64,000 nucleotides of DNA from a virus. A program made the translations under genes and the position numbers. The stretch lies in IMG/VR virus record IMGVR_UViG_3300029368_000161; one strand, written 5' to 3'. A model generated the notes under the pieces. That model ran no database searches. It was given only the letters and a program-made list of their open reading frames with translations, and was not told where the DNA came from. How positions within the stretch are numbered: position 1 is the stretch's first letter; each line of letters starts with the position of its first letter. This document shows, one piece after another, positions 1-64,000 of this stretch.

Positions 1-982
1 ATTTCCTGAAAAAGCCATCCTTTGTCATGGGACGCTTGTAAGGAAAGACCGGCTTTATTCCATCATCCAAAAGTAGCTTTGCTATTGCAGGAGTTTTATA
101 CCCGGCATCAACGATACAGTATTTCATGCCGATATCTGCAAGCTTATCGTAAAGGCCTTTAAAAGTTCGACTGTCATGCTCATTACCAGGGTTTACTGTA
201 AAATCAATAATCCATCCATTTTTATCGCATGCTGTTTCAATCCCATAAGCAAACACATGCTTGTGCTCGCCTTTCCGAAACCAGCCGCTCTCAGGATCTG
301 TAGTGCTACACTTAATTGTTTTTTCATCTGACGGAACATCATCCGTATAATCTTCAAACTTGTCGTTGCCACCGGAACCAGGTTTGTTGTTATCGTCTTT
401 ATCTTTCAACGGTTTCTTTCCGTGCGCTTCTCTGTCTGCGTTAATGTCCTGACGCAGCATGTCAGCATAAAATAAAGCTTCCTGTTTTGCGATTCGTTTC
501 TGCATCTTTCTGTTGTTCGCCCGCGCTTTCACATGTGTTGCATCAACAAAAATCTCTGTTGAATCAACCAGTTTGAAACGGTAACACTCCTCAAGGATAC
601 GCTGGAAAATCTGCTCGAATAAGTCGGTATCTTTAAAACGACGGGTATAGTTTTTCCCGAAAGTAGAAAAATGAGGGACCGGATCATAAAGTTCAAGTCC
701 AAGGAACCAACGGTAAGCCATGTTTACTTCAATCTCTTTGATTGTCTGCCGCATGCTTTTGATTCCATACAGGTATTGAATAAGCGGTATCTTAATAAGC
801 GTAACCGGATCAATACTTGGTCTACCCATTCCGTCGGAATAAGTATCACGGACGAGATCATAGATGAATGTCCAGTCAATAGCTTTGTCAATAAGTCGTA
901 GAAGATGATTCCGCGGAACAAGATCATCAATACATACCATCTGCATTTGCTTTCTTACTTTTTCTGTTTCTTGTGTCATCAT
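1..982 (-). CDS. IS1182-family transposase (3'-truncated at the window edge; N-terminal part present)
   Basis: Minus-strand ORF starts ATGATG at about 977-982 and runs off the window start. The translation MMTQETEKVRKQMQMVCIDDLVPRNHLLRLIDKAIDWTF...IDPVTLIKIPLIQYLYGIKSMRQTIKEIEVNMAYRWFLGL is typical of the IS1182/IS5-like transposase N-terminus. It is not in the ORF track because it is open at the window edge. Confidence 0.6.
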   Translation of the reverse strand, partial: MMTQETEKVRKQMQMVCIDDLVPRNHLLRLIDKAIDWTFIYDLVRDTYSDGMGRPSIDPVTLIKIPLIQYLYGIKSMRQTIKEIEVNMAYRWFLGLELYDPVPHFSTFGKNYTRRFKDTDLFEQIFQRILEECYRFKLVDSTEIFVDATHVKARANNRKMQKRIAKQEALFYADMLRQDINADREAHGKKPLKDKDDNNKPGSGGNDKFEDYTDDVPSDEKTIKCSTTDPESGWFRKGEHKHVFAYGIETACDKNGWIIDFTVNPGNEHDSRTFKGLYDKLADIGMKYCIVDAGYKTPAIAKLLLDDGIKPVFPYKRPMTKDGFFRK

Positions 983-1200
983 AGAACAATACCGCCTTTT
1001 TTGATACCTTTATTATACCAAAAAGAGACTGAAAAGTCTTGAAAATACTGACTTTTAGCCTCTTTAATACAGAAAAATCCCCGGCAAAAAGCCGAGGACT
1101 TTGTCTACAGTCTGAAAGAGAGTTTTTGAACTCTCTTTTTTTTGAGGCAAGTAAATGGCAAATCTCGGAGTAAGGCTGTTCCCGCTTAGGTCAGAAGTTT

Positions 1201-1258
1201 CATCTCATATTTCCCTATGTAAACAAAAGCAACATTCATCGAAAGGAGAAATGAGAAG
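1201..1258 (+). promoter_or_regulatory. Type-A promoter/leader module (CATATT-N8-TGTAAAC ... CGAAAGGAGAAA RBS)
   Basis: catctcatatttccctatgtaaacaaaagcaacattcatcgaaaggagaaatgagaag ends at the ATG of the 1259 gene. Same motif family as the copies at 1816, 4606, 5128 and others. Confidence 0.5.
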
Positions 1259-1768
1259 ATGGCAGGATATAGCGGGTATTCAATGAGCAACAATGCGGTT
1301 GCAGCGTATGAGAACGGGGAGAAGCCTTTGAGTAAGTGGAAGAAGGCGGATATTCTGGAAGCGGTTAAAACACAGGAAGTTGAACTTAAATGTTCGCCCA
1401 GCAAACTGCAGAAGCTTCCGGCGGTCTTGTTGAAAGAAATTTGCCTGTGCTATTCCTCGTGGCACCACACAAGCAGTCATTACAATGAAACAAAATTTTA
1501 CATGCTGAATGCGGAGTATCTGGAAACTCTTACAGATGCCATGGTTGACGAAATTGCCGCAGAGTACAACAAGACGCATGCAAAAGAAAAACAGTCTGTG
1601 GAAGAAACATGGGAGTGCGCGTTTCTTGAGTGGTCAGGGACAAGGAAACACCCAAAAGCAACCGAAGTTGTTGAACAGGGTATTGTCCGAGGACAATGGT
1701 TTTACCGCAAGGATGGCACCAAAAAGAAGACATCAGCAAATGGATTCCGTTTTATCAAGAGAGTTTAG
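1259..1768 (+). CDS. hypothetical protein (169 aa)
   Basis: ORF with an upstream AAAGGAGAAA RBS and a terminator-like T-run downstream. No recognisable motif. Confidence 0.6.
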   Translation: MAGYSGYSMSNNAVAAYENGEKPLSKWKKADILEAVKTQEVELKCSPSKLQKLPAVLLKEICLCYSSWHHTSSHYNETKFYMLNAEYLETLTDAMVDEIAAEYNKTHAKEKQSVEETWECAFLEWSGTRKHPKATEVVEQGIVRGQWFYRKDGTKKKTSANGFRFIKRV

Positions 1769-1815
1769 GAAAAAAAAGGAAAAGACATGGCTTTGGCTGT
1801 GTCTTTTTTTTTGTG

Positions 1816-1867
1816 TTTCATATTAAAGGATGTAAAGCAAAAACAATCAGCGAAAGGAGAAAACACA
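1816..1867 (+). promoter_or_regulatory. Type-A promoter/leader module upstream of ligA
   Basis: tttcatattaaaggatgtaaagcaaaaacaatcagcgaaaggagaaaacacaATG, preceded by the hairpin/T-run ggctttggctgtgtcttttttttt. Confidence 0.55.
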
Positions 1868-3937
1868 ATGAATGAGACAAAAAAGAAAGAGATGGAGACA
1901 TTAATCGAAGCATTGAATGAGGCATCGTCTGCTTATTACAACGGTGCCACATCTGCGATGTCTGACCGTGAATGGGATGCCATGTTTGACCGGCTTAAGA
2001 AGATGGAAGAAGAAACAGGGATTGTTTATCCGAATTCTCCTACACAGATGGTCGGGGCTCCAGTTAAAGTTGACGAACTGCGGGAAGTCAGACATGAATT
2101 TTCTGCGCGGTCGCTGGATAAGACAAAGGATATTACTGTATTTCCAAAAATCTTCGGGAAAAGAGCTGCAGGCATGGCAGTTGTCATGTGGAAGTTGGAC
2201 GGCAGTACGATCGTCCTTACCTATGACGACGGACAGTTGACGCTTGCTGCCACCCGTGGCAATGGCGAAGTAGGAACGGATATTACACACAATGCCCCGT
2301 ATATTGCCGGTATTCCGCGGAAGATTCCGTACAATGGACATCTGGTAGTCCGCGGGGAAGCAGTCATGTCCTACAAAGAGTTTGAACGGCTCAATAATTC
2401 GCGTCCGGAAGGGGTGGAGGAGTACGCAAATCCGCGTAACCTCGCGAATTCAACAGTATCCATGAAGGATGCGGAGGATATGAGAAAACGTAAGATCCAG
2501 TTCTTTGCGTTTAAGCTTGTCCATATGGATGACCCGTTACCGGAGGATCAGGATACCTTTATGGGCCGCCTGAATTACCTGGATTCCCTTGGTTTTGATA
2601 CGGTGTACCGCCTTTACGGGGACAGCCAGAGTGATCTCATTGATGTCATGAACGGATTTTCTGACGCAGTCGAGCAGTTTGAGTATCCGGTGGATGGACT
2701 TGTTGTTGCATCTGATGATGTCAGGTATGCGGAGACTCTGCCGGGAACCGGGCACAATCCAGACCCGCTCGTTGGTTATGCCTTAAAGTGGGAAGATGAG
2801 ATTGCCAAAACCGTACTCCGGAAGATTGAATGGAGTCTTGGACGCACCGGTGCGATTACTCCGGTAGCAATTTTTGATCCGGTGGAACTTGAAGGCACTA
2901 CGGTCAGCCGTGCGAGCGCACACAACGTCAGTATCATGAAGAAATACCGGCTGCGTGTGGGAGATACAATCGGTGTATACAAGGCAAACAAGATTATTCC
3001 GCAGGTTGCAGTGAACTATACCGCGGATGAGAATCATACGCCGGCTCTTAAATACGAGGAAAGCCATAGCGTGCATTGCCCGTGCTGTGGAATGGAAACA
3101 GAACCGCATATTTCCGATGACGGCACAACGGAAATCGAAGTATGTGTTAATCCGAAATGTCCAGCAAAAGATGTAAAGAAGTTCGCGCATTTCGTTGAGC
3201 GCGACTGTATGAACATCAAAGGACTGTCGGAGGCAACACTGCAGAAATTCCTTGATTCCGGTTTCCTGCATGAGTTCGCAGATCTGTACCATTTGGACAG
3301 ATACAAGGACCAGATCGTTCCGATGGAAGGCTTTGGACAAAAATCATACGACAACCTGATTGCCTCCGTTGAGAAAAGCCGCAGGTCTTCCTTTGTTCCA
3401 TTTATCCATTCCCTCGGTATCCCTAATATCGGAAAAGGACAGGCAAAACTGTTTGACAAGGAATATAATGGAGATGTTGAGAAGTTTTTCGTTGATGTGT
3501 ACCAGAGACATGACTTTACCCACATCGAAGGTATTGGAGATGTCTTAAACGATAACCTCTGGAAATGGGGGAATGAATACTTAAGATGTATTCCATTTGA
3601 GGATAGTTTGAATAAGGTGTCACCGCCTCTTAATCTGGAAGTTTACAACCTGCTCAAAGAAGTGGATATCCAGATCCCGGAGAAAGCATCAACGGGTGCA
3701 TCTTCCCTTGCCGGGAAAACATTTGTAATTACCGGCAAGTTAAAGCATTTTACAAACCGGGATGCACTGGTGGCAAAGATTGAAGAACTTGGAGGAAAAG
3801 CTTCCGGTTCGGTATCAAAGAATACCTCATATCTGATCAACAACGATGTTGAGAGCACATCCGGAAAGAACAAGAAGGCAAAGGAACTCGGAGTGCCGGT
3901 TATTTCGGAAGACGGGTTTCTGGAGATGATTAAATAA
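1868..3937 (+). CDS. ligA: NAD-dependent DNA ligase LigA
   Basis: Adenylation motif WKLDGSTIVLTYDDGQ (K-x-D-G). About 690 aa. Contains a Cys4 zinc motif (CPCCG...CVNPKCP). C-terminal BRCT-like segment GKTFVITGKL...TSYLINND. The ATG at 1868 has a GAAAGGAGAAAA RBS, whereas the track ORF starts upstream at 1787. Confidence 0.9.
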   Translation: MNETKKKEMETLIEALNEASSAYYNGATSAMSDREWDAMFDRLKKMEEETGIVYPNSPTQMVGAPVKVDELREVRHEFSARSLDKTKDITVFPKIFGKRAAGMAVVMWKLDGSTIVLTYDDGQLTLAATRGNGEVGTDITHNAPYIAGIPRKIPYNGHLVVRGEAVMSYKEFERLNNSRPEGVEEYANPRNLANSTVSMKDAEDMRKRKIQFFAFKLVHMDDPLPEDQDTFMGRLNYLDSLGFDTVYRLYGDSQSDLIDVMNGFSDAVEQFEYPVDGLVVASDDVRYAETLPGTGHNPDPLVGYALKWEDEIAKTVLRKIEWSLGRTGAITPVAIFDPVELEGTTVSRASAHNVSIMKKYRLRVGDTIGVYKANKIIPQVAVNYTADENHTPALKYEESHSVHCPCCGMETEPHISDDGTTEIEVCVNPKCPAKDVKKFAHFVERDCMNIKGLSEATLQKFLDSGFLHEFADLYHLDRYKDQIVPMEGFGQKSYDNLIASVEKSRRSSFVPFIHSLGIPNIGKGQAKLFDKEYNGDVEKFFVDVYQRHDFTHIEGIGDVLNDNLWKWGNEYLRCIPFEDSLNKVSPPLNLEVYNLLKEVDIQIPEKASTGASSLAGKTFVITGKLKHFTNRDALVAKIEELGGKASGSVSKNTSYLINNDVESTSGKNKKAKELGVPVISEDGFLEMIK

Positions 3938-3946
3938 GGAGGACAT

Positions 3947-4537
3947 ATGTCACATATGAAAGGAATCCATGTTTCCTTCGATATTGTGGACGAGTTTATT
4001 CCACGGGTGCCGCGTCAGCGGTGTCCGGGAGAAGATGAGACAGTTCCGCGGATCTGTGTTGCGGAAGACATCCTGAATGCTGTTAATGCGGTCCCACAGG
4101 CAGGGCTTGTTATGGAGAATATGAAAAATCTCGGTTTTCCTGTCATAATCCATGCTTATTACCTTACAGGAGAGGGCATGGGAAAAGAGGAAGTGCAGAA
4201 CTACGTTCCGGATGCAAAGCTGACAGGGGAGTTCTGGCTGACAGAAAAACCCAGGGAAGTACGGCGTGTGGACTACGAGATTGTGGATTTTACAACGGAA
4301 ACGGTTAAGGATCCGTTTGGACACGATCTTACGGCTGTTGTGATTATTTCTTTCAATAAATGTGAATATCAGGACAATGTGGAAAATTTCCTGCATTCCA
4401 TGAACGGATGTGGGGACGTATCCAAAGAGCGCATGGAAAGAGCACGGAAAATTTTCAAGGAATATTCGTTCCGTACCGTAATATCGAATATCGGAGATTT
4501 AATTACGAAAAACGGAGATGCAATTACGAAAAAATAA
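3947..4537 (+). CDS. hypothetical protein (196 aa)
   Basis: RBS TAAGGAGGACAT-ATG. A terminator follows at about 4545-4572 (gaacctgcgggttcttcttttttt). Confidence 0.6.
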   Translation: MSHMKGIHVSFDIVDEFIPRVPRQRCPGEDETVPRICVAEDILNAVNAVPQAGLVMENMKNLGFPVIIHAYYLTGEGMGKEEVQNYVPDAKLTGEFWLTEKPREVRRVDYEIVDFTTETVKDPFGHDLTAVVIISFNKCEYQDNVENFLHSMNGCGDVSKERMERARKIFKEYSFRTVISNIGDLITKNGDAITKK

Positions 4538-4605
4538 GAGAAAAGAGGAACCTGCGGGTTCTTCTTTTTTTCTTTCCATCTTAAGCGGTTAGTGCGGAAA
4601 TTTTG

Positions 4606-4658
4606 TTTCATATTGGTAGTGTAAACGAAACTATTTCAACAACGAAAGGAGAAAACTT
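4606..4658 (+). promoter_or_regulatory. Type-A promoter/leader module
   Basis: tttcatattggtagtgtaaacgaaactatttcaacaacgaaaggagaaaacttATG. It is part of an 84-bp direct repeat with 5745-5838. Confidence 0.55.
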
Positions 4659-5087
4659 ATGTTAATTTACGGAGTATGTGTTTCAGACATTAAACATTAC
4701 AATACGGAGAAGGCAGAGAAATTCTTGAATAGTCTCTTGGATACTGCTTGCCGCGGCATCGCCGACAATTACTTTGAAAACAAAGCGGATGGAAATAATC
4801 TTTACGACTGGCTTGATGGATACGATTCTTGCGATGGCTATTCAGGTCCAGCGGCTTGTTTCAAAGAAATCATCCGGGAATTGGAAGGAATCGATGTGGA
4901 CTGCGACGATCCAAACGGCGATCAGTTCCTTGGTATTTCCGCTGATGCACCATGGCATTTCAATGAGAAAACAAGGAATTTGTCAAAAGAAGAGTTCCAT
5001 GAGATCTTATCGCGGTATGTTTCTTATTTTACTGATGATGAGTTGGGGATCCGTTGGTGGCGTGCCAACGATGACTGCGAATATTAA
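4659..5087 (+). CDS. hypothetical acidic protein (142 aa)
   Basis: ORF with a type-A leader upstream and a terminator at 5095-5125 (agagttttcgggctcttctttttttt). Confidence 0.6.
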   Translation: MLIYGVCVSDIKHYNTEKAEKFLNSLLDTACRGIADNYFENKADGNNLYDWLDGYDSCDGYSGPAACFKEIIRELEGIDVDCDDPNGDQFLGISADAPWHFNEKTRNLSKEEFHEILSRYVSYFTDDELGIRWWRANDDCEY

Positions 5088-5127
5088 GAAAGGAAGAAGA
5101 AGAGTTTTCGGGCTCTTCTTTTTTTTA

Positions 5128-5176
5128 TTTCATATTAAATGTGTAAACAAAATGTTTCAACGAAAGGAGAAAAATT
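5128..5176 (+). promoter_or_regulatory. Type-A promoter/leader module
   Basis: tttcatattaaatgtgtaaacaaaatgtttcaacgaaaggagaaaaattATG. Confidence 0.55.
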
Positions 5177-5698
5177 ATGAGAAAAGAAAGATATGAGCAG
5201 GAGATGCAGGAAAAACACAACGCTTCTGTGCTTCAGACAATTAAGGAACTGGATCAGAAGATATGGAAAAAATATCATCCGGATTACAATGGAGAAAACG
5301 AACCGTCTTTACAGTTGGCTCCAATATGGTTGAAAACGGATGTAATTTCTGTTCTTATGGATTTCCCGGGAAGCGAAGGGGATATCTTGTCCATGATCCA
5401 AAAATCGGCATATGCTGATGAAATTTTCAAGAAGTATCTTGCTATGGAAGAGGTCAGAAGACAGATTGCTGTCAGAAACGATTTTAAGGCGGCCTTTAAT
5501 TCAGTCAAACATGGATGGGAGCTTTCCAGTGATCTTGATTACTCCATGTCGAAAAAAGACTTGTCCAATCTTGCAAAACTGCATAAAGCTGGAAAATGCA
5601 GAAGAAAAATAGAGGAACTGCTCACAGACTGTAATTTCCATTCGGCGTGTGGAGCGTTTTGCAAGCACGACTACGATGAGTTTTTATCAGAAAATTAA
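5177..5698 (+). CDS. hypothetical protein (173 aa)
   Basis: ORF followed by a terminator at 5712-5745 (aaacttgcaacctgcgggtttctcttttttttt). Confidence 0.6.
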   Translation: MRKERYEQEMQEKHNASVLQTIKELDQKIWKKYHPDYNGENEPSLQLAPIWLKTDVISVLMDFPGSEGDILSMIQKSAYADEIFKKYLAMEEVRRQIAVRNDFKAAFNSVKHGWELSSDLDYSMSKKDLSNLAKLHKAGKCRRKIEELLTDCNFHSACGAFCKHDYDEFLSEN

Positions 5699-5781
5699 TA
5701 AGAAAAGAGAGAAACTTGCAACCTGCGGGTTTCTCTTTTTTTTTTGCCTTCCCATCTTAAGCGGTTAGTGCGGAAATTTTG

Positions 5782-5838
5782 TTTCATATTGGTAGTGTAA
5801 ACGAAACTATTTCAAAAGCGAAAGGAGAAAAAAGACTA
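5782..5838 (+). promoter_or_regulatory. Type-A promoter/leader module (duplicate of the 4606 copy)
   Basis: Near-identical to 4575-4658 (cttaagcggttagtgcggaaattttgtttcatattggtagtgtaaacgaaactatttcaa...cgaaaggagaaaa). It leads only to a 14-codon ORF and then an AT-rich cassette. Confidence 0.5.
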
Positions 5839-5941
5839 TGCGAAAAAAGAAAATAAAAATCATCGAAAAACCTCCTCGGTCTTGAAATTTTTGTATAAGT
5901 AAGAAAACAAGAGTTTCAATAGAAAATTGGAGGAAAATATT

Positions 5942-6259
5942 ATGGTACAAACAATTAAAATACCAAGCAAAGAAATGGAATTAATTAATGATTTGCTAAA
6001 CCTCACAGGAGATGAGATTTATCAGAAATATGGATATAAGCGAGACGAAACAATTACACATACTGCCAAATTCCCAAATGGAATTGAAGCAGATATTAAG
6101 TTAGTAATTTGTGAAGAAGAAGCTCCATATACAGAAGGTATATTATTCCATAATGGATTTGAACTAACATGCACAGAACCAGATTGTACATATGACGGTG
6201 AATGGAACTTCGAACATAATGGAATTGAATACACTGTTCTCGTGGAAGTGGAAAATTGA
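5942..6259 (+). CDS. hypothetical protein (about 105 aa) in an AT-rich inserted cassette
   Basis: GGAGGAAAATATT-ATG start. The local base composition is markedly AT-rich by eye compared with the flanks. Confidence 0.5.
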   Translation: MVQTIKIPSKEMELINDLLNLTGDEIYQKYGYKRDETITHTAKFPNGIEADIKLVICEEEAPYTEGILFHNGFELTCTEPDCTYDGEWNFEHNGIEYTVLVEVEN

Positions 6260-6303
6260 AGAAACGATGGCTTAACAGATTAAGATTTAAAAGAGGGGAA
6301 CAA

Positions 6304-6552
6304 ATGCAAATAAATGTTAAATATAATGTTGGAGAAAAAATAAAAAGACCACGTAATTGTTTTGCCACTACATCTCATTCTGGTTCAAGCGCAGAACAAA
6401 TTCTCAGAGTTGAAAGAATAATTATTGAAAGAGGAAATTTTTTCAACGGTTGGAAAACAAAATTCTACTATGAGTGCCAAGATGAGCAGAATGGTAATTT
6501 TGTCACATTGGATGATGAAGAAATAGATAAATGTAGTAGTATGAAACGATGA
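6304..6552 (+). CDS. hypothetical protein (about 82 aa) in an AT-rich cassette
   Basis: AAAAGAGGGGAACAA-ATG start (the track ORF starts at 6256). AT-rich. Confidence 0.45.
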   Translation: MQINVKYNVGEKIKRPRNCFATTSHSGSSAEQILRVERIIIERGNFFNGWKTKFYYECQDEQNGNFVTLDDEEIDKCSSMKR

Positions 6553-6609
6553 TTTTATTAAGAAAATAAACAGGATAAAGGCACGGCTCCGGCTGTGTCT
6601 TTTTTTGTA

Positions 6610-6660
6610 TTTCATATTAAAAATGTAGAGATTTTTTTTGCGAAAGGAGAAAGAGAAAAT
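6610..6660 (+). promoter_or_regulatory. Type-A promoter/leader module upstream of the CCA-adding enzyme gene
   Basis: tttcatattaaaaatgtagagattttttttgcgaaaggagaaagagaaaatATG. Confidence 0.55.
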
Positions 6661-8043
6661 ATGAAAAAAGAAGAATTAATACCGGATGTCCGCTCACGGG
6701 AAGATATTAACCGGCTATATCAGGTGTTTACCGCATCAGGATATCAGCTGTATCCCGTTGGGGGCTGTGTGAGGGATGCTGTAGCCGGAACAGCGCCACA
6801 CGACTACGATATGTGTACAAATGCTGTTCCGGCGCGGGTCATTCAGATTTTGCAGGACGGGCAGATTCCGTTCCATGCACCGGGGATCGACTTTGGTACG
6901 GTCATTGCAGATGTAAGAGGGAATTCCTACGAAATTACGAGCTTCCGGTCAGAAAGAGAATATACCGATGGCCGGCATCCGGGTAAGATCGTATTTGAGA
7001 AGGAGATAAATAAGGATCTTTCCAGAAGAGACTTTACGATCAATGCGATGGCTTACGATCTGCAGTCCGAAACGGTCATTGACCCATTCAACGGCATCAG
7101 CGACCTACAGAACGGCATCATTAAATGTGTTGGAGACCCTTTCGAGCGCTTTCAGGAGGACGGGCTTCGGATTGTCCGGGCACTTCGATTTGCAATCCGC
7201 TATGGGGCAGATTTTGATGGGAAAACGGCGGGAGCAATCCATGAGAACCTTGGAATGCTGCAGAACGTTTCAAAAGAACGTATCCTTATGGAATTTAGGA
7301 AAATCCTGAGTATGGATAAACCGGTTTCCAGAGTTTTTGTGGAATATGCAGATGTAATTACCTGCCTTATTCCGGAATTAAAGTCGTGCGTACATTTCAA
7401 TCAGAACAACAGATACCATAAGCATGATGTGTACGAGCATCTGCTCGCTGTAACAGATTTGTGCCAGACCACAAAATTTGAGATTAAGATGGCAGCACTG
7501 CTTCACGATATTGGAAAGCCGGACAGCTACATGGAAGATGAGAACGGACATGGTCATTTTTACGGGCATCCGGCAGTATCCGCGGAGATTGCAAAGGGAG
7601 TTCTGAAAACGGATTTTAAGGGGTTGAAGACGGAAGAATATGACCGTATCGTTGCGCTTGTGAAAACGCACGACAAATCAATTTCGTCGTCAAGAAAATC
7701 CGTAAAAAGATTCATCGCTGCTCATGGAGCGGATTTCCTCGATGACTGGGCTGTTTTAAAGAAAGCAGATTTCGATGACCACATTTTCCCGTCAGAACCG
7801 CCAAAAAACTGGTTTACGGATATTCCAGATGTCCTGAAAATCCGTGATGAACTTGTGGCAGAGGAAGAGTGCTTTTCCCTGAAAGATCTGGCAGTTAATG
7901 GGAAAGATCTGATGAAAGAACTTGGCCTAAAACCGGGAAAGAAGATTGGTGCTATCCTGCAGCAGATGCTTGAAGCGGTCATTAACGAAACGGTAACAAA
8001 CAATCGGGATGAACTTCTTTCCCTCGCACAGAAACTTATTTAA
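6661..8043 (+). CDS. cca: CCA-adding tRNA nucleotidyltransferase with HD domain
   Basis: GGCVRD motif (LYPVGGCVRDAVAG...DYDM) of the poly(A) polymerase/CCA family. RDFTINAMAYD motif. HD-domain motifs HKHDVYEHLLAV and LLHDIGKP. About 460 aa. Confidence 0.85.
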   Translation: MKKEELIPDVRSREDINRLYQVFTASGYQLYPVGGCVRDAVAGTAPHDYDMCTNAVPARVIQILQDGQIPFHAPGIDFGTVIADVRGNSYEITSFRSEREYTDGRHPGKIVFEKEINKDLSRRDFTINAMAYDLQSETVIDPFNGISDLQNGIIKCVGDPFERFQEDGLRIVRALRFAIRYGADFDGKTAGAIHENLGMLQNVSKERILMEFRKILSMDKPVSRVFVEYADVITCLIPELKSCVHFNQNNRYHKHDVYEHLLAVTDLCQTTKFEIKMAALLHDIGKPDSYMEDENGHGHFYGHPAVSAEIAKGVLKTDFKGLKTEEYDRIVALVKTHDKSISSSRKSVKRFIAAHGADFLDDWAVLKKADFDDHIFPSEPPKNWFTDIPDVLKIRDELVAEEECFSLKDLAVNGKDLMKELGLKPGKKIGAILQQMLEAVINETVTNNRDELLSLAQKLI

Positions 8044-8045
8044 CA

Positions 8046-8084
8046 CAAAAAAAGAAAGCCTGTATCCCAGACTTTCTTTTTCTT
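8046..8084. terminator. bidirectional Rho-independent terminator
   Basis: aaaaaagaaagcctgtatcccagactttctttttc is a hairpin flanked by A-run and T-run, between the convergent cca gene and the 8088 minus-strand gene. Confidence 0.6.
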
Positions 8085-8087
8085 TCC

Positions 8088-8300
8088 TTACTTCGCCTCG
8101 ATAATGAGTACGTTGTCTGATATCGTAATGTATCCGACATGCATGTCGAGGATTTCGTCGACCGGCTTTCCGTAGCCGTCTTTTAAAGTGCTGAATAGCA
8201 CGGGTGCTTCGCGCCACTGTTTCCTATCGCGGCAGTTGTAAATTGCGTAATTGCAATTTGCATCGAAACTATCCGAATAAATAAGATCTCCAACCAACAT
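8088..8300 (-). CDS. hypothetical protein (70 aa)
   Basis: Minus-strand ORF with RBS GGAGGAAAACAT-ATG (reverse complement of 8301-8318). Last gene of a 3-gene minus-strand operon. Confidence 0.5.
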   Translation of the reverse strand: MLVGDLIYSDSFDANCNYAIYNCRDRKQWREAPVLFSTLKDGYGKPVDEILDMHVGYITISDNVLIIEAK

Positions 8301-8318
8301 ATGTTTTCCTCCTTGTGT

Positions 8319-8531
8319 TCAATCGCATGACGCCCATGCGACAGCTTCTTCGGCGGTATCGAACCAATCCGGCGTTTCAACTCCATCTTTTTCCAGATGG
8401 AATCCATACAGAATTTCTGTATTTGGATGTTCGCGGAGACATTCCTCAACTTCTGTATAAATATCTCCATATATTCCGTCGCCACTATCGTTTGCACAGA
8501 CTACTGACAATTTGTATCCATTGATTAACAT
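8319..8531 (-). CDS. hypothetical acidic protein (70 aa)
   Basis: Minus-strand ORF with RBS GGAGGAAAAACGT-ATG. Confidence 0.5.
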   Translation of the reverse strand: MLINGYKLSVVCANDSGDGIYGDIYTEVEECLREHPNTEILYGFHLEKDGVETPDWFDTAEEAVAWASCD

Positions 8532-8543
8532 ACGTTTTTCCTC

Positions 8544-9047
8544 CTACCCGTAGTATTCCTGTTTGAGAAAATCTGGTTCTCCTTCAATTCCAAGCGAGTC
8601 CATGCATTCTTTACAAATGGATTTAAGTTTTTCTTGCGTTAAACTTTTTTCCTCTTCGTTGTAGTTCCATGGGTAATCTTCTTGGAAAATGACAGCTGGA
8701 TAAGTGTCACAATCTGGATCAGCTCCGTAATAGGAAAAACGGATGCCTGTTACACGAGTCATTACATTGCTGATGACAGCGCCTGCGCCCTGTGATCCGG
8801 AAGTTTGGCAGCTGTAGGAATCGAAAGTTTTTTCAATGATGTCTTCTAGTTCAGATTCATCCATTTTTTTTGGTTTCCCATTTTCATCTTTTACATTGAG
8901 ACGTTCTGAAAACAGGTTGAAAAGTTCAACCTCTTCATTACTCATGCAAAAATGAAAAAGGTTATTTTCGAGAAATTCTTTGAATTTTTTTGGCTTACAA
9001 TCGCAGTTAAATCCAATGCCGCAGTAAATGATTGAGTTCATATTCAT
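8544..9047 (-). CDS. hypothetical protein (167 aa)
   Basis: Minus-strand ORF. RBS AAAGGAGATACAAAAT-ATG. A type-A motif lies upstream on the minus strand. Confidence 0.55.
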   Translation of the reverse strand: MNMNSIIYCGIGFNCDCKPKKFKEFLENNLFHFCMSNEEVELFNLFSERLNVKDENGKPKKMDESELEDIIEKTFDSYSCQTSGSQGAGAVISNVMTRVTGIRFSYYGADPDCDTYPAVIFQEDYPWNYNEEEKSLTQEKLKSICKECMDSLGIEGEPDFLKQEYYG

Positions 9048-9049
9048 AT

Positions 9050-9108
9050 TTTGTATCTCCTTTCGATAGTAAAAAAATTGTTTTACAACTTTAATATGAA
9101 ATAAAAAA
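9050..9108 (-). promoter_or_regulatory. Type-A promoter/leader module on the minus strand (drives 9047->8088 operon)
   Basis: Reverse complement reads tttcatattaaagttgtaaaacaatttttttactatcgaaaggagatacaaaatATG. It is arranged back-to-back with the plus-strand copy at 9134. Confidence 0.5.
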
Positions 9109-9133
9109 GTTTTCTTCTGTGGTTGGATTTTTC

Positions 9134-9184
9134 ATTTCATATTGTTGGCGTAAACAAAAAACCTGTGCGAAAGGAGAAAATGAG
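9134..9184 (+). promoter_or_regulatory. Type-A promoter/leader module
   Basis: tttcatttcatattgttggcgtaaacaaaaaacctgtgcgaaaggagaaaatgag. Confidence 0.5.
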
Positions 9185-9493
9185 ATGGAAAAGAAAGAGA
9201 TTGGAACGATGAGAGAGAAAGAATTCAAAGATGCCCTGCAGGAATCCAGAGAATATCTCTCAGACTATATTTGCGTTAGCAAAGATGTAATCAGGGCAAT
9301 CCAGCGGCATGCAAAGCGCTATGGCATCATGCCTGGAATCTGTGCATGGTATCTCGACTGGGAAGATTTTTGTTCTGACTGGTGTGATCAGTGTGGATAT
9401 ACGCGAACGCAGGCAAGAAAACTGTTGCATGGAGGAATCGGGGAATTTCAGGTTTTGCCAAATGGAAACGGAATCATCCGGTATACATTGTAA
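9185..9493 (+). CDS. hypothetical protein (about 102 aa)
   Basis: In-frame ATG after the GAAAGGAGAAAA RBS (the track ORF starts at 9119). Confidence 0.5.
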   Translation: MEKKEIGTMREKEFKDALQESREYLSDYICVSKDVIRAIQRHAKRYGIMPGICAWYLDWEDFCSDWCDQCGYTRTQARKLLHGGIGEFQVLPNGNGIIRYTL

Positions 9494-9505
9494 GAGGAGA
9501 AAACT

Positions 9506-9718
9506 ATGAATAAGACTTATTATATTTTTCGACACCGTGTTGGCGTACCAAGGCATCTGGATGTCTGCCTTGCGGATGAGAAGAATGGAAGTAATTTCAT
9601 TTTCCAGACGAAAGATGCCGCTCAGAGATGTCTTGAGAAAGAATTCCGTAAAGGGAGAGCGTTTCATGACCAAAAATATGGATATGTAAAGCATTACATT
9701 CGGTATTTTTACAGTTAA
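9506..9718 (+). CDS. hypothetical protein (70 aa)
   Basis: RBS GAGGAGAAAACT-ATG. Terminator at 9722-9762 (aaagagttccttttttagagggggactcttttttttg). Confidence 0.5.
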   Translation: MNKTYYIFRHRVGVPRHLDVCLADEKNGSNFIFQTKDAAQRCLEKEFRKGRAFHDQKYGYVKHYIRYFYS

Positions 9719-9764
9719 GCGTATGCGAAAGAGTTCCTTTTTTAGAGGGGGACTCTTTTTTTTG

Positions 9765-9816
9765 TTTCATATTACTGGTGTAAACTTTTTAAGACTATTC
9801 GAAAGGAGAAAATAAG
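9765..9816 (+). promoter_or_regulatory. Type-A promoter/leader module
   Basis: tttcatattactggtgtaaactttttaagactattcgaaaggagaaaataagATG. Confidence 0.55.
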
Positions 9817-10620
9817 ATGAAAGTAAAGAAATTAGCGGATGGAACAATACAGTTCCAAAAAGATGAGCGCGATTATGAGGACGTTGTTTACACCGTTTTC
9901 TTTGAAACAAATTTACTGCTTCTTGGTTTGAAGAAAGAAGATACTTCTGAAACTGTGCAGTTCTTTTACAGCATGGATACCGACAAGAAATACGGCACGG
10001 TTCATTTGCCGGAAGATCAGAAACGGTTTGATGCTGGCGAGGTATTAACTCTGTATCCGATGGATATGACGATGGATGACTATGAAGTTCTTTGCAATGA
10101 AAAACTTATGTTTGAGATGTCTGGAGGACAGGTAATGGATGCGTTCTCGATTAATGAGAAATCTTTTGTTTTGTGTCCGTACGTCGTTGTTCCACATAAG
10201 GAGAAACCTTCCTTCAAATGCCTTGTATTCGACTATGAAATGAATCCAGTGGATGGATATGTGGATGTTTGTGGAGACAATCCTTTCACAGTTATGAAAA
10301 GGGTAATGGAAAAACTTGGGTTGGATGAGGAGAGTCCTGTATCGCGCATTGAAACAACGTCTGCTTTAATGCGTGCTAGATATCGTAAATGGTTTTACAC
10401 ATACGGAAGCAGTAACCAGTTTCCTTTCCAGAGTGGCTGGACAGAGGTGCTTGCTACTGATGCAAAACGAGCAAATCAAACTTTTCGTGGTGTTCACCCA
10501 GATGTAACTCCTGGTTATTTGAATTGTGCGTACATGTACAGTCAGGATGAGTTCCCAATGAGTATGGCTTCCGCAGGAAATTATGGAAGCTGGACGCAGG
10601 AAACCCTGATTGCCAGATAG
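9817..10620 (+). CDS. hypothetical protein (267 aa)
   Basis: ORF with a type-A leader upstream and a terminator at 10622-10668 (aaaaagctgtgcatatttgcatggctttttttttg). Confidence 0.6.
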   Translation: MKVKKLADGTIQFQKDERDYEDVVYTVFFETNLLLLGLKKEDTSETVQFFYSMDTDKKYGTVHLPEDQKRFDAGEVLTLYPMDMTMDDYEVLCNEKLMFEMSGGQVMDAFSINEKSFVLCPYVVVPHKEKPSFKCLVFDYEMNPVDGYVDVCGDNPFTVMKRVMEKLGLDEESPVSRIETTSALMRARYRKWFYTYGSSNQFPFQSGWTEVLATDAKRANQTFRGVHPDVTPGYLNCAYMYSQDEFPMSMASAGNYGSWTQETLIAR

Positions 10621-10697
10621 TTGAAAAAGAAGAAAAAGCTGTGCATATTTGCATGGCTTTTTTTTTGTGTGTGGGTGTGAGAAATGGAGAAAAAGTT

Positions 10698-10752
10698 TCA
10701 TTTCATATTCCTTATGTGAACATTTTTACAAAGTTGAAAGGAGAAAGAATCT
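10698..10752 (+). promoter_or_regulatory. Type-A promoter/leader module
   Basis: tttcatttcatattccttatgtgaacatttttacaaagttgaaaggagaaagaatctATG. Confidence 0.5.
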
Positions 10753-11613
10753 ATGAAAACAACAATTAAACTGTGGTATGAGGAAAAATATCTGCCAAAT
10801 AAAAGATGCCGTAAATTAAGAGAGCGTGCTGTCAGCAAAGATGTTGATATTGAGGTTTGCGAGGTTACCAAGGAAGAATTTCCGGTTGCGTTTGTCATAC
10901 ATGACTATGAGAGTGTGTATGAAGGTGCAAAGTCATATAGTGATTTTGAAGGAAACGGAGATTACAGGATGTTTTCAGAAGAGATCAGGACATATAATGG
11001 GAAACTGTACAAGCCTCTCCGTGTTACGTACGGCACAGCAATTAGTACAAACTTTGAGACATTGGATACTTTAAAATATAAGCTGCAGGAACAGGCTCCA
11101 TACTGGAAAGGCGGAGAGGATTATTCAGAAGAATCCATCATTAAGGAAAGCAATTTTAATGAGAAAATGAATTCCGCGAATAAAAGGGCCGAGGTTTATA
11201 TTGTATGTGACGGTGTCATCTGGGAAACTTGTGGAGAACCGATGTATGTTATAAATACATTTGGTCTTGGACACAACCATGGTGGGACAGGATTTTTTAT
11301 TGAATATTTTTATAATGACAATATTTCAGCCCAAAACTACTTCAACGCCTTGCAGCGCGAGGAAGCGATTACCTATGGCAAAAACGTAGCTCTTGGACGT
11401 GGGGATGACAAAAGCGTGGATGGCATGGGAGACCACGACATCATTGAGGTCAAGATGCCGGAAATGGTTAAGAGATGCCCACAGAAAGATCATGGGGATG
11501 GAGATCCATTTTTAAACGAGCTTGAAGGTATCATTTCCCATAGCGACAGCATTGGCGAAGCGGGGCTTCTTACAGTTCTTACGACAATGGCAGAGTGCAA
11601 CGCAGAAAAATAA
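10753..11613 (+). CDS. hypothetical protein (286 aa)
   Basis: ORF with a type-A leader. No recognisable catalytic motif. Confidence 0.6.
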   Translation: MKTTIKLWYEEKYLPNKRCRKLRERAVSKDVDIEVCEVTKEEFPVAFVIHDYESVYEGAKSYSDFEGNGDYRMFSEEIRTYNGKLYKPLRVTYGTAISTNFETLDTLKYKLQEQAPYWKGGEDYSEESIIKESNFNEKMNSANKRAEVYIVCDGVIWETCGEPMYVINTFGLGHNHGGTGFFIEYFYNDNISAQNYFNALQREEAITYGKNVALGRGDDKSVDGMGDHDIIEVKMPEMVKRCPQKDHGDGDPFLNELEGIISHSDSIGEAGLLTVLTTMAECNAEK

Positions 11614-11729
11614 GATTAAAAGGGTTCGTCTGATGACGGGCTCTTCTTTTATGGCAACCTTCGTGGCAATTTTTCCTATATTTTCTCTTTTCCCAAGATT
11701 TTCTCAAAAACTTTGAAAAAAATTTAAAA

Positions 11730-11780
11730 AATTTCCGAAATCCTTTGACGATTTTTCAAATGGCGCAATATGTGTATGGA
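11730..11780 (+). promoter_or_regulatory. Type-B promoter (TTGACG -35 and conserved AAATGGCGCAATATGTGTAT spacer/-10 block)
   Basis: ctttgacgatttttcaaatggcgcaatatgtgtatgg. Same block as copies at 13155, 19940, 22552, 28975, 33105, 37230, 38130, 41330, 41593. Confidence 0.55.
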
Positions 11781-11999
11781 AAAGGCATAAAAGGATTCAT
11801 GGTCCTGCCTTTTCCTGTGGAGATTCGTCTCTCCACAGACCTCCGAATTTTAAATGTATATCTATGACTGCACTGTCCTCCTGTTACGGGGCAGTACAGG
11901 AGGGGTCCACAGAGCTTTGCCAGCACTGGACACAAAGTGGCTGTTCATCCGGTTCGAGTCCGGAGGATTCCTTTCGTATAAGAAGAAAGGGGGAAAAGA
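11781..11999 (+). promoter_or_regulatory. L2 structured 5' leader (paralog of 41371-41580), ending in a T-arm-like hairpin tccggttcgagtccgga
   Basis: Shared about 80-nt block caggaggggtccacag...cacaaagtggctgttcatccggttcgagtccggaggattcc with 41455-41545. An internal hairpin ctgtggagattcgtctctccacag is present. Confidence 0.4.
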
Positions 12000-12224
12000 A
12001 TGAGCAAAGAAGCATTAACTTTGGAAGAATTAAAAAACATGCAAGGACAGCCCGTGTGGTGCCCGGACCTCAACTCTTACGGCATCATCAAGTGTGACAC
12101 GTCCGGGAAATGGAAGGGAATTCCCTATATCCACGGTTCCCAGTATTTCCCGGAATTTGGAACCTCGACGGATTTTGAATACAACATCTTAGAGCGCGGA
12201 CTTGTCTGCCAGCATATTCTCTGA
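12000..12224 (+). CDS. hypothetical protein (74 aa)
   Basis: RBS AGGGGGAAAAGA-ATG. Confidence 0.5.
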   Translation: MSKEALTLEELKNMQGQPVWCPDLNSYGIIKCDTSGKWKGIPYIHGSQYFPEFGTSTDFEYNILERGLVCQHIL

Positions 12225-12346
12225 ACCGTGGAAAAGCTGGAAACCCGCAGAAAGGAAGAAGCGGTATGAGAAATGTGTGGCCAGTCCATGCTTTTGTTTT
12301 TACAGCATAATTGTAAATTGTTTGTGATTTAAGGAGGAAAAAGAAG

Positions 12347-13084
12347 ATGTTAAACAAGTATCTTGATTTGTTGCAGCATGCGACGGAGGCGATGACGAGT
12401 GTCGGAAAGACCGGGGCTGGAGCAGCTGAATATTTTCAGGCAGTTGGATATGAGTTTCTTGTTATTGGGCTTGGATTTTTGTATCTTGTAGGAATTGTTC
12501 TGTTGGTTGCAGGACCTGTACTGGTATTTTACCATGGTGTCTTCAAAGCCGGGTTTGCTTCAAAGAAATTAAAGGAAATGTATATGATTGCGGAAGAGTA
12601 TGTCAATGCAAGTAATCAATGTAACGAATTACAGTATGATTTCGCTAACGATGGGAAGAAATGCCGTGTTGAAAATTTTGAGAAGCTGTGTGAATGTATC
12701 GGACAGTATTACAAAGCTTTCAGTAAGGATGTTGGATACGGAATGGTTCCAGGTGATACAATGGAAGAAAAGAAATGTTTTCTGAGAGAAACAAAACATC
12801 CTCACGATTTTTCATGCGGTCTTCCACGCTTGTTTGGTATATATGGGTGGTCATTTGAGAGTAGTGAATATTCAAGAATTACTAAATGGAATTTATTCGC
12901 TGATATTGCCGCACCTGGAGAGGAATCGTCAATATTTACGGGCCAGGTTAAGAAGCTGTACCCATCATCAGGCGCATTCCTTCATGACGTTAAAATTTTC
13001 AAGGCAAAATGTATATCGATCATGGCTGCGACGGTGGTCCTATATGCAATCTTTGTGCTTCCACTGTGCCTTATGTTCTTCTAG
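12347..13084 (+). CDS. hypothetical membrane protein (245 aa)
   Basis: RBS AAGGAGGAAAAAGAAG-ATG. Hydrophobic segments near the N-terminus (FLVIGLGFLYLVGIVLLVAGPVLVF) and C-terminus (IMAATVVLYAIFVLPLCLMFF). Terminator at 13100-13140. Confidence 0.6.
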   Translation: MLNKYLDLLQHATEAMTSVGKTGAGAAEYFQAVGYEFLVIGLGFLYLVGIVLLVAGPVLVFYHGVFKAGFASKKLKEMYMIAEEYVNASNQCNELQYDFANDGKKCRVENFEKLCECIGQYYKAFSKDVGYGMVPGDTMEEKKCFLRETKHPHDFSCGLPRLFGIYGWSFESSEYSRITKWNLFADIAAPGEESSIFTGQVKKLYPSSGAFLHDVKIFKAKCISIMAATVVLYAIFVLPLCLMFF

Positions 13085-13154
13085 GCTATCCAAATTTCGC
13101 ATGAGAGAGGGGGAAATTTTTTCCCTCTCTTTTTTTTATAAATTTCTCCCGAAT

Positions 13155-13195
13155 TCCTTTGACGATTCCCCAAATGGCGCAATATTTGTATTAGA
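13155..13195 (+). promoter_or_regulatory. Type-B promoter
   Basis: cctttgacgattccccaaatggcgcaatatttgtat. Confidence 0.5.
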
Positions 13196-13233
13196 AAAAC
13201 ATAAATAAGCATTCGTTCGAAAGGAAAATTCGT
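13196..13233 (+). promoter_or_regulatory. Type-C short leader (aaacataaataagcattcgttcgaaaggaaaattcgt-ATG), paralog of 53030-53070
   Basis: The two copies (13196-13236 and 53030-53070) share aaacataaaYaagcattcgttcRaaagRaaRattcgtatgtg. Confidence 0.4.
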
Positions 13234-13479
13234 ATGTGTAAAAAGAGGGTGAGAGGGAAAGGGAGGAAAACAAAGAAACAGCGGGAAAATCTTTACCGGT
13301 GTGGAAACGGAGAGAAAGTCCTGTTTTCGTATTCCAAGAAGCGTAAGATGGACAGAAAATCTCATGTTTCAAGCATTGCATGTGCAAGGAAAGCGGGAAA
13401 AAATTACTGGGATATGTGGGGCAGGGGTTACCCGAACCGTTCAAGAATCAGAGCGTATTTTACGTATCTGCGAATATAG
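13234..13479 (+). CDS. hypothetical small basic protein (81 aa, Lys/Arg-rich)
   Basis: Translation MCKKRVRGKGRKTKKQRENLYRCGNGEK.... A terminator follows at 13506-13535 (ccacaggaaaacctgtggttttt). Confidence 0.5.
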   Translation: MCKKRVRGKGRKTKKQRENLYRCGNGEKVLFSYSKKRKMDRKSHVSSIACARKAGKNYWDMWGRGYPNRSRIRAYFTYLRI

Positions 13480-13618
13480 CATTTTAAGGAAAACTCACTA
13501 ATTCCCACAGGAAAACCTGTGGTTTTTCGCCACAATTTTATAACTCAAAACAAAAAATTTGTGAATGATTGGATTATCTGGATATTTTTTGCTAAAGGAT
13601 CATTTGGAGGTATTGTAT

Positions 13619-14083
13619 ATGAGAATTCCATTACCGTGTAAGTTTGGAGAAACATTTGGGTATAAGGGGAAAAGCCTGAAATTATTGAGTGTATCATGGT
13701 TTAAATGGTCGTATAAGGGTTTGGAATTTACGTATACCACGGATAAGGAATTTGTCACTAGCACCGATATGAATCAGCCGGAGTATATGGAAATTCCAGA
13801 TGAAATGATTAAATCGTGTCAAATTAAAGGTCTTGGCTATCCTTTGAAGGGGATTGGCTATGTAGCAGGAATTCAATTTCGGGAAGGTCGTTTGTTCGCC
13901 GATATCATCGTTGAGAGTAGATATTTAATACATATTCTTTGCGAGTGTGATGGAGATGGGAAATATAAGAAGAATGGTGAAATTCAATTTCCACCGGTTC
14001 CAAGTTTTGAAACGGATGAGAAACGAAAGGCAGCGGTCTTAAAGCAGTTTTATAATGTACCTTTTGGAACTATCAAATTGTAA
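13619..14083 (+). CDS. hypothetical protein (about 154 aa)
   Basis: GGAGGTATTGTAT-ATG start (the track ORF starts at 13565). Confidence 0.5.
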   Translation: MRIPLPCKFGETFGYKGKSLKLLSVSWFKWSYKGLEFTYTTDKEFVTSTDMNQPEYMEIPDEMIKSCQIKGLGYPLKGIGYVAGIQFREGRLFADIIVESRYLIHILCECDGDGKYKKNGEIQFPPVPSFETDEKRKAAVLKQFYNVPFGTIKL

Positions 14084-14109
14084 GGTATGCATGAGAAAGA
14101 GGGAATGTA

Positions 14110-14439
14110 ATGAGATTAATTAACAAAAACAAAGGAACTCCGTTTGCAGATGTAGGTGCATACGTTTGCGAGCTTACCGACGAATTGGATGCTCTTGCGA
14201 AGACTGTGTCAGACGCAAGTGTCAACCGGCACTATATTTTGGCGGATGAATTCTGTAAAAGGAATAAATGCCTTGCAATCCGTATACCAGGCTGCACTTT
14301 GGGCGGAATACATTACAACCACGACAATATTGTTACAGGGATCGAAATTAATACAGACTGCATGAACAAGATATATTTATTGAACGCAAAAGAACTGGTT
14401 AATAAATACATCGGAGATAAAATTGAGTTTGCAAAATAA
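14110..14439 (+). CDS. hypothetical protein (109 aa)
   Basis: RBS GAGGGAATGTA-ATG. Confidence 0.45.
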   Translation: MRLINKNKGTPFADVGAYVCELTDELDALAKTVSDASVNRHYILADEFCKRNKCLAIRIPGCTLGGIHYNHDNIVTGIEINTDCMNKIYLLNAKELVNKYIGDKIEFAK

Positions 14440-14989
14440 GTTTCTCTGGTAAGTTTCGGAGGAAGAAAAAAGGAGAATCATGGAAATGGAAGTATGGCCA
14501 GTTCTAACTGATAAAAGCCGAGCAATTACTTTCTGCCTGCTGGCATTTCTATATCAAACAGGTATTTCATATTAAAGTTAAAGAAAGGGATCATCTTTAA
14601 AATTTTCCCTTTAAAATATACAAAGGACTGGTACAACATATGAGAACAGAAACAACTAGCATTTCGGCAAGAAGAAAGAAAAAGACGAATACAGAACTTA
14701 ATAAGGTTAATCATGAGGCGCGTGCGCGGGGCATGTCGTATGGACAGTATTCATCCAAGGCGTATGCCCCGGTGGTTGAAAAAAGAGGAAGAATTGTGTA
14801 AGGATGTACTTTGATTGATCAAAGTTAGTTAACACAAAAATAGCAAGCAGTTTCTCGTTTCCAGAAATTCTGGGAAAGAAACTGCTTTTTGTATACATTG
14901 AATGCCTTGGCTGCATCAGAGGTATTCGTCGATGTCGTCGTAGTCCTGTATATCTTTAATATGCAACAAGAAAAGTTTGCGGCGCTTTT

Positions 14990-15046
14990 TTCATCTCATA
15001 TTCCTGATGTAAACAAATTTTGAAAATCGAAAGGAGATAATTTATT
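14990..15046 (+). promoter_or_regulatory. Type-A promoter/leader module
   Basis: ttttttcatctcatattcctgatgtaaacaaattttgaaaatcgaaaggagataatttattATG. A large terminator hairpin lies upstream at 14842-14890. Confidence 0.55.
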
Positions 15047-16963
15047 ATGGAAGGACAGATGAGTTTATTCAATACACCGGAGGTATCCGGAACATCGGCA
15101 CTTAAGGTTTCCAGAGATTTTGGAGAACATATCGGAGGCGCGAGAAAGGAACTCTGGTCAGCTGGAGGCATCAATCTTGAGGATCTTTTAGATATGAATG
15201 ATGCTGAGAAAGCAAAATTCGTAAAGAAAGACAATATCTGGAAGAAACCGGGTTACGAGCAGATGGTTGAAGCTGGCGTTCCGAAGGTAGTCGCTTACGC
15301 GATCAAAGAGGTGCGCAATGCAATTCCAGCAAAGCCATATGTTTCGTATTTCGAGCAGGACGATCCAGAGAAGGTGAAATACCGGATGGAGTGTTACGTC
15401 AAATTCGTGACCATGATCAGGGATACCATGTCGGGTGTTTCTTCTGAAGAAGAGTTTATGGAGAAACAGCAGGTTGTTTACAATCAGATTGTTGATCCGG
15501 AGCGCAGTACGCGTTACAGTATCTCTTCCAAACCGGAGTATACCGGATTGTTCCAGACGAAGCTTTTGCGTGCGATCCGCTGTGGTCATCAGACTTTCTC
15601 TGGCTACGCATACTGTGCAGAAGAAGAACAGTTTGCTGTGAAGAAAGAAGATAAGATACCTGCCGGATGGAAGATTGAAAAATATTCCCCGGATGGTTTT
15701 TACAGCCGTAGCCGTGTCGGATGCATCAGGGATACTTACATTGTTTCCAAAGGGTATTCTGTCATTGAGAAGAATATCCCAACGTACGAGGAAGCACTTT
15801 GTAAGTGCCAGGAATACGCAAAGCAGCTGAGAGCCAAGAAGCCACGCAAGGCTTCCGCTACTCCAAAGCAGCTGAAACGGGTTGAGCGTACCGGCCTTCC
15901 TGATGTCCGGAACGGACGGGATATCGTAGGAGAGGATTTCCTTAAGGATTTTGGTATCCGCGGTGGAGAGTTCGGCAACTGGATGTCCGAAAAGGACGCA
16001 CAGGCAAGTCTTAACATGGCGTACGAAGCATTCTGCGATTTTGCAGATGTCCTTGGCATCCCGTTATCTTCCGTGTCTTTCGGAGGCCGTCTTGCAATCG
16101 CTTTTGGTGCAAGAGGGCAGGGTTCCGCCGTCGCTCATTACGATCCGCTTCGTGAGGTAATCAATATTACGAAGATGAAAGGAGCCGGATCGCTTGGTCA
16201 TGAGATGTTCCATGCACTTGATGACATCGTAGCAAAGAAATTGGGATTAAAGAAAATGATGACAGAATCATTTGAGAAAGAAAAAATCCCGGAGAGCGTG
16301 CGAAATGTGATTTCTGCCATGCAGTACCGCAAGGCGACAAAAGAAGAGATCGAAGCTGAGAAGACAAAGAAGATCGAGGGCACAGAAAAACGTCTTCAGA
16401 AATGTATTGATTCTGTTTTCCCGGCAGACGGTCTTACAGATGCGCAGGTCAAAAAGAGAGCGGAACTTGTAAGGAATATCTTCGCAGACAAAGAGGAGCA
16501 CCTTATATCCATTGATGGAACGGCAACAGCTGCAATCGAGGCACTTTCTTCCTGCAAAAAAGAAGTGACCGGGCGTGTGATCAATAAGGAATCCAGAAAA
16601 GATCTGTTCTGGACCTGGTACAGATACGAAAGGGCTGTGACTGCTTCCTATAATGACATGCAGATGTTATCGGAATACTACAAGGAATCCAAAAAGATGG
16701 ATGACTGCACTTCCAAAGACAAGTTTGGATACTGGTCATCCACCGTTGAGATGTTTGCCCGCGCTGGTGCATGCTACCTGACCGATATGCTGAAAGCCAA
16801 GGGCGCCAAGAGCGATTACTTATCCGGGCATTCAGAAAGCTGTGTAGGCGTGGATAAGAACCTTGATCCTGTTTTTGCAATGCCGCGTGGTTCAGAAAGA
16901 GAAGCAATCAATGTGGCAATTCACGACATGATTGAAGATCTCAAGGCAAAAGAACTTATTTAA
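15047..16963 (+). CDS. large hypothetical protein with HExxH zincin-like motif (GHEMFHALDD); possible ArdC/anti-restriction-like metallopeptidase-domain protein
   Basis: 638 aa. The HEMFH motif is embedded in AFGARGQGSAVAHYDPLREVINITKMKGAGSLGHEMFHALDD. The family assignment is tentative. Confidence 0.55.
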   Translation: MEGQMSLFNTPEVSGTSALKVSRDFGEHIGGARKELWSAGGINLEDLLDMNDAEKAKFVKKDNIWKKPGYEQMVEAGVPKVVAYAIKEVRNAIPAKPYVSYFEQDDPEKVKYRMECYVKFVTMIRDTMSGVSSEEEFMEKQQVVYNQIVDPERSTRYSISSKPEYTGLFQTKLLRAIRCGHQTFSGYAYCAEEEQFAVKKEDKIPAGWKIEKYSPDGFYSRSRVGCIRDTYIVSKGYSVIEKNIPTYEEALCKCQEYAKQLRAKKPRKASATPKQLKRVERTGLPDVRNGRDIVGEDFLKDFGIRGGEFGNWMSEKDAQASLNMAYEAFCDFADVLGIPLSSVSFGGRLAIAFGARGQGSAVAHYDPLREVINITKMKGAGSLGHEMFHALDDIVAKKLGLKKMMTESFEKEKIPESVRNVISAMQYRKATKEEIEAEKTKKIEGTEKRLQKCIDSVFPADGLTDAQVKKRAELVRNIFADKEEHLISIDGTATAAIEALSSCKKEVTGRVINKESRKDLFWTWYRYERAVTASYNDMQMLSEYYKESKKMDDCTSKDKFGYWSSTVEMFARAGACYLTDMLKAKGAKSDYLSGHSESCVGVDKNLDPVFAMPRGSEREAINVAIHDMIEDLKAKELI

Positions 16964-17004
16964 CAACAACGAAGAAGGGCTTGCAGCGATGCAGGCCTTT
17001 TTTT

Positions 17005-17057
17005 GTTTCATATTAAAGAATGTAAACAATTTGATCATCGAAAGGAGAAAAAATACT
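17005..17057 (+). promoter_or_regulatory. Type-A promoter/leader module
   Basis: tttcatattaaagaatgtaaacaatttgatcatcgaaaggagaaaaaatactATG, after the terminator aagggcttgcagcgatgcaggccttttttt. Confidence 0.55.
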
Positions 17058-17942
17058 ATGAAAAAATCAAACGAAGAAAAAACTTATGCAACTCTTAAAC
17101 TTGGTAAGACTTATAAGTTTGCCGGATACAATTGGATGGCCTGTGAAGTGGATAATGACCGTCATGTTGTTGTAATCCAGTCGCATGGGGTAACCCATGG
17201 TGCATGGCCGGGATATACAATGCCACAGTTTGGAAACGGCAATTACTATTCCAATTCCATTGATGGAAAGGACATCAGCGACTACGATGACAAGATGCGG
17301 GCACTTTACGATGACATCAAAGATGCAGAGGATAAAGCTGCTCCTTATGGGGAAGGACTGTATTTGATATCAGTGGAAAAAGCCGAGTTTAAGGAATGGG
17401 ATAACACAGGTTCCGGAAATTACTGGCAGGCATTGAAGGCAACGGCAGAAAACGCCCATTCGTTCCGGGATGCCAATTACTTTGCGTGGCTCGGTGCTGA
17501 CAATGGCAGCAAAGGCGCGTGGTGTGTTGACTCGGATGGCTGCTTCTACAACTACTTCAATAAACGCAACGACTTTGTTATTGCCCCATGCTTCAACTTA
17601 GATTTATCGAAGGTTAAAGTTGTAGATAACGAAATCGTCATTATAGACAATAAATTTGGTATATCCTTAATTGAGAAACCAGATGTTTATGGCCTGGTAA
17701 AATCAGAAATCATTAAAATGTATGACATGCTGGACACGGATGAAGTATACCCGTTAGAAATCAGCGGTTCCCAGAGTTCTGCAATGGGCTTTATTACCCA
17801 AAAGGCAGCGGAAGTCATTGATTATGACTACGAGAATTCGGGGCTGAATGAATTTATATCATCTATTCTGGATGATATGGATAAGGAATCAGAAGACAGT
17901 ATCTATGATTTCCATGGTGTTAAAATTCATCTTGAACGTTGA
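17058..17942 (+). CDS. hypothetical protein; paralog family 1 (QSHGVTHGxWPG...FGNGNYY...SGNYWQALK...APxFNLDLSK)
   Basis: The N-terminal ~190 aa are paralogous to the 60632 and 61216 gene products. Confidence 0.6.
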   Translation: MKKSNEEKTYATLKLGKTYKFAGYNWMACEVDNDRHVVVIQSHGVTHGAWPGYTMPQFGNGNYYSNSIDGKDISDYDDKMRALYDDIKDAEDKAAPYGEGLYLISVEKAEFKEWDNTGSGNYWQALKATAENAHSFRDANYFAWLGADNGSKGAWCVDSDGCFYNYFNKRNDFVIAPCFNLDLSKVKVVDNEIVIIDNKFGISLIEKPDVYGLVKSEIIKMYDMLDTDEVYPLEISGSQSSAMGFITQKAAEVIDYDYENSGLNEFISSILDDMDKESEDSIYDFHGVKIHLER

Positions 17943-18046
17943 TCAGTCATACATAACCCGATGCACCGGGAACTAAAAATTGAGGTTCCCGTGTAAAGGG
18001 GGAACCTCTTTGTTTAACAGCATTGTGCTGAGAAAGAGAGGAAATT

Positions 18047-18892
18047 ATGAGCTATTACAAAGTAAGAAGTGTTGCATTTAAGCGGTCTATTGGAGAAATC
18101 TATGTTACCTGTGCCGATTCGTCTCTGCGCCCACTCAAGTATTACAGGAGCGAATACGCAGAGAATATTGAGGATTTCGCAGAAAAATGCAAGCTGTTCT
18201 GGGTGGATGTCCTGTCTGGAAATTTCCAGTTTACGGAGAGTAATCAATGGCATTTTTATGTTAAGAATGCTTATGCAGAAATGCACCTGATTGCACACAA
18301 CATCGACATTTTCAGCAAGGATTTGGATTACAGAACTAATTTTTATAATGAATTGCAAGAGTATGTTGCAAAAACTTACCTTGTACCTCTTGTAACAAAG
18401 GAAGCAAAACGTATCGATATTGATTTCGAAGCAGATTTTGCCGAGAGATGTCAGAAAAGATGGGATGAGATTGATAAGGAACGTGCCGAAAAGAAGCAGA
18501 TCAGCATCCGTGCAGCTTTGATATCAGATGTATTTCCTGGATGGGATACGCTTTTGAGTAAAAAAGAGAATCGTATCATTGTTGCAAAGAGTCAGAATTA
18601 CGATAATCATGGTTTGCTGGATAATTCAGATAAAACAGCTGTTCTACTACCAGAAGGCAGTGGAAATGATTGGCGCTGGATTGCGTACGCAAATATGGAA
18701 GATCTTCCGGAGATTCTGGAAAAATATCCGCAACTTGTAAGTGCTATCACTGTCGAAGCATCATATCAGTCCGGAGAGCGTGCTGTAATGGATGGCTATA
18801 CAAAAATCTGCCAGAAACCAGATGGGAAGGCTCTGTATGTAGAAAATAGTAATGGAAAAGTATCCTGGGCAGAGGAAACTGGATATTGCTAG
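18047..18892 (+). CDS. hypothetical protein (281 aa)
   Basis: RBS GAGAGGAAATT-ATG. Confidence 0.55.
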   Translation: MSYYKVRSVAFKRSIGEIYVTCADSSLRPLKYYRSEYAENIEDFAEKCKLFWVDVLSGNFQFTESNQWHFYVKNAYAEMHLIAHNIDIFSKDLDYRTNFYNELQEYVAKTYLVPLVTKEAKRIDIDFEADFAERCQKRWDEIDKERAEKKQISIRAALISDVFPGWDTLLSKKENRIIVAKSQNYDNHGLLDNSDKTAVLLPEGSGNDWRWIAYANMEDLPEILEKYPQLVSAITVEASYQSGERAVMDGYTKICQKPDGKALYVENSNGKVSWAEETGYC

Positions 18893-18906
18893 GAGGTGTA
18901 AGAATC

Positions 18907-19203
18907 ATGCAACAAATTACATCATATAACCAGCTGTTCACTAATATTTCAGAGCATCCAGAATATCCATACATAATCATTGATTTTCTTGTTGTAAATG
19001 ATGAGAAAGTAGATCTTTGGTGTTCGCAGCGTACTTCATCATTATTGAAGATTGGAGAACCAAAGCATCGGCTATTGAGAGGAAAAGTAGCTTATGATAC
19101 CCCGGAAATGAAAAGAATAGGCAGAGAGATAAAGAGAAAACTGCAGAAAGATTTGCGTGGTACTGGTTTTGAAGTGCATAGCAATCTGCGTTTTAGGTTC
19201 TGA
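18907..19203 (+). CDS. hypothetical protein (about 98 aa)
   Basis: AGGAGGTGTAAGAATC-ATG start. Terminator at 19219-19250. Confidence 0.5.
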   Translation: MQQITSYNQLFTNISEHPEYPYIIIDFLVVNDEKVDLWCSQRTSSLLKIGEPKHRLLRGKVAYDTPEMKRIGREIKRKLQKDLRGTGFEVHSNLRFRF

Positions 19204-19247
19204 CATTTACAGATGGAATTAAGAAGAGTCTTCTGGCTCTTCTTTTT

Positions 19248-19301
19248 TTTATTGCATATTAAGGGTGTAAACAAAACATATTTGAAAGGAGAATTGAAAC
19301 T
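19248..19301 (+). promoter_or_regulatory. Type-A promoter/leader module
   Basis: attgcatattaagggtgtaaacaaaacatatttgaaaggagaattgaaactATG. Confidence 0.55.
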
Positions 19302-19796
19302 ATGAAAGAGTACAAAGAATTTAAAGATCAGGATGAAATGTATAAAGTAATTACTTTCTGGAGTAATTGCTGCGGTGACCTGCATCACAACGGGGAATAC
19401 GATGTCAGCGAGGAACAGCTTCCGGAAGAATTGCAAAGGGCATACCGCGAACTGTGGGAAGAAGGCAACGGATGCCTGGAATATCTTCTTGAGTATGGCG
19501 GCAGATATTACGTTGCGTTGTCTGCGGAATTTGATGGCGATTACGCAGATATGCTTGGTCTTTCCATGGACGAACTGTATGCGGTTGGTAAATGCAATGC
19601 ACTTAAACTGTATTGCACGGATCTGTTTAAGGATACACTGCTTCTTATGGCAAAAAAGCCGCTAGATGGAGATTGCCACGAATTCATATTCCTGGTTCCG
19701 GCAATGGAGTCGAAGGAAGTTTACGATGAAATCGAGAAGGAAATCAGCAAAAAAATCTGGGATGTCCCGAAGGAAGTTGTGGATAAGAGAAGATAG
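19302..19796 (+). CDS. hypothetical acidic protein (164 aa)
   Basis: ORF with a type-A leader. Confidence 0.55.
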   Translation: MKEYKEFKDQDEMYKVITFWSNCCGDLHHNGEYDVSEEQLPEELQRAYRELWEEGNGCLEYLLEYGGRYYVALSAEFDGDYADMLGLSMDELYAVGKCNALKLYCTDLFKDTLLLMAKKPLDGDCHEFIFLVPAMESKEVYDEIEKEISKKIWDVPKEVVDKRR

Positions 19797-19939
19797 CAAC
19801 AAATCACTTAAGGGGGAATGGGAAACCGTTCCTTCTTTTTCTGCCTGCAAGCAGACGATGTATACAGTTTATTTCAAAAATTAAAATATGAGGTTTTTCA
19901 GTATACGGTTGTAAAAATATTTTTAAAAAACTTTCTAAA

Positions 19940-19978
19940 TTCCTTTGACAATTTTCCAGATGGCGCAATATGTGTATT
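19940..19978 (+). promoter_or_regulatory. Type-B promoter
   Basis: cctttgacaattttccagatggcgcaatatgtgtattg. Confidence 0.5.
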
Positions 19979-20115
19979 GTAAAGGTCATAAACCGGGCTG
20001 CCAGGGTTACCGGCTGGCAGAAATCCTTTCGAAAATGTTTACGCTTCCGGGAAAACCCGGAAAGGAGCAGGAGGACAGCAGCACATGCTGCTTCCGGGTG
20101 CGATTCCCGGATGCT
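19979..20115 (+). promoter_or_regulatory. L1 structured 5' leader RNA, copy a (candidate riboswitch/attenuator) upstream of the helicase gene
   Basis: gtaaaggtcataaaccgggctgccagggttaccggctggcag...ttccgggaaaacccggaa...GGAGCAgg..agcagcacatgctgct..tccgggtgcgattcccgga-TGCTTC-tttt. About 85% identical to the copies at 33143 and 38171. The outer stem covaries across copies (GGAGCA/TGCTTC here). The T-arm-like hairpin is followed by a U-tract. Confidence 0.5.
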
Positions 20116-20184
20116 TCTTTTACAAGACCGCACGAAGCGGCGCAAAAACCACATAAACATGACAAAATACAGGGAGATTAAAAA

Positions 20185-22485
20185 ATGAATCAGAATAAGA
20201 AGATAGCAGAGAAAAAATCAAGACCATACCAGCAGGAATGCATTGATAAGGTAGACAGCTTAAAAGAAGGAAGATTCCTGATTGCTCTTGCAACAGGGCT
20301 TGGGAAGACATGGATCTTCTCCCATTTTAAGAGATACGGAAGAGTGCTTATTCTTTCACACAGGGATGAACTGGTCAACCAGCCGAGACGGTATTTCGAC
20401 TGTAGTTTTGGCGTAGAAAAGGCAGAAAACCATTCCAATGGGGAAGAGGTAGTATCTGCGAGTGTTCAGACACTCAGCCATGACTCCCGTCTTAAGCAGT
20501 ATAAGCCGGACGATTTCCACACGATCATCATTGATGAGGCGCACCACGCTGCCGCGCCATCCTATAAGAAGATCTTAAATTACTTTTCCGGCGCTAAGCG
20601 TGTGATCGGTGTCACGGCAACTCCGAAGCGTAGCGACAACGTCCGGTTAGATGACGTTTTTAACGAGATTATTTATGCAAAGGACCTTCGTTGGGGGATT
20701 AAAAATAAATATTTAAGTCCGGTGCACTGCCGGGAGGTCCGTGCAAAATATTCCCTGAAAGGCGTAAAAAAATCTATGGGGGATTTTAATGTATCCGATT
20801 TGGACGGTTGTATTACGGAAGAAGCTGTAATAAGTGTTGCAAAAGTTCTTACAGACTGTCTTCAGGAGAATCGGCATATTCTTATTTATTGTACTACTGT
20901 CAGAACCTGTAATTTCCTGAAGGCAGTAGTTGACAAACTGCTCCCGGAAAAAGAACGTGGCAGTGTTGCTGTTTTATCAGGGAAAACGCAGGAAGAAGAT
21001 AGAAAAAATATGCTTGATGGTTTTATGAACGGGAGTGTCCGCGCCATTATTAACTGCATGGTTTTAACAGAAGGTACAGATCTTCCTATTACGGATACCA
21101 TTATCAACTTCCGGCCGACGTGCAACGCGTCTTTGTATCAGCAGATCATCGGAAGAGGAACCCGGCTCTATGAAGGTAAGGAAAACTGTTTATGCATTGA
21201 TATTCTTCCAGATGATGGCAGCGGAACAAATCTGTGTACAGCTCTTACTCTTTTTGGTATAGATGCAAAACTTCTTGGAAAGAAACAGTCTCGAATGCTT
21301 GAAGGTGAGACTGATCCGCTTGAGATTAGCGATGAAATTGCAGGACGATTTGCAGAACTTACAAAGGCATATGAATATCGGTTGGAGCAGGTTAATCGCT
21401 TTGTGCAGGAGCAGGAAGAAATTATATCTTCTGCGCGGAAGAAACCACATGCAGATTTAAACGACCTTGCGCATGCAGTAGATAAATATAATTCAAAGAA
21501 AATGGATGAATTCCAAAATGATTATGATTTCCTTGGAATGGATTACTCACTTATGCCGGATACGGAACATCGTTATTGTATCAAACCTACATGGAATGAC
21601 CATATTTACCTTGCTGATCCAGATGTTATGGGAAATACAACAGTTACGTTTGATCTTACTGCTAGTGTCGGGAAATATTATATCGGTGAAATGAAAATGC
21701 AGGATGCAATTTCATTTGTTCATGATTTTTGTATGATATCTCCAGATTATATGAAATATTCCTGGAACGTGGCATTACAGGATGAATGGGGGAAAATAAA
21801 AGCAACTGAAAATCAAATTGGACGTCTTATGAATGAGTATGACGGGTTTCACAAAGGAAATATTAACAAACTTCAAGCATCCAGACTGATTGATCTTGCC
21901 TCTCGTATTTCGAAGATGAAGGCAGAGGGGAAAATGATGCTTATTACACCAAGAATGCAGGAAAAAACAATTGATAAAAAAAAGAAAATGTTTAAGGAAA
22001 TACTCGAAAAGGAACTGAGGGCAAAAGAGCAGGGGCGTAGTGAGTTTGGAGAATTCCAGTCGAAAATCTTTGCTTTAGCAGAAAAAAAGAAAAAAGACGA
22101 AGAGAAATTAAAGAACCAAAAGCCTTTGGAAGAAGAAATGCTCGAAAATGGGGCGATTACAGTTAATATTGCTGTTTTTAGTTCAAAAAAAACAGCAAGC
22201 GATGCGCAGATAAAATTTCTTGGTAATTTAAAAGATAAATTAAAAAACAGAGGAGTGGCTGTTGATAAAAAAATTCCTTATATAGGAATGGGAGCAGAAG
22301 AGGCAAGTGTATATATTACTATATTAAAAACGCTTGTAGATCGTAACGTAGACCTTATAAAATATGGTAAAAAAATTTATTTTAATCCAAATACAATCAT
22401 GAGTGTTGTATTAAAACTAAAGGACACTTCATCCAGAGAAATTAAATGTTGTATCCCGTTCGAAAAAATAGAAGAATTGAGATAA
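20185..22485 (+). CDS. SF2 DEAH-box helicase (type III restriction Res / phage helicase-like) with lysine-rich C-terminal extension
   Basis: Walker A LATGLGKTW, motif II IIIDEAHHAA, motif III VIGVTATP, motif VI QQIIGRGTR. 766 aa. There is no HD nuclease domain at the N-terminus. Confidence 0.8.
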   Translation: MNQNKKIAEKKSRPYQQECIDKVDSLKEGRFLIALATGLGKTWIFSHFKRYGRVLILSHRDELVNQPRRYFDCSFGVEKAENHSNGEEVVSASVQTLSHDSRLKQYKPDDFHTIIIDEAHHAAAPSYKKILNYFSGAKRVIGVTATPKRSDNVRLDDVFNEIIYAKDLRWGIKNKYLSPVHCREVRAKYSLKGVKKSMGDFNVSDLDGCITEEAVISVAKVLTDCLQENRHILIYCTTVRTCNFLKAVVDKLLPEKERGSVAVLSGKTQEEDRKNMLDGFMNGSVRAIINCMVLTEGTDLPITDTIINFRPTCNASLYQQIIGRGTRLYEGKENCLCIDILPDDGSGTNLCTALTLFGIDAKLLGKKQSRMLEGETDPLEISDEIAGRFAELTKAYEYRLEQVNRFVQEQEEIISSARKKPHADLNDLAHAVDKYNSKKMDEFQNDYDFLGMDYSLMPDTEHRYCIKPTWNDHIYLADPDVMGNTTVTFDLTASVGKYYIGEMKMQDAISFVHDFCMISPDYMKYSWNVALQDEWGKIKATENQIGRLMNEYDGFHKGNINKLQASRLIDLASRISKMKAEGKMMLITPRMQEKTIDKKKKMFKEILEKELRAKEQGRSEFGEFQSKIFALAEKKKKDEEKLKNQKPLEEEMLENGAITVNIAVFSSKKTASDAQIKFLGNLKDKLKNRGVAVDKKIPYIGMGAEEASVYITILKTLVDRNVDLIKYGKKIYFNPNTIMSVVLKLKDTSSREIKCCIPFEKIEELR

Positions 22486-22551
22486 TAATATTATATTAAA
22501 ATAAAAGTTTGATACTATGTATAAAAATAAATACAATATTCTTTTAAAATT

Positions 22552-22590
22552 TTTTTGACGTTTGTTTAAATGGCGCAATATTCATAACGA
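22552..22590 (+). promoter_or_regulatory. Type-B promoter driving mini-array M1
   Basis: ttttttgacgtttgtttaaatggcgcaatattcata, about 70 nt upstream of the first M1 repeat. Confidence 0.45.
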
Positions 22591-22659
22591 AGGAAGTAAA
22601 CAGTTAAAAATAATCCCACGGGGATAGAGGTTAGTGAATAGCTTTAAGCCACTGTTATA

Positions 22660-22893
22660 GTTGCACCACGCAAGGGTGCAGGGGTGAAATATTATACTGA
22701 ATCGTCGCTGCCTGCATAGATATAGTTGCATCCCTTATGGGATGTATGGGTTGAAATTCAATAGAAACAGATGCATTCGGAGGTGTTACAAGTTGCACCC
22801 CCGCAAGGGGTGCATGGGTTGAAAATAAGAAATGGTAGGAAGGAATTCAGATATGAACATTAGTTGCATCCCGCAAGGGTGCAGGGGTGAAGT
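22660..22893 (+). CRISPR. Mini CRISPR array M1: 4 degenerate type I-C-like repeats, 3 spacers
   Basis: Repeats are gttgcaccacgcaagggtgcaggggtgaaat, gttgcatcccttatgggatgtatgggttgaaat, gttgcacccccgcaaggggtgcatgggttgaaaat and gttgcatcccgcaagggtgcaggggtgaag. Spacers are 34-36 nt. Spacer 2 (tcaatagaaacagatgcattcggaggtgttacaa) recurs in M3. Confidence 0.7.
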
Positions 22894-23052
22894 AAAAGGA
22901 TGTTGCCATATATGTCAACCAAACTCGACTATTGAATAAATAACCGAGCATGATTCCTTCGGAACTGCTGAATCATGTAGTCTGACTGGTGAAGCGATGG
23001 TATACATATTTGAACAAATTAAACAAAAATACAGAATCAGAGGGAAAATAAT

Positions 23053-23700
23053 ATGTCAAAAACAAAAGGACTATCAAAGAAGAAAAAATTACTAAAAACG
23101 CTCATACATAAATACCTTCCATTGCAGGTACTACTTACTGTCTTTTTGTATGCAGTAATTGTATTTATTAACATTCCAATTAATAAATGGCTTACTCTCA
23201 ACTGTCAGAAATGGTCAAGTGGGGAATATCATTTTTATGATGCATTTTTTATTCTTCCATTTGCTGAACTGTTAATTTTTGCCATTATGTCTGCCGTTAT
23301 TTGCGCTGTTTATTATTTTGTCAGTGGAATAATCGCATATAGGAATTACTGTTACATTCCACTTACAGAAGATGAAATCAAGAAAAAAGGATTTAAAAAT
23401 GCAGATGAGTATTTTGCTTATGTGTGCAACATGTGTTCTTATGGTTTTAAAAATAATAAAGACTACATTCTTGTTGGTGATGAAGACCTCCAAAAAATGT
23501 TAACTACCTGTCTGCAGGTATTTCCTGATAATGGGACAATTTTTGGAATAAACCGCCATATGGTACGAAATATCATATGGGATCCTGATTTTCTTTCCGC
23601 ACTTGCACTAGCCAGTGACCAAAGGGCGGAAATCATCAATGGACGTGTTGTATTGTCTGGCACCACAAAAGATGGTGACAGAAAAGAATATAAGATATAA
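23053..23700 (+). CDS. array-associated membrane protein, paralog family 2 (MSKTKGxSKKK..., 2 TM segments)
   Basis: 215 aa, about 50% identical to the 46073 product. Begins about 160 nt after the last M1 repeat. Confidence 0.6.
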   Translation: MSKTKGLSKKKKLLKTLIHKYLPLQVLLTVFLYAVIVFINIPINKWLTLNCQKWSSGEYHFYDAFFILPFAELLIFAIMSAVICAVYYFVSGIIAYRNYCYIPLTEDEIKKKGFKNADEYFAYVCNMCSYGFKNNKDYILVGDEDLQKMLTTCLQVFPDNGTIFGINRHMVRNIIWDPDFLSALALASDQRAEIINGRVVLSGTTKDGDRKEYKI

Positions 23701-23716
23701 AGCAAGGAGATATAAT

Positions 23717-23935
23717 ATGTCAAAGAAAGCATCAGAAACACCGGAGGTGCCATCATATATCCCTCCGGCAAGTGAAAAGGAAAAGATTATAGAAAAGATC
23801 CGAAAAAAAGGAATTGAATGCAAACCGGATGGTACCGGGATTCCAATATTCTACACAAATGACCCGAAAGTAATGGATATGATCCGAAAAGAGATCAATG
23901 AACGATTTTCGTTCGGGTTTCATATTCGTCCATAG
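23717..23935 (+). CDS. hypothetical small protein (72 aa)
   Basis: AGCAAGGAGATATAAT-ATG start. Confidence 0.45.
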   Translation: MSKKASETPEVPSYIPPASEKEKIIEKIRKKGIECKPDGTGIPIFYTNDPKVMDMIRKEINERFSFGFHIRP

Positions 23936-23974
23936 GGAAAATAATAGAAAATAAGATTATAGGAGAAATAGTAC

Positions 23975-24307
23975 ATGTCAAAGAAAAAAATATCAAAAAA
24001 GAAAAATGTATTAAAGGTGTTATGGAATGAGTGTATAACATTCAAGGTGTTAATTTTTATCATAGCATATGTAGTGCTTGCGTTTATTAATATGCCATTT
24101 GAAAAATGGCTCTCACTTTATTTCGAATGGGAAAAATTAAAGGATTATCAAGAAGTATTCATGGAGGAGATAACATTATTAGTAATTCTCCCTCTCATGG
24201 AGATAGCTGCTGTTGCATTAATTTGTTTTATTATCTATGAGTTTTTTTGCTCTGTCAGTAAGATGATTGCATCTGATGAAGTAATTTCGATTGAAAAGGA
24301 AGAATGA
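23975..24307 (+). CDS. truncated paralog of family 2 membrane protein (110 aa)
   Basis: MSKKKISKKKNVLKVLWNECITFKVLIFIIAYVVLAFINMPFEKWL matches the N-termini of the 23053 and 46073 products. Confidence 0.55.
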   Translation: MSKKKISKKKNVLKVLWNECITFKVLIFIIAYVVLAFINMPFEKWLSLYFEWEKLKDYQEVFMEEITLLVILPLMEIAAVALICFIIYEFFCSVSKMIASDEVISIEKEE

Positions 24308-24375
24308 TACGAAAAGAACACCGCTATTAGGTCAGAAATAAATAGCAGAGGTTTGCAGATATAAGGAGGATCGGA

Positions 24376-24546
24376 ATGTGTACTTTAAAGGATAAGTTAG
24401 TGGAATGTGGAGCATGTGTAGCAGCTGTAATTCTTGTGTTGGCAGTTTGTTATGGACTAAGTTGGATTGTAACATGTGGAGTTATTAAGCTGATTACGAT
24501 GTGTTTTGGATTAACATTTAAGTGGTCCATTGCAACCGGTAAATGA
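24376..24546 (+). CDS. small hydrophobic peptide (56 aa, Cys-rich TM)
   Basis: RBS ATAAGGAGGATCGGA-ATG. Two hydrophobic segments. Confidence 0.35.
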   Translation: MCTLKDKLVECGACVAAVILVLAVCYGLSWIVTCGVIKLITMCFGLTFKWSIATGK

Positions 24547-24802
24547 GCTATGACAATATTAAATTTTATCATTGAGTGTTGGAAGAATTCTTGCGACGAA
24601 AAAATCAAAAGGAATTATGTTGAATCCCTTGCTAAAGTGGCGGTTTCAGTGGCCATCATTATTATATCTGTTTTATTATATTTGCACATATGAAATGTAT
24701 AACGGAAATGTATATTTTGGGGGAGGAGGGGTAAGTACAAACATAATTTTTAAAAAAGTAGCGCAAAGAAAGAATTCACTAATGCAGAAGGGGCGTAACA
24801 AT

Positions 24803-26626
24803 ATGATCAACGGAGAATTAGTTGTAGATAATTTTGCGGGCGGAGGAGGAGCTTCCACAGGAATTGAACTTGCTACCGGATACAGCGTAGACATAGCTAT
24901 TAACCATGATCCGGAGGCCATTAAGATGCATAAAGTAAATCATCCCAATACAAAACACTATTGTGAAAACGTATGGGAGGTTGATCCAGTAAAAGCCTGC
25001 AAGGGGCACCCTGTCGGTCTTGCATGGTTTTCTCCGGACTGTAAGCATTTTTCCAAGGCCAAGGGGGGAAAACCGGTAGAAAAGAATATTCGCGGTCTTG
25101 CGTGGGTTGTGCTTAAATGGGCGGCACTTGTCAGACCAAGAGTTATCATGCTTGAAAATGTGGAAGAATTTCAGACATGGGGACCATGTATTCCTATCAG
25201 GGATAAAGATACAGGACGCGTTATTGTCAGCATGGTAGGAAGGCATGACAGAGAGAAGAACGAGCCGCGTACGAGGGTTGCAGATCCAGGAGAAGTTGTT
25301 CCTGTGGATCGCCAGATATTCCAACCAGATCCTAAAAGGAGCGGCCAGACATACAAAAAATGGAGAAAGCAGCTAGAAGCACTTGGATATGAGATAGATA
25401 CAAAGGAACTTGTAGCAGCTGATTATGGCGCACCTACTATGAGAAAGAGATTCTTTATGATTGCACGGTGTGATGGCAAGCCGATTGTCTGGCCGGAACC
25501 AACACATGGACCGGCAGATAGTGAAGAGGTAAAGGCAGGACTGTTAAAACCATACGTTGGAGCGTATACGCAATTGGATTTTTCTCTTCCTTGCCCGAGC
25601 ATATTTGATACGGCAGAGGAAATCAAAAGGAAATATGGAATACGCGCTGTACGTCCATTGGCGCAGAAAACAATGGATCGAATCGCAAGAGGATTGAAAA
25701 AGTTCGTATTAGACAATCCGGAGCCGTTTATTATCCAATGCAATCATGGTGGAGAGCGTAGACAAAACGACATCAAAGAGCCTTTACCTACTATTACTGG
25801 AAAACACGGATATGGAATTGTGGAACCTAAGATTGTTCCATATATGGGAACCAATACAACAAATCATCCAGGTGGAAATTGTAAAAATCCTATACATACA
25901 ATTACAACAGGAAATCAACAGTGCCTTATCAGCCCAACGCTGATTCAGTATCATTCCGAAACATCGAAGGATGAAGTCAGAGGCCAATCGATTGAAGATC
26001 CGATAATGACCGTGGATGGTTCGAACCGATACGGATTGGTCACGTCGTTTCTACATAAATATTATGACGGAGGATACACTGGAGCTGGTGATACTGTCGA
26101 AAATCCGTTACCGACAGTAACATCCTGGGATCATAACAGTCTGTGTGCAGTTAATCTGATCCAAATGAATAATCATTGCGATGGAAGGGACGTGAAGGAG
26201 CCAATTCCAACAATCACAGCAGGCGATGGTCATTTCGGAGAGGTTAGAGCATTTCTGATCAAGTATTATGGTCAGGGAACTGGACAGGATGTTAAGGAAC
26301 CTTTGGATACGGTTACATCAAGAGATCGATTTGGTTTAGTTACAATTAATGGTACCGACTATAAGATCGTGGATATCGGATTGAGGATGCTTGAACCGAA
26401 AGAACTGTATGGATGCCAGGGATTTCCAGATGATTACATCATAGACCGCGATTACACAGGGAAAAAATACCCAAGAAGCGAGCAGGTACGCAGGTGTGGA
26501 AATGCTGTATGTCCTCCGATTCCGGCTGCTCTTGTAAAAGCAAATCTTCCGGAATTATGCGTAGCGAAACGCACTGGGAATATGAAAATTCGTGAGGAAC
26601 AGACCGGGCAGCTTAGATTTGCATAA
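24803..26626 (+). CDS. DNA (cytosine-5)-methyltransferase, large, with repeat-containing target-recognition region
   Basis: Motif I DNFAGGGGASTG, PC-type motif IV FSPDCKHFSKAKGG, motif VI MLENVEEF. Six tandem P-[LI]-x-T-[IV]-T units (PLPTITGKHGYG, PIHTITTGNQQC, PIMTVDGSNRYG, PLPTVTSWDHNS, PIPTITAGDGHF, PLDTVTSRDRFG). C-terminal GCQGFPDDY...RCGNAVCPP. The ATG at 24803 is chosen over the track's upstream start. Confidence 0.8.
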   Translation: MINGELVVDNFAGGGGASTGIELATGYSVDIAINHDPEAIKMHKVNHPNTKHYCENVWEVDPVKACKGHPVGLAWFSPDCKHFSKAKGGKPVEKNIRGLAWVVLKWAALVRPRVIMLENVEEFQTWGPCIPIRDKDTGRVIVSMVGRHDREKNEPRTRVADPGEVVPVDRQIFQPDPKRSGQTYKKWRKQLEALGYEIDTKELVAADYGAPTMRKRFFMIARCDGKPIVWPEPTHGPADSEEVKAGLLKPYVGAYTQLDFSLPCPSIFDTAEEIKRKYGIRAVRPLAQKTMDRIARGLKKFVLDNPEPFIIQCNHGGERRQNDIKEPLPTITGKHGYGIVEPKIVPYMGTNTTNHPGGNCKNPIHTITTGNQQCLISPTLIQYHSETSKDEVRGQSIEDPIMTVDGSNRYGLVTSFLHKYYDGGYTGAGDTVENPLPTVTSWDHNSLCAVNLIQMNNHCDGRDVKEPIPTITAGDGHFGEVRAFLIKYYGQGTGQDVKEPLDTVTSRDRFGLVTINGTDYKIVDIGLRMLEPKELYGCQGFPDDYIIDRDYTGKKYPRSEQVRRCGNAVCPPIPAALVKANLPELCVAKRTGNMKIREEQTGQLRFA

Positions 26627-26766
26627 ATTGCATAAATTGCTATACTGTAAAAAGAAAATGTAAATATTGCTATCATTTGTATTTTTATAGACGTTCATAT
26701 GCGCAATACATAATTCTTTTTGAAAAAGTAATGAGATGGTAACAAAGAAAAAAGGAGAGTGAAAGA

Positions 26767-27225
26767 GTGGTTCAAAATTTTGAGGCGTATGGAGTTGAAA
26801 TTACGGTAGAGAAACCAATTGCTGTATGCGTAGCGTGCTCATTTTGTGTAAACATAGATATGGCGGTGGATAAAAATGTTACTCATTTTTGTGAAATTCT
26901 TGGGAAAGAAATGACTAATCAAGAAGCTGATAATAAACCTTGTTCAGAATGTCCAATTACATATAGAAATAAAGAGTCTTTAAATGAAAAGAAGGAGAAA
27001 GGAAAAATGTTGATAATAAGTATTGTAATTTTATTTATGGGACTTGTATACATGGGGGCTATTGGAGTTGAAACTTTTTCACGCTCATTAATTTTTATTA
27101 TGATTTCCATCGTTGAGCTTTTTCTTATCGTGTATGCGGACCGAAAAGATTTTGAAGAAAAAAGAAAACGTGATCATTCCATAACTCAATATGATCCGGA
27201 TGAAGAAACAATAGAAGAGGATTAA
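26767..27225 (+). CDS. hypothetical protein with Cys motifs and C-terminal TM segment (152 aa, GTG start)
   Basis: AAAAAAGGAGAG RBS with a GTG start. Located in an AT-rich accessory region. Confidence 0.45.
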   Translation: MVQNFEAYGVEITVEKPIAVCVACSFCVNIDMAVDKNVTHFCEILGKEMTNQEADNKPCSECPITYRNKESLNEKKEKGKMLIISIVILFMGLVYMGAIGVETFSRSLIFIMISIVELFLIVYADRKDFEEKRKRDHSITQYDPDEETIEED

Positions 27226-27295
27226 AAAATGGGGGATGAAATTTGCTATTTGCATGCTTCAGAATAGGAAATTAAAAGGATAATGGAGAATAGAA

Positions 27296-27658
27296 ATGGG
27301 AGTTTTTCAAACAAAAGTATACAAGGAATGTTATCCATTTTCGAGAGAGGTTTTGTACAATACAGAAAAACGGAAATTAATAATTCATTTACTAGAATTC
27401 CGTAATCCGGATCTTGTTTATGGCTCAAAAAAGAAAGCAATGATAACTGGAAGAAAATTAAGGAAACAGGTTTTAGTTGCTGTTGACGAAGAATTAGATA
27501 AAATAGATGAAATTTATACATATATAGAAAATAGAGAGTATGCGAAAGTTGACGGTATTTATATGAATTGGCTTCTCAAATTCTACAAATCCAGGATACG
27601 ATGTTTTTTGGGAATAGGATTATATATGCCATATCAATGCTTTCAGTTATTTGAATAA
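27296..27658 (+). CDS. hypothetical protein (120 aa)
   Basis: ORF in an AT-rich region. Confidence 0.4.
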   Translation: MGVFQTKVYKECYPFSREVLYNTEKRKLIIHLLEFRNPDLVYGSKKKAMITGRKLRKQVLVAVDEELDKIDEIYTYIENREYAKVDGIYMNWLLKFYKSRIRCFLGIGLYMPYQCFQLFE

Positions 27659-27944
27659 AGGTGGTGATATAATTATGCATGAAATAGAAAACAAAATTTT
27701 AGAAGAATTGCTTGTTGCACCTTTGTGCATTGTTCAAGACCGGTATGGTGGATGTTATTCTGGAGCAGAATATCTGGCATTTAATATGGAACCGTATTTA
27801 GTAACAGAATTGGACGTAGATGCAGGTGATATGAGCTGTCGCGATTTTTGGGAATACGAAGCGAAAGAGTATATTATTGGAAAAGGAAATACTCCGTTAG
27901 AAGCACTATGCGATTTACAAATTAAATTAACTTCAAAGAAGTGA
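27651..27944 (+). CDS. hypothetical protein (97 aa)
   Basis: RBS AAGGTGGTGATATAATT-ATG. Confidence 0.4.
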   Translation: MNKGGDIIMHEIENKILEELLVAPLCIVQDRYGGCYSGAEYLAFNMEPYLVTELDVDAGDMSCRDFWEYEAKEYIIGKGNTPLEALCDLQIKLTSKK

Positions 27945-28138
27945 TTGTGGCAGAAAGAACGGGTATAAAATGAAAAAGATTCCATGGCTTGTCTTATCTA
28001 TCAATAACAGCAGAGTACCACTTCCATATGATGCTCCGCATGGGAGTGGTAGTTCATAAAAAAGCTTCCATCAATGCTTTTGAAAAGCTATAATTATAAC
28101 GTGTTATGGTCAAGCTTATAATAAGGAGATGAATAAAT

Positions 28139-28354
28139 ATGTACGGTATATCAAGGAAAATCCATGAGAGATTCATAAATAGAAAGTCAAAGAAACACGA
28201 TGAAAAATATACAGTCCCATTTCCTACGGACATTCCAAACCCAAATATCGTGGTTTTCGGTACTCATGGGAGTGGTAAATGTCGGATGCCTCTTCGCGTT
28301 AATGCTCAAATAAAAGAACTGACTACATATGATGGACTGACAGAAAGGAGATAA
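28139..28354 (+). CDS. hypothetical protein (71 aa)
   Basis: RBS AAGGAGATGAATAAAT-ATG. Confidence 0.4.
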   Translation: MYGISRKIHERFINRKSKKHDEKYTVPFPTDIPNPNIVVFGTHGSGKCRMPLRVNAQIKELTTYDGLTERR

Positions 28355-28356
28355 AT

Positions 28357-28701
28357 ATGGGAACTATTAGAAACAGATTGACGATTGTGAATGATTACAA
28401 TTTTGATAGAATTACCAACACAAGACAAAATGCGGTTGAATATTTTGGAAAAATCATGCGAGATGAATTTGACTTTCCGGATTATGATGTGAACACACAG
28501 ATGATAAGTCCTATTTTGCCAAGTGTAGTAAACGGCATATACACCTTTGTTATTATGGGAGACTGCTCAAAAGACGGATGGGAATTATCTAACGATTTTA
28601 AAAAGTACAGAGACGAGTGGATTCGGAAAAATAAGGGTCTAAATATATTGGTTGCAGACTTTGGAGAGGGAGATGCAGAAGCATATATAAAAGAGTATTA
28701 A
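28357..28701 (+). CDS. hypothetical protein (114 aa)
   Basis: RBS AAAGGAGATAAAT-ATG. Translationally coupled with the previous ORF. Confidence 0.45.
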   Translation: MGTIRNRLTIVNDYNFDRITNTRQNAVEYFGKIMRDEFDFPDYDVNTQMISPILPSVVNGIYTFVIMGDCSKDGWELSNDFKKYRDEWIRKNKGLNILVADFGEGDAEAYIKEY

Positions 28702-28974
28702 TGCCCGTTTACAGTCTATAAAAGACATATTGTATCCAGAATTAAGCAAACAAGCCGTTTCTTCTCGCCTGTAGAAGGAAGGTTGAACTGGATGAAGATG
28801 TGACAGTAGACAACTGGAAGGCTCGTATAGATATTGATGAATTAGAAGCTACATATCGGGTCGCAGATTTATATACCGGTTCAATCGAAGCGTGATAGTT
28901 AATGTGTAAAGAAAGAGTCTTGGAATAAGGCTCTTTTTTTTATTTCAGAAAAATTTTCAAGAAATTTCTGATTT

Positions 28975-29012
28975 ACTTTGACGATTTTTCAAAAGGCGCA
29001 ATATGTGTAATG
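28975..29012 (+). promoter_or_regulatory. Type-B promoter
   Basis: tactttgacgatttttcaaaaggcgcaatatgtgtaatg, after the terminator aaagagtcttggaataaggctctttttttt. Confidence 0.5.
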
Positions 29013-29047
29013 AAGACGAAAATAAGACGATTTTGGAGGGAGAAAAA

Positions 29048-29377
29048 ATGAAAATTTACTTTGAGGATGGAAAACTTGTCAATATTAAGCAATTACCGAT
29101 TGCGCCGGATTATGTGATTGATGCTTCTGATGGAGTAACTGCCTGCATGGATATGCTGGATCGAATTTACTCGACTAATCGAGATGCAGTTGTATATACA
29201 AATTCAATTATTGCATTCAGTAACCGGTATGCATGGAATGAAGAGAAGAAAATTTCGGATGTTTATATCAGAGATGGAGAGGGTATGGAATTTACCAATA
29301 TTGCGCTTCTGACAAATAGACAACTTCGGGAGGGGCATAATCTCGCGAAGTTGTATCTTGGCGGTGAGTTCCGGTAG
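29048..29377 (+). CDS. hypothetical protein (about 109 aa)
   Basis: GGAGGGAGAAAAA-ATG start (the track ORF starts at 29003). Confidence 0.5.
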   Translation: MKIYFEDGKLVNIKQLPIAPDYVIDASDGVTACMDMLDRIYSTNRDAVVYTNSIIAFSNRYAWNEEKKISDVYIRDGEGMEFTNIALLTNRQLREGHNLAKLYLGGEFR

Positions 29378-29545
29378 GAAAGAAAGGGAAAAATCATGGA
29401 CAAAAGTGGAGTAATTAACGGATAGACTTACGAGGAAACAAACCAGACTGCGAAAACTGCATGATTGTGGGAAAAAATATGTACAGATAGGATTGGTCCT
29501 ATGTCAAGATTTAGTACAAGTTAAAATGAGAAATTTCTCTCCATT

Positions 29546-30460
29546 TTAACCTGCCAGAAGCTCAGCCTCAGTGTTCGTTCTTTTATACAATCGTTCGAAT
29601 TCGTTTGGCGACATATAGTTGCAATGGCTATGAATTCGTTTCGTATTGTAGAAAGCTTCCAGATATTCAAAAATCAACTGGTATGCTTGCTTATAATCAC
29701 GGATTTTAAAGCGATTGAGCCATTCACGTTTGATAACAGAATGAAAGGATTCAATGCATGCATTATCCCACGGAAAAGCTTTCTTCGAATAACTGCGCTG
29801 CATATTTTCGGTTGCTTTTTTATATTCCTTTGCAACATATTGGCTGCCACGATCCGAATGGATAATTAATGGTTGATCGATATTTCGGCGAGCTTTGGCT
29901 TTGTTTATCGTATCAATCACGCAGGATACTTCCAGTGTTTCTGAAAGCGTCCAGGCTATGATTTTTCTGGAAAATAAATCCATAACACTGGTCAGATAGA
30001 CAAATCCATCTATTGTCCAGATGTAGGTAATATCCGAACACCAGACTGCATTCGGACGATCAGGATTAAACTGCTCATCGAGGATATTTTGTAATTCAGT
30101 GCTGAAATCGGAATCTTTTGTGGTGATCGTCCATGGTTTGCTCCACTGAGCACGGATTCCCATTTGGCGCATATATGTACCAACGGTTCTTTCCGAAATG
30201 ACTTCACCAGTTTTTCGAAGTTCTACAGTGATTTTCGGAGCACCGTAGTTCTGCTTGGAATCATCATAAATATCCTGTATTTTTGCTTTTACAGATTCAC
30301 GGCGTTTTTCTGTATCAGAAGGCACGCGGTGGAGCCATGCACGATATCCTGAACGTGAGACACCTAAAAATTTCAACATTCCGGAGACGGAAAACCGGCG
30401 TCCAGCCTTTTGGGCAGCTTCCGTCTTCTCAGACACTTCGAGATAAATGGCTTCCGTCAT
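29546..30460 (-). CDS. IS3-family transposase OrfB (DDE integrase core)
   Basis: 304 aa. ...CSDITYIWT...LIIHSDRGSQYVAKEYK...DNACIESFHSVIKREW... (DD(35)E rve fold). Confidence 0.85.
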   Translation of the reverse strand: MTEAIYLEVSEKTEAAQKAGRRFSVSGMLKFLGVSRSGYRAWLHRVPSDTEKRRESVKAKIQDIYDDSKQNYGAPKITVELRKTGEVISERTVGTYMRQMGIRAQWSKPWTITTKDSDFSTELQNILDEQFNPDRPNAVWCSDITYIWTIDGFVYLTSVMDLFSRKIIAWTLSETLEVSCVIDTINKAKARRNIDQPLIIHSDRGSQYVAKEYKKATENMQRSYSKKAFPWDNACIESFHSVIKREWLNRFKIRDYKQAYQLIFEYLEAFYNTKRIHSHCNYMSPNEFERLYKRTNTEAELLAG

Positions 30461-30741
30461 TTTCCCAGAATGTTGATTGCTTTTTTTAATACATCAAGTG
30501 CATCTTGGGCATCACGTAATTCACGTCTGAGACGGGCGATTTCTTTCTGTTCATCGGATGCGTAATTACCAGAACCCCGAACAGGAATATCACCGGATTC
30601 ACGGAAGTCTTTCAGCCACTTTGTTAGTGTGCTGTATCCGATGCCAAGATTTTCTGCACATCCACGTACTCCGAGATCTTTATGATCTTGATAGTACTGG
30701 ATTGCATCAAGTTTAAATTGTTTGTCATGTTGCTTTGCCAT
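30457..30741 (-). CDS. IS3-family transposase OrfA (HTH)
   Basis: 94 aa, MAKQHDKQFKLDAIQYYQDHKDLGVRGCAENLGIGYSTLTKWLK...RRELRDAQDALDVLKKA, with a leucine-zipper-like end. Confidence 0.8.
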   Translation of the reverse strand: MAKQHDKQFKLDAIQYYQDHKDLGVRGCAENLGIGYSTLTKWLKDFRESGDIPVRGSGNYASDEQKEIARLRRELRDAQDALDVLKKAINILGK

Positions 30742-31115
30742 ATGAGATCCTCCTTCAGCATGTTTCTATTGTACCATGCTTATGTGTATTTGGAATTTCT
30801 CATTTTGGCTTGTACTATTTATATTCTAGCACCAGATGTCCTACGACAGCTTATGGGATTTGTGTAGGCATACAAAAAGGAAATTGATGAATACTATGCG
30901 GTCGGAGTCCCAGAAGAGCGCCTGGAAAATGCAGAAAAACAGAGAAAGGAAGAAAAACTTGAGCAAGAATCTAATTTGCATATGAGGGTATAGCAGATTC
31001 AAGATCGGTTGTATGTATTATTTTTGAAAGGGGTGATGCCTATTGAGAGTTAATTTTAAAGAGAGTACATAAATAGCAGTTTAAAAAATCATAAAGAATG
31101 TGAGGGAAAAAATAT

Positions 31116-32900
31116 ATGAGTGGTTTACCATTTGATCCTATTATTATTGCGGTTGTCGCGGTCGTTGTGATCCTTATCGGCATACTTGCCAGCGGGTATG
31201 TCAAAGCGCCGGCAGACAAGGCATACATCATTTCCGGACTTAAGAAAGTTCCGAAGGTGTTAATTGGCCGGGCAGGAATTAAGATTCCTTTTCTGGAAAG
31301 AAAAGACGAACTTCTGTTAAAGCAGATCGGTATTGATATTAAAACCGGAGGCTATGTTCCAACGAAAGATTTCATCGGTGTTGATATTGATGCGATTGCA
31401 AAAATCCGTCTGATTTCCATGCAGGATGTAGGCAAAGAGAAAACCTATACCAGAACAATCGTTGATGAGATTGTTGACGGCAGCAATACAAAAGATGGAG
31501 ATAAAGAATATTCAACTCATACAGAAACTGTTACAATCAAGATTACAGAAGATATGGCGCGTGCGGCAATGCGGAATTTCCTTAATATGAAAGAATCCAA
31601 CATTGTTGAAGCTTTACAGGATTCTTTACAGGGAAATATGAGAGAAATCGTTGGTACGCAGACATTGCGTGCTTTGTGCCAGGATCGTAAATCTTTTGGT
31701 GATGAGGTTCAGAGCAAAGCGCAGCCGGATATGAATGCCCTCGGTGTATGGATCGAGTCCTGCAATATTCAGCGTATTGAGGACGAACAGGATCTGATCA
31801 ATGCTCTTGGTATGGATAACATGGCTGCTATCCAGAAGAGTGCAAGCATTGCAAAGGCAGAGGCTGACAAAGACGTTGCGATTGCACAGGCGAAGGCAGC
31901 AAGAGAAGCAAATGATGCAAAAGTCGCCGCTGATACGGAAATTGCTGAGAAGCAGAACGAGCTTGCAATCAAAAAGGCAGAATTACAGCAGCTCTCTGAC
32001 ACAAAGAAGGCGATTGCGGATGCTGCTTATAAGATTCAGGAACAGGAACAGCGTAAAGCGATTGAGACAGCAAAAGTTAATGCAGATATTGCAGAGCAGG
32101 AAAGAACTGTTGAACTTCGCGAGAAGGAAGCACAGGTTGCAGAACAGACACTTAATGCGACGGTAAAGAAGCAGGCGGATGCAGATAAGTACAGCAGACA
32201 GCAGGCTGCAGAAGCAAATCTGATTGAAAAATCCCGTCAGGCTGATGCAGAAAAATATCAGCAGGAGAAGGAAGCAGAAATCCAAAAGATTAAGGCAGAG
32301 GCCGATAAGGAAGCGAAGAAAAAAGAAGCAGAAGGTATTCTTGCAATCAAGAGATCAGAAGCAGAAGGTATCGCCGCTGTAGGTAAAGCAGAAGCTCAGG
32401 CAATCGAAGCAAAAGGTATTGCAGAAGCTCAAGCAATGGAGAAAAAAGCAGAAGCTTATTCAAAGTATAACAAGGCTGCTGTTGCAGAAATGACGATCAA
32501 AATGCTTCCAGAGCTTGCAGCCAAAGTTGCTGAGCCGCTTGGACAGATTGACAAAATCACAATCATCGGAGGCGGCGATGGCAGCAATGGTATCGAACAG
32601 GTTGCCGGGAATGTTCCTGTTGTTATGGCGAAGGTCTTTGAGAGTGTCAAAGAAGCTACAGGGATAGATCTGACAAGTATTGTTAATGCTGAGTCTTACG
32701 ATGCGAAGGTTAACCGCAATGTTAATTTAACCGGTATCAAAGATACGGTGGCAATTTCCGGCGGATCAAAGAGTGATACTGACGCAGATAAAACCGAGAA
32801 TTCCGGCATCGATTCTGATTTATCAGGAGAAAATGCAGAGGTCATCCGTTCTTTGGCAGAAAATGCTAATCAGGAATCAGCTGACAGTAATCTGGACTAA
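31116..32900 (+). CDS. flotillin / SPFH (band 7) domain protein with long coiled-coil E/A/K-rich region (YqiK/FloT-like)
   Basis: N-terminal TM segment IIIAVVAVVVILIGILASGYV followed by an SPFH-type fold. It ends in a very long EA repeat coiled-coil (AKAEADKDVAIAQAKAAREANDAKVAADTEIAEKQNELAIKKAELQQ...), as in flotillins. Confidence 0.75.
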   Translation: MSGLPFDPIIIAVVAVVVILIGILASGYVKAPADKAYIISGLKKVPKVLIGRAGIKIPFLERKDELLLKQIGIDIKTGGYVPTKDFIGVDIDAIAKIRLISMQDVGKEKTYTRTIVDEIVDGSNTKDGDKEYSTHTETVTIKITEDMARAAMRNFLNMKESNIVEALQDSLQGNMREIVGTQTLRALCQDRKSFGDEVQSKAQPDMNALGVWIESCNIQRIEDEQDLINALGMDNMAAIQKSASIAKAEADKDVAIAQAKAAREANDAKVAADTEIAEKQNELAIKKAELQQLSDTKKAIADAAYKIQEQEQRKAIETAKVNADIAEQERTVELREKEAQVAEQTLNATVKKQADADKYSRQQAAEANLIEKSRQADAEKYQQEKEAEIQKIKAEADKEAKKKEAEGILAIKRSEAEGIAAVGKAEAQAIEAKGIAEAQAMEKKAEAYSKYNKAAVAEMTIKMLPELAAKVAEPLGQIDKITIIGGGDGSNGIEQVAGNVPVVMAKVFESVKEATGIDLTSIVNAESYDAKVNRNVNLTGIKDTVAISGGSKSDTDADKTENSGIDSDLSGENAEVIRSLAENANQESADSNLD

Positions 32901-33104
32901 CAGAATATGTAATTTAAGACATATACCGGGGTACTTGCGTATTCTGGTATATGTCTTTTTATGCTTTTATGGTGAGAGTTTTATTTTTGATCATGGCGAA
33001 ACGATACCAAAGAAAGTCCGGTTTGCAGTGTACGAAAAATGCAACCACCGGTGCAGTTTTTACTTCGAAAAGATCGGACTGGATATGGCGTAAGTTTTCA
33101 AAAA

Positions 33105-33142
33105 ATCTTTGACGATTTTTCAAAAGGCGCAATATGTATAGT
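33105..33142 (+). promoter_or_regulatory. Type-B promoter
   Basis: atctttgacgatttttcaaaaggcgcaatatgtatagtg. Confidence 0.5.
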
Positions 33143-33300
33143 GTAAAGGTCATAAACCGAGCTGCCAGGGTTACCGGCTGGCAGAAAATCCTTTCGAAAA
33201 ATGTTTACGTTCCGGGAAATCCCCGGAAAGGATAGTGGGTACGCAGCGCAAGTTATTCCGGGTTCGACTCCCGGATATCCTTTTTCAAAATTGCAGGAAA
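33143..33300 (+). promoter_or_regulatory. L1 structured 5' leader RNA, copy b
   Basis: gtaaaggtcataaaccgagctgccagggttaccggctggcagaaaatcctttcgaaaaatgtttacgttccgggaaatccccggaaAGGATAgtgggtacgcagcgcaagttattccgggttcgactcccggaTATCCTTTTT. Outer stem AAAGGATA/TATCCTTT. Confidence 0.5.
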
Positions 33301-33318
33301 AATGTGGAGGAAAAGAGA

Positions 33319-33624
33319 ATGGATGAACTGATCAAGAAACTTCGGATGTATGCAGACACATACAAAAAAGAACCAGCCGGACGGGAAGTTGAAGGTACCG
33401 TGGAATTGCTCGAAAATTCTGCAGATGCTTTGCAGGAAGCAGGGGAGGCTGTTCAAAAATTAAAGCAGAGATTTGTGGATGGAATAGATGTCCATTACCA
33501 GGGACATGATGCCGACGATTACATTGAGTGTCCTTTCTGCGGATACGAGGTTGCAGCGATCGACGATTACTGTGAGCTGCGCCCAAATCATTGTCCGAAA
33601 TGTGGAACAAAGCTGATATACTAG
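33319..33624 (+). CDS. hypothetical zinc-ribbon protein (about 101 aa)
   Basis: GTGGAGGAAAAGAGA-ATG start. C-terminal CPFCG...CPKCG motif. Confidence 0.5.
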   Translation: MDELIKKLRMYADTYKKEPAGREVEGTVELLENSADALQEAGEAVQKLKQRFVDGIDVHYQGHDADDYIECPFCGYEVAAIDDYCELRPNHCPKCGTKLIY

Positions 33625-33639
33625 ATATAGGAGGCTGGC

Positions 33640-33867
33640 ATGAAAGAATTGAGGAAGTTGTGCATGCACCCATTGTGCGATGCAGAGCCAAAAATGCATA
33701 CGATTTACGAATATATCGGAAAAGCCGGGACGAAAGGTACGACAGTTTTGTGGTTCCTTGAGATCCCAAAAAAGGAGCCAAAGTGTATGGGATCAGTGAG
33801 GAAGACCATGTTTCTCCGTATATGGAAGGCATGGCATTCCGGTATGCAGAATTCAAACCATACATGA
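33640..33867 (+). CDS. hypothetical protein (75 aa; weak)
   Basis: RBS GGAGGCTGGC-ATG. Coding quality uncertain. Confidence 0.3.
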   Translation: MKELRKLCMHPLCDAEPKMHTIYEYIGKAGTKGTTVLWFLEIPKKEPKCMGSVRKTMFLRIWKAWHSGMQNSNHT

Positions 33868-33976
33868 TTGATGAGATTTACAGCAATGGATTCGTTGTCT
33901 GCCACGAGTGTTAGGATGAGACAAAAATGCGTGTCCAATTAACAAGAAGGAATATGCGGTAAGTAATGGAGATATT

Positions 33977-34456
33977 GTGGATATAAATGCAGAATACCAC
34001 AAAAGGGCATCAAATCTTGGCATGGAGAAGCAGAGGACTTACCTTCAGTATGAGATCTCCAAGCCAGATGCCATCAGAAAAGATCTTGAGACCGCAAAAA
34101 AGAGGCTGGAAAATGCAAAAGAAAGAAATTTTAAAACGTTGGATGAGTGGGAAGAAAAAATTGAAGCTTATACGAAAGTGTTGGAAGATAGCAAAGTATC
34201 TTCCTTGTTTTACAATGATATTTCTAACGCCATTTCGGACGGAACAGCACAGTGCCGTATCTGTACCTTCGTTTGGCGGGGTAAATGGAAATATACGGAA
34301 AATATTTCCCTTGGAGTGTGCGTCGTGATCAAGCACATGGGGTACACCTACATTTTTGGCACAAGTCCAGACAGCCAGTATTCTCCATGTTTTGCAGTAT
34401 GGGAAAGCGAAGGAGAACCAGAGCTGGAAGAAGAAAACTACCTTATAGTCAAGTAA
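33977..34456 (+). CDS. hypothetical protein (159 aa)
   Basis: ORF upstream of the tRNA cluster. Confidence 0.45.
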   Translation: MDINAEYHKRASNLGMEKQRTYLQYEISKPDAIRKDLETAKKRLENAKERNFKTLDEWEEKIEAYTKVLEDSKVSSLFYNDISNAISDGTAQCRICTFVWRGKWKYTENISLGVCVVIKHMGYTYIFGTSPDSQYSPCFAVWESEGEPELEEENYLIVK

Positions 34457-34508
34457 GAAAGAAGCCGGGGAATCCCGACTTTTCTGCTGCATTGTGTGTA
34501 TATTTTAA

Positions 34509-34582
34509 CGCCGCCTGCGGGATTCGAACCCGCGGATAAAGAGTTCAAAGCTCCCTGCGTTAACCTTTTCGCCAAGGCGGAG
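34509..34582 (-). tRNA. tRNA-Gln(TTG)-like (terminal acceptor pair mismatched)
   Basis: Reverse complement folds with T-arm GCGGG-TTCGAAT-CCCGC. Anticodon stem GGGAG/CTCTT with loop CTTTGAA. No encoded CCA. Confidence 0.5.
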
Positions 34583-34650
34583 CACACCCGGAAGGACTCG
34601 AACCCTCGTTACCGGTTTTGGAGACCAGTTTCTGTCCATCAGACAGGTGC
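34583..34650 (-). tRNA. tRNA-Trp(CCA)
   Basis: Anticodon loop CTCCAAA flanked by stem CTGGT/ACCGG. T-loop TTCGAGT. Acceptor GCACCTG/CGGGTGT has G.U pairs. Confidence 0.55.
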
Positions 34651-34654
34651 GTAA

Positions 34655-34725
34655 CAGGCGATAATGGAATCGAACCATTGTTTTCTGAGTCAGAATCAGA
34701 TGTCTTACCATTGAACGAATCGCCC
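34655..34725 (-). tRNA. tRNA-Gln(CTG)
   Basis: Acceptor GGGCGAT/ATCGCCT. Anticodon stem TCTGA/TCAGA with loop TTCTGAC. T-arm AATGG-TTCGATT-CCATT. Confidence 0.6.
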
Positions 34726-34727
34726 AG

Positions 34728-34801
34728 TATCCCCAAAGGGACTCGAACCCTTAACCGACAGATTAGAAATCTGTTGCTCTTTCCAATTGAGCTATGGGGA
34801 T
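34728..34801 (-). tRNA. tRNA-Arg(TCT)
   Basis: Clean cloverleaf: ATCCCCA-TA-GCTC-AATTGGAAA-GAGC-A-ACAGA-TTTCTAA-TCTGT-CGGTT-AAGGG-TTCGAGT-CCCTT-TGGGGAT-A. Confidence 0.8.
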
Positions 34802-34807
34802 ATATAG

Positions 34808-34897
34808 CGCAGACACCGGGGATCGAACCCGGACAGCGGGTGTGCCGCATGCCACATTAGCAGTGTGGAGGGGTACCATTTACCTTTATATGTCTGC
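34808..34897 (-). tRNA. tRNA-Ser(GCT)-like, 90 nt with long variable arm (D-arm atypical)
   Basis: Anticodon stem-loop CCACA-CTGCTAA-TGTGG. Variable arm GCGG-CACA-CCGC. T-arm CCGGG-TTCGATC-CCCGG. Acceptor GCAGACA/TGTCTGC. Confidence 0.5.
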
Positions 34898-34902
34898 ATA
34901 AG

Positions 34903-34974
34903 AGGCATCGGAGGGGATCGAACCCTCGCCTTCCGGGTTGCAGCCGGACGCCTTCGCCGTTTGGCTACGATGCC
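34903..34974 (-). tRNA. tRNA-Cys(GCA)
   Basis: GGCATCG-TA-GCC...GGC-TCCGG-CTGCAAC-CCGGA-..GAGGG-TTCGATC-CCCTC-CGATGCC-T. The U73 discriminator is typical of Cys. Confidence 0.8.
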
Positions 34975-35004
34975 ATATAATTCTTCCCGATAAGAGAAGA
35001 TGAG

Positions 35005-35088
35005 CGCTGGGGCAGGGAGTCGAACCCTGATATCCTTTCGGAATGACGGTTTTCAGGACCGTTGCTTTACCAGTTGAGCCACCACAGC
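35005..35088 (-). tRNA. tRNA-Ser(TGA) with long variable arm
   Basis: Anticodon stem ACGGT/ACCGT with loop CCTGAAA. Variable arm TCC-GAAA-GGA. T-arm CAGGG-TTCGACT-CCCTG. 3-bp D stem GCT/AGC. Confidence 0.6.
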
Positions 35089-35333
35089 AAAAATAAAAGC
35101 ATACACCTCTCAATCGAAAGATGTATGCTTTGCAATTCCAGGTATTTCCAATATTCTCCCGGAAATTTCCCTACAATGACCACATTTCTTTCAATTTGAG
35201 ACAATATTTATTTGCACGACAACTACGCCAGATACATGACTGCGACTGACTCATACTTGCCTGTGAATATTGTCTCATTACTGCTGTAATCATTGATTTT
35301 CCCTTCCTTTCCTTGGTTTTCTTGAATATTTAG

Positions 35334-35407
35334 TGTGTCTGGTGGGACTTGAACCCGACGACCCCACGATTAAAAGTCGCGTGCTCTGCCAACTGAGCTA
35401 CAGACAC
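35334..35407 (-). tRNA. tRNA-Lys(TTT)
   Basis: GTGTCTG-TA-GCTC-AGTTGGCA-GAGC-A-CGCGA-CTTTTAA-TCGTG-GGGTC... acceptor CAGACAC-A. Strongly resembles Bacillus tRNA-Lys. The T stem has irregular pairing. Confidence 0.7.
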
Positions 35408-35412
35408 ATAAG

Positions 35413-35484
35413 CGGATCAGGAGGGAATCGAACCCTCATCTTCCGGTAGACAGCCGGATGTACTAGCCGCTATACTACAGATCC
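35413..35484 (-). tRNA. tRNA-Asp(GTC)
   Basis: Anticodon stem TCCGG/CCGGA with loop CTGTCTA. T-arm GAGGG-TTCGATT-CCCTC. One T.T mismatch in the acceptor stem. Confidence 0.65.
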
Positions 35485-35488
35485 ATAA

Positions 35489-35561
35489 AGCTCCCGTCCG
35501 GCTTCGAACCGGAAACCTTCTGATTACAAGTCAGATGCACTACCAGTTGTGCTACAGGAGC
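35489..35561 (-). tRNA. tRNA-Thr(TGT)
   Basis: GCTCCTG-TA-GCAC-AACTGGTA-GTGC-A-TCTGA-CTTGTAA-TCAGA-AGGTT-TCCGG-TTCGAAG-CCGGA-CGGGAGC-T. Confidence 0.8.
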
Positions 35562-35645
35562 AGGAACACTTCCGACGGGTGCTGCCCCGCTATCTCCGCC
35601 GTGACAGGGCGGTGACTCTGTTGTTTGTCCTCGGAAGTAAATAAG

Positions 35646-35727
35646 TGCGCCGGGGAGGACTCGAACCTCCGGTGTTTCTTTGTGGCTGATTTACAGTCAG
35701 CTGCTGTCGCCTCTGAGCCACCGACGC
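35646..35727 (-). tRNA. tRNA-Tyr(GTA), 82 nt with extended variable region
   Basis: Acceptor GCGTCGG/CCGGCGC. Anticodon stem GCTGA/TCAGC with loop CTGTAAA. T-arm GGAGG-TTCGAGT-CCTCC. Confidence 0.65.
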
Positions 35728-35732
35728 ATAAG

Positions 35733-35804
35733 CTGGTCCGGAGGGTCTCGAACCCTCAACGCCCCGGTTAACAGCCGGGTGCTCTACCATTGAGCTACGG
35801 ATCA
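35733..35804 (-). tRNA. tRNA-Asn(GTT)
   Basis: D-arm GCTC-AATGGTA-GAGC. Anticodon stem CCCGG/CCGGG with loop CTGTTAA. T-arm GAGGG-TTCGAGA-CCCTC. One A.C mismatch in the acceptor. Confidence 0.7.
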
Positions 35805-35805
35805 G

Positions 35806-35877
35806 AGCATGTGACGGGTCTCGAACCCGCCCGTCCTGCTTGGAAGGCAGGTGTGCCGCCAACAACACTTCACATGC
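35806..35877 (-). tRNA. tRNA-Gly(TCC)
   Basis: Acceptor GCATGTG/CACATGC with discriminator U. Anticodon stem CCTGC/GCAGG with loop CTTCCAA. 4-nt variable loop. T-arm GCGGG-TTCGAGA-CCCGT. Confidence 0.7.
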
Positions 35878-35942
35878 ATGCGGATAAAAGAAGTGCCTGT
35901 TTTCTCTTATCCATTCAGTTTTTTTACCGCATCGCTGCGGAG

Positions 35943-36014
35943 TGGACAGGAGTGGTAACGATCCACCCTGTAAGGATTTTCAGTCCTTCGCTAATCCATC
36001 TCAGCTACCTGTCC
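35943..36014 (-). tRNA. tRNA-Phe(GAA)-like with non-canonical T-loop (ATCGTTA)
   Basis: Acceptor GGACAGG/CCTGTCC (perfect 7 bp). 8-9 is TA. Anticodon stem AAGGA/TCCTT with loop CTGAAAA. T-arm GGTGG-ATCGTTA-CCACT lacks the T54/A58 identities. It lies 65 nt away from the main cluster. Confidence 0.45.
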
Positions 36015-36432
36015 ATGGCTTTTTCTGCAATAAAAAAGCCGCATCAAGAAATTTCCTCTTCTCTCTGCGGTCATCTGCGTTTTGCAATATTTCGGTTTTA
36101 AGTGCCTGGTTTAAAATCGAAATCGACCGCGGGAAGGTGTATCATAATAGTTCTGTCCCCATGTTTTCCCGGATTTTGAGCATGAGAAACTAAACATATT
36201 GCTGAAATCGCCGTATGTTCTACAATCATTATTAAAATTTTTACTACTCATCATCTTTAACATGGTTTTCTTTTCCTTTCATTTTAATTAATGCTGGATA
36301 AACAAAAAGCCCGTCACTTAACTCAAAGCTACACATCCAAATAGCTCTGAGTTAAAAGACAGGCACTTCTTTTATCTCATGCACTTATCATATCATACTG
36401 ATCGTGAAGTGTCAACAGGAAATTTAAAAAAG

Positions 36433-36510
36433 GTTATTTTTGGTTATTTTGGTTATTTTTCAAAATAAAACAAAATAAAACAAAATAAAACAAATAAAAA
36501 TCTCCGCCAA
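36433..36510. repeat. tandem microsatellite-like repeats (GGTTATTTT)x3 then (AAAACAAAAT)x4
   Basis: ggttatttttggttattttggttatttttcaaaataaaacaaaataaaacaaaataaaacaaataaaaa, immediately before a hairpin terminator (atctccgccaaaatagacggagattt). Confidence 0.7.
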
Positions 36511-36530
36511 AATAGACGGAGATTTGAAAA

Positions 36531-37151
36531 TTAACAGGTTAATTCGTAGTCGTACAGATCGAGCGGCGTTTTGTTTCCGCTGGACCACTCAAACTCTTCG
36601 TTGTCCCAAATGCTGCGGGCGTTGTTCAGATTGATCTCATCCGTCAATACCTTTTCTTCGATATTAATGAACCGTTCCAAAGATTCTTTGAAGCGGTTGA
36701 TGACTTCCTCGGGATTCTTTGAATGCCAGCTGTATTCGTCGAAAAACCTTCCACTGGCGGTAATTGTTAATTTCTCGCCGTTATCCGACAATCCAGATAG
36801 TTCAAGTGTAACCATTCCCTCGGAAATATCGCTATAATATTCGCCTGGTTTGTTGGTATCGTTGATTTTGTTCCCTAGTTCTTCCGCTTTTTCCATCATG
36901 CCCCAAATTTCCCCTGGAAGCGTAAGGTAGTCTTCTGGATAGTATTCCACGGTTGGGTTGATTTCCTCTTGCAGGAGATCTTCAACAAAATTGTCTCCTT
37001 TAAAAATAGCAAAAGAGTCGACACCTCTTGCGGAAACCTCAACTTTCCCGCATTTGCATGGGAATATTTTAAAAAGTCTTCTATCTCGAGTGTCATAAGC
37101 TACTGAAAAAATGCCGCATTCTTTGCATTTAAAATTTCTTTGTGTTTTCAT
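36531..37151 (-). CDS. hypothetical protein with N-terminal zinc-ribbon (about 206 aa)
   Basis: Minus-strand ORF. AAGGGAGAAAAATC-ATG start (MKTQRNFKCKECGIF...CKCG). The track ORF extends further upstream. Confidence 0.55.
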   Translation of the reverse strand: MKTQRNFKCKECGIFSVAYDTRDRRLFKIFPCKCGKVEVSARGVDSFAIFKGDNFVEDLLQEEINPTVEYYPEDYLTLPGEIWGMMEKAEELGNKINDTNKPGEYYSDISEGMVTLELSGLSDNGEKLTITASGRFFDEYSWHSKNPEEVINRFKESLERFINIEEKVLTDEINLNNARSIWDNEEFEWSSGNKTPLDLYDYELTC

Positions 37152-37159
37152 GATTTTTC

Positions 37160-37215
37160 TCCCTTCATCAATGGTTTTATTTACACTTTTAATATGAAAT
37201 ATTAAAAATATTTCA
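37160..37215 (-). promoter_or_regulatory. Type-A promoter/leader module on the minus strand
   Basis: Reverse complement reads tttcatattaaaagtgtaaataaaaccattgatgaagggagaaaaatcATG. Divergent from the plus-strand type-B promoter at 37230. Confidence 0.5.
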
Positions 37216-37229
37216 AAAAATTTCCCGGA

Positions 37230-37268
37230 AATTTTTGACGAAATTTCAAAAGGCGCAATATATGTAAT
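37230..37268 (+). promoter_or_regulatory. Type-B promoter
   Basis: atttttgacgaaatttcaaaaggcgcaatatatgtaatg. Confidence 0.5.
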
Positions 37269-37289
37269 GAAAGGAGGAGGAAATACAAA

Positions 37290-37622
37290 TTGAAATGTTT
37301 GACATGCAAGAAACACTGGTCGCAGGGAGGCCGCTGTTCAGAGAACGTGAGAAACTGCCTGCATTATGAGGAAGAACCAAGAGGAAAAATGGTCCGCACA
37401 GAACTGTCTTTTCGTATGGATGCAGAGGCGGAAACTCCGGTGGTCAGATTTGGAGAGAAAATACTGGTTTCCGATGGTTCAAAAGCGGTCGAGATGACTG
37501 TGGTCAAGATCAACTGGGTTAATCTTCGGGATATGCTCTGCAATGTATCCGCGGATTATCATGAGAATGAGATGCCGCGATTTGAGAAAGAAAAGAAGTT
37601 CAAAGCATTACATGGAAAATAG
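37290..37622 (+). CDS. hypothetical protein (110 aa, TTG start)
   Basis: AAAGGAGGAGG RBS. A TTG start gives the 110-aa product, whereas the nearby ATG gives only 26 aa. Start assignment uncertain. Confidence 0.4.
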   Translation: MKCLTCKKHWSQGGRCSENVRNCLHYEEEPRGKMVRTELSFRMDAEAETPVVRFGEKILVSDGSKAVEMTVVKINWVNLRDMLCNVSADYHENEMPRFEKEKKFKALHGK

Positions 37623-37781
37623 TTGCATTCCAGTGGAATGCATGGGGTGAAAGAAATAGGCAAATCGCATGACAATTTCTGAAATTAAATTGTTGCGCTC
37701 CCGTGGAGGGGGGCGTATGGATTGAAATGTGGAATCCTGTGATTGGCACATACTTGGGTGTAGTGCAGAAAAAGTGACCCA

Positions 37782-38057
37782 TTACAGATCACTTTCGATG
37801 AAAATTTGCTTTGCGATTTTTCCGATCACCCAATTTGGAATGTCGCTGCGGCATCCAGAATGGATTTCTCCGTTTTCAACAAAAAAGAATGCGGATTCTT
37901 CCGTTTTCATGCGGTCTAAAGCTTGCGCAGAAAAATATAAGGAATGGTGGAAGTCGCATCTTTGTGCCTCCTCATATGTATGGACTTCCTCTATTTTCCC
38001 ATCGATCAGGCTGACACAGCCGGACCAGAACTCTTTTCCTTCGAATATTGCTGCCAT
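37782..38057 (-). CDS. hypothetical protein (91 aa)
   Basis: Minus-strand ORF. TTGAAAGGAGCAAAAC-ATG start with a type-A motif upstream on the minus strand. Confidence 0.5.
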   Translation of the reverse strand: MAAIFEGKEFWSGCVSLIDGKIEEVHTYEEAQRCDFHHSLYFSAQALDRMKTEESAFFFVENGEIHSGCRSDIPNWVIGKIAKQIFIESDL

Positions 38058-38112
38058 GTTTTGCTCCTTTCAAAATACTTTCGTTTACACTTTCAATATG
38101 AAATGAAAATAT
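38058..38112 (-). promoter_or_regulatory. Type-A promoter/leader module on the minus strand
   Basis: Reverse complement reads tttcatattgaaagtgtaaacgaaagtattttgaaaggagcaaaacATG. Divergent from the type-B promoter at 38130. Confidence 0.5.
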
Positions 38113-38129
38113 TTCAAAACATTTCCAAA

Positions 38130-38170
38130 AACTTTTGACGATTTTTTAAATGGCGCAATATGTATCATGT
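38130..38170 (+). promoter_or_regulatory. Type-B promoter
   Basis: acttttgacgattttttaaatggcgcaatatgtatcatg. Confidence 0.5.
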
Positions 38171-38345
38171 AAAGGTCATAAACCGAGCTGCCAGGGTTAT
38201 CGGCTGGCAGAAATCTTTTCGATATTTGTTTACACTCCGGGGAAACCCGGAAGGGGTAGTGAGGACGCAGCGTGTGCTGTTTCCGGGTTCGATTCCCGGG
38301 TATCCCTTTTGACTGCCACATACGGTCTTCTCAAAATTCAGCCGT
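38171..38345 (+). promoter_or_regulatory. L1 structured 5' leader RNA, copy c
   Basis: gtaaaggtcataaaccgagctgccagggttatcggctggcag...tccggggaaacccggaa-GGGGTA-gtgaggacgcagcgtgtgctgtt-tccgggttcgattcccgg-GTATCCC-tttt. The loop change GGTTACCGG to GGTTATCGG and the outer stem GGGGTA/TATCCC covary relative to copies a and b. Confidence 0.5.
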
Positions 38346-38588
38346 CTGCGGCCTGTGGAACTTTCCACTGGACCAAAATAACGATAACCGCCAGAATAAC
38401 AGCAGCGTGCGTTGGCGTGAGAACTATCGGCGCACAGGGATTACTCCTTTCATATTTATCTATCAAACCTTTCCGTACATCGTATGGAAAGGTTATGGGA
38501 CAGCAGGTGCATAGACATGAACTATTCCGGGATCGTTTCCCGGATGTTCCATTTTTAAAACATTAAAACAAATCATAGGAGGGAATTG

Positions 38589-39314
38589 ATGATGGAGAAA
38601 GAAGTAGTATATGTTGCAGAACTGGATTCCGATGTTGATGATGTCGTTGCGGCACATTACTTATTTAACGAGGGTGTGTTAAAGTGTGTAGTATGCGATC
38701 CATATCCAAGAACACCGGAGGGGTTGGCACGAAAGGGAAAGCTGGAAACGCTTGGCATCGATGTGGTTAAGAAAATGCCACCGGTTGCAAAATATGTGTT
38801 TGTTGGCGGCGCTCTTACGGCTGTTGCTGGCTATATCCGGATGCACCATGTCGACTGGCTGGTAATGAACGGAGGCTTTGTTGGAGCAAATATTGCGACC
38901 TTTGAACTGGATAAGTTCAAGGGGAAGAACACTGTCCGTACCTTCAATTTCAACTGCGATGTTGTGGCTGCAGATACGGTTTTGAAAACTGATGAGAAGC
39001 ATATTTCTCATATTGTTCTTGTCGGAAAAAACGTCTGCCATGACGTCCGAAATACGAAAAATGGTCTCTGGAGTGGCGAGAAATACAAGAAATTGTTCGA
39101 TGAGTACCGGGTTAAGGATGAGAAGCGTCAACACGACTTGCTTGCCTGCCATGAGGGGCTTGCATTTCTGCGGGGAACCAATGCGATCTGTGAGTATGAG
39201 ATGGTAAGACCATACAACACAGGCTTGAATGGCAAGCTGACGCAGTGGGGTAGCACAAAAACCATGGAAACACCATATCGCGAAGTGCTTGCTGCTGTTG
39301 GCTACCAGAATTAA
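38589..39314 (+). CDS. nucleoside hydrolase-like protein (IU-NH family signature DxDxxxDD)
   Basis: N-terminal VYVAELDSDVDDVVAAHYL matches the IUNH aspartate cluster. 241 aa. ATAGGAGGGAATTG-ATG start. Confidence 0.5.
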   Translation: MMEKEVVYVAELDSDVDDVVAAHYLFNEGVLKCVVCDPYPRTPEGLARKGKLETLGIDVVKKMPPVAKYVFVGGALTAVAGYIRMHHVDWLVMNGGFVGANIATFELDKFKGKNTVRTFNFNCDVVAADTVLKTDEKHISHIVLVGKNVCHDVRNTKNGLWSGEKYKKLFDEYRVKDEKRQHDLLACHEGLAFLRGTNAICEYEMVRPYNTGLNGKLTQWGSTKTMETPYREVLAAVGYQN

Positions 39315-39316
39315 AA

Positions 39317-39488
39317 GCTGCATCATGTGCGGGGGTGTATGGATTGAAATGTCGGAGTATGGTGTAAGAATCATATATATTCCTACGTTGTGCTCCTCCC
39401 GGTTGGTGCATGGGTTGAAATATAGTTCTAAAAATGGTTGGAAGACCTGTTTTTTGGTTACACCCATTGTCAGCTGTAAACCACAGTT
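39317..39488 (+). CRISPR. Mini CRISPR array M2: 3 degenerate repeats, 2 spacers, starting 2 nt after the stop of the preceding gene
   Basis: gctgcatcatgtgcgggggtgtatggattgaaat / spacer gtcggagtatggtgtaagaatcatatatattcct / acgttgtgctcctcccggttggtgcatgggttgaaat / spacer atagttctaaaaatggttggaagacctgttttttg / gttacacccattgtcagctgtaaaccacagtt. Confidence 0.55.
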
Positions 39489-40119
39489 AAGGCTTTCGGA
39501 TGCGGTTAAAGTTTAAAAAGGCAACACCGCCAGATGGCTGTTCCTTTCGCGCCCTGAGATCAAGAAATCATTATGGGGCGGGCACTTACCAAATGAACTT
39601 GAAAGAAAGATCTACGTGGAATCCATGATCCACAGGACAAAGGATAATCCCATTGTCCTTTATGACTTTGATGACAGGTTTTACCAGTGCATGTACATGC
39701 TCCACTATGCGTGAAGATGGCACAGTCGCTGAAAGACGGTTCTTAAAACTCCCGGCAGAATACGACTCTCTGCAACATAAGATCGATCATATCAAACGTG
39801 CACGGCACCATGGTTCCAGACGTGTTTCAAACCTCTGGGCATATGCAGACGACGTCAATAAAGACATTGTTGTAAAAACAGCCCAGTTTGTTACGGATAC
39901 TGCCGTGCTGCATGTTAACAGCATGCAGTTGCGGTGTTATCACTGTGTCCTCAGTCAGCGAGTCCATACGGGAAAACAGGTATGGAAGCACGCGAATTTA
40001 GTCATGTGAGACTTCACGGCCGGCCGCCGAAAGGACGTACACTACAAAAGCCTTTTGCACCTGACTTTTCTGTGGTATACTGAAAATATAAAAGATATTT
40101 CAAGGAGAAGGCAGAGAAA

Positions 40120-40992
40120 ATGAGAAAAAGTGTGAAAGATTTTGGAAATTTTGTAAGAAAAGACAATTACCCGGAGCTTCCAGAAGAATTGAAAGAATTT
40201 AACTATTTTTTGAGTGATGGCGAGACGGGACATGTGATCATGGCTGTGCCTGAGCACACTTTGAATAAAGCAGAAGAAAATGTGGATGAACTGGATGATT
40301 ACGAATGTCCAGTTCCAGTGGCATATGTTCTTAAGAATGGCTATCGGCTGTATAAGAACCATGTAATATGCCAGGTTCCGTACGATGAGAAACTGGGGAT
40401 GCGTATTCCGGAAGAATATTACGAACCGTCGATTATTTCTACAGATGCCGGGGAAGCAGAGAATCCGGTGTCCGGAGAGTTCCCTTATGAGAAAAGGAAA
40501 TGCTATCCAGAATTTGCAAACCATGCAGAAGCTGTAGTTGCGGACATCGTTAAGGATTACGTGCAGATCCGCGTATTTTTTAAAAATCCTACAGAAAACG
40601 AGATTGCACAGTTTTCTCCGGATGCCAGACTGAAAATTCGTTTTACGGAGATGGATGGAACCTGTCTGTTTACCGTTAAAGCTGGTGATTTGTCATGGAT
40701 GGATGCACCATACCATGCAAAACTTGCAAAAGATTTGTCTGGATTCGACTTTACAGGTGAAGGTGAGATTCCGTTATATCTCCTCCTGATCGACTCATCG
40801 AATGGTGAGGTCAAAGCGGTTCGAAATGTCCAGTTGTCAGAAGAGTTTTCCAGCAAATTGAGAAATCTGGTGGATCGTCAGGTCAACTCTGATTTTGATA
40901 AAAAGAAATATGCGGATATATTGTCCAACATTTATCTCCTTTTTTCATCGGATGAGCTGGCGGATGCCAGCACCATTAAGTGTCAGTGGTAG
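40120..40992 (+). CDS. hypothetical protein (290 aa)
   Basis: RBS CAAGGAGAAGGCAGAGAAA-ATG. Extended -10 tgtggTATACT upstream at about 40068-40078. Confidence 0.55.
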   Translation: MRKSVKDFGNFVRKDNYPELPEELKEFNYFLSDGETGHVIMAVPEHTLNKAEENVDELDDYECPVPVAYVLKNGYRLYKNHVICQVPYDEKLGMRIPEEYYEPSIISTDAGEAENPVSGEFPYEKRKCYPEFANHAEAVVADIVKDYVQIRVFFKNPTENEIAQFSPDARLKIRFTEMDGTCLFTVKAGDLSWMDAPYHAKLAKDLSGFDFTGEGEIPLYLLLIDSSNGEVKAVRNVQLSEEFSSKLRNLVDRQVNSDFDKKKYADILSNIYLLFSSDELADASTIKCQW

Positions 40993-41012
40993 GTAAGAAG
41001 ATATACTTTACT

Positions 41013-41231
41013 GTTGCGCCCCATTGGGTGCATGGGTTGAAATCTTTATGACCTTCTGAAAAGTGAGGGCATCTTAGTTGCACCCCCGCAAGGGATGTAT
41101 GGGTTGAAATTCAATAGAAACAGATGCATTCGAAGGCGTTACAAGTTGCACCCCGCGAGGGGTGTATGGGTTGAAATTGCAGAAAGCTCAGGATTGGAAG
41201 GTTGCATCCTATGGGATGCATGGATTGAAAC
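41013..41231 (+). CRISPR. Mini CRISPR array M3: 4 repeats, 3 spacers; the middle repeat-spacer-repeat unit is near-identical to M1
   Basis: gttgcgccccattgggtgcatgggttgaaat / ctttatgaccttctgaaaagtgagggcatctta / gttgcacccccgcaagggatgtatgggttgaaat / tcaatagaaacagatgcattcgaaggcgttacaa / gttgcaccccgcgaggggtgtatgggttgaaat / tgcagaaagctcaggattggaag / gttgcatcctatgggatgcatggattgaaac. Confidence 0.7.
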
Positions 41232-41329
41232 GAACATATTTGTTATTATTTATTATTGAGATCAGAAAGGTCTGCAGTCAGTTAATCTGGCTGCAGATTT
41301 TTTTTTGCAATTTTTTAAAAATTTTCCAA

Positions 41330-41370
41330 AATCTTTTGACGATTTTTTAAAAGGCGCAATATACATATTG
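41330..41370 (+). promoter_or_regulatory. Type-B promoter (first of two tandem copies upstream of cas5c)
   Basis: atcttttgacgattttttaaaaggcgcaatatacatattgaagggataaacaggggcttaccg. The +1 region TATTGAAGGRATAAACAGGGGCTTRCCG is shared with the 41593 copy. Confidence 0.5.
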
Positions 41371-41580
41371 AAGGGATAAACAGGGGCTTACCGTTTGTTT
41401 CTTCAATAAGAGTTTTTCTCTTATATGCCTCCTTAAGTTTCCTGCGCTGCATTTACAGCATTTTGGCAGCGCAGGGGGAATCCACAGGACTGCATTTGAC
41501 GTTGTGTGGCGGCCTGCTCATCCGGTTCAACCCCGGAGGATTCCCTTACCGCTTATTTTTGCGGAGACAAAAATTTTAAA
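41371..41580 (+). promoter_or_regulatory. L2 structured leader (paralog of 11781-11999), ending in T-arm-like hairpin tccggttcaaccccgga
   Basis: cagcgcagggggaatccacaggactgcatttgacgttgtgtggcggcctgctcatccggttcaaccccggaggattccc, then a weak terminator ccgcttatttttgcgg. Confidence 0.4.
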
Positions 41581-41592
41581 AAATATTCAAAA

Positions 41593-41632
41593 ATTCTTTG
41601 ACGATTTTTTAAAAGGCGCAATATGTGTATTG
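41593..41632 (+). promoter_or_regulatory. Type-B promoter (second tandem copy, proximal to cas5c)
   Basis: ttctttgacgattttttaaaaggcgcaatatgtgtattgaaggaataaacaggggcttgccg. Confidence 0.5.
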
Positions 41633-41677
41633 AAGGAATAAACAGGGGCTTGCCGCTGTTGATTACCAGAGTTAAAA

Positions 41678-41709
41678 GTTGTGCCCCTATGGGGTGCATG
41701 GGTAATAAG
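41678..41709 (+). repeat. solitary degenerate CRISPR repeat in the cas5c 5' UTR
   Basis: gttgtgcccctatggggtgcatgggtaataag versus the M3 repeat gttgcgccccattgggtgcatgggttgaaat (hairpin-forming core retained). It ends 9 nt before the cas5c ATG. Confidence 0.55.
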
Positions 41710-41717
41710 AGAAAGGA

Positions 41718-42392
41718 ATGGAAAAAGAAAAAATGGGAGTGAAACTAAAAGTCTGGGGAGATTACGCATTGTTCACCAGACCAGAACTGAAAACTGAACG
41801 GTATACATACGATGTGATGACACCGTCGGCGGCTAGAGGAATTCTGGAATCTATCTACTGGCATCCGGGACTTCGGTGGTATGTAGACAAGATTCATGTA
41901 TTAAATCCGATTGCCACTACGAGCGTGAGAAGAAATGAACTTCTCAGTAAGATACCAAAGTCAAATATGCTGCAGGCATACAACGGCGGGGATGTGAAAC
42001 TGTATAACTCGTCAAGAGACGATATTATCCAGAGGGCATCTGTTATTCTCCGGGATGTCTGCTATGTGATTGAGGCGCATTTTGAAATGACAGGGAAAGC
42101 GAGCCCAACAGACAGCCCGGCAAAGTTTATAAGTATCTTTAACAACAGGGCAAGAAAAGGGGCATGTTATTCGATGCCGTATTTTGGTGTAAGGGAATTC
42201 CCGGCACACTTTGAACTCTGCGAAGGAGATGAAAAGATCCCATCCTACTATGAAGGACTTCCGGATAAAGATCTCGGGCTGATGCTTTATGATCTGGATT
42301 ACTCCTGCGGTAGAGATATCCAGCCAATGTATTATCATGCGATTATGAAAAACGGCGTTATTGACGTTGGAAACAGTGAGGTGCTTCGATGA
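41718..42392 (+). CDS. cas5c: Cas5c (type I-C Cas5d; Cascade subunit and pre-crRNA endoribonuclease)
   Basis: N-terminus ...KLKVWGDYALFTRPELKTERYTYDVMTPSAARGILESIYWHP matches the Cas5d hallmark. 224 aa. Overlaps cas8c by ATGA. Confidence 0.8.
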   Translation: MEKEKMGVKLKVWGDYALFTRPELKTERYTYDVMTPSAARGILESIYWHPGLRWYVDKIHVLNPIATTSVRRNELLSKIPKSNMLQAYNGGDVKLYNSSRDDIIQRASVILRDVCYVIEAHFEMTGKASPTDSPAKFISIFNNRARKGACYSMPYFGVREFPAHFELCEGDEKIPSYYEGLPDKDLGLMLYDLDYSCGRDIQPMYYHAIMKNGVIDVGNSEVLR

Positions 42393-44128
42393 TCCTTCAG
42401 TCACTTGTGAAATTATATGAAACACTTGCGGATCAGGGAAAAGTGTCCCGTCCTGGCTGGTGTAATGCAAAGGTATCCTATGCGGTGGTTTTAAACCATG
42501 ATGGGACGATTAAAGATATTGTTTCCGTGAAACAGAAAGTGAAGAGAGGAAAGAAGACTGTTGAAATTCCAATAATTATGCAGGTTCCAGAGATGGTCAC
42601 CCGCGCTAACAACATTGCCTCCAGCTTTCTCTGCGAAAATGCAAAGTATCTCTTTGGGATTGACGAAAAGATGAGTTTGCGTACACTGGAATGTTTTAAG
42701 GCGGCAAAGAAAAAACATCTTGATATTCTTGATGTTGTGGATTCACCTGTAGCACAGACGGTATGTAACTTTTTCCGTTCATGGGATCCGGAACAGGCGT
42801 TGGATCAACCGGCTGTTGCAAAACTTGCAGAAGAGTTTTATAAAGGCGGAAACCTCGTTTTTGAAGTAGATGGGGAATATGTGCATGATAATGAAGAAGT
42901 CCGCAGGGCATGGATGGATTACAGCAGTGTACCATATGAAATGGTAATTGGAAGATGCCTTATTACTGGAGAGGAAGCGGAGATTGCCCGCACGCACGGG
43001 AAAATCAAAGGAGTTCCGGGAGCACAGTCATCTGGCGCGTCGCTTGTATCATTTAACGGAGCATCCCTTGAGTCTTATGAAAAAACACAGAGCTACAACG
43101 CGCCGATTAGCACCTATGCGGCGTATGCATATGTGACCGCGCTGAATTACTTGCTTTCTACGGACGGGTATCACAGCAAGGTAGGAGATTCCATGGTGGT
43201 TTTCTGGACAGATTCCGGGGATGTGGATGATGTGAGCAGACTGCGGAAGATGATGGGAAGCATCAATGAAAAGGATCACACCCCTACAGATACGGATGAA
43301 AAACTGTACGTCCTCTGCCTTGCACCAAATGCCGGGCGAATTGCAGTCCGGTTCTTCTATGAGGATGCGATCGGGGTAATCTGGGAAAACCTGTCCGAAC
43401 ATGCCAGTCGGATGAAGATTGTAAAACCAGTATTTGAGGATCAAGAATTTATCAATATCTGGCAGATGCTCATGGAGACAGTCAACCAGAATCTTACAGA
43501 TAAAACACCTGTCCCGCATATGTCAGCAATGACGTTACAGTCAGTCATTTCGGATACACCGTATCCGCAGAGTCTGTATGCAGGTGTGTTATCTCGTATC
43601 CGCGCGGAGCACAAAGGTGTTACTTACAGAAAAGCATCGATTATTAAAGCTTTTTTAATAAAGAACTACAAATGGGAGGAAGGAAAAAATATGGAAGCAT
43701 TAAATGAAGGCTGTAAGGATCGGGCATATATCCTTGGAAGACTGTTTGCGGTTATGGAAAAGGCACAGAAAGAAGCAGTTGGCAATATCAACCAGACAAT
43801 TTGTGATAAGTTTTACAATTCCGCGTGCACAACACCAAGATCGATCTTTCCAGTACTGATCAGGCTATCTAACAGTCATTTAAGTAAGTTGAAACGGACA
43901 AAACCGGGGAGAGGATATTATTTTACAGCTAAAATGCAGGATTTAATGGATAAAATTCCGGTAACAGATGATGATCCGGGATTCCCGCGGCGTTTCTCAT
44001 ATGAGGATCAGGGTAAGTTTGCACTTGGTTATTATCATCAGATGCGGGCGGAATATACAAGCAGTAAGTTAAAAGATAATGATTCAGAAGGTGATCAGAC
44101 AAATGCAGAGAATATGGAGGAAAACTAA
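42389..44128 (+). CDS. cas8c: Cas8c (Csd1, type I-C large subunit)
   Basis: 579 aa, of the size expected for Cas8c/Csd1. Assigned from the conserved order cas5c-cas8c-cas7c and translational coupling to cas5c (ATGA overlap). Confidence 0.7.
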   Translation: MILQSLVKLYETLADQGKVSRPGWCNAKVSYAVVLNHDGTIKDIVSVKQKVKRGKKTVEIPIIMQVPEMVTRANNIASSFLCENAKYLFGIDEKMSLRTLECFKAAKKKHLDILDVVDSPVAQTVCNFFRSWDPEQALDQPAVAKLAEEFYKGGNLVFEVDGEYVHDNEEVRRAWMDYSSVPYEMVIGRCLITGEEAEIARTHGKIKGVPGAQSSGASLVSFNGASLESYEKTQSYNAPISTYAAYAYVTALNYLLSTDGYHSKVGDSMVVFWTDSGDVDDVSRLRKMMGSINEKDHTPTDTDEKLYVLCLAPNAGRIAVRFFYEDAIGVIWENLSEHASRMKIVKPVFEDQEFINIWQMLMETVNQNLTDKTPVPHMSAMTLQSVISDTPYPQSLYAGVLSRIRAEHKGVTYRKASIIKAFLIKNYKWEEGKNMEALNEGCKDRAYILGRLFAVMEKAQKEAVGNINQTICDKFYNSACTTPRSIFPVLIRLSNSHLSKLKRTKPGRGYYFTAKMQDLMDKIPVTDDDPGFPRRFSYEDQGKFALGYYHQMRAEYTSSKLKDNDSEGDQTNAENMEEN

Positions 44129-44129
44129 G

Positions 44130-45041
44130 ATGAGCACACCAATTAAGAACAGATATGATTTCGTAGTATTATTCGACGTAGAGAATGGAAATCCGAACGG
44201 TGATCCGGATGCCGGAAATATGCCGAGAGTTGATCCAGAGACTGGCATCGGGCTTGTGACAGATGCCTGCATAAAGCGCAAGATCCGTAATTATGTGGAA
44301 ACTGTAAAAGAAGATGCAGCCGGGTTCAAGATCTATATTAAAGAGGGGGTCCCGCTGAACCGGAGTGACCTTAAGGCAGTCGAAAGTCTTGGTATTGACG
44401 TCGGTGACGACAAAAATGCACTTGAAGATGTAAAGAAGCTGAAAAAGACAGATGAAGATGTGGATCTTAAGCTCCGTGACTATATGTGTAGTAATTTCTA
44501 TGATATCCGTACATTTGGTGCTGTCTTGACTACCTTTACAAAGGCGGCATTAAACTGTGGGCAGGTACGTGGCCCGGTACAGATTGGTTTTGCAAAAAGT
44601 ATTGATCCTGTTTTCAGCCAGGATATTACTGTAACCAGAGTTGCAATCACAACGGAAAAGGATGCGGAAAAGAAAAATACAGAAATGGGAAGAAAGAGTA
44701 TTATTCCTTATGGACTTTACCGTGTGGAGGGATATATTTCTGCTAATCTTGCCCGTAAGACCACCGGCTTTTCTGAAGACGATCTGGAACTGCTTTGGGA
44801 AGCAATCATTAACATGTTTGAGAATGACCATTCCGCAGCACGCGGGAAGATGGCAGTGCGTGAGCTCATCGTATTCAAGCATAACAGCGAGCTTGGCAAT
44901 TGTCCATCGTACAAACTGTTTGAAACTGTTGATGTTAAGAAGAATGATGGTGTTGAGTTTCCTCGTAAATATTCCGATTATGCAGTGACTATTCATGAGG
45001 ATGCGATTCCGGATGGCGTGACAATGACTCGCAAAATCTAA
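44130..45041 (+). CDS. cas7c: Cas7c (Csd2/DevR family, type I-C backbone subunit)
   Basis: MSTPIKNRYDFVVLFDVENGNPNGDPDAGNMPRVDPETGIGLVTDACIKRKIRNYVE. The GNPNGDPD motif is the Csd2/Cas7 signature. RBS GGAGGAAAACTAAG-ATG. Confidence 0.85.
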   Translation: MSTPIKNRYDFVVLFDVENGNPNGDPDAGNMPRVDPETGIGLVTDACIKRKIRNYVETVKEDAAGFKIYIKEGVPLNRSDLKAVESLGIDVGDDKNALEDVKKLKKTDEDVDLKLRDYMCSNFYDIRTFGAVLTTFTKAALNCGQVRGPVQIGFAKSIDPVFSQDITVTRVAITTEKDAEKKNTEMGRKSIIPYGLYRVEGYISANLARKTTGFSEDDLELLWEAIINMFENDHSAARGKMAVRELIVFKHNSELGNCPSYKLFETVDVKKNDGVEFPRKYSDYAVTIHEDAIPDGVTMTRKI

Positions 45042-45290
45042 AAAGATTTCCAGAGATTACAAGGCAACCCGCGTTTTGCGGGCTGCATCTGCTTGGGTTA
45101 TGCCGAAATGTAGAATTCCGGTGCGAACTGAAAGCTTACATAGCTTCTCTGGGAGACTCGCACCGGAAATGGAGGTATTAGTGTACAAAAAGAACACAAA
45201 ACCCAACTGTATAAGGCCGTTTGAGAACAATTAATTAGAGGAATTGTTTATATTTTGGCGATCGGGAGAGTTGTTTCTGTTCACTTTTAC

Positions 45291-46058
45291 AGCTACGCCC
45301 CATGGAGGGGCGTATGGATTGAAAATACCGCAACAATTAAAGGCAATGAAAATCTTGTACGCTACGCCCCATGGAGGGGCGTATGGATTGAAAATGATTG
45401 TTATTGTTTTTTATTCATGGAGAGGAAAGCTACGCCCCATGGAGGGGCGTATGGATTGAAAAGTAAGGTTTCGTCTCGAAGCCTTTATTCTGTTTTGCTG
45501 CGCCCCATGGAGGGGCGTATGGATTGAAATACCAAAATCTTTTGACATTCTTATAAATGGTAACAGCTACGTCTTATGGGGTACGTATGGATTGAAATCA
45601 TAATAATTGTAGAGATCTCAATACAAAATAAAGCTGCGTCTCATGGAATACGTATGGATTGAAATGAAAAGGCGAGTTTGCGAAAGCAGATATTGGAATG
45701 TTGCGTCTCGTGGAGTACGTATGGATTGAAATTCCAACTTTAACTACATAACTATCCTGATAAACTTGCTGCACCCCATGGAGAGTGTATGGATTGAAAT
45801 TTAAAAAATCATGGATAACATCTGCGATAAGACGTTGCACCTCGCTAGGGGTGTATGGGTTGAAATTTCCATAATCGGTAGCCAATTATTATCATTAGGT
45901 GTTGCACCCCATAGAGGGTGTATGGATTGAAATTATATAAAAATGATGAATATGTAAAAAAAATAAAAGAGTTACGCTCCATGGAGTGCGTATGGCTTGA
46001 AACCTCTTATTTTTTTAAAGATATCACAATTACGCCCAAAGTGGGCTTACGTAAATTT
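45291..46058 (+). CRISPR. Type I-C CRISPR array: 11 repeats (33-34 nt, consensus GYTRCRCCCCATGGAGRGKGTATGGATTGAAAT) plus a terminal degenerate repeat; 10-11 spacers of 26-38 nt
   Basis: The repeat end GGATTGAAAT/C and internal hairpin match canonical I-C repeats. The leader side is adjacent to cas7c. Repeats degenerate toward the distal end (ttacgctccatggagtgcgtatggcttgaaac, then ttacgcccaaagtgggcttacgtaaatt, which runs into the RBS of the 46073 gene). Spacers are listed in the findings. Confidence 0.85.
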
Positions 46059-46072
46059 AAAGGAGAAAAGTA

Positions 46073-46721
46073 CATGTCAAAAACAAAAGGAATATCAAAA
46101 AAGAAAGATATATTAAAGGTATTTTGGAATGAGTGTGCAGTATTTAAGGTAGTTGTTTGTATTCTTGCGTATGTGATACTCGGCTTTATCAATATACCAA
46201 TTAACAGGTGGCTTACATTTCATGTACCTAAATGGTCAGATGGGAAACTACATGATATAACAGGATCATTTTTTGTTCTTCCTATCCTTGAAGTATTAGC
46301 GGTCACTTTAATTTATCTTATCGCTAATGGATGCTTTTATTTCATCAGCAAGATGATCGCGTACAGGAATTACTGTTACATTCCGCTTACGGAAGATGAA
46401 ATTAAAGGAAAGAAATTTAAGAATGCAAATGAGTATTTTTCCTATGTCCTCAATGTCCTTTCCTATGGTTTTAAGAATGAAAAAGAAAATCTCCAGGTTA
46501 GTGATGATGATCTTCGAGAAATGCTTATAACTTGTCTGATTGTATTCCCTGATAATGGGACAATATTTCAGATAAAACCAGAAACTGCGTGGAATGTTTC
46601 AGACGACATCCTTTTCTCCGAAGCCGTTGAATTGAATTGCGGAAAAGCAGAAATAATTGATAAGCATGTTGTATTGTCTGGTGATAATAGAAACGGCAAA
46701 AGAGAAGAATATACAGTGTGA
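46073..46721 (+). CDS. array-associated membrane protein, paralog family 2
   Basis: MSKTKGISKKKDILKVFWNECAVFKVVVCILAYVILGFINIPINRWLTFHVPKW... has 2 TM segments. Its RBS AAAGGAGAAAAGTAC-ATG lies inside or just after the terminal degenerate repeat. Confidence 0.6.
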
Positions 46722-46772
46722 AAGTTGATAGGTCCTCATTCGAATTTTTTATCAAATTATGGAGGAATGGCA

Positions 46773-47297
46773 ATGGAAACAATAAGAGATTACGAAGCAA
46801 TGGTATACGTACTTGAACATAACCGGAAAAGTGCCGGAACAGGTGAAAATATCAGTTGGAAGAAAATATCATATGAAAAGTTAAGTAAAGAGATGAAAAG
46901 CTATACCGGACGGATTAAGCGTATGCTTGGAGAACTTATATTAAACGGACGGATAGAGATTAAAACAGAACGTCCTTTTGTTTACCGTGTTCTTATTAAA
47001 TCCGTGTTTACAGAAGAAGAATTTAAGGAATACCAGGATACCCGTCTTCTTGGAAAATTCCATGACTCATTATCAAAATTAACTGATACTGTGGAAACTG
47101 CTTCCGAAACAGTACAAGCTGTTTGGCGTCCAAGTGAAGCTATGCAGAAACGCCAGACGGGTGCGGGGAATACGTTTGTGTATAGCAAAGGGAATTCTTT
47201 AAGCGTGCATGAGAGTTTTGAACGGTCAAAACAGAACCGGGAATACCGGCCGGCAGGAGAAAAGGCAGGAAAGAGAAAAGCTGTAACGATATGGTAA
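46773..47297 (+). CDS. hypothetical protein (about 174 aa)
   Basis: GGAGGAATGGCA-ATG start. Confidence 0.5.
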   Translation: METIRDYEAMVYVLEHNRKSAGTGENISWKKISYEKLSKEMKSYTGRIKRMLGELILNGRIEIKTERPFVYRVLIKSVFTEEEFKEYQDTRLLGKFHDSLSKLTDTVETASETVQAVWRPSEAMQKRQTGAGNTFVYSKGNSLSVHESFERSKQNREYRPAGEKAGKRKAVTIW

Positions 47298-47325
47298 TTA
47301 AAAAGTAGGAAGGAAGTGAAGCGGA

Positions 47326-47790
47326 ATGTATGGTCTTATTATTAAGAAAAAATGGTTGGATTTAATCATGAGCGGGCAGAAGACTCTGGAGATCCGCGGA
47401 AGCAGGACTTCCCATGCAGGAGAAGAGATTGCGCTTCTCGAAAGCGGATCACAGAAGATCCGTGGTTTTTGTACGATTAAAGAAGTAACGGCCTTGGATA
47501 AAGGAAAATGGGAAGCACACAGGGATCGCCATTGCGTGGATGTGCCGTGGGAAAATCTTATTAAACGATATAAGACGCCATATGCGTGGCACTTATCTTC
47601 AATCACACCAACGGAGGAACTTACATATGAGCATCCAAAGGGTGCCGTGATCTGGGTTAACCTGGATCATGTTCCTGTATTTAAAAAAATGAACAATAAA
47701 GGAAGAAATTGTCATGAACAAATCAAGGGAACCAGCTTGCACAAATATTTCATCTCGGGAGGGTTCTATGGAAAATATCATAACTTATAA
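47326..47790 (+). CDS. ASCH-domain protein
   Basis: N-terminus MYGLIIKKKWLDLIMSGQKTLEIRGSRTS... is typical of ASCH/PUA-like (KxWxxxIxxGxKTxExR). The 3' end overlaps the next ORF, so the stop assignment is uncertain. Confidence 0.6.
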   Translation: MYGLIIKKKWLDLIMSGQKTLEIRGSRTSHAGEEIALLESGSQKIRGFCTIKEVTALDKGKWEAHRDRHCVDVPWENLIKRYKTPYAWHLSSITPTEELTYEHPKGAVIWVNLDHVPVFKKMNNKGRNCHEQIKGTSLHKYFISGGFYGKYHNL

Positions 47791-48172
47791 AACGACAAAC
47801 TTATTTTCAACACCAGATCTGGTTTCTCTTTTCACATCTGTTGGATGGGTTAATGAAAGTGCAGAATATCCTAATCGATTGGAAAATGCAATGTATCATT
47901 CAGATATTGTTTTTAGCGCATGGGACGGAGATAAGCTTGTTGGTTTATTAAGTACCATAAGTGATACAATGCATGTTTATATAACATATCTTCTAGTCGA
48001 TCCATCTTATCAAAATAGAAAGATAGGTACTAAATTGTTAAATATGTTTGAAAAACATTATGTTAATTACAAAAAAGAACTTAAAACGGAGAAAGCATCA
48101 GATTATTATAAACGCTTTGGGTGGCATTCGGATTCTGTGGGGATGGTTAAGAATGATCTTCCCCCTTTATGA
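47714..48172 (+). CDS. GNAT-family N-acetyltransferase
   Basis: Motif A VDPSYQNRKIGTKLL (Q/R-x-x-G-x-G/A). The alternative start at 47768 (MENIITYK) is equally plausible. Confidence 0.6.
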   Translation: MNKSREPACTNISSREGSMENIITYKTTNLFSTPDLVSLFTSVGWVNESAEYPNRLENAMYHSDIVFSAWDGDKLVGLLSTISDTMHVYITYLLVDPSYQNRKIGTKLLNMFEKHYVNYKKELKTEKASDYYKRFGWHSDSVGMVKNDLPPL

Positions 48173-48327
48173 TTATTGATTCTTAACAAATGCACCAATT
48201 GCGAAGTAGAAGGAGACGCAAATGTCATATATGAGTGAGTGGATTTATTCCGAAGAAGATGCATATTTTATTATTTTAGCAGTTGCTGATATTGTAACAG
48301 GGATTTCAACACTTGGAGGTTTTAACC

Positions 48328-48753
48328 ATGAATAACGTTGTATTGATAATTATAGCTATTGCCACAACATTTGTAATTGATAAAGTATTTGATGATGTTC
48401 TAAGTCCTGCTGCAAAGTTTATTGTGACATTGTTGACGATATTGTTTTTCGTTTTTATTTATGTTTTTGGACAGTATGCAGCGGGTTCTGCCACTGCTGA
48501 ACTACACAAATTTGTAGAACAACTTGATACGGAACAGCAGAATCAGGTAGTTGAGACAGAAAAACAAGCTAATCCAAAAAAGCAAACAAGAAAAGAGCAG
48601 GAAGAGAAATTACATAAACTTGCCGCATCTGGTAAAGCGAAGATTGTAATAGATGGTGAACCGACAAGTGATGAGTTTGATATTGATGGCATTAAATTAA
48701 AAGATTATGATATCAAATTTAAGAATGGAAAAGTCTATTTGATATCAAAATAG
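48328..48753 (+). CDS. hypothetical membrane protein; C-terminal DIDGIKLKDYDIKFKNGKVYLISK module shared with the 57940 product
   Basis: N-terminal TM segments. CTTGGAGGTTTTAACC-ATG start. Confidence 0.5.
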   Translation: MNNVVLIIIAIATTFVIDKVFDDVLSPAAKFIVTLLTILFFVFIYVFGQYAAGSATAELHKFVEQLDTEQQNQVVETEKQANPKKQTRKEQEEKLHKLAASGKAKIVIDGEPTSDEFDIDGIKLKDYDIKFKNGKVYLISK

Positions 48754-48990
48754 GAAGCTATTACTATGTATTTCATTACTCTTATCTAAGTTTTGTTAGA
48801 ATTAAAGAGGTTTGTCATGCTTATTGTTTTGAGCGTCATTATAGTATTTATGGGTAATTCAGAATGGGTATCCTGCAAGAATTGTAATAGAAAAATCTGA
48901 GGCTATTAATTCATTATTCTTTCCTAAAAATACAGAAGCCAAAGATTAGATTATTCTTGCAAAAATGCATTTAAGGAGGAACAAATTTTA

Positions 48991-49479
48991 ATGAATACGT
49001 TGGAAAATTTAGAAATGGTATTGTTTGACTTTGATGATACGCTGTGTATACATAGTCATCGCTCAGATTCTTATGAGGAACTGATGGAATATTTGTCATA
49101 TATTCATTCAGGTGAAACATTTCCAAAATCATGGAATAAATCAAAACCGAATTTGCAGTTAAAGAAATTCATGGATTATCTTGCTTATAAGAATATCCCT
49201 ATGGGTTTAATTAGCGGAGTGCGTGATTGTAAGACTGCGGAAAGAAAGATCAAATGGGTTAAAGAAAATTACGGTTACTTACTGGAAAATTACTGTGTAT
49301 CCAGTCAGGAACAGAAGATTATTGAACTTAAGGTCCTTGCAAAGGTTAACAGGCTTCATGAAAACCAGATTGCTATTATCGACGATTTATATCCCAATCT
49401 TGAAAAAGCAGAAAGTGAAGGTTTCGTTGCTCTTTCCCCAATGCAGGTTGTCAATTTATTTAATGAAATATCTAAATAG
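48991..49479 (+). CDS. HAD-superfamily hydrolase-like protein (DxDxT)
   Basis: MVLFDFDDTLCIHS is HAD motif I. Paralogous to the N-terminal half of the 49669 product (about 60% identical). Confidence 0.55.
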   Translation: MNTLENLEMVLFDFDDTLCIHSHRSDSYEELMEYLSYIHSGETFPKSWNKSKPNLQLKKFMDYLAYKNIPMGLISGVRDCKTAERKIKWVKENYGYLLENYCVSSQEQKIIELKVLAKVNRLHENQIAIIDDLYPNLEKAESEGFVALSPMQVVNLFNEISK

Positions 49480-49668
49480 AGACCTACTGATACTGCCGAG
49501 ATTGCACAAGATTACGATTTTCCATTGCAGGATATGTGAGAGATAATTTGTTGAATTAGAGGTGATTATATTGGATTTATTTGGAAGAGATTTATGGACC
49601 CAAGCAGATGAAGATTTTTTAGGTAGAAAGTGTTATTTGTTGCAAAGTACGGTTGGAAGGGGATTTTA

Positions 49669-50664
49669 ATGAATAAGTTGGAAAATTTAAAAATGGTGCT
49701 GTTTGACTTTGATGATACATTGGCTGTGCATAGTCAAGGACATCGCATAAGCGATCATCTGATGAAATATATGATAAACGTGCATTCTGGAAGTAAAGAA
49801 TTATGGAATACCTCGAAACCGAATTTACAATTAAAGAAATTCATGGATTATCTCGCCTGTAAGAACATTTCTATGGGATTGATTAGTGGAGTACATGATT
49901 GTAAAGCCGCGGAAAGAAAAATCGAATGGGTCAAAGAAAACTATGGGTATTCATTAGAGAATTATTGTGTATCCAGTCAAGAACAGAAGATGATTGAATT
50001 ATCAACCATTGCAGAGGTTAATGGATTTCATGAAAGCCAGATTGCTCTTGTTGATGACTACTATGAAAATCTCGGAAATGCTGAAAAAATGGGATTTACA
50101 ACATTTTCTCCTATGGAAATTGTTAATTTGGTTAATTGCTTTCAAAATACAGATTTGGAAAAAATGTTGATCAGCCCTGATCCTGGGTGGGGGATAAATT
50201 TACGAAATAAATACATATTCTGGGATATAGACGGCACTTTAGCGGAATACCGGTTTAACGGGCATGTTTCAGATCCGGAAGGTACTGATAACGGTATGAG
50301 TTTAAAAGAAATTGAGGATGGGGTTTTTCTCAAGAGAAAACCATCTTATCATATGCAGATGGTATTGTCTACATGTGGCGCGAAGCAGAACATTGTAATG
50401 GGGCACTGCCAGGTACAGAAAGAAATGGATGATAAACAGCTCTGGCTGGACAAGTATTATCCAAGTATCACAGAACGTTTACTTGTGTCGGAAGATAAAT
50501 CGAAAGCAGATACCATTTTGCAATACTGTAAGGATCATGATATTAGCTTGCAAGATGTGGTATTTGTTGATGACACGATTCCATTTCTCCGCGAAGCAGA
50601 GCGAAAAGGGATTAAATCATTTCATATCAGCAGTTTTTTGGATTGGGATTTCGAAAGGAGGTAA
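49669..50664 (+). CDS. tandem-duplicated HAD-like hydrolase
   Basis: First half has MVLFDFDDTLAVHS. Second half has a second DxDxT (IFWDIDGTLAEY) and ...VVFVDDTIPFL. Confidence 0.55.
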   Translation: MNKLENLKMVLFDFDDTLAVHSQGHRISDHLMKYMINVHSGSKELWNTSKPNLQLKKFMDYLACKNISMGLISGVHDCKAAERKIEWVKENYGYSLENYCVSSQEQKMIELSTIAEVNGFHESQIALVDDYYENLGNAEKMGFTTFSPMEIVNLVNCFQNTDLEKMLISPDPGWGINLRNKYIFWDIDGTLAEYRFNGHVSDPEGTDNGMSLKEIEDGVFLKRKPSYHMQMVLSTCGAKQNIVMGHCQVQKEMDDKQLWLDKYYPSITERLLVSEDKSKADTILQYCKDHDISLQDVVFVDDTIPFLREAERKGIKSFHISSFLDWDFERR

Positions 50665-50668
50665 CATA

Positions 50669-51736
50669 ATGGATTTATGTATTGACTACAACTTGTTGTT
50701 TGCAGAATTAAAGAAACATGGTTTCTGCCTTGGTTTTTCAACAATTGAGAATGTTGCGCTTTCAAAGGATCAGGTGGATTACTGGCATCGTGGCAATTTC
50801 ATTTGTTGTGTAAAATCAAAGGGATTAATTGCAACTTATGTATGCTTTATTACTGGTGATGAATTGAAAGATGAATTCTCTACTTATAAGAGTGTTCATG
50901 AGTATTTGAATTTCACAGATACTATAGAAGCTCAGCGGAGACCATCAATCATTAAAGCATTTGAAAACGTTTTATTTGCCAGTTATTCTGATGCAGTTGC
51001 TAAATATAATCAGATGCTTGCTGTTTTTCCAAAATTTACACCAGCATTTAAAGAATTGTTTGCAGAAGAAATGGATGCTCTTGCAGTATCTAATACGTCA
51101 ATTCAGGTTAAACCTGATTTGTCTAAAATTTATATAAATAAAGAGCATGAATATTGTTACATCTCAGCTGTTACACCGGATAGTGTTTGTGTTAACCGGC
51201 TCACCGCTGTATCTTTTGAAAAAGAGCTGGATTATCGTGAATTGCAGCAATACACTGCCGTTCCAGAAGTTTTTGACGAATTACGTTCACTTCTGTTAAC
51301 AGTATTACACGGTCTTTCTTCTGTTATCAAGATAAATAATCTGCCTGAAGATAACAGTGTTTCTTTGAAATATTATAATGAAACCGATGAATTCCGTGAT
51401 ACAAGATATACTGCAGTTGGTCAAAATTTCGAATTGATACTTATCAATATGCTTGGTGCTTCCTGTTATTTGAGTGATAAGTCTCGTACACATGATTCAG
51501 ATAATAAGTGTCACGCATACGATATTGCTGATGTTTTTTCAGCAAATGCTAAAGCCAAACGTATTCATGATTTTCTTGTAAAACTCATGAAAGAGTTTGC
51601 GCCTATTTTAGCAGGTGACCTGGCATTGCGGAAGCAGCTTTTCGATTATTTGTATACACTTGAGGATGGTGATAATTCCGTTAATGCGCAGCAACCAGGG
51701 TTGCCAGATAATACGGATTCTTTGCCTCATAAATAG
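50669..51736 (+). CDS. hypothetical protein (about 355 aa)
   Basis: GGAAAGGAGGTAACATA-ATG start (the track ORF starts at 50429). Confidence 0.5.
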   Translation: MDLCIDYNLLFAELKKHGFCLGFSTIENVALSKDQVDYWHRGNFICCVKSKGLIATYVCFITGDELKDEFSTYKSVHEYLNFTDTIEAQRRPSIIKAFENVLFASYSDAVAKYNQMLAVFPKFTPAFKELFAEEMDALAVSNTSIQVKPDLSKIYINKEHEYCYISAVTPDSVCVNRLTAVSFEKELDYRELQQYTAVPEVFDELRSLLLTVLHGLSSVIKINNLPEDNSVSLKYYNETDEFRDTRYTAVGQNFELILINMLGASCYLSDKSRTHDSDNKCHAYDIADVFSANAKAKRIHDFLVKLMKEFAPILAGDLALRKQLFDYLYTLEDGDNSVNAQQPGLPDNTDSLPHK

Positions 51737-51764
51737 GAAGAAAAAGGAGGAAAATAATTGCGAT

Positions 51765-52547
51765 ATGTATACTAAAATATATGCTATTTTTACGACAGTG
51801 GTTAAATATTTTATTCTGGCGTGTGGTATATCCTTATTACTATTTTTCTTTTATGATAATGAATTAGAACCAACAAAAGACAATATTAAATGTGTAGTTA
51901 GCATAATATATATGAATTTATTAACTGCAGTAGTAATTACATATTTATTTAAAAAATTAATTGGTAGTATTAAGGAAGACGTTGTAAATGCAAAGCCGTA
52001 TGGAAAAGCGCAAATAGGAAATAAAGAAAAAACGTATGAGAATATAAGAGAAATGATTACTGTTCACGAAGCAGGTCATGCAGTAATGTCTTATTTAAAA
52101 AATGCAGATACAATTATTGTGAATGCTTCTCTTTGCGAACCCAATGTAGTATCGGGATATGATAGCGTAGTAAATGCAGAAGTTGTGAAAAGCATGATAC
52201 TTATTAAATACGCAGGAGCAATAGCAGAAGAATTAATATTTGGACATTATGATGCAGGTTCTTTTCTCGGATCTAATTCAGATTTTAAAAATGCGACGGA
52301 ATTAATTAAGGGCTACATTACTATGATTGATCCAGAACGGAGCAAAACACTATTAGATGACGAACTGAAAGATCAACTTATAGATATATCAAAAACTTTT
52401 TATCAAGAATGCAAAGAATTACTTAGCTGTAATATAAAATTAGTTGAACATTTATCTAATGTATTGACATACAAAGAAAGATTAACCACAGAAGAAGTAC
52501 TTGAGATAATAAATGCTTTCAAGGAGAGCAAAGAAATAAATACTTAA
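51765..52547 (+). CDS. membrane-anchored M41 (FtsH-like) zinc peptidase domain protein lacking an AAA module
   Basis: Two N-terminal TM segments followed by ITVHEAGHAVMSY (HEXXH as in FtsH TAYHEAGHA) ...IKYAGAIAEELIFG. Confidence 0.6.
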   Translation: MYTKIYAIFTTVVKYFILACGISLLLFFFYDNELEPTKDNIKCVVSIIYMNLLTAVVITYLFKKLIGSIKEDVVNAKPYGKAQIGNKEKTYENIREMITVHEAGHAVMSYLKNADTIIVNASLCEPNVVSGYDSVVNAEVVKSMILIKYAGAIAEELIFGHYDAGSFLGSNSDFKNATELIKGYITMIDPERSKTLLDDELKDQLIDISKTFYQECKELLSCNIKLVEHLSNVLTYKERLTTEEVLEIINAFKESKEINT

Positions 52548-52707
52548 ATTTTTATCATTTCCGGATGTCACGATTATCTGCAATGATTGCCACGGCAGAG
52601 GCTTTGCGGTTGTTGCAGAGAGTATTCGTGAACTGTCCGACAATATAAAGCAGCTGATTGAACAGAACAATAAGGATTGAAGATGATATTCTGTATTTAA
52701 TGTCAAA

Positions 52708-52908
52708 GTGAAAGGAGAATTGTATATGGTTGTTATTATTGGAGCAATAATTGTTTTTTGCCTTTTCATGGGAGTTATTCTTATAATTTCCGGATGTCAC
52801 GATTATAACGAAGCAAACAGAGGAATGGAGATTGGCATTGGTATTTCTCTTATCCTCGCCCCAATTGTTGTTACGTTGACATATCTGGCTTTTGGAGGTG
52901 TGTTGTAA
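52708..52908 (+). CDS. small membrane protein (66 aa, 2 TM)
   Basis: RBS AAAGGAGAATTGTAT-ATG. Confidence 0.4.
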   Translation: MKGELYMVVIIGAIIVFCLFMGVILIISGCHDYNEANRGMEIGIGISLILAPIVVTLTYLAFGGVL

Positions 52909-53029
52909 TTTCTTGCGGAGCAGAGCAGAGGAAGGCTCACCGGGCTCATGACCTGGGTGTCGGATGTTCGATTCCTTTCTCCGCAATTAATTTTAAAAAA
53001 GGGAGGTTATAACATGTTCTAACTGATTA

Positions 53030-53100
53030 GAAAACATAAACAAGCATTCGTTCAAAAGAAAGATTCGTATGTGAAAAAAGGATGGGAGGAAAAGAAAATC
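53030..53100 (+). promoter_or_regulatory. Type-C leader with ATG-TGA start-stop mini-ORF, upstream of the AAA ATPase gene
   Basis: gaaaacataaacaagcattcgttcaaaagaaagattcgtATGTGAaaaaaggatgggaggaaaagaaaatcATG. Paralogous to the leader of the 13234 gene, where the ATG instead opens an 81-codon ORF. Confidence 0.4.
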
Positions 53101-54066
53101 ATGGGAATGGATGTAAACATGCTTGCCTGCGTGCGGGCACTTGCAGAAAACAGAATACAGGATGCGAAGAAATACGCGGTCTGCTGTTGTGCCAATGACA
53201 ATACGAAGAAAAATGAGAGCCAAGTCAGAAGATGTAAAAATCTTCTGCTCAACGGTCCAAATATGATCGAGCTGCCAGCAAATCTTAACGGGCTCCTACG
53301 TATGGAAGATGTGTCCAGCTTTCATGCCGAGCGGTACTACCTTGGGAAAACCCAGTGGGATCTTTTTGAAAAGATTAAACGTGGTGTGGCGGTCACGCTT
53401 AAATTAATGGAGTATGGGATTCCCTACAAAAACAGCACCCTCATATACGGCGTGCCCGGCACTGGGAAAACGGAGTTTGCCAGATATGTGGCGTATTCCC
53501 TGGGTATTCCTTATGCATATATTAATTTTTCCTTCCTGATCGACTCATTCATGGGGAATACATCGAAGAATATCCAGCGTGTGTTTGATTTCTGCAAAGG
53601 GCAGAAATGTGTCCTGATGCTTGATGAGATCGACTGTATCGGATTAAAGCGCGGCATAGGAGGAAATGGGGGACCAGATGGGGAAATATCAAGAACGACC
53701 ATTTCTCTTATGCAGGCATTGGACGATCTGACAGACGGGCAGATCATCATTGCTGCCACGAACCGGTACGACCTGCTTGATCCCGCTTTGTCCAGACGGT
53801 TCCAGAACCATGTGGAATTCCGTCCATTCAATTTTGAAGAAAACAGGGAGATGATGGAAAAATTCCTGGCGGCAGTGGACGAGTCTTTGCTGAGTGTTAT
53901 GGAAATTGTAACGTATGCAAGAGAAAACCATACGCAGGCAGAGGTAACCGGGCATCTCATTGAAGTACTGACGCGCAAGGTATCGCAGGAAGTGGATGTG
54001 GAAGCGGCGCTGGAAGCACTAAAAAGTGGGAATGGAAGAACAGATGACTGGGAAAAGCTTTTCTAA
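53101..54066 (+). CDS. AAA+ ATPase (FtsH/Cdc48-type AAA core)
   Basis: Walker A GVPGTGKTEFA, Walker B VLMLDEIDCIG, sensor-1 IIIAATN, arginine finger region DPALSRRF. Confidence 0.75.
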   Translation: MGMDVNMLACVRALAENRIQDAKKYAVCCCANDNTKKNESQVRRCKNLLLNGPNMIELPANLNGLLRMEDVSSFHAERYYLGKTQWDLFEKIKRGVAVTLKLMEYGIPYKNSTLIYGVPGTGKTEFARYVAYSLGIPYAYINFSFLIDSFMGNTSKNIQRVFDFCKGQKCVLMLDEIDCIGLKRGIGGNGGPDGEISRTTISLMQALDDLTDGQIIIAATNRYDLLDPALSRRFQNHVEFRPFNFEENREMMEKFLAAVDESLLSVMEIVTYARENHTQAEVTGHLIEVLTRKVSQEVDVEAALEALKSGNGRTDDWEKLF

Positions 54067-54096
54067 CCGGTATTAATGGCAATAAGGAGGAAAATC

Positions 54097-55020
54097 ATGG
54101 ACAATCAGATTAACATTAAATATATGTTCACTGTGATCGGTGGAGGCTGGGAGCGTGTATCGAGGGCGTATTTTATTGCTGATGATAGGGTTTATTTTTT
54201 AAATAAGTTTTCACCAGATGATTTAAAAATGTTGGAGAATCATTTTGATGATATCACAGCTACACTTGCTTCCGTGAATTTTGATACAACCGGGCTGGAT
54301 TTTGTGAATCATGGCACGAATGTAGGGTTTGATATGCCGACAATTACCATGTACCGGTATGAGGATGGGAAATACAAAAAATTGTGGTCAGAAGGGGATT
54401 ATCGAAATTCAGAAGCTGTCGATACAATCCAGAGCATTTTTCAGGATTCCGGCTACCTGGCAAAAGGGGGAAACCCGGTCTGCAAATACCGCTACTTCAT
54501 GAGTGGGATGTTTTACCCGACTGACGGAAACGAATACGAGATCAATATTCCATCTCCAGTGATACATGACTCTGAAGAAGAAGCTATGGCTGATGGAAAC
54601 TTTGGTTACCGCTTTATACAGATAGATAGATCGGTTGGACCGGTAATCGTTATATTTGAAAATGAAAATTTCAAAGTCACAACTGATGAAAAAGGTCAGT
54701 CCTGTTTAGAACAATGGGTTGAAGGGAAAATCGTCGGTACTTATACGTTTGAACAATTCAAAAAATCGGGCGGATACATTCGAATGCTTAAACCGGAATG
54801 CAAAGGGAGAGGTTTCATTGATGGAAATACCGATTTTGTTCCAACGGAGAAAACGTTTGCGGACATATTCCCGGATATTCAGCCGCAAAAGCTTTATTAC
54901 ATTGATAACGAAGCATATTGGATTGGTGAATTAAAGAGAAATAAGGAAGAAACTCCGGATGGAAAGCCGAAGCTGTATACCGGGGATATTAACGAGCTGA
55001 TCAAGAAGTTCCAAAAGTAA
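54097..55020 (+). CDS. hypothetical protein (about 307 aa)
   Basis: AAGGAGGAAAATC-ATG start. Confidence 0.5.
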   Translation: MDNQINIKYMFTVIGGGWERVSRAYFIADDRVYFLNKFSPDDLKMLENHFDDITATLASVNFDTTGLDFVNHGTNVGFDMPTITMYRYEDGKYKKLWSEGDYRNSEAVDTIQSIFQDSGYLAKGGNPVCKYRYFMSGMFYPTDGNEYEINIPSPVIHDSEEEAMADGNFGYRFIQIDRSVGPVIVIFENENFKVTTDEKGQSCLEQWVEGKIVGTYTFEQFKKSGGYIRMLKPECKGRGFIDGNTDFVPTEKTFADIFPDIQPQKLYYIDNEAYWIGELKRNKEETPDGKPKLYTGDINELIKKFQK

Positions 55021-55091
55021 TCAGATCCGCAAAGTTGCCTCATGCCGGGGCAGTTTCTTATCGTCAAATACGGATACACAGAGGTTTAAAT

Positions 55092-55832
55092 ATGTTGGAA
55101 AAATACAGTTATGAATTGTGGAATGGAAATTGTCTGGAATTAATGAAATCTATTCCTGATAAATCAATAGATATGATTTTATGTGATCTGCCATATGGGA
55201 CAACTAAGTGCAAATGGGATATCGTAATACCATTTAAACCAATGTGGGATCAATATAGTCGTATTGCAAAAGATAATGCTGCAATCGTATTGTTTGGACA
55301 GGAGCCATTTTCTTCTTTATTAAGGGTAAGCAATATCAGCGATTACAAGTATGATATTTACTGGGAAAAAGAGCGGTTAACAAATATTAATCAGGTTAAA
55401 CGGAGAGTTGGGAAAACTGTAGAGACAATATCTGTATTTTATAAAAAACAATGTACATATAATCCTCAAATGGTTAAGCATGAAGGGAAACTAAGGAAAA
55501 ACAGGGTAAAAAATGGTAAACTCGGAAAACTTACAGATGAAAATGAAAAAAAAGTAATTGAGTATAATGATACTGGGTGGCGTTACCCTACGCAAGTTTG
55601 GAAATTCCAAAGAGATTGTCTGACTTCAAATTTGCATCCAACCCAAAAACCATTGCTTTTATGTGAGACACTTGTCAAAACATTTTCCAATGAAGGCGAT
55701 ATTGTCCTGGATAATTGTATGGGGTCTGGAACAGTTGGTGTAGCATGCAAACTTCTAAACCGTAAATTTATTGGTATAGAACTTGAAGAGAACTATTTCA
55801 AAATTGCAAAGGAAAGGATTAGCCAAAATTGA
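55092..55832 (+). CDS. beta-class DNA methyltransferase (N6-adenine or N4-cytosine)
   Basis: Motif IV DLPYG precedes motif I (FxGxG) DNCMGSGT. HPTQKP motif present. About 246 aa. Confidence 0.75.
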   Translation: MLEKYSYELWNGNCLELMKSIPDKSIDMILCDLPYGTTKCKWDIVIPFKPMWDQYSRIAKDNAAIVLFGQEPFSSLLRVSNISDYKYDIYWEKERLTNINQVKRRVGKTVETISVFYKKQCTYNPQMVKHEGKLRKNRVKNGKLGKLTDENEKKVIEYNDTGWRYPTQVWKFQRDCLTSNLHPTQKPLLLCETLVKTFSNEGDIVLDNCMGSGTVGVACKLLNRKFIGIELEENYFKIAKERISQN

Positions 55833-57649
55833 GAAAAGGACAGATTAAATTACTGGAAAAAGCAGAAAAAGAAGGATTTACAGAAGAACAGCTGGCTGTA
55901 TTACGTGGTAATCAGATGTTATACACTTTAGATTATTATTACTTTTTGCTGAAGCGTGGTGTTTCTGCTTCTGTAATTAATGCAATCATCAAAGCTGGTG
56001 AAGGATGGGGAATGCATTCGTTTGGATTCCAGTTGATGGAATGTGGTTATTCATTGGAGGATATCCTTACATATATTGAGAAAAGCAAAAAGCTGTTACT
56101 TAATCATAATTATTTTTACGAAGAGATCATGACAGGGAAAAGTAAAAATGAAACTGATGTGTCTTTGCGTAAAAGCTATGCAGAAACACTTATACAGATT
56201 CCCGAATTATTGAGTTGCCATGATCAATATATTACAAGGGCTGTCGAATTTGCAATCAATTCACGAATTTCAGTGAAAGATTTTATTGAGGAATTTTTCC
56301 CAAAGGAAGAGGATAGCTGGAAGGTCTTTAGAAACGGAAATTATAAAGATAGCCAGTATACCGCTTTACTTTCGTTTTGGCGTAACCATATTCCACATTT
56401 ATCAGACTTGTTATTGCCCAATGACAACAGTTTGTTTTACGAGCAGAAAGAAGTAGCTTTGGAAGATCAGATGAAACTTTTTATGGAAGCATGGAAAGCC
56501 CTTAACCATGTAACAGGGAAAGAACATTTCATTAAAATAAAAGACTGCCCCATGTACTACAGGAGTATTGACATTAATAAGTCAGCAGTTAATATTGATC
56601 TGGCTTCGTCTTCTTATACAAATATTAACAATGGCGAATTCCATTTTGATGCACCGGAAGTATCTATGAAACTGGTCATTTTTCATTCCGGTGGATATTA
56701 CTATAAGGGTTTCAAAGACCGGCTGTTTCCGCTTTCCTTAAAGAAATTAAGTTCCATATGGAATGATTATGGAAATCTTGGAAAACAGGTGGTTGCATTC
56801 ATCCTTGGACATGCAATGGAAAAATTAAATGCCCCGGTCATGAAGGATATCCTGCGAACATTTGAAAAAGATAATTTTATGCTGCTTCCAATCAGACTTA
56901 TCGACTGCCGAGATTCGTATAATTACAATCATCTGCTTCAGAAGAGGTGGGTTGCTGCGGATAAGATCAACTGGAGCAGGACAGACGTCAACCTTGCTTA
57001 CCTCGTAATTAAAAGTCTTCCGTACCTGGGACGTGAAATCGATAAAAAACGATTATTACAGACAAAAGATGCATCCCTGCTTGATGTGGTGGATTCTTCC
57101 TTCTGGAAGAGGAGATGGAACAACAAATGTATTTCCACTTTCCTCGGATGCTTTATTGCAGACGGTATCAGTGATGTGCCTGAAGACGGCGGTCTGAATA
57201 AGGTCAGAACCACAGCGGATGATTACATAAAAATGGCACACGAGATGCACCAAAAGGTTAAGCTTGGGTTCCGTAGCTGGAAGAAACTTAAGGATGCGCA
57301 TGACAAAATATCAAAGAAATACAAAAATCGACTTCACCGGGTGCATGTTCCAAAGAACAGCAAGTTCAACCATCTGAGGGAACTGCTCCCGGAATCCTAT
57401 GAATGGATCCGTACAGGCAGCCGTCTCCGCATGGAAGGTATTGAGATGGGACACTGTGTGAATTCTTACTGGCAATACATAAACCAGGATACCTGTGCCA
57501 TATATTCCTTTACAGCAGGAGAAAAACGCTACACTGCAGAATTCCGTGTTGGCAGTAACGGGAAATATACGGTCCGGCAGATCCAGTCAAAGTATGACAG
57601 GGGATGTCCGGCTTCTGTCCGGAAACAGGTGGGTAAGTTGATTTCCTAA
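55829..57649 (+). CDS. large hypothetical protein downstream of the MTase (possible cognate restriction/defence component; TTG start uncertain)
   Basis: 606 aa. Overlaps the MTase stop (aTTGa). No nuclease motif recognised with confidence. Confidence 0.4.
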   Translation: MRKGQIKLLEKAEKEGFTEEQLAVLRGNQMLYTLDYYYFLLKRGVSASVINAIIKAGEGWGMHSFGFQLMECGYSLEDILTYIEKSKKLLLNHNYFYEEIMTGKSKNETDVSLRKSYAETLIQIPELLSCHDQYITRAVEFAINSRISVKDFIEEFFPKEEDSWKVFRNGNYKDSQYTALLSFWRNHIPHLSDLLLPNDNSLFYEQKEVALEDQMKLFMEAWKALNHVTGKEHFIKIKDCPMYYRSIDINKSAVNIDLASSSYTNINNGEFHFDAPEVSMKLVIFHSGGYYYKGFKDRLFPLSLKKLSSIWNDYGNLGKQVVAFILGHAMEKLNAPVMKDILRTFEKDNFMLLPIRLIDCRDSYNYNHLLQKRWVAADKINWSRTDVNLAYLVIKSLPYLGREIDKKRLLQTKDASLLDVVDSSFWKRRWNNKCISTFLGCFIADGISDVPEDGGLNKVRTTADDYIKMAHEMHQKVKLGFRSWKKLKDAHDKISKKYKNRLHRVHVPKNSKFNHLRELLPESYEWIRTGSRLRMEGIEMGHCVNSYWQYINQDTCAIYSFTAGEKRYTAEFRVGSNGKYTVRQIQSKYDRGCPASVRKQVGKLIS

Positions 57650-57748
57650 TCGGTACCGGAAACAAAACTGCCGTAAGGAAAACATGACATGCGGATTTTT
57701 ATGTCATCCTTTAAATACGGAATAAGATCGGAGATTCGATAATAAATC

Positions 57749-57943
57749 ATGGGTTTTAAATTTGAAGAAAAAAACGTCAGCTTAAAATGCACTGAGTGCG
57801 GTCAGGATTACGAAGATACGCAGATAATTGTGAATGGTGTTCCGAGCTGCAAATTCCACATATGTCCGGAATGTAAAAGAAAAGTAATTGAAAAAGCTTT
57901 TGGAAAGATCAACGAAGTTAATAAGAAAGGTGATAGGAAATGA
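57749..57943 (+). CDS. small zinc-ribbon protein (64 aa)
   Basis: CTECGQDY...CKFHICPECKRK. Confidence 0.45.
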   Translation: MGFKFEEKNVSLKCTECGQDYEDTQIIVNGVPSCKFHICPECKRKVIEKAFGKINEVNKKGDRK

Positions 57944-58275
57944 ATACATGTTTTTTGATTTTTGGAATTATTTTTATAGTTGCTGGAATACTTCTCGAAA
58001 TATACGGATTGGGTAGTCATAATAAGAGGCCTATTGCGGTTTGCGAAGGTATTACGCTTGTATTATTAGGTATTGGTATGTTCATAGAACGGAATGAAAA
58101 ATCGCCTTATGAAATACAGGCAGAACTTGAGTCGGAAGCTATTGAAAACTATGATAACGGTTCAGAAGTTTATATCAATGGCAAGAAAACCGATGACATA
58201 GACATTAACGGTATTAATCTTGATAGATACAATATTAAAATCAAGGAAGGAAAAATTTACCTGATTGATAAATAA
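57940..58275 (+). CDS. membrane protein with C-terminal module DIDINGINLDRYNIKIKEGKIYLIDK (paralog of the 48328 product C-terminus)
   Basis: ATGA overlap with the previous ORF. Two TM segments. Terminator at 58278-58325. Confidence 0.5.
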   Translation: MNTCFLIFGIIFIVAGILLEIYGLGSHNKRPIAVCEGITLVLLGIGMFIERNEKSPYEIQAELESEAIENYDNGSEVYINGKKTDDIDINGINLDRYNIKIKEGKIYLIDK

Positions 58276-58349
58276 GCAGCCAAAACACAGTTCCATATTC
58301 ATGATATAGGACTGTGGTTTTTTTTGTAAGAAAATAAATAAAATTTTAA

Positions 58350-58390
58350 ATTTCCTTTGACGAATTTTGAGATGGATAAATATATATACA
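58350..58390 (+). promoter_or_regulatory. Divergent type-B-like promoter (TTGACG -35, variant spacer)
   Basis: tttcctttgacgaattttgagatggataaatatatatacag. Confidence 0.35.
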
Positions 58391-58478
58391 GAAGATAAAA
58401 ATTGCCATACAGGAGACAGAACGCATAGAATTTTCTGCCATCCTTTAAATATCAGAAAATTAAAGGAGAATAATTTCC

Positions 58479-59924
58479 ATGAAAGAAAAATTTTTCCACC
58501 AGCTTCTTTCCATGTTTAGGGTAACACCGGAATATCCGGAAACGCTTATCCCGTCCGTAGAGGAAACCGCAAGAATTTTAAAAACAAACCCGGAAATATA
58601 TAAGAGATTTGAGAATGCCTACCAGACTTCAGATGCTATAGGTATTCCCGGCTATCCCGTAAATGCAAAACAGGCTGCCAGAGAAAAAGAGGGAGTGGAT
58701 ACATCTGCTCCGGATCTTTCCTCTCTTATGAACAGGATCGTTAGAGAGTTGGAAAACGATACTTTTATCTGGCAGTACACGGATGGAACTGTTTCCCCAT
58801 TTAGTATCAACATTCCGGAAATAACAGAAATACCGGAACCTGTAACGGTGGAAGAGTTAAACATTGTTCCAAGGGAATACCGCCCACAGCTTGCCGGGAA
58901 TATCGTCTGCAGGGGCTGGAATGACCATGCAGGGCGGCAGGCTGCATACTGGTATAATCTTGCAGTTAGTGAAAAATCAGAAAAGAAAAGGGAAGAAGCT
59001 TATTCCATGTTCCGGAAAAGTCTGGATATCCTTAACCCTGATCCTGTTACATACAAAATGATCGGGATGCATGTCAATTCCATGGGTTACTGGCTTCCAA
59101 AGATGGTGAATGCCATAAAGGAAGACGGCTTCTTTAAAATTCCAGACACAACAATCATTAAAATCCCGCTTCCTCTGTTACAGCTCACATTTCTGGAATA
59201 CAGCGACATTAACCGTACAACCCTTGATATCGTTGATGATTACTGCAGGAAGGTTTTTTCGTTGGACGAGACAAAGGAATACTTCATTAAAACCGGAGTT
59301 TTTTCATCCAAATATGATTTCAGAAATGCCCGTGTAAGTGGGTCAAAGGAAGTCCGTGAACTTGGCGAATACCTGCTGTATATCCATGGATTTTCAAGGG
59401 TTGTTGGTGGCCCAACATCCTATGGTGCTGCCACAACTAACGAGTGGGTGGTTCGTGACTTTATTCCGGACACAGAGAATAACCCAACGATCTACCATGG
59501 TCTGCCGCTCCATACGGAATACCGGGTATTTGTGGATTTTAATGCTACAGATCCCTTTGAGCAGGTGCTTGGTATCAGTCCGTATTGGGAACCAAAAACC
59601 ATGAAAAATCATTTCATGCCTCTTGTAGAAGGTCGCAGTGGAATGAATCCGGATGCATACCATGACTACTGCACGTATTCCGTTGCCGAGGAAAAACTGA
59701 TGAAGAGGTACGAAGAAAACAAGGAGAGAGTTCTGGATCATGTTTTGAATATCGTCCGCTGCAATGAACAGATGCACGGACAGTGGTCCATGGATATTAT
59801 GCAGAATGGAAATGATTTCTGGTTTATCGACATGGCAACAGCAAGTGAATCTGCATTAAAAGAATGTATTCCGAAAGGAAAATTAAAAAAGATGAAAGAA
59901 AACTGGATTCCGGAGATCAGATAG
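58479..59924 (+). CDS. hypothetical protein, possible ATP-grasp-like fold (tentative)
   Basis: EYRVFVDFN... and WFIDMATAS resemble ATP-grasp strand motifs. 481 aa. Confidence 0.4.
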   Translation: MKEKFFHQLLSMFRVTPEYPETLIPSVEETARILKTNPEIYKRFENAYQTSDAIGIPGYPVNAKQAAREKEGVDTSAPDLSSLMNRIVRELENDTFIWQYTDGTVSPFSINIPEITEIPEPVTVEELNIVPREYRPQLAGNIVCRGWNDHAGRQAAYWYNLAVSEKSEKKREEAYSMFRKSLDILNPDPVTYKMIGMHVNSMGYWLPKMVNAIKEDGFFKIPDTTIIKIPLPLLQLTFLEYSDINRTTLDIVDDYCRKVFSLDETKEYFIKTGVFSSKYDFRNARVSGSKEVRELGEYLLYIHGFSRVVGGPTSYGAATTNEWVVRDFIPDTENNPTIYHGLPLHTEYRVFVDFNATDPFEQVLGISPYWEPKTMKNHFMPLVEGRSGMNPDAYHDYCTYSVAEEKLMKRYEENKERVLDHVLNIVRCNEQMHGQWSMDIMQNGNDFWFIDMATASESALKECIPKGKLKKMKENWIPEIR

Positions 59925-59933
59925 GGGGAAACT

Positions 59934-60635
59934 ATGAAAATTATTTATTCTAAATATACATTTGAAGAAGTCCACAATACAAGAAGAAAATGGTTATCTG
60001 ATGAACCTGGTACTTCGCATGAAAAAATAAAAATTGTATTACGATCCTTTCCATTTTTAGTTTATTTTTTATTTTGTGAGTATATCCTTCTCAAGTATAC
60101 CCTTCTCATTAACATATTTGATTATTCACAGCCGCTGGCTTATAGAAATGTTATGAGGAAAATAATGAACCTTGATATTTATAAAAACGCAGGGGTTTAT
60201 ACGAAGTTTTCAATCGATATACTATCGTACATATGTTATATGAGCGCTATTGGCATTGCATTATGTCTAATAGCGATACTAATTTGCAAAATATATAAAA
60301 ATATTGTATGCAGAATTATACCAATCAGTACGCCATGTATAGATAGAAATAAGAAAAATCGATACGGGTATGATAAAACAATTGATATTGAAAAATTACT
60401 TGAAAGACAGAAAATGTTAAAAGAATTTATCAGTGATCACAATGCAGTATTTGTTCTAACAGGGAACGTGTTAAAAGTGACAATTTGTGAAGATGGATAT
60501 TGCGAAGAAAAGTCTTTCCAGTTATCAGAGACAGAAGCAGAAAACATTCGGGAAAATGGGACATTTGATTTTTCTTATCTTGATGAAGAATGGGAAAAAA
60601 TAATGTCGTACATACGAGGAGAAGAGAAAATATGA
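59934..60635 (+). CDS. hypothetical membrane protein (233 aa)
   Basis: RBS AGGGGGAAACT-ATG. Hydrophobic segments. Confidence 0.45.
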   Translation: MKIIYSKYTFEEVHNTRRKWLSDEPGTSHEKIKIVLRSFPFLVYFLFCEYILLKYTLLINIFDYSQPLAYRNVMRKIMNLDIYKNAGVYTKFSIDILSYICYMSAIGIALCLIAILICKIYKNIVCRIIPISTPCIDRNKKNRYGYDKTIDIEKLLERQKMLKEFISDHNAVFVLTGNVLKVTICEDGYCEEKSFQLSETEAENIRENGTFDFSYLDEEWEKIMSYIRGEEKI

Positions 60636-61210
60636 ACAGTGAAATATTTAGAGTAGGTCAAACCTACAGTTTCATGGGTTACGATTGGACGGCCTGTGAG
60701 CTGATCAATAAAGGTAAAACCCTTGTGATTCAGTCCCATGGTGTAACCCATGGGGAATGGCCGGGCTTTGTAATGCCACAGTTTGGCAATGGTAATTACT
60801 ATGCTGATTCCATTGATGGACAGGATATCAGTGCCTATGACAACAAGATGCAGGCACTCTACGATGCCATCAAGGATGCTGAGGATTCATCCACTTCCTA
60901 TGGTAAGGGATTGTTTCTTATTAGCAAAGAAAAAGTCGGTTTTACGGAATGGGGTAAATCTGGTTCCGGAAATTACTGGCAGGCTTTGAAAAAAACAGCG
61001 GAAAACGCCTGTTCGTTCGGGTCTCCCGACAACTATGCGTGGCTTGGTACCGTCTACGGTAGCGGCGGCGCGTGGTATGTCAACTCGAATGGCGGCGTCT
61101 CCTACAACGATCAGAGCGACGACTATGTGGTCGCGCCCGCTTTTAATCTCGACTTATCCAAAGTTGAGGTTGTTGAAAATCAAATTGTCAAAATAAGGTT
61201 AGAAAGGTGA
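60632..61210 (+). CDS. paralog family 1 protein (short form)
   Basis: MNSEIFRVGQTYSFMGYDWTACELINKGKTLVIQSHGVTHGEWPGFVMPQFGNGNYY..., about 55% identical to the 17058 and 61216 products. Confidence 0.55.
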   Translation: MNSEIFRVGQTYSFMGYDWTACELINKGKTLVIQSHGVTHGEWPGFVMPQFGNGNYYADSIDGQDISAYDNKMQALYDAIKDAEDSSTSYGKGLFLISKEKVGFTEWGKSGSGNYWQALKKTAENACSFGSPDNYAWLGTVYGSGGAWYVNSNGGVSYNDQSDDYVVAPAFNLDLSKVEVVENQIVKIRLER

Positions 61211-61215
61211 AAAAT

Positions 61216-61833
61216 ATGAATAGTCAAATTACAAAAAATAACAATGTTTTAGAACTCGGAAAACCATACCAATTTGCCGGTTATAAATGGACAGCCTGTG
61301 AACTGATCAATAAAGGTAAAACTCTTGTGATCCAGTCCCATGGTGTAACCCATGGCGCATGGCCGGGATATGTAATGCCGCAGTTCGGCAACGGGAATTT
61401 TTATGCAGCAGATATTGATGGCGAGGATATTAGTGCCTACGATGACAAGATGCAGACACTCTACGATGCCATCAAGGAGGCTGAGGATTCATCCGCTTCC
61501 TATAGTAAGGGATTGTTTCTTATTAGCAAAGAAAAAGCCGGTTTTACGGAATGGCGTGAACCCGGCTCTGGAAATTACTGGCAGGCTTTGAAAGAGGCTG
61601 CGATGAATTATCAGTCGTTCGGGGCTGCCGACGGCATCGCGTCGCTCGGTACTGTCAACGGCAGCAACAACGCGTGGTATGTCTACTCGGATGGCTACGT
61701 CTACAACGACGAAAATCAGGACTACGACTTTGTTGTCGCGCCCGCTTTTAATCTCGATTTATCCAAAATAGAGATTGTTGGGGACGAGATTATCATTATG
61801 CATAAAGAAAATTTTAAAGATGAAGAAAAATAA
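61216..61833 (+). CDS. paralog family 1 protein (short form), tandem duplicate
   Basis: MNSQITKNNNVLELGKPYQFAGYKWTACELINKGKTLVIQSHGVTHGAWPGYVMPQFGNGNFY.... Confidence 0.55.
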   Translation: MNSQITKNNNVLELGKPYQFAGYKWTACELINKGKTLVIQSHGVTHGAWPGYVMPQFGNGNFYAADIDGEDISAYDDKMQTLYDAIKEAEDSSASYSKGLFLISKEKAGFTEWREPGSGNYWQALKEAAMNYQSFGAADGIASLGTVNGSNNAWYVYSDGYVYNDENQDYDFVVAPAFNLDLSKIEIVGDEIIIMHKENFKDEEK

Positions 61834-61978
61834 TATAATGAATTACGTTTTAAATTTATGGCGAAAAATCCACAGGCTTGCCTGTGGGATGAAAGCTACA
61901 TTTTTCACTTACTTGTTTCAACAGTTGGACACATAAGTGAAACTACAGTGATCAAATACATTGAGGAGCAGAAAATAC

Positions 61979-63304
61979 ATGGATGCTGACGAGTACAAAA
62001 AACTTCTGAAAAAATTTCATAAACTTTCTGACAGGCATATCCTGGTCGCTGAGACGGATATGTCTTATCCTGATGTGCAGAAGGTCGTAAATTTCTCCGG
62101 CAGGATCCGGAAAGCTGGCAATGAGCTTGTTGGTGTCATGAAAAAGAATTATGAACAGCTCATGCGTACCAAAAAGTACCGAAAGTTGCTTCAGCTGTAT
62201 GGCTCCACTGAGGACAAGAAGAAACGCAAAACATATGCCGGACAGCTCAATGAGATGCAGGAACAGTACAACGTCACATGGGATTTCTGCCGGGCTTCAA
62301 TGATACCCATTGGAAAGAAATATGGCATTGATGCCATATTTGCCCTCACGAAAGCCGAGGACGTGTGGCGAGGCGTTGAAAAATGCCTTTACGGGAATGG
62401 AAGGATGCTTCATTTCTCCAAATATGGAGACTTTCCATGCATCCGGGCAAAGCAGATCAACCGTGGCATCCCGATGTCCGTAAAAAACGATGAACTGAAG
62501 TTTAAGCTGGGAAAATTAGTTTTCGGGATACAGGTCAAAGACCGGTTCCAGACAGACGAAGTCAATGCCGTCCTGGATTATCTGGCACAGCCGGAAGTCA
62601 TAGACAACAAGGCAGTAAAGACTCTTCAGGATGAAGCGTGCTGTATCAGCACGTACCGGCCTTGCTACGCAACGCTCGTACCGAAATTCATCCGTGGGAA
62701 ATACAGGGTGTACCTGCATCTCGTCATCGAAGGAAAGGCAAAACCGAAGTACGACAGTTCCGGCAATCCGCGGCATAAATACGGCAGGGGCGTCGTTGGT
62801 GCGGACATTGGCACACAGACGGTAGCCTATACTTCCGATACAGAGACAGGACTTAAAAACTTATCAGAAAGAGGCAACAGCATACAGAAATCCGAACGTC
62901 TGGAAAGACTGTATTACCGCGCCATGGACAGGAGCAGACGCGCCACGAATCCGAAGAATTACAATGCCGATGGCACCATTAAGAAAGGAAAAAAGAAGTG
63001 GACTTACTCCAGGCATTACAAAAAACTGAAGGCAAAACATGCGGAACTCTGCTGCATAAATGCCACAAACAGGCAGCTTGCCATAAATGAGGATGTAAAC
63101 CACCTGCGTTGTCTCGGAGATACATTTGTCACGGAACCTAAAAATGCAGCCAGGCTCATGAAACGTTCGAAAGATACAACCGTTAATAACAAAGGCAAAA
63201 TTAACAGGAAGAAACGTTTTGGAAAGTCGGTAAAGAACCGGTGCCGGGCGGTTTCCAGGCTGCCGTGGAAAATAAGTTCAAAACATCCGGCGGTACATAC
63301 ATAG
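61979..63304 (+). pseudogene. TnpB-like (OrfB_IS605 / RuvC-like) gene, disrupted: frameshift and about 590-bp insertion separating the C-terminal RuvC-II/Zn region
   Basis: RuvC-I motif GRGVVGADIGTQTVAY. Basic arm KKGKKKWTYSRHYKKLKAKH. RuvC-II region DTFVTEPKNAARLMK. The intact-frame C-terminus (NRCPGGFQAAVENKFKTSGGTYIEVPNNYRASQYDHTADDY...) occurs only in the second copy of a 190-bp duplication at 63766 onward. The first copy has a 1-nt deletion (gtgccgggcgg versus gtgcccgggcgg). Confidence 0.5.
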
Positions 63305-63365
63305 AAGTGCCCAATAATTACAGGGCAAGCCAGTATGACCACACGGCAGATGATTACATAAATTA
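63176..63365 (+). repeat. 190-bp direct repeat, copy 1 (copy 2 at 63766-63955), about 93% identical
   Basis: caaccgttaataacaaaggcaaaattaacaggaagaaacgttttggaaagtcggtaaagaaccggtgccgggcggtttccaggctgccgtggaaaataagttcaaaacatccggcggtacatacatagaag... recurs at 63766 with SNPs and a 1-nt indel. Confidence 0.7.
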
Positions 63366-63387
63366 GAGTTGTAGAAAGGATATATGA

Positions 63388-63768
63388 ATGATTCTAACAG
63401 AACATGAACAGGTAATTATTAACAATATGAGACACCCATCAATTCGTACAGTAACGGCGAGCAAATCGTATAAAGATTTATCCGATGAAGAGCTTACTTC
63501 ACTAATTGGCAAAATAGATGACTATGTGAATGAAATTGGTGAAACACAGAGAGCTTTCGGTAATTATGATGAATTTTACGTATTAGAATTTGATTCGATT
63601 AAGGCTCGTCTAGTAGATGAATGTCAACGCAGAAAAATTATGCTTAGAATGCAAGGCGATAAATTTGACGTTTATCGAAAAGAATATAATGAAATAGTAA
63701 ATAGCGCAATGAATCATCCTGTTGGATGCAGCCAGACTCATGAAACGGGCGAAAGAGACAACTGTTAA
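63388..63768 (+). CDS. hypothetical protein (126 aa) carried on the insertion inside the TnpB-like gene
   Basis: AGGATAT-ATG start. It sits between the two 190-bp direct repeats. Confidence 0.35.
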   Translation: MILTEHEQVIINNMRHPSIRTVTASKSYKDLSDEELTSLIGKIDDYVNEIGETQRAFGNYDEFYVLEFDSIKARLVDECQRRKIMLRMQGDKFDVYRKEYNEIVNSAMNHPVGCSQTHETGERDNC

Positions 63769-64000
63769 TAACAAAGGCAAGATCAACAGGAAGAAACGTT
63801 TTGGAAAGTCGGTAAAGAACCGGTGCCCGGGCGGTTTCCAGGCTGCCGTGGAAAATAAGTTCAAAACATCCGGCGGTACATACATAGAAGTACCCAATAA
63901 TTACAGAGCAAGCCAGTATGATCACACGGCAGATGATTACATTAAAAAGAAACTGTCTGACAGGATGTATAAACTTGCAGACGGGACACTGGTACAAAGG

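What the first reader, a model, noticed from the sequence alone, without database searches (positions are those of the whole stretch)
1201..19301. Reiterated type-A promoter/leader cassette (TTTCATATT-N8-TGTAAAC ... CGAAAGGAGAAAA-ATG) used at least 15 times on both strands, each preceded by an intrinsic terminator
Copies occur at 1201, 1816, 4606, 5128, 5782, 6610, 9050(-), 9134, 9765, 10698, 14990, 17005, 19248, 37160(-) and 38058(-). The spacing between CATATT and GTAAAC is fixed (8-9 nt), and the leader down to the RBS is conserved (CGAAAGGAGAAAA). The bipartite motif does not resemble a sigma-70 -35/-10 (TTGACA/TATAAT). It could be recognised by an element-encoded sigma factor or activator, or be an operator pair. 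The terminator-promoter-RBS-gene modularity resembles phage early regions or moron cassettes and would allow cassette shuffling (see the 84-bp duplicate at 4575 and 5745).
Basis: seen in the sequence. Interest (0 to 1): 0.55.

Follow-up and report, generated by a model that had tools for sequence, protein, structure and literature searches.

The report
Reiterated −35-less promoter/RBS cassette
A huge human-gut Lachnospiraceae mobile element (probably a conjugative megaplasmid) places the same compact, apparently element-specific promoter-plus-ribosome-binding-site module in front of dozens of separately terminated genes, which looks like a new promoter class whose recognition factor is unknown.

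Summary
Exactly 15 copies of tTTTTyrT(T/C)TCATATT-N5/6-TGTAAAC, followed by an 8-nt Shine-Dalgarno (GAAAGGAG) and an ATG, lie at the listed places (12 on +, 3 on −). Chance expectation is 0.15.

Two details are wrong:
- The gap is N5 (12 sites) or N6 (3 sites), not N8.
- Only 11 of 15 copies follow a terminator. The other four sit in divergent promoter regions.

The geometry fits a −35-less promoter:
- CATATT lies at −12..−7.
- A T-rich extension covers −23..−13.
- The conserved T/G of TGTAAAC lies at −1/+1.
- A 31–41-nt unstructured A-rich leader follows.

The −35 region carries no information.

A metagenome scan gave 115 non-redundant copies, all from human gut. They sit in front of at least 59 protein families, including DnaE, SSB, RecJ, UvrD, PARG, LigA and CCA-adding enzyme. 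A cultured Lachnospiraceae isolate carries a diverged relative with the same module.

The element (contigs of 166–375 kb) resembles the recently described "Hodor" megaplasmids. It also has canonical TTGACA/TTGACG promoters, so type A is a separate class.

No sigma factor or RNA polymerase gene was found, and transcription start sites are untested. Verdict: a new variant of a known kind (promoter class), of moderate interest.

The parts
1195..1261 (+). Type-A cassette 1: T-tract, TCTCATATT (1203-1211), N6, TGTAAAC (G at 1219), SD GGAG at 1245, ATG at 1259. Drives a 169-aa ORF at 1259-1768.
1808..1870 (+). Type-A cassette 2 (N6 spacer, GTAAAG variant). G at 1832, ATG at 1868. Drives NAD-dependent DNA ligase at 1868-3937.
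4598..4661 (+). Type-A cassette 3. G at 4621, ATG at 4659. Drives a 142-aa acidic ORF at 4659-5087. Lies within the 94-nt duplicate 4562-4655.
5120..5179 (+). Type-A cassette 4. G at 5143, ATG at 5177. Drives a 173-aa ORF at 5177-5698. The terminator abuts the motif.
5774..5840 (+). Type-A cassette 5, a 94%-identical duplicate of cassette 3. G at 5797, ATG at 5838. Followed only by a 15-codon ORF (5838-5885), then genes at 5942 and 6304.
6602..6663 (+). Type-A cassette 6 (GTAGAG variant). G at 6625, ATG at 6661. Drives a CCA-adding/poly(A) polymerase-family enzyme at 6661-8043.
9045..9109 (-). Type-A cassette 7 on the minus strand (motif 9081-9101). G at 9086, ATG at 9047. Drives a 167-aa ORF at 8544-9047. 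Back-to-back with cassette 8.
9127..9187 (+). Type-A cassette 8. G at 9150, ATG at 9185. Drives a 102-aa ORF at 9185-9493, followed by the ORF at 9506-9718.
9757..9819 (+). Type-A cassette 9. G at 9780, ATG at 9817. Drives a 267-aa ORF at 9817-10620.
10693..10755 (+). Type-A cassette 10 (GTGAAC variant). G at 10716, ATG at 10753. Drives a 286-aa DUF8359 ORF at 10753-11613.
14986..15049 (+). Type-A cassette 11 (TCTCATATT variant). G at 15009, ATG at 15047. Drives a 638-aa protein with a C-terminal LPD1 domain at 15047-16963.
16998..17060 (+). Type-A cassette 12 (N6 spacer). G at 17022, ATG at 17058. Drives a 294-aa ORF at 17058-17942. The orthologous cassette is retained in isolate locus L086 at about 74% nucleotide identity.
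19244..19304 (+). Type-A cassette 13 (TTGCATATT variant). G at 19267, ATG at 19302. Drives a 164-aa ORF at 19302-19796. Terminator plus promoter are 91% identical to cassette 4.
37149..37207 (-). Type-A cassette 14 on the minus strand (motif 37179-37199). G at 37184, ATG at 37151. Drives a 206-aa ORF at 36531-37151. Divergent from a type-B (TTGACG) promoter at 37235.
38055..38111 (-). Type-A cassette 15 on the minus strand (motif 38083-38103). G at 38088, ATG at 38057. Drives a 91-aa ORF at 37782-38057. Divergent from a type-B promoter at 38135.
1775..1812 (+). Intrinsic terminator (17-bp stem plus T-run). Its T-tail is also the T-tract of cassette 2.
5091..5126 (+). Intrinsic terminator abutting cassette 4.
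6577..6602 (+). Intrinsic terminator abutting cassette 6. The stem sequence GGCACGGCTCCGGCTGTGTC recurs in relatives (L086, L087).
9727..9759 (+). Intrinsic terminator abutting cassette 9.
16974..17001 (+). Intrinsic terminator abutting cassette 12 (approximate coordinates).
19221..19244 (+). Intrinsic terminator abutting cassette 13.

Best explanation
Type A is a compact, portable expression module. It consists of an (often shared) intrinsic terminator, a promoter with no -35 element, a short unstructured leader, a near-perfect Shine-Dalgarno and an ATG.

Proposed promoter geometry:
- CATATT is the -10 hexamer at -12..-7 (A at -11, T at -7).
- It is extended upstream by T(-15), Y(-14), T(-13), R(-16) and a T-tract at -23..-17.
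- Transcription starts at the invariant G of T|GTAAAC, 6-7 nt downstream of the hexamer.
- This gives 31-41-nt A-rich leaders.
- GAAAGGAG then pairs with the 16S rRNA 3' end.

Each module makes its gene an insulated, strongly translated, monocistronic unit. The repeated 60-100-bp boundary also lets genes move between contexts together with their own expression signals.

I favour recognition that needs a specificity factor other than plain host sigma-A, such as an element-encoded or alternative sigma, or a sigma-appropriating activator (about 0.45). Host sigma-A acting alone through the extended -10/T-tract is the main alternative (about 0.35).

Shown here: the motif, its statistics, its geometry, its orientation, its position behind terminators, its conservation in diverged relatives, the absence of -35 information, and the lack of leader structure.

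Inferred: promoter activity, the start site, and the identity of the factor.
For: - The window holds 15 copies against 0.15 expected by chance. PWM scores of true sites are separated from background by more than 14 bits.
- All 15 copies are co-oriented with an ATG 31-41 nt downstream of the conserved G.
- 11 of 15 copies in the window follow strong terminators. Among 115 non-redundant copies, 76 do so within 60 nt. A new promoter is therefore needed at exactly these positions.
- Over the 115 non-redundant copies from human-gut metagenomes:
  - CATATT is invariant.
  - T(-1) is present in 94% and G(+1) in 98%.
  - T(-15) is present in 100%, and the T-tract at -23..-17 is conserved.
  - The N5 spacer, the leader and positions -45..-24 carry 0.5 bit or less.
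- The T-tract persists in the 54 copies that have no abutting terminator.
- 126 of 135 unique copies are followed by an SD and a start codon.
- The promoter half and the SD are separated by a stretch of variable length (G to GGAG, 21-27 nt) and variable sequence. They are therefore two separate modules.
- Leaders have essentially no predicted structure (mean z = 0.01).
- The module is kept in a cultured Lachnospiraceae isolate and in a MAG, in front of diverged or unrelated genes. It is also kept in orthologous cassettes whose upstream neighbours differ.
- The same element has canonical promoters. One is TTGACA-17-TATGAT before the tRNA cluster region. The other is a reiterated TTGACG-type 'type B' module that ends in the same ATAT...TGTAA(A) arrangement. 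Two conclusions follow. ATAT...TG is a -10/start-site pair, and type A is a distinct class without a -35 element.
- Downstream genes belong to at least 59 families, including DnaE, SSB, RecJ, UvrD, PARG, LigA and a CCA-adding enzyme.
- There is a precedent for a plasmid-private promoter class read by a plasmid-encoded sigma. This is SigN of pBS32, with -10 GATATAA and a regulon of DNA and nucleotide-metabolism genes (PMC6751061).
Against: - There are no 5'-end or expression data, so promoter activity and the start site rest on geometry alone.
- No sigma factor, RNA polymerase or obvious activator gene was found in the window. None was found in about 640 kb of related loci either. The PDB sequence searches of five candidate proteins were also negative. 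This weakens the dedicated-factor version. However, most of the roughly 350-kb element was not seen, and divergent sigma factors would escape these searches.
- The invariance of some positions is inflated, because many loci were retrieved with an exact pattern.
- Part of the similarity between copies reflects recent duplication and not independent selection.
Confidence: 0.68

Rival explanations
1. Type A is an ordinary host sigma-A promoter of the extended -10 kind. The T-rich -16 region (Y-17, R-16, T-15) and the upstream T/A-tract replace the -35 element. No element-encoded factor is needed, as would suit genes that must be expressed immediately after conjugative entry into a naive cell.
For: - CATATT keeps the two critical -10 positions (A at -11, T at -7) at the canonical distance from a Y/R start.
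- Positions -17..-15 resemble the Gram-positive TRTG '-16 region' (own knowledge: Voskuil & Chambliss 1998).
- Type-B promoters with a sigma-A-like TTGACG -35 share the ATAT...TGTAA core.
- No sigma gene was found.
Against: - G(-14) of the TG motif is absent. That position is always T or C.
- C(-12) and T(-8) are invariant where sigma-A prefers T and A.
- The conserved +1..+6 GTAAAC is not explained by sigma-A.
- The element also uses textbook TTGACA-17-TATGAT promoters. The deviation therefore looks deliberate.
Confidence: 0.3
2. The conserved blocks are mainly a binding site for a global element-encoded regulator (repressor or activator) that overlaps a weak promoter. The conservation would then reflect operator function and not RNA polymerase contacts.
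For: - Conservation extends over about 30 bp, including +1..+10, which is more than RNA polymerase usually constrains.
- The tandem TYTCA pentamers at -20..-11 look like repeated half-sites.
- Plasmids often control establishment genes with one repressor (own knowledge: KorA/KorB, ArdK).
Against: - The motif is not palindromic, and the two blocks are unrelated in sequence.
- The geometry fits -10/+1 exactly.
- No HTH regulator was found next to the cassettes.
- This explanation is not exclusive of the promoter reading.
Confidence: 0.15
3. The motif acts at the RNA level. It would be a conserved 5'-UTR, processing site or translational enhancer within longer read-through transcripts. The hairpins would then be 3'-end stabilisers and not terminators.
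For: - GTAAACAAAA would be transcribed under any model.
- The SD part is certainly an RNA signal.
Against: - The most conserved block (the T-tract plus TTTCATATT) lies directly on the terminator U-tract. It has no conserved promoter upstream of it (information content below 0.35 bit from -45 to -24).
- Leaders are unstructured.
- The distance from the motif to the SD varies by 6 nt or more.
- No Rfam family matches.
- Four copies sit in divergent intergenic regions, where no upstream transcript can arrive on that strand.
Confidence: 0.07
4. The repeats are recombination or mobility sites (integron attC-like, or MITE-like) that demarcate gene cassettes. Expression signals would be incidental.
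For: - The region contains single-gene units in one orientation, separated by hairpin-containing repeats.
- The same cassette is found behind different neighbours.
- There are duplicated boundaries.
Against: - The hairpins are G+C-rich stems with T-runs and differ in sequence.
- There are no RYYYAAC/GTTRRRY cores and no conserved inverted repeats flanking the units.
- No integron integrase was found in the window.
- The conserved part is asymmetric and always at a fixed distance from a start codon.
Confidence: 0.04

Closest known systems
SigN (ZpdN) regulon promoters of Bacillus subtilis plasmid pBS32 (PMC6751061)
   Same: - A promoter family confined to one large Bacillota extrachromosomal element.
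- It is reiterated in front of DNA and nucleotide-metabolism genes and genes of unknown function.
- The -10 element is ATAT-rich (GATATAA versus CATATT).
- It coexists with sigma-A promoters on the same element.
   Different: - SigN promoters have a strong -35 element (ATTTACGTTT). Type A has none.
- The sigN gene is known. No sigma gene has been found here.
- Type A adds a conserved start region (TGTAAAC) and a fused consensus SD.
Phage T4 late promoters (TATAAATA at -10, read by gp55/gp33 with the sliding clamp); own knowledge
   Same: - No -35 element.
- A single extended AT-rich -10 block defines the promoter.
- Many copies are spread across a large element.
   Different: - The sequence is different.
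- T4 late promoters have no conserved +1..+6 block or T-tract.
- No gp55-like gene was seen here.
- The host is Gram-positive.
Extended -10 / '-16 region' (TRTGnTATAAT) sigma-A promoters of Gram-positive bacteria; own knowledge
   Same: - Independence from the -35 element through contacts just upstream of the -10 hexamer.
- T/R/T at -17..-15 and A(-11)/T(-7) are present.
   Different: - The defining G(-14) is replaced by T or C.
- The hexamer is invariably CATATT and not TATAAT.
- The spacer T-tract and the initial transcribed sequence are also conserved.
Promoter/terminator-dense early regions and 'morons' of phages (for example the SPO1 host-takeover module, T4/T5 early genes, lambda-like morons); own knowledge
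   Same: - Many small genes of unknown function, each with its own promoter and terminator.
- Mosaic cassette-like exchange between relatives.
   Different: - Those use host sigma-70/sigma-A consensus promoters with a -35 element.
- Here the element looks like a conjugative megaplasmid.
- The module also drives large housekeeping-type genes (DnaE, LigA).
Frpo/ssi single-strand promoters in leading regions of conjugative plasmids; own knowledge
   Same: - Reiterated dedicated promoters for early, establishment or anti-defence genes of a conjugative element.
- Gene content is similar (SSB, polyvalent-protein LPD1 domain, methylases nearby).
   Different: - Frpo elements are roughly 300-nt folded ssDNA hairpins that recreate a -35/-10 duplex.
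- Type A is about 30 bp, unstructured, and has no -35 element.

Membership tests
Canonical sigma-70/sigma-A promoter | -35 hexamer (TTGACA-like) 16-18 nt upstream of the -10 hexamer | tested here: not met
   Information content is 0.35 bit or less at every position from -45 to -24 in 115 non-redundant sites. The region is usually a terminator stem.
Canonical sigma-70/sigma-A promoter | -10 hexamer with A at position 2 and T at position 6, 5-9 nt upstream of a purine start | tested here: met
   CATATT is invariant. It lies 6 nt (104 sites) or 7 nt (11 sites) upstream of a G that is preceded by T. The start site itself has not been mapped.
Extended -10 promoter | TG at -15/-14 (TRTG in Gram-positives) | tested here: not met
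   Position -15 is T in 100% of sites. Position -14 is T in 70% and C in 30%, and never G. Position -16 is A or G and -17 is T or C.
Intrinsic (Rho-independent) terminator upstream of each copy | G+C-rich hairpin followed by a T-run | tested here: met
   This holds for 11 of 15 window copies (dG -9 to -22 kcal/mol) and for 76 of 115 non-redundant copies. It does not hold for the four divergent copies.
Shine-Dalgarno ribosome-binding site | Complementarity to the 16S rRNA 3' end, 5-10 nt upstream of the start codon | tested here: met
   GAAAGGAG is 8 nt complementary to ...CCUCCUUUC-3' (the rRNA sequence is from own knowledge). The first G of GGAG lies 10-15 nt before the ATG. The host's own 16S sequence was not examined.
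Known RNA families (Rfam) | Covariance-model match at the gathering score | tested here: not met
   Only tRNAs are reported in the window. Leaders are predicted to be unstructured.
Integron attC cassette boundary | RYYYAAC...GTTRRRY core sites in an imperfect palindrome; integron integrase nearby | tested here: not met
   TGTAAAC and GTTTCAT do not fit the core sites. The hairpins are terminator-like and differ in sequence. No integrase of that type appears among the window's Pfam hits.
Single-subunit (T7-like) or non-canonical phage RNA polymerase promoter | A contiguous conserved block from about -17 to +6 and a cognate polymerase gene in the element | tested here: inconclusive
   The 5 nt just upstream of +1 are variable. 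No DxDGD-type or other RNA polymerase ORF was found in the sampled DNA. Most of the element was not seen.
'Hodor' conjugative megaplasmids (bioRxiv 10.64898/2026.02.21.707213) | More than 200 kb, human gut, Bacillota host, type I-C CRISPR-Cas with a degraded array | tested here: met
   - Contigs of 166, 264 and 375 kb carry window proteins.
- All related loci come from human gut.
- A relative is present in a Lachnospiraceae isolate.
- Cas5/Cas8c/Cas7 are present with scattered mini-arrays.
- The paper's description is given.
'Hodor' conjugative megaplasmids (bioRxiv 10.64898/2026.02.21.707213) | Rep_3, ParA/B/M, VirB4/VirD4 T4SS, MOBH HD relaxase, sortase module; at least 90% nucleotide identity to group G1 or G2 genomes | not testable with these tools
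   None of these genes lies in the window or the fetched flanks, and the reference genomes are not available here. The window's G+C content of about 40% is below the 44.6-47.1% reported for whole Hodor genomes. Membership is therefore only a lead.

The most novel reading that the evidence does not exclude
The megaplasmid runs a private transcription programme. A so-far unrecognised element-encoded sigma factor, sigma-appropriating activator or RNA polymerase would read the -35-less TTTyrTyTCATATT-N5-TGTAAAC promoters. This would switch on at least 59 gene families (replication, repair, anti-defence and unknown genes) as insulated single-gene units, in the way phage middle/late or pBS32 SigN programmes work. 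A further speculative twist concerns the fusion of the terminator U-tract with the promoter T-tract, seen in half of the copies. It might let RNA polymerase that has just terminated re-initiate on the next cassette.
Probability: 0.3. Interest if true: 0.65.

Novelty: new variant of a known kind. Interest (0 to 1): 0.45.

Why it matters
These 200-400-kb elements are widespread in the human gut. They were only recently recognised, and the one preprint that describes them says nothing about promoters or sigma factors.

- **Annotation.** A sharply defined, highly reiterated promoter class gives a handle on how the element organises expression of its mostly unknown genes. It allows transcription units to be annotated from sequence alone.
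- **Biology.** It predicts either a missing specificity factor or an unusual mode of -35-independent recognition by Clostridia RNA polymerase.
- **Engineering.** The roughly 70-bp terminator-promoter-SD module is a candidate ready-made strong expression cassette for Lachnospiraceae, which are genetically hard to work with.
- **Evolution.** The shared boundaries offer a simple mechanism for cassette exchange between elements.

Tried and rejected
1. **IMG/VR scan with the 16-base motif.** It returned only single chance hits. One multi-hit locus (L050) turned out to be a giant-virus repeat protein region. The element is not in IMG/VR.
2. **PLSDB and INPHARED searches.** PLSDB gave no match. INPHARED matched only an IS1182-like transposase occupying window 1-1031.
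3. **Hunt for a sigma factor, RNA polymerase or regulator.** All of the following were negative:
   - Pfam on about 80 window ORFs.
   - PHROGs, which returned only families of unknown function.
   - Pfam on ORFs from the isolate and the MAG and on 118 large ORFs of the metagenome loci.
   - phmmer with E. coli RpoD regions 2-4 against 3,079 ORFs.
   - A search for the DxDGD catalytic motif.
   - PDB sequence searches of five unknown proteins.
4. **RNA-structure hypothesis for the leader.** Minimum free energies are about 0 and no different from shuffles. There is no Rfam hit.
5. **Idea that the Cas3-less type I-C Cascade is guided to the type-A promoters.** The spacers of the mini-arrays match nothing but themselves.
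6. **Sporulation-type sigma promoters (CATA... -10 elements of sigma-E/K/G) and a TcdR-type -35 (GTTTACA on the opposite strand).** I considered these from memory and rejected them. The required partner elements and spacings are not conserved, and the opposite strand has no gene to transcribe.
7. **Integron attC and ssDNA (Frpo) promoter models.** Rejected; see the membership tests.
8. **Supplementary tables of the Hodor preprint.** Not held.
9. **Walking along the 166-375-kb contigs.** Not possible beyond 10 kb on each side of the window.

Full report
**Observation**

I extracted the 15 listed positions, and all show the same architecture.
- TTTCATATTNNNNNTGTAAAC with up to 2 mismatches occurs 12 times in the window. 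Dinucleotide shuffles give a mean of 0.15 and a maximum of 2.
- Three further copies (1203, 1816, 17006) have a 6-nt gap instead of a 5-nt gap.
- A position weight matrix built from 104 independent copies found elsewhere scores the window copies at 29-47 bits. The next best position scores 15 bits, and the best of 20 shuffled windows scores 8.7 bits.
- The SD block CGAAAGGAGAAAA with up to 1 mismatch occurs 11 times against 0.27 expected.

- The spacer is N5 or N6, not N8.
- The minus-strand motifs lie at 9081-9101, 37179-37199 and 38083-38103.
- A strong hairpin plus T-run precedes 11 of 15 copies, and abuts 7 of them. The other four copies lie in back-to-back promoter regions.
- The cassette at 5782 is a 94%-identical, 94-nt duplicate of the one at 4606 and is followed only by a 15-codon ORF.

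**Anatomy**

I take the invariant G of TGTAAAC as +1. The consensus over 115 non-redundant copies (less than 90% identical over 110 nt) is as follows:
- A T-tract at -23..-17.
- R at -16, T at -15 (100%), Y at -14, T at -13.
- CATATT at -12..-7, invariant.
- Five nearly random bases.
- T at -1 (94%) and G at +1 (98%).
- TAAAC at +2..+6, then an A-rich stretch to +10.

Positions -45 to -24 carry 0.35 bit or less, so there is no -35 element.

The T-tract is not just the tail of the preceding terminator. It persists, shortened to TTTyr, in the 54 copies with no abutting terminator.

The distance from G to GGAG varies from 21 to 27 nt, and the intervening sequence is not conserved. The promoter-like half and the SD are therefore separate signals and not one translational element. 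Predicted leaders (31-41 nt) are unstructured, with a mean z-score of 0.01 against shuffles. GAAAGGAG is an 8-nt complement of the 16S rRNA 3' end (own knowledge). This explains the 'conserved leader'.

**What the element is**

Window genes include:
- LigA, a CCA-adding enzyme, an LPD1-domain polyvalent-type protein and a helicase.
- C5 and N6 DNA methylases, PcfJ, flotillin and FtsH-like pieces.
- An IS3 element, 14 tRNAs and a Cas3-less type I-C Cas5/Cas8c/Cas7 set with scattered mini-arrays.

Identical proteins lie on human-gut metagenome contigs of 166, 264 and 375 kb. There is no match in PLSDB or, by motif, in IMG/VR. The only phage-database match is an IS transposase at window 1-1031.

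These features fit the 'Hodor' conjugative megaplasmids. That preprint describes elements of 211-389 kb from human gut with Bacillota hosts, type I-C CRISPR-Cas with a degraded array and TnpB, first mistaken for huge phages (PMC12934698). The hallmark Rep_3, Par, T4SS and sortase genes were not within reach, and the window's G+C content (about 40%) is lower than reported. I treat this as a lead only. That preprint does not mention promoters or sigma factors.

**Distribution and conservation**

A scan of 185,579 species-representative genomes for motif plus SD hit only a cultured Lachnospiraceae isolate (MGYG-HGUT-00136, three contigs) and one MAG. There the module precedes genes that are diverged (about 74-84% nucleotide identity) or unrelated to those of the window.

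All came from human gut, and most were not alignable to the window. Of 135 unique copies, 126 are followed by an SD and a start codon.

The downstream proteins fall into at least 59 families. These include DnaE, SSB, RecJ, UvrD, a primase-type zinc ribbon, guanylate kinase, PARG, DUF5688 and many unknowns. Neighbouring genes include NrdD, HNH nucleases and PARP/NUDIX proteins.

An orthologous cassette (the LPD1 gene) occurs behind three different upstream sequences. Homology starts 50-60 nt upstream of the T-tract. In a 91%-identical relative, the T-tract-to-TGTAAACAAA block and the SD are intact while the flanks and the leader have changed. This shows purifying selection on the motif and movement of the gene together with its promoter.

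**How it most likely works**

The geometry is that of a sigma-70-family promoter without a -35 element. A -10 hexamer keeps the two critical positions (A at -11, T at -7). It lies 6-7 nt upstream of a pyrimidine/purine start, and specific bases extend it upstream.

Two independent observations support this reading:
1. The copies sit exactly where a new start is needed: directly behind terminators, or in divergent intergenic regions.
2. A second reiterated module ('type B', 10 copies in the window) has a sigma-A-like TTGACG -35 element. About 16 nt downstream it has the same ATAT core, followed 6-7 nt later by TG(T)AA. Three paralogous non-coding RNAs downstream of type-B promoters begin to be conserved at exactly that TGTAAAGG.

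The element also has a textbook TTGACA-17-TATGAT promoter. The host polymerase evidently uses canonical signals, and type A is a deliberate deviation from them.

The following features argue for a reader other than plain sigma-A, as with SigN of pBS32 or T4 gp55:
- The invariant C(-12) and T(-8).
- The absence of the TG motif.
- The conserved GTAAAC.
- The DNA-metabolism-rich set of downstream genes.

Against this, no such factor was found in the window or in about 640 kb of related loci. I put promoter function at about 0.85. Within that, I put a dedicated factor at about 0.45-0.5 and host sigma-A alone at about 0.35.

The functional consequence is a set of insulated, strongly translated single-gene units with interchangeable 60-100-bp boundaries.

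**Rivals**

- An operator for a global regulator is not excluded and is compatible with the promoter reading.
- An RNA-level element is unlikely. There is no upstream promoter information, the leaders are unstructured, the spacing to the SD varies, and some copies lie in divergent regions.
- A recombination (attC-like) site is unlikely. The core sites are absent, no integrase was found, and the motif is asymmetric and tied to start codons.
- Guidance of the Cas3-less Cascade to the promoters was tested and rejected.

**Verdict**

The finding is a genuine, statistically overwhelming and evolutionarily conserved feature. The 'does not resemble -10' and 'N8' statements are wrong, and the 'each preceded by a terminator' statement is too strong.

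It is a new variant of a known kind: a -35-less, element-specific promoter class fused to a consensus RBS. It occurs in a newly recognised class of gut megaplasmid-like elements. Interest is moderate (0.45). It would rise if a private sigma factor or RNA polymerase were found, or if host polymerase proved to use an unrecognised mode of -35-independent recognition.

Noticed in passing
window 11745, 13159, 19945, 22555, 28978, 33109, 37235, 38135, 41336, 41598 (+ strand); also L090 12694 and 17105, L087, L088: There is a second reiterated module of about 60 nt ('type B'): an A/T-rich upstream part, then CTTTGACGATTTTTnAAAtGGCGCAATAT, then N6, then TG(T)AA. It has a sigma-A-like -35 element (TTGACG) with an odd -10. 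It drives non-coding RNAs, mini-CRISPR arrays and a few ORFs. At 37.2 kb and 38.1 kb it is arranged back-to-back with type-A copies.
   Followed up: partly
window 19971-20120, 33135-33290, 38161-38310 (+ strand): Three paralogous RNAs of about 150 nt lie directly after type-B promoters. They begin TGTAAAGGTCATAAACCGRGCTGCCAGGGTTAYCGGCTGGCAG and end in a tRNA-like T-arm (CCGGGTTCGAYTCCCGG). No Rfam family matches at the gathering score or at E<=1. They may be a new tRNA-like small RNA.
   Followed up: partly
window 22725-22825, 39389-39421, 41078-41177, 45768-45933; cas genes 41718-45041: The window has Cas5, Cas8c and Cas7 only; no cas3, cas1, cas2 or cas4 was seen. It also has several scattered mini-arrays of 1-3 type I-C-like 33-nt repeats (...GGTGTATGGGTTGAAAT). 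Two arrays, 18 kb apart, share nearly the same spacer (94% identity). The spacers match nothing else in the fetched DNA.
   Followed up: partly
window 34508-36014 (- strand) and 52913-52987 (+ strand): There is a cluster of 13 tRNA genes plus a separate tRNA-Met. A textbook TTGACA-17-TATGAT promoter lies at about 36387-36415 on the minus strand, upstream of a 50-codon ORF and the tRNA cluster.
   Followed up: no
window 1-1060 (- strand): An IS1182/IS5-like transposase gene fills this stretch. It is 99.8% identical to part of 'Bacteriophage sp.' MT836577. Related contigs L001-L003 carry different sequence to the left of window position 1114, so this is an IS insertion specific to this variant.
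   Followed up: partly
window 59760-59943, compared with L090 4365-7798: There is a 3.4-kb presence/absence polymorphism between the window and four other contigs. It includes an HD-domain gene and is flanked by about 180 bp of repeated sequence. Nearby lie three or more paralogues of a DUF6273-like gene (17058-17942, 60632-61210, about 61250-61800).
   Followed up: no
window 29546-30741 (- strand): An IS3-family element (HTH orfA plus rve integrase-core orfB) is inserted between + strand genes.
   Followed up: no
window 14940-14966 (- strand): A weak type-A-like site (15 bits, TTGCATATTAAAGATATAC) diverges from the strong copy at 14994. It may be a decayed divergent partner.
   Followed up: no
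L001 1-8100 (about 8 kb to the left of window position 1114 in contigs without the IS insertion): The region encodes RecA, SpoVG, a microbial PARG and an IS200/IS605 TnpA plus TnpB-like pair. SpoVG, PARG and three further genes carry type-A cassettes. The type-A-rich region therefore extends at least 8 kb beyond the window.
   Followed up: partly

Follow-up and report, generated by a model that had tools for sequence, protein, structure and literature searches.

The window, that is, the whole stretch of 64,000 nt analysed here, contains ten exact copies of the 10-bp block GGCGCAATAT, all on the + strand (starts at 11762, 13176, 19962, 22572, 28995, 33126, 37252, 38152, 41353 and 41615); about 0.06 copies per strand are expected from base composition. 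With up to one mismatch allowed there are 13 matches, versus 3.94 ± 1.9 in shuffled sequences, a count attained in none of 100 shuffles. The block is separated by exactly 11 bp from a −35-like hexamer in every copy, which is TTGACG in nine of the ten and TTGACA in one (19945). When all TTGAC[GA] sites of the window were scored by mismatches in the 10-mer at 11-bp spacing, the scores were bimodal: ten sites have none, one site has three (58357, GGATAAATAT), and the remainder have at least five. These sites are hereinafter designated type-B promoters. A sequence-only reading had reported a near-invariant block after TTGACG in eleven copies, which correspond to the ten exact copies and the 58357 variant; its coordinates mark where the wider AT-rich modules begin and are accurate to about 30 nt.

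Type-B promoter 1 (11745–11779, +) comprises TTGACG at 11745–11750, an 11-bp spacer, GGCGCAATAT at 11762–11771 and a predicted start at G 11779. It lies downstream of a terminator-like hairpin (11620–11645) and drives an M-family RNA of about 200 nt, followed by a 74-aa ORF. Promoter 2 (13159–13193, +) drives a monocistronic, highly basic 81-aa ORF (13234–13479), and terminator-like hairpins flank this unit on both sides (13103–13133 and 13505–13522). Three copies precede L-family tRNA-like RNAs, one more than the two leaders counted earlier. Specifically, promoter 3 (19945–19979, +), the sole TTGACA copy, drives such a leader (to about 20121) and then a 766-aa ResIII/Helicase_C helicase, promoter 6 (33109–33143, +) drives a leader (to about 33285) and then a 101-aa ORF (33319–33624), and promoter 8 (38135–38169, +) drives an RNA extending to about 38310. 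Promoter 4 (22555–22589, +) drives a mini-array with I-C-like repeats at 22724 and 22792 and degenerate flanking units, promoter 5 (28978–29012, +) an ORF that ends at 29377 and has no Pfam match, and promoter 7 (37235–37269, +) a 110-aa ORF ending at 37622.

Two of these promoters form divergent pairs with minus-strand type-A sequences, as had been proposed for 37160–37268 and 38058–38170. Promoter 7 is back-to-back with a type-A-like module (TTTCATATT-N6-GTAAAT) serving ORF 36531–37151(−), and promoter 8 with a type-A module (CATATT at 38100) serving ORF 37782–38057(−). The cas operon is preceded by two tandem copies. Promoter 9 (cas P1; 41336–41370, +) drives an M-family RNA from 41370 to about 41547, while the transcript of promoter 10 (cas P2; 41598–41632, +) runs through a degenerate solitary repeat (41678–41709) into cas5-cas8c-cas7 (41733–45041). 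The variant promoter (58357–58391, +) has the form TTGACG-N11-GGATAAATAT (58357–58383), with three mismatches, and lies upstream of a 481-aa ORF (58479–59924). In agreement with the sequence-only reading, a single promoter family drives the cas operon, a mini-array and several ORFs as well as structured leader RNAs. A twelfth partial copy at 45531–45564 (+) is no promoter; it is spacer 4 of the CRISPR array at 45292 (ACCAAAATCTTTTGACATTCTTATAAATGGTAAC), a copy of a variant type-B promoter.

All type-B copies are intergenic, share the orientation of the gene, RNA or array that comes next downstream, and in many cases follow a terminator. Their flanks have diverged to 60–70% identity (the flanking motifs 'atttttcaaaa' and 'gtgtat' differ from copy to copy), while the core is unchanged, and across related loci the module is retained in about 60 different contexts from many samples. 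The region upstream of the −35 is AT-rich, with A-tracts and TTTCC, and resembles an UP element. The many near-identical copies on one strand of the window would also suit DNA sites with a chief role in replication, partition, recombination or packaging, or else promoter cassettes that look conserved only through recent copying. The placement of the copies, the divergence of their flanks around a constant core and the number of contexts argue against both, as do a Y−1/R+1 step and 5′ RNA hairpins at a fixed distance from the block, and we regard this explanation as highly improbable.

The hairpins and the step also indicate where transcripts start. In the consensus of 64 context families, positions n7 and n8 after the block form a T-G step (T in 51/64, G in 56/64), and n8 is a purine in all 11 window copies. 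Strong 5′ stem-loops begin at n7 or n8 in many transcripts; the 5′ stem of the M-family RNA starts at n8 and carries compensatory changes, with 18 of 45 pairs of the whole fold covarying. Because covarying 5′ stem-loops begin 7–8 nt after the block at a conserved T-G step (Y−1/R+1), RNA structure places the probable type-B start at or before n8, about 8 nt downstream of the block. The block therefore probably holds the −10 element (CAATAT, with A−11 and T−7) and a GGCG extension rather than a spacer operator, and a −10 located downstream of the block would fall within the transcript, 22 bp from TTGACG. The earlier description of the block as a core between −35 and −10 is revised accordingly.

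Variation across relatives is consistent with this assignment. Among related loci, 48 unbiased context families were compared and 25 of them carry the exact block, so that what had been called invariant in the window is, across relatives, a strong preference only. Positions 6–10 (AATAT) are 96–100% conserved in these families; position 4 varies in about 31%, and positions 1, 2, 3 and 5 vary occasionally. A fixed AATAT next to a variable GGCGC is the profile of a −10 hexamer extended on its upstream side, and suits an operator less well. Sequence after the block follows a weakly conserved consensus R-T-R-W-A-N.

The sequence-only reading had interpreted the block as a shared operator. In that case the promoters would be read by sigma-A, and GGCGCAATAT would bind an element-encoded repressor or activator coordinating all copies. 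The strong conservation of the block at a fixed position in every copy is compatible with this, as are the sigma-A-like TTGACG with UP-like A-tracts upstream and a weak inverted repeat (TTTGA-N7-TCAAA) that in some copies extends over parts of the −35 and spacer; moreover, one of the element's own CRISPR spacers matches the promoter region of a variant copy, so such promoters can be regulatory targets. However, the block has no symmetry other than the 4-bp self-complementary GCGC and ATAT, and no conserved dyad or direct repeat was found within it. The 5-bp TTTGA/TCAAA repeat lies outside the block and is not kept across families, and the two positions preceding the spacer AAA are not conserved. 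Nor is the block found apart from its −35 module. Related loci contain 143 exact copies; TTGAC accompanies 141 of these, and the two others are an unrelated chance locus and a copy with its upstream half replaced. The sole downstream hexamer available as a −10 lies 22 bp from TTGACG, has G at the would-be −11 in 17 of 64 contexts, and lies in or adjoins the covarying 5′ stems. A search of the window for the HTH regulator that had been suggested returned only IS3-family transposase hits (ORF 30457–30741(−)). Taken with the fixed AATAT, these results make an operator unlikely. Of the "bound factor or specific sigma" offered earlier, the evidence favours the specific sigma over the repressor or activator.

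The −35 of type-B promoters is close to TTGACA, as in housekeeping sigma-70/sigma-A promoters, while no copy has a TATAAT-like hexamer 16–18 bp from TTGACG. Specifically, AATATR stands at 16 bp, ATATRT at 17 bp and TATRTR at 18 bp, and none of these has A−11 and T−7 together; the only hexamer with both is CAATAT, at 15 bp. A weak sigma-70-type match (AATATT at 16 bp, 9/12) occurs in just two copies, in which the base after the block is T, and sigma-70-like matches in the window are no commoner than in shuffles. Type-B sites might nevertheless be plain host sigma-A promoters, with the block acting as an idiosyncratic extended −10 or discriminator for very strong constitutive or early expression and no extra factor. 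The near-consensus −35 and the UP-like element speak for this, as does the lack of a sigma gene among the sampled ORFs. A canonical type-B promoter also occurs in the Roseburia faecis chromosome, in a strain showing no other copies. The −35 change to TTAACA in the neighbouring variant promoter and the frameshifted ORF of another variant are what one would expect of a promoter that is active in the absence of the element. However, selection for strength should pull the sequence toward TATAAT at 17 bp, as in the textbook sigma-A promoter of the tRNA array in the same window (TTGACA-17-(TG)TATGAT, 36415–36387(−)), whereas CAATAT is retained at 15 bp throughout 64 independent contexts, none of which has TATAAT. 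Host chromosomes (185,579 species genomes) are also free of the motif save for the single R. faecis island. We therefore consider plain sigma-A promoters rather improbable; of the earlier caveat that the block is simply an extended −10 preferred by sigma-A, the extended −10 stands and the housekeeping type does not.

In a manual comparison with the consensus motifs of alternative sigma factors (SigD, SigB, SigF/G, SigE/K, SigH, ECF and sigma-54), type-B matched none. The nearest is SigD (GCCGATAT versus GCGCAATAT), for which the −35 is wrong; a sigma-54 reading fails at the −12 GC. Sigma-28 recognizes TAAA-N15-GCCGATAA (FliA-SigD form GCCGATAA/T), sigma-32 CTTGAAA-N13-14-CCCCATNT, and sigma-B GTTTAA-N12-14-GGGTAT; promoters of these three have short spacers, a GC-rich −10 extension and high stringency. 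Like such group 3 sigma promoters, type-B promoters are bipartite, have a spacer shorter than 17 bp and a GC-rich extension abutting an A/T-rich −10, and are highly stringent in both elements and restricted in use to a regulon. They show the corresponding traits of 15-bp spacing, GGCG before CAATAT and a bimodal mismatch distribution (0 or at least 3). Unlike them, their −35 resembles the housekeeping TTGACA and their regulon is on a mobile element rather than a chromosome.

Type-B also resembles the class promoters of large phages (T4 early, middle and late; SPO1 gp28 and gp33/34; phiKZ/AR9), in that many near-identical copies define a transcription class that coexists with host-type promoters and with a second conserved class, type A (TTTCATATT-N6-GTAAAC). 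It differs in that its sequence is new and the element may not be a phage; moreover, type-B has a −35, which the T4 late and phiKZ/AR9 promoters lack. A promoter for a T7-like or phage multisubunit RNAP was rejected, as type-B is bipartite with a TTGAC −35 and upstream A-tracts, and no RNAP domains were found in the sampled ORFs. As in extended −10 (TGn/TRTGn) sigma-70/sigma-A promoters, conserved duplex bases directly upstream of the −10 aid recognition, but the type-B extension is GGCG and is added to a well-conserved −35 at 15 bp instead of replacing it. MerR sites are dyads in 19–20-bp spacers between good −35 and −10 hexamers, and the Q-binding element of lambda PR′ serves a single late promoter. 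Type-B shares with both a conserved sequence between a −35-like hexamer and the start; unlike them, it has no symmetry, no separate −10 and no regulator gene found among the sampled ORFs. A MerR-type arrangement was rejected, the only downstream candidate hexamer being at 22 bp, with no dyad.

We favour, with a probability of about one half, the reading that type-B sites constitute one transcription class of the element, read by a dedicated and probably element-encoded specificity factor. The upstream A-tract/TTTCC region would act like an UP element, followed by the −35-like TTGACG and a semi-conserved, AT-rich 11-bp spacer. In the block GGCG-CAATAT, CAATAT would be the −10, 15 bp from the −35 and with invariant A−11 and T−7, and GGCG its upstream extension; a 7-nt discriminator would then lead to initiation at the conserved G of the T-G step, 8 nt past the block. 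The block would be read by bacterial RNA polymerase core with an alternative group-3-like sigma or a functional equivalent. The data show the motif with its fixed geometry and pattern of variation, its confinement to this element family, and RNA evidence on transcript starts. Because −10 and spacing are both non-housekeeping, we infer from them that a dedicated specificity subunit, probably encoded by the element, reads the block. The near-consensus TTGACG may also point to participation of sigma-A. Such a factor would create a private, coordinately controlled regulon comprising the cas operon, CRISPR mini-arrays, tRNA-like small RNAs, helicases and nucleotide-metabolism genes. Neither a sigma-70-family gene nor another candidate factor was detected when the window ORFs were scanned against Pfam and PHROGs, and phmmer with a SigA fragment gave no match at E ≤ 10 among 4,742 ORFs. 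These ORFs come from about 1 Mb comprising the window, its flanks and related loci, and sample part of the element of about 300–355 kb.

Type-B promoters are carried by a large mobile element that belongs to Lachnospiraceae of the human gut and is for the most part uncharacterised, with contigs reaching 355 kb and no phage structural genes seen. More than 110 loci in human-gut metagenomes contain the module. Only two of 185,579 species genomes carry it, a cultured Lachnospiraceae isolate with four exact matches and the R. faecis chromosome with one; it is absent from INPHARED and PLSDB, and also from IMG/VR, where only chance matches were found. If the copy in the R. faecis island is active, a host factor must suffice, since that strain appears to be without the element.

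In the R. faecis island, the canonical type-B promoter precedes a solitary I-C repeat and its pseudo-spacer, and a 29-aa hydrophobic toxin-like peptide is encoded behind a variant type-B promoter. The toxin-like-peptide promoter carries the TTAACA change, and another variant has the frameshifted ORF. Spacer 4 of the element spans the upstream flank, −35, spacer and first 6 nt of the core of a variant type-B promoter, which is the extent of the overlap between spacer and block that had been raised earlier, and it matches the R. faecis chromosomal variant driving the toxin-like peptide (33/34, TTC PAM). The element's cas operon has no cas3 alongside.

With CreTA and crRNA-like regulatory RNAs, Cascade is guided to toxin or cas promoters and represses them (PMC9458426, PMC8501985, bioRxiv 10.1101/2024.10.29.618823). 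Unlike CreTA, the guide here is a full-length spacer in a mobile-element array, while the putative toxin and its promoter belong to the chromosome of the host. As a side finding, the arrangement resembles CreTA in that the type I effector locus lacks a neighbouring nuclease gene, the guide matches a promoter at the correct PAM, this promoter is followed by a small toxin-like gene, and a solitary repeat unit lies close by. A speculative and doubtful reading is that only a factor brought by the element reads type-B, the R. faecis island being an infection-triggered decoy-guide and suicide module whose promoter would be occupied by spacer 4 and Cascade of the element; or, as the mirror image, that the element planted the toxin and the host is addicted to the Cascade of the element, as in a CreTA-like system on two replicons. 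If so, host and element would contest the type-B promoter signal.

The block GGCGCAATAT, which consists of GGCG followed by CAATAT, occurs in ten exact copies in the window, on the plus strand every time, where base composition predicts about 0.06 copies per strand. With at most one mismatch there are 13 matches, compared with 3.94 ± 1.9 in dinucleotide shuffles. In each exact copy, a −35-like hexamer, TTGACG or in one case TTGACA, lies exactly 11 bp upstream of the block. When all TTGAC(G/A) sites in the window are scored by the 10-mer at 11-bp spacing, the distribution is bimodal: ten sites have no mismatch and the rest have at least five, save for a lone intermediate at 58357 with three (GGATAAATAT). 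The consensus of the window copies is aaaA.tTTt.AAAAa.TTTC.aAAat.cTTTGACGATTTTTcAAA.GGCGCAATATgTgTA.TGaAaag, and the same family was found independently by a repeat search of the window. The flanks are 60–72% identical to those of the reference copy for nine of the ten copies, and 87% identical for the adjacent tandem copy. All ten are intergenic and point in the same direction as whatever comes next, and terminator-like hairpins lie just upstream of several. This fixed arrangement, which is also widespread in relatives, bears out the type-B promoter family proposed in the sequence-only reading.

The window is part of a large human-gut element, whose Cas8c sequence is indexed in 288 assembly-collection blocks with contigs of up to 355 kb, the length of scaffold_6 of ERZ28658997. 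INPHARED phages and PLSDB plasmids contain no close relatives, and a motif scan of IMG/VR gave 71 single matches, all attributable to chance on flank inspection. A scan of 185,579 species genomes with the pattern TTGACG-N7-AAA-N-GGCGCAATAT found true copies in just two: the cultured Lachnospiraceae isolate MGYG-HGUT-00136, with four exact matches on contigs that have DNA of 87% identity in common with the window, and the chromosome of Roseburia faecis JCM 17581, with one. In metagenomes the pattern occurs at at least 110 loci; among the matches listed, nearly all are from human gut and about 60 distinct sequence contexts have the full architecture. A literature search for the 10-mer returned unrelated primer or enhancer matches only. 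The motif ties the element, which is abundant in human-gut metagenomes, to Roseburia/Lachnospiraceae hosts, and provides a clean, machine-searchable marker for relatives missed by viral and plasmid databases.

As a control for bias, only sites whose locus is retrievable via another exact copy were kept, leaving 48 context families, of which 25 have an exact block. At position 4, 33 families have G, nine T and six A; positions 1, 2, 3 and 5 vary occasionally, and positions 6–10 (AATAT) are 96–100% conserved; natural variants include GACGCAATAT, AGCGCAATAT, GGCTCAATAT, GGCACAATAT, GGCGTAATAT and GGCTTAATAT. On the preferred reading, the −10 element would be CAATAT, with A at −11 and T at −7 both near-invariant, and GGCG would be its upstream extension, at a hexamer-to-hexamer distance of 15 bp.

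Downstream of the block, 64 families share the consensus R-T-R-W-A-N-T-G-W-A-R-G. Counted from the block end, the seventh position (n7) is T in 51 and the eighth (n8) is G in 56 of the 64 contexts, and all 11 window copies have a purine at n8. A pyrimidine at −1 followed by a purine at +1 is the usual start signature, and the T-G step at n7–n8 is predicted to be that signature. In many transcripts, folding gives strong stem-loops with n7 or n8 as the first paired base. In the ~200-nt RNA of the M family, one of two structured RNA families behind type-B copies, the 5′ stem from n8 has compensatory changes, and 18 of the 45 pairs of the fold covary overall. Because this covarying stem starts at n8, n8 is predicted to be within the RNA, and therefore a −10 element is not expected downstream of the block. 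The sole candidate hexamer there, T-R-T-A-N-T at n2–n7, was rejected: it lies 22 bp from TTGACG, has G at the critical second position ('−11') in 17 of 64 contexts and overlaps the transcript 5′ stems. We infer that the CAATAT −10 element with its GGCG extension and 15-bp spacing is the reading that would fit the rules of sigma-70-family promoters.

The sequence-only reading had instead considered the block an operator, bound by a regulator between the −35 and −10 elements. This now appears unlikely, as the block varies in the way a −10 element does and no other −10 is expected downstream. The block has no conserved symmetry, which also removes a MerR-like or dyad operator, and it is tied to the −35 module, present at 141 of the 143 exact blocks in related loci; the two exceptions are an unrelated chance locus and a copy with its upstream half replaced. 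A search of the window for an HTH regulator, proposed along with the operator, found none. A sigma-54 reading (TGGCGC as −24, GTGTA as −12) was also rejected, since there is no GC at '−12', where the G is variable, and TTGACG is left unexplained. So was the block as a −35 element with CATAAA, 14–15 nt downstream, as a SigE/K-like −10: CATAAA falls within the covarying 5′ stems of the RNAs, and it occurs in several window copies but is reduced to weak A-richness over the 64 families. GCGC forms part of the block, whose ten exact copies span 11762–41624, and one of the element's DNA methyltransferases is a 684-aa C-5 cytosine methyltransferase (24572–26626). Methylation-dependent promoter use is conceivable, against which stands the variation of block position 4, which breaks GCGC, in ~31% of related contexts.

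We estimate a probability of about 0.5 that type-B promoters are read by a dedicated specificity factor. Alternative-sigma promoters, such as those of sigma-28, sigma-32 and sigma-B, are marked by a short spacer, a GC-rich −10 extension and very high stringency. Type B resembles them in all three respects, but does not match any known consensus. The specific sigma that the sequence-only reading had offered as its second option is favoured. None of ~60 independent contexts has drifted to TATAAT at 17 bp, and the motif is essentially absent from host chromosomes in the 185,579 species genomes; these two observations make it quite improbable that sigma-A alone reads these promoters. The window does contain a textbook sigma-A promoter, TTGACA-17-(TG)TATGAT (36415–36387, minus strand), upstream of a 13-tRNA array (34508–36014, minus strand). 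No other strong canonical promoter was seen in the 10–50 kb scanned, and sigma-70-type matches show no excess over shuffles (52 versus 56.6 and 49 versus 47.1). Searches for a gene encoding a sigma or other factor, covering the window and ~1 Mb of window, flanking and related DNA, were negative, and probing all sampled ORFs with a SigA fragment gave no match. Since the chromosomal copy is the only one seen in the R. faecis strain, type-B promoters could also be recognized by a host factor. It is because of these two points, the absent factor gene and the lone R. faecis copy, that the dedicated factor is put no higher and the operator and sigma-A alone keep their small shares. A 45-bp promoter probe would be a handle for catching the specificity factor. 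Element-specific promoter classes are a well-known kind; the type-B member and its architecture are new.

The element appears to have at least three promoter classes. Type A has no −35-like element and consists of a T-rich run, TTTCATATT, N6 and (T)GTAAAC, with a conserved ribosome-binding site, CGAAAGGAG, 15–25 nt further. Type-A sites are located at 1206, 4609, 5131, 5785, 9138, 9768, 10704, 14997, 17009 and 19255 on the plus strand, and at 38100 and ~37190 on the minus strand. Many genes in the 1–20 kb region are served by them, as are two genes on the minus strand that sit back-to-back with type-B copies.

Of the ten exact type-B copies, five drive structured RNAs, with L-family RNAs at 19979–20121, 33143–33285 and 38169–38310 and M-family RNAs at 11779–11974 and 41370–41547. 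At their 3′ ends come an acceptor-like stem, a T-arm (GGTTCGAnTCC) and finally a T-run. Of 109 unique promoters, 14 are followed within 300 nt by the T-arm motif, at fixed distances, versus ~3 expected. For the RNAs behind type-B promoters, ARAGORN made no tRNA call and Rfam, in gathering and E-value modes, returned no family. In the M family, a conserved CCUCCUUA is single-stranded and similar to the 16S rRNA anti-Shine-Dalgarno end. The element with these tRNA-like RNAs also encodes a CCA-adding enzyme (6595–8043). A very basic, monocistronic 81-aa ORF without a family match (MCKKRVRGKGRKTKKQ...; 13234–13479) is preceded by a type-B promoter and followed by a terminator, and a second terminator lies upstream of this unit. 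The type I-C genes cas5d-cas8c-cas7, with no cas3, cas1 or cas2 near them, are preceded by tandem type-B promoters, and a degenerate solitary repeat, GTTGTGCCCCTATGGGGTGCATGGGTAATAAG (41678–41709), lies between the second of these, P2, and cas5. The site between a cas promoter and the cas genes is where crRNA-like autoregulatory RNAs have been described. The type-B signature delimits one regulon of the element, comprising the cas genes, mini-arrays, of which the element carries several, DNA-metabolism genes and tRNA-like small RNAs.

In the 45292 array, the fourth CRISPR spacer, spacer 4 (45531–45564), reproduces a type-B-like promoter from the upstream flank across the −35 and spacer into the core, of which it covers the first 6 nt. 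The 'operator' overlap that the sequence-only reading had proposed to check amounts to these 6 nt. The element's own promoters, with which just 15 contiguous nt are shared, are not the closest match. The best match is a variant promoter, TTGACATTCTTATAAATGGCAACATAT, located at chromosomal loci of the R. faecis type (33/34, 30 contiguous; L188 10426–10459, L081 7816–7849, L111, L165 and L105), with TTC, the canonical I-C PAM, directly 5′ of the match. The matched promoter drives a type-I-toxin-like hydrophobic peptide of 29 aa, MITYSTLFEFCKLIVAIISLIFQIFNHKK, whose ORF has a strong ribosome-binding site. Some 200 nt upstream of it lies a canonical type-B promoter that drives a solitary I-C-like repeat, GTACCATACAAGTGGTACATGGATTGAAAT, and a pseudo-spacer. 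This island (L081 7560–8000; L188 10180–10620) has Pho-regulon/Fic genes on one side and a MerR gene on the other, all ordinary chromosomal genes (PhoB-like, PhoU, PstB, Fic, MerR). In JCM 17581 the variant −35 is TTAACA, and in one metagenomic island copy the peptide ORF is frameshifted. The pseudo-spacer has no target in the related loci sampled or IMG/VR, and a CreA-style partial match near it (10/12, TCC flank) was dismissed as within chance (~0.2 expected). The window's other spacers have no convincing target in all related loci sampled, the only other match being spacer 45666 to L172 (16 nt, E=0.005). Because no cas3 is near cas5-cas8c-cas7, it is plausible that spacer 4 and Cascade silence the host promoter rather than direct cleavage. 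The case resembles Cascade-guided promoter repression of CreTA and crRNA-like RNAs (PMC9458426; PMC8501985; bioRxiv 10.1101/2024.10.29.618823). It also resembles the targeting of host transcription genes reported for huge-phage CRISPR systems. With a relative present in a cultured isolate, such silencing would be open to direct testing.

The large majority of the window ORFs have no family match, and the element's genes are almost all ORFans. The recognizable ones include an NAD-dependent ligase and an IS3-family insertion sequence (29546–30741, minus strand; HTH OrfA and rve-domain transposase), inserted just downstream of the gene served by the fifth type-B promoter. In relatives, genes near type-B sites encode NrdD, UvrD-like and other helicases, RecJ, ClpX-like AAA proteins and HNH nucleases. 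In L113 (2360–13594), L136, L087 and ~30 other related loci, an operon for a secreted 323-aa protein and a glycine-rich giant protein of 3,745 aa follows a type-B promoter whose leader has a 5′ hairpin (TGAAGGG...CCTTCA).

What the first reader, a model, noticed from the sequence alone, without database searches (positions are those of the whole stretch)
11781..11999. Second leader family (L2; 11781-11999 and 41371-41580) sharing the same T-arm-like terminal hairpin
About 80 nt are conserved between the two copies (cagg[a/g]gggg..tccacag......cacaaagtggc.g.tcatccggttc[g/a]a[g/c][t/c]ccggaggattcc), both ending in TCCGG-ttcRaNY-CCGGA. One copy precedes a small ORF (12000). The other lies between the two tandem type-B promoters upstream of cas5c. 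The recurring GGTTCGA-type loop in L1 and L2 suggests a common trans-acting factor recognising a T-loop fold.
Basis: seen in the sequence. Interest (0 to 1): 0.5.

Follow-up and report, generated by a model that had tools for sequence, protein, structure and literature searches.

The report
tRNA-shaped module ending a leader RNA
Two copies of a ~200-nt non-coding RNA, each just after a repeated promoter-like motif in a large mobile element of gut Firmicutes, end in a tRNA-sized, tRNA-shaped fold that matches no catalogued RNA family and most plausibly recruits tRNA-processing enzymes, which is inferred and not shown.

Summary
The 24-nt core TCCGGTTCRANNCCGGAGGATTCC occurs exactly twice in the window, at 11948 and 41521, against 0 expected by chance. 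Each copy lies about 180 nt downstream of one of ten copies of a conserved promoter-like motif.

The hairpin is not terminal. It is the T-arm of a 68-74-nt Y-shaped domain made of three helices:
- an 8-10-bp acceptor-like stem
- one long arm
- a 5-bp T-stem with a UUCRANY loop that abuts the 3' acceptor strand

Upstream of this domain all three sequence types (A, B and C, a diverged lineage) have hairpins P1 and P2, an exposed CCUCC linker, and a hairpin P3 that abuts the domain.

A covariance model built from L2 alone finds the three L1 modules as its next-best hits, ahead of every true tRNA. The joint L1+L2 alignment shows 8 pairs changed on both sides. Within L2 alone, covariation of the core is not significant. 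Rfam and ARAGORN give no match.

My best reading is inferred: a tRNA-mimic signal for RNase P and RNase Z (plus CCA addition) that releases an sRNA-like 5' part. Copy B has no ORF downstream, so 'leader' fits only copy A. The family was found only in this very common gut element.

The parts
11744..11771 (+). Promoter-like motif in front of L2 copy A (TTTGACGATTTTTCAAATGGCGCAATAT)
   Evidence: One of 10 matches, all on +, against 0 expected. It is preceded by a terminator-like hairpin with a T-run at 11620-11655. The simple sigma-70 scan does not call it, so promoter function and the start site are inferred.
11778..11837 (+). L2-A hairpins P1 (11778-11815) and P2 (11816-11837)
   Evidence: MFE folds. 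The same two hairpins occur in types B and C with different sequences. P1 is anchored by sequence, and 5 of its pairs change on both sides between types.
11838..11867 (+). Single-stranded linker with a conserved CCUCC (11840-11844), which resembles the anti-Shine-Dalgarno sequence
   Evidence: CCTCC is invariant in all 9 distinct L2 variants. Its predicted unpaired probability is about 1.0 in types A and B and about 0.66 in type C.
11868..11899 (+). L2-A hairpin P3, which abuts the tRNA-like domain with no spacer
   Evidence: In a diverged lineage the loop of P3 carries a 538-nt insertion (L011:9458-9995).
11900..11973 (+). L2-A tRNA-shaped domain: acceptor-like stem P4 (11900-11908 with 11965-11973), long arm P5 (11909-11944), T-arm P6 (11948-11964, loop TTCGAGT)
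   Evidence: Folds. A descriptor scan finds it together with the true tRNAs. Model R1 scores it 95 bits. It gets no Rfam match at E<=10 and no ARAGORN call.
12000..12224 (+). 74-aa ORF downstream of copy A (function unknown)
   Evidence: phrog_32198, E 8e-25. The exact protein is listed in 4371 blocks of assemblies, on contigs of 200-356 kb. L2 stays linked to this ORF when the upstream neighbour differs (L002, L005, L006).
41335..41362 (+). Promoter-like motif in front of L2 copy B
   Evidence: A T-run hairpin follows the CRISPR array just upstream.
41369..41475 (+). L2-B hairpins P1 (41369-41405) and P2 (41406-41424), linker with CCUCC (41428-41432), hairpin P3 (41441-41475)
   Evidence: Fold z-score -5.68. 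The architecture equals that of copy A. CCUCC is predicted unpaired.
41476..41545 (+). L2-B tRNA-shaped domain: P4 (41476-41483 with 41538-41545), P5 (41484-41517), T-arm P6 (41521-41537, loop TTCAACC)
   Evidence: R1 scores it 78.6 bits on + and 13.4 bits on -. It is near-invariant in 10 further assemblies.
41597..41624 (+). Second promoter-like motif downstream of copy B, which heads the cas5c unit
   Evidence: No ORF lies between L2-B and this motif.
20057..20123 (+). L1 copy 1, related tRNA-shaped module (upstream of the helicase gene at 20185)
   Evidence: R1, built from L2 only, scores it 25.2 bits, E 3.8e-4. Fold.
33223..33286 (+). L1 copy 2, related tRNA-shaped module
   Evidence: R1 scores it 18.8 bits, E 0.014. 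Fold.
38247..38311 (+). L1 copy 3, related tRNA-shaped module (no ORF directly downstream)
   Evidence: R1 scores it 26 bits, E 2.4e-4. Folds. ORF list.

Best explanation
L2 is a ~200-nt structured non-coding RNA. It is transcribed (inferred) from a repeated promoter-like motif of a 200-350-kb extrachromosomal element, either a megaplasmid or a jumbo-phage-like element, of gut Lachnospiraceae.

It has two parts:
- The 5' two-thirds look like a bacterial sRNA: hairpins P1 and P2, an exposed CCUCC linker, and a closing hairpin P3.
- The 3' third is a tRNA-sized mimic. It has an acceptor-like stem stacked on a canonical T-arm, plus one long arm that replaces the D and anticodon arms. The L1 family ends in the same module.

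Most likely mechanism (inferred): the mimic is recognised by the enzymes that mature the element's own CCA-less tRNAs, that is RNase P at its 5' edge, RNase Z after the discriminator-like base, and CCA addition.

That would produce three RNAs without stopping transcription:
- the upstream sRNA-like piece, whose new 3' end is capped by P3
- a small tRNA-like RNA
- the downstream mRNA (copy A), or nothing further (copy B)

Shown: the anatomy, its conservation, the kinship with L1, and the lack of any database match. Inferred: transcription, cleavage, and any function of the released pieces.

The confidence of 0.35 is for the whole statement, including the processing mechanism. That L2 is a structured RNA with a tRNA-shaped 3' domain shared with L1, I put at about 0.8.
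For: - **Fold.** Searches give z-scores of -3.55, -5.68 and -2.18 for types A, B and C. All three share the P1-P6 layout although P1-P3 and P5 differ in sequence. Types A and C are both exactly 212 nt from the motif to +12.
- **tRNA-like geometry.** The core is a 7-bp acceptor stem and a 5-bp T-stem with no nucleotide between them on the 3' side. The loop is UUCRANY closed by G-C. The domain is 68-70 nt by that 7-bp register. The same descriptor otherwise recovers only real tRNAs in 128 kb of sequence.
- **Strand.** G.U pairs make the fold specific to the + strand. R1 scores 78.6 bits on + and 13.4 on -.
- **Kinship with L1.** R1, built from L2 only, ranks the three L1 modules directly after the L2 copies. 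The joint alignment is 96.8% paired with 8 pairs changed on both sides, and 0-1 of 500 shuffles reach that.
- **Processing context.** All 14 tRNAs called by ARAGORN lack an encoded CCA and have trailers that start with U after the discriminator. L2 and L1 trailers are likewise N-UU. A CCA-adding-enzyme-like ORF lies at 6595-8043.
- **Hairpin abutting the module.** P3 in L2, and hairpin 2 in L1, abut the module with 0-2 nt between them. This is the layout expected if cleavage creates a hairpin-capped 3' end.
- **Units without an ORF.** Copy B and L1 copy 3 have no ORF downstream, which fits an RNA product better than a translational leader.
Against: - No transcript or cleavage data are available.
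- Within L2 alone the core shows only 1 pair changed on both sides, and 271 of 500 shuffles do as well.
- The joint alignment was fitted to the model, and my hand alignment is partly circular for P2 and P3.
- The acceptor-like stem is 8-10 bp, not 7, and its 5' side runs straight into P3. That leaves no single-stranded leader, which RNase P normally prefers.
- L1 has a 6-bp T-stem, so its stacked helix is 15-16 bp against 12 in tRNA.
- T-loop position 55 varies U/G/C in L1 copy 1.
- By my tally of the strain-level SNPs in helices (variants), 9 preserve pairing and 4 break it, which is not different from chance. One breaking change is a G.A mismatch fixed in the L011 lineage.
- The 33-nt block covering the T-arm and 3' strand is invariant between lineages whose downstream protein is only 81% identical. 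That points to sequence-specific recognition beyond shape.
- Longer folds give competing pairings between the 3' acceptor strand and the downstream Shine-Dalgarno region.
Confidence: 0.35

Rival explanations
1. L2 is a cis-acting structural switch in the leader. The pyrimidine-rich segments (the CCUCC linker and the UUCCUUU 3' acceptor strand) and the purine-rich segments (the GGAGG 5' strand and the downstream Shine-Dalgarno sequence) can pair in alternative ways. Formation of the tRNA-like fold would then decide whether the downstream ribosome-binding site is free.
For: The extended fold of copy A pairs UUCCUUUC of the 3' acceptor strand with GAAAGGGG of the ORF's Shine-Dalgarno region. In type C the linker CCUCCU pairs with AGGAGG at the foot of P4, in the MFE structure and with 34% probability. 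In L1 copy 2 the MFE pairs the linker AUCCUUUC with the acceptor 5' strand instead of forming the tRNA-like stem.
Against: Copy B and L1 copy 3 have no ORF to regulate. The alternative pairings are not the same in the different copies, and the predictions change with the length folded. Purine and pyrimidine tracts give such pairings easily. This model leaves the conserved T-loop consensus unexplained.
Confidence: 0.2
2. L2 is a tRNA decoy or sponge. The module would titrate or mislead a protein that binds the acceptor/T-arm face of tRNA, for example a host tRNA-targeting defence nuclease or nucleotidyltransferase toxin, a modification enzyme, or the CCA-adding enzyme.
For: The T-arm and 3' acceptor strand are invariant in sequence across lineages whose flanks diverge. 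There are five copies per 64 kb behind a strong-looking repeated motif. The element invests in tRNA supply and repair, with a tRNA array and a CCA-adding-enzyme-like ORF.
Against: There is no conserved anticodon-loop mimic, and that loop is the usual target of defence nucleases. The long arm differs between types. No candidate partner was found among about 55 ORFs scanned. The idea is entirely inferential.
Confidence: 0.13
3. L2 is a decayed tRNA gene, or a tRNA-gene fragment left by integration or recombination, with no function of its own. Its conservation would reflect only recent common ancestry.
For: The domain is tRNA-sized. Its T-stem equals that of the element's tRNA-Thr. Strain-level SNPs do not significantly favour pairing (my tally). 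One lineage tolerates a 538-nt insertion in P3 and carries a mismatch in the stem.
Against: All five copies have the same orientation and the same position behind the repeated motif. The 5' acceptor strand is present and complementary, unlike in att-type 3' fragments. Paralogues A and B are only ~74% identical overall yet keep the whole architecture. L1 and L2 keep the stems through changes on both sides. A 33-nt block is invariant while its flanks diverge.
Confidence: 0.08
4. L2 is a promoter-proximal RNA that acts on the transcribing RNA polymerase, as the put elements of phage HK022 do, to make it resistant to terminators across the long + strand gene blocks.
For: Several copies lie immediately downstream of a repeated promoter-like motif. 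The window has 58 of 74 ORFs on +, and all ten motif copies are on +.
Against: Half of the promoter copies lack L1 or L2. Nothing in this model explains the T-loop consensus or the tRNA-like dimensions. It cannot be tested with these tools.
Confidence: 0.06
5. The feature is a DNA operator. The inverted repeat TCCGG-N7-CCGGA would bind a dimeric regulator, and the apparent RNA fold would be incidental.
For: It is a perfect 5-6-bp inverted repeat that is conserved in sequence.
Against: The 7-nt spacer follows the T-loop consensus (T, T/G/C, C, R, A) in all six distinct versions. The flanking 7-10-bp stem relies on G.U pairs that exist only in + strand RNA. The site lies ~180 nt downstream of the promoter-like motif.
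Confidence: 0.04

Closest known systems
tRNA (Rfam RF00005)
   Same: 7-bp acceptor core contiguous with a 5-bp T-stem. 7-nt loop UUCRANY closed by G-C. Overall length of about 70 nt. No encoded CCA and a U-rich trailer, like the element's own tRNAs.
   Different: It has no D-arm and no anticodon stem-loop with U33; one long variable arm takes their place. The closing stem extends to 8-10 bp. The tRNA model gives no match at E<=10 and ARAGORN makes no call.
mascRNA / MALAT1 and MEN-beta tRNA-like elements (RF01684), from my own knowledge
   Same: A tRNA-like fold sits directly 3' of a structured non-coding RNA. In those systems RNase P cleavage makes the 3' end of the upstream RNA, and RNase Z plus CCA addition finish the small tRNA-like RNA. 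That is the mechanism I propose here.
   Different: Those elements are from the eukaryotic nucleus, and the upstream RNA is capped by a triple helix rather than a hairpin. There is no sequence or model match. Cleavage is untested here.
Bacterial Y RNAs (YrlA; Chen et al. 2014, PMC4201824, seen but not read in full)
   Same: A bacterial or phage non-coding RNA with a tRNA-mimicking domain that includes a canonical T-arm.
   Different: In Y RNAs the tRNA-like part is internal, and a terminal stem binds Ro60. No TROVE/Ro60 gene was found among about 55 window ORFs. The Y RNA model scores 15.5 bits against an 80-bit threshold, and only on L1.
tmRNA tRNA-like domain
   Same: An acceptor stem plus T-arm with a reduced D region. 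Some L2 variants happen to have a G.U pair at acceptor position 3:70.
   Different: There is no tag ORF, no pseudoknots and no 3' CCA. The 5' and 3' strands are only about 40 nt apart. ARAGORN finds no tmRNA. The 3:70 G.U pair is not conserved: type B has A-U.
3'-terminal tRNA-like structures of plant RNA viruses
   Same: A mobile genetic element that mimics the shape of tRNA.
   Different: Those structures sit at the genome's 3' end, use a pseudoknotted acceptor and end in CCA for aminoacylation. L2 is internal to a DNA element's transcript, has a plain helical acceptor and has no CCA.
put RNAs of phage HK022 (from my own knowledge)
   Same: Paralogous structured RNAs directly downstream of a mobile element's promoters.
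   Different: put consists of two simple stem-loops with no T-loop or acceptor-like geometry.

Membership tests
tRNA | 7-bp acceptor stem contiguous with a 5-bp T-stem and a 7-nt T-loop (U54 U55 C56 R57 A58, G53-C61) | tested here: met
   GGGGTCC/GGATTCC and GGAATCC/GGATTCC, T-stem TCCGG/CCGGA, loops TTCGAGT and TTCAACC.
tRNA | D-arm and an anticodon arm with a 7-nt loop (cloverleaf) | tested here: not met
   A single long arm of 34-36 nt whose inner sequence differs between types. A forced cloverleaf is not conserved between the copies.
tRNA | Score at or above the Rfam RF00005 gathering threshold, or a call by ARAGORN | tested here: not met
   No tRNA match even at E<=10 on either copy. Neither copy is among the 14 ARAGORN genes.
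tmRNA | tRNA-like domain plus a tag-peptide ORF and pseudoknots | tested here: not met
   ARAGORN reports no tmRNA. No frame is shared between the copies across the module, as I read it from the sequence.
Bacterial Y RNA (YrlA) | Match to the Y RNA models and an adjacent Ro60 (TROVE) gene | tested here: not met
   No Rfam hit on L2. L1 scores 15.5 bits against an 80-bit threshold. No TROVE domain in the ORFs scanned.
RNase P/RNase Z-processed tRNA-like element (mascRNA type) | Endonucleolytic cleavage at the 5' and 3' edges of the mimic, and CCA addition | not testable with these tools
   Only the context agrees: CCA-less tRNAs with U-start trailers, N-UU trailers on L1 and L2, and a CCA-adding-enzyme-like ORF.
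Intrinsic terminator / attenuator | G+C-rich hairpin followed directly by a U-tract | tested here: inconclusive
   The scan flags the T-arm of copy A with the tail GGATTCCTTT but flags nothing at copy B. The U residues are part of the P4 stem.
T-box or other known riboswitch/leader families (Rfam 15) | Match to the family covariance model | tested here: not met
   Over the whole window, only tRNAs reach their gathering thresholds. Nothing relevant appears at E<=10 on either copy.
tRNA-gene fragment at an integration site (att) | Only the 3' part of a tRNA gene, next to an integrase, with no 5' acceptor strand | tested here: not met
   The complementary 5' strand is present in all types. No tyrosine or serine integrase was found; the only hit is an rve transposase at 29546-30460. 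There are five copies, each behind the promoter-like motif.

The most novel reading that the evidence does not exclude
L1 and L2 are a new class of chimeric transcripts in a very common gut mobile element. A tRNA-shaped module would hijack the host tRNA-maturation enzymes to release, without any terminator, small RNAs whose exposed anti-Shine-Dalgarno-like seed (CCUCC in L2, AUCCUUUC in L1, both resembling the 3' end of 16S rRNA) binds ribosome-binding sites of host or element mRNAs. The element would in this way reprogramme translation.
Probability: 0.1. Interest if true: 0.8.

Novelty: new variant of a known kind. Interest (0 to 1): 0.55.

Why it matters
tRNA mimicry is known from tmRNA, Y RNAs, viral 3' ends and mammalian MALAT1. 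I found no description of a tRNA-shaped module placed repeatedly just behind the promoters of a bacterial mobile element, and Rfam 15 has no family that matches it.

The element is listed in thousands of blocks of public assemblies, mostly metagenomes, so the RNA is probably abundant in human guts. If the module is cut by RNase P and RNase Z, it would be a bacterial counterpart of MALAT1-type 3'-end formation. It would also be a natural version of the tRNA-spacer trick used in synthetic biology.

The prediction is directly testable with end-mapping data, which may already exist in public metatranscriptomes. If the module is instead a decoy or a switch, it still marks an uncharacterised layer of gene control in a dominant gut element.

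Tried and rejected
- **Rfam.** The whole window at gathering thresholds gives only tRNAs. E<=10 searches on both copies and on L1 give nothing meaningful.
- **Nucleotide searches.** INPHARED phages, near and distant mode, and PLSDB plasmids: no match.
- **IMG/VR pattern scans.** L2 core, promoter motif and L1 hairpin: 0 hits each.
- **JGI metagenome scan with the L2 core.** 12 loci, all of types A, B or C. No new paralogue or context appeared.
- **GTDB genome scan with a loosened promoter pattern.** The pattern was too loose and gave 120 mostly chance hits. Only L058 and L113 (a Lachnospiraceae isolate) and L147 (Roseburia faecis chromosome) are real relatives, and none has an L1 or L2 module in the 8 kb held.
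- **Homologues of the 74-aa protein.** Only 9 were found. The distant ones (58-64% identity) sit inside operons with no leader.
- **MAFFT on N-padded structural rows.** It shifted type B by one column, so I counted the pairs in Python instead.
- **Coding explanation.** Rejected: the open frames across the module differ between copies A and B (read from the sequence).
- **Recent segmental duplication.** Rejected.
- **Literature.** Five searches found no description of this element or RNA. The pMMCAT megaplasmid that turned up belongs to Bacteroidales and is unrelated.
- **Neighbouring proteins.** PDB and NCBIfam searches gave nothing.

Full report
**1. Observation**

The core TCCGGTTCRANNCCGGAGGATTCC, allowing 3 mismatches, occurs only at 11948-11971 and 41521-41544, both on the + strand, against none in 100 shuffles.

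The pairwise alignment shows two islands of identity: a promoter-like motif and the last ~80 nt. About 120 nt of unalignable sequence lies between them. This is therefore not a recent segmental duplication.

Copy A is followed after 27 nt by ORF 12000-12224. Copy B lies between two copies of the promoter-like motif (41335 and 41597), upstream of cas5c.

**2. Setting**

- **The motif.** TTTGACGATTTTTNAAANGGCGCAATAT occurs 10 times, always on +. Terminator-like hairpins usually precede it. The simple sigma-70 scan does not call it, so transcription from it is inferred.
- **What follows the ten motif copies.** Two are followed by L2 and three by L1. One is followed by a CRISPR array and one by a lone repeat ahead of the cas genes. 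Three run straight into ORFs.
- **Other genes in the window:**
  - a 13-tRNA array plus tRNA-Met
  - a CCA-adding-enzyme-like ORF
  - an NAD-dependent DNA ligase, a helicase, methyltransferases, a flotillin-like protein, and PcfJ-like and LPD1 domains
  - a cas5-cas8c-cas7 set
  - many ORFs with no family match
- **Prevalence.** The 74-aa protein is listed, as an exact sequence, in 4371 blocks of public assemblies, on contigs of 200-356 kb.
- **Kind of element.** Protein relatives occur in Bifidobacterium and Lactococcus megaplasmids and in SPbeta-like phages. No nucleotide match exists in INPHARED, PLSDB or IMG/VR.
- **Likely host.** The same motif lies in front of a type I-C-like CRISPR repeat in the Roseburia faecis chromosome, and it occurs in a Lachnospiraceae isolate. 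The host is therefore probably a member of the Lachnospiraceae.

**3. Anatomy of L2**

Three sequence types exist:
- Type A lies upstream of the 74-aa gene.
- Type C holds the same position in a lineage whose protein is 81% identical (loci L011-L016, L023, L026).
- Type B lies upstream of cas5c.

All three fold into the same layout:
- hairpin P1
- hairpin P2
- a 16-30-nt linker that begins (A/G)CCUCC
- hairpin P3
- directly abutting P3, a Y-shaped domain made of P4, P5 and P6

P4 is an acceptor-like stem of 8-10 bp. Its inner 7 bp are GGGGUCC, GGAAUCC or GGGAUCC paired with GGAUUCC. P5 is a long arm with a conserved CAG/CUG base and a variable interior. P6 is a 5-bp T-stem with loop UUCGAGU or UUCAACC. 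No nucleotide separates P6 from the 3' strand of P4.

Fold z-scores are -3.55, -5.68 and -2.18. Types A and C have exactly the same length, 212 nt. The linker CCUCC is invariant and is predicted to be mostly unpaired.

A simple descriptor (T-arm plus a 7-bp acceptor stem) recovers, in both strands of the window, only the two L2 domains and real tRNAs.

No reading frame is shared by the copies, as read from the sequence.

**4. How strong is the structural evidence?**

- On the L2 core alone (6 distinct sequences), 98% of cells pair. Only one pair changes on both sides, and shuffles do as well in 271 of 500 trials. The 3' strand and the T-arm are simply invariant, and the 5' strand varies only by G.U to A-U or G-C changes.
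- My hand-made structural alignment of full-length L2 gives 96% pairing and 18 of 49 pairs with changes on both sides. For P2 and P3 this is partly circular, because I aligned non-homologous hairpins by their own folds. P1 is anchored by sequence, and 5 of its pairs change on both sides.
- By my tally of the strain-level SNPs in helices, 9 keep pairing and 4 break it. That is not different from chance.
- The L011 lineage has a fixed G.A mismatch in P4 and also a 538-nt insertion in the loop of P3.

The strongest support comes from the sister family. A covariance model built from L2 only (R1) ranks the three L1 modules next after the L2 copies. Their E-values are 2.4e-4, 3.8e-4 and 0.014, and the best real tRNA region has E 0.31. 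The L1+L2 alignment to that model is 96.8% paired with 8 pairs changed on both sides, and 0-1 of 500 shuffles reach that. That alignment was fitted to the model, which favours pairing.

The fold is strand-specific: R1 scores 78.6 bits on + against 13.4 on -.

**5. Comparison with real tRNAs of the same element**

All 14 tRNAs called by ARAGORN lack an encoded CCA. Their trailers start with U after the discriminator, and TTAT is the commonest form. L2 trailers are U-UUCG, C-UUAC and U-UUAA, and L1 trailers are U-UUC, U-UUAC and U-UUGA.

L2 nevertheless has no D-arm or anticodon loop. It gets no tRNA hit at E<=10, and ARAGORN does not call it. It is tRNA-shaped but is not a tRNA.

**6. Mechanism**

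I commit, at modest confidence, to a tRNA-mimic processing and 3'-end-formation signal. RNase P and RNase Z, with CCA addition, would excise the module. That would free a 5' piece with the typical layout of a bacterial sRNA: 5' hairpins, a single-stranded C-rich seed and a terminal hairpin. In copy A it would also detach the mRNA.

Four observations point this way:
- the tRNA-like geometry and the trailer
- the upstream hairpin that abuts the module in both families
- the two units with no ORF downstream (copy B and L1 copy 3)
- the element's reliance on maturation of CCA-less tRNAs

Five observations count against it:
- the closing stem is longer than 7 bp
- there is no single-stranded 5' leader next to the module
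- L1 has a 6-bp T-stem
- T-loop position 55 varies in L1 copy 1
- a 33-nt block is invariant in sequence, which suggests recognition beyond shape

None of the cleavage steps is shown.

**7. Rivals**

- **Structural switch.** Competing purine/pyrimidine pairings do appear in folds. They are not consistent between copies and cannot explain the units that lack an ORF.
- **tRNA decoy.** This would fit the sequence invariance and the copy number, but no partner is known.
- **Decayed tRNA or att fragment.** This is unlikely, given the fixed position and orientation, the presence of the 5' strand, and the compensated stems between L1 and L2.
- **put-like antitermination, or a DNA operator.** Neither explains the T-loop consensus. 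The operator idea also fails to explain the dependence on G.U pairs.

**8. Novelty**

Nothing in Rfam 15 matches. Five literature searches found no description.

The concept of tRNA mimicry is well known, so I rate this a new variant of a known kind. It is a new RNA family, or a pair of families, confined so far to one very prevalent gut element.

Noticed in passing
window 41678-41706: A lone, degenerate CRISPR-repeat-like sequence (GTTGTGCCCCTATGGGGTGCATGGGTAAT) lies between the second promoter-like motif (41597) and cas5c. It might be a crRNA-like RNA that autoregulates the cas genes, but this was not examined.
   Followed up: no
window 41718-45041; arrays at about 22650-22900 and about 41090-41232: The type I-C genes comprise cas5, cas8c and cas7 only. 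The next ORFs have no Pfam match to Cas3, Cas1, Cas2 or Cas4. The array at about 22650 is headed by the same promoter-like motif that precedes L1 and L2 (motif at 22554). The array at about 41090 lies just upstream of L2 copy B.
   Followed up: partly
window 34808-34893 (-): A tRNA missed by ARAGORN and scoring just under the Rfam threshold (28.3 against 29 bits). It has a long variable arm and a GCU anticodon, so it is Ser-like. It is probably one more member of the tRNA array.
   Followed up: yes
window 34508-36014 (-), 52913-52987 (+), 6595-8043 (+): None of the element's tRNA genes encodes the 3' CCA. The element also carries a CCA-adding-enzyme-like ORF: its best NCBIfam match is CCA tRNA nucleotidyltransferase, below the curated cut-off.
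   Followed up: partly
L011:9458-9995 (also L012-L014, L016, L026, L028, L030): A 538-nt insertion sits in the loop of L2 hairpin P3 in one lineage. It has near-identical hairpins near both ends (cccayaggcttgcctgtggga) and a 36-aa ORF, and it follows TTAT. L023 is the same lineage without the insertion. It looks like a non-autonomous IS200/IS605-type element.
   Followed up: partly
L002:223-2021, L005:217-2015: In some strains an IS605-type pair (a Y1 transposase and a TnpB-like OrfB), together with a 117-aa DNA-methylase ORF, lies between the DUF8359 gene and the promoter-like motif of L2. L2 and the 74-aa gene remain intact.
   Followed up: no
L147:7590-7700 (Roseburia faecis JCM 17581 chromosome, about 1.5996 Mb): The same promoter-like motif, including the conserved transcribed start GTATATTGTAAAG, lies in front of a type I-C-like CRISPR repeat in a bacterial chromosome. 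This hints at the host, or at a shared promoter or regulator.
   Followed up: partly
window 20095-20101; L011:19098-19104: The second T-loop base (tRNA position 55) of L1 copy 1 is G in the window and C in L011. The other L1 and L2 copies have T.
   Followed up: partly
window 20023-20032, 33188-33197, 38213-38222: The L1 linker AUC(C/U)UUUCGA is complementary to the 5' strand of L1's own acceptor-like stem (GGAAAGGAU). In L1 copy 2 this alternative pairing is the predicted minimum-energy fold. The linker also resembles the 3' end of 16S rRNA; that resemblance is from memory.
   Followed up: partly
window 11744-11771 and nine other sites: The repeated promoter-like motif has a good -35 hexamer (TTGACG) but no recognisable -10 hexamer at 16-18 nt. 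The invariant block there is GGCGCAATAT. Conservation continues about 25 nt into the presumed transcript (TGAAGGNATAAAC). This may point to an alternative sigma factor or to a regulator site.
   Followed up: no
window 29546-30460 (-): An rve-family transposase with an HTH_21 domain, so an IS3-like insertion sequence. It is one of the few ORFs on the - strand.
   Followed up: no
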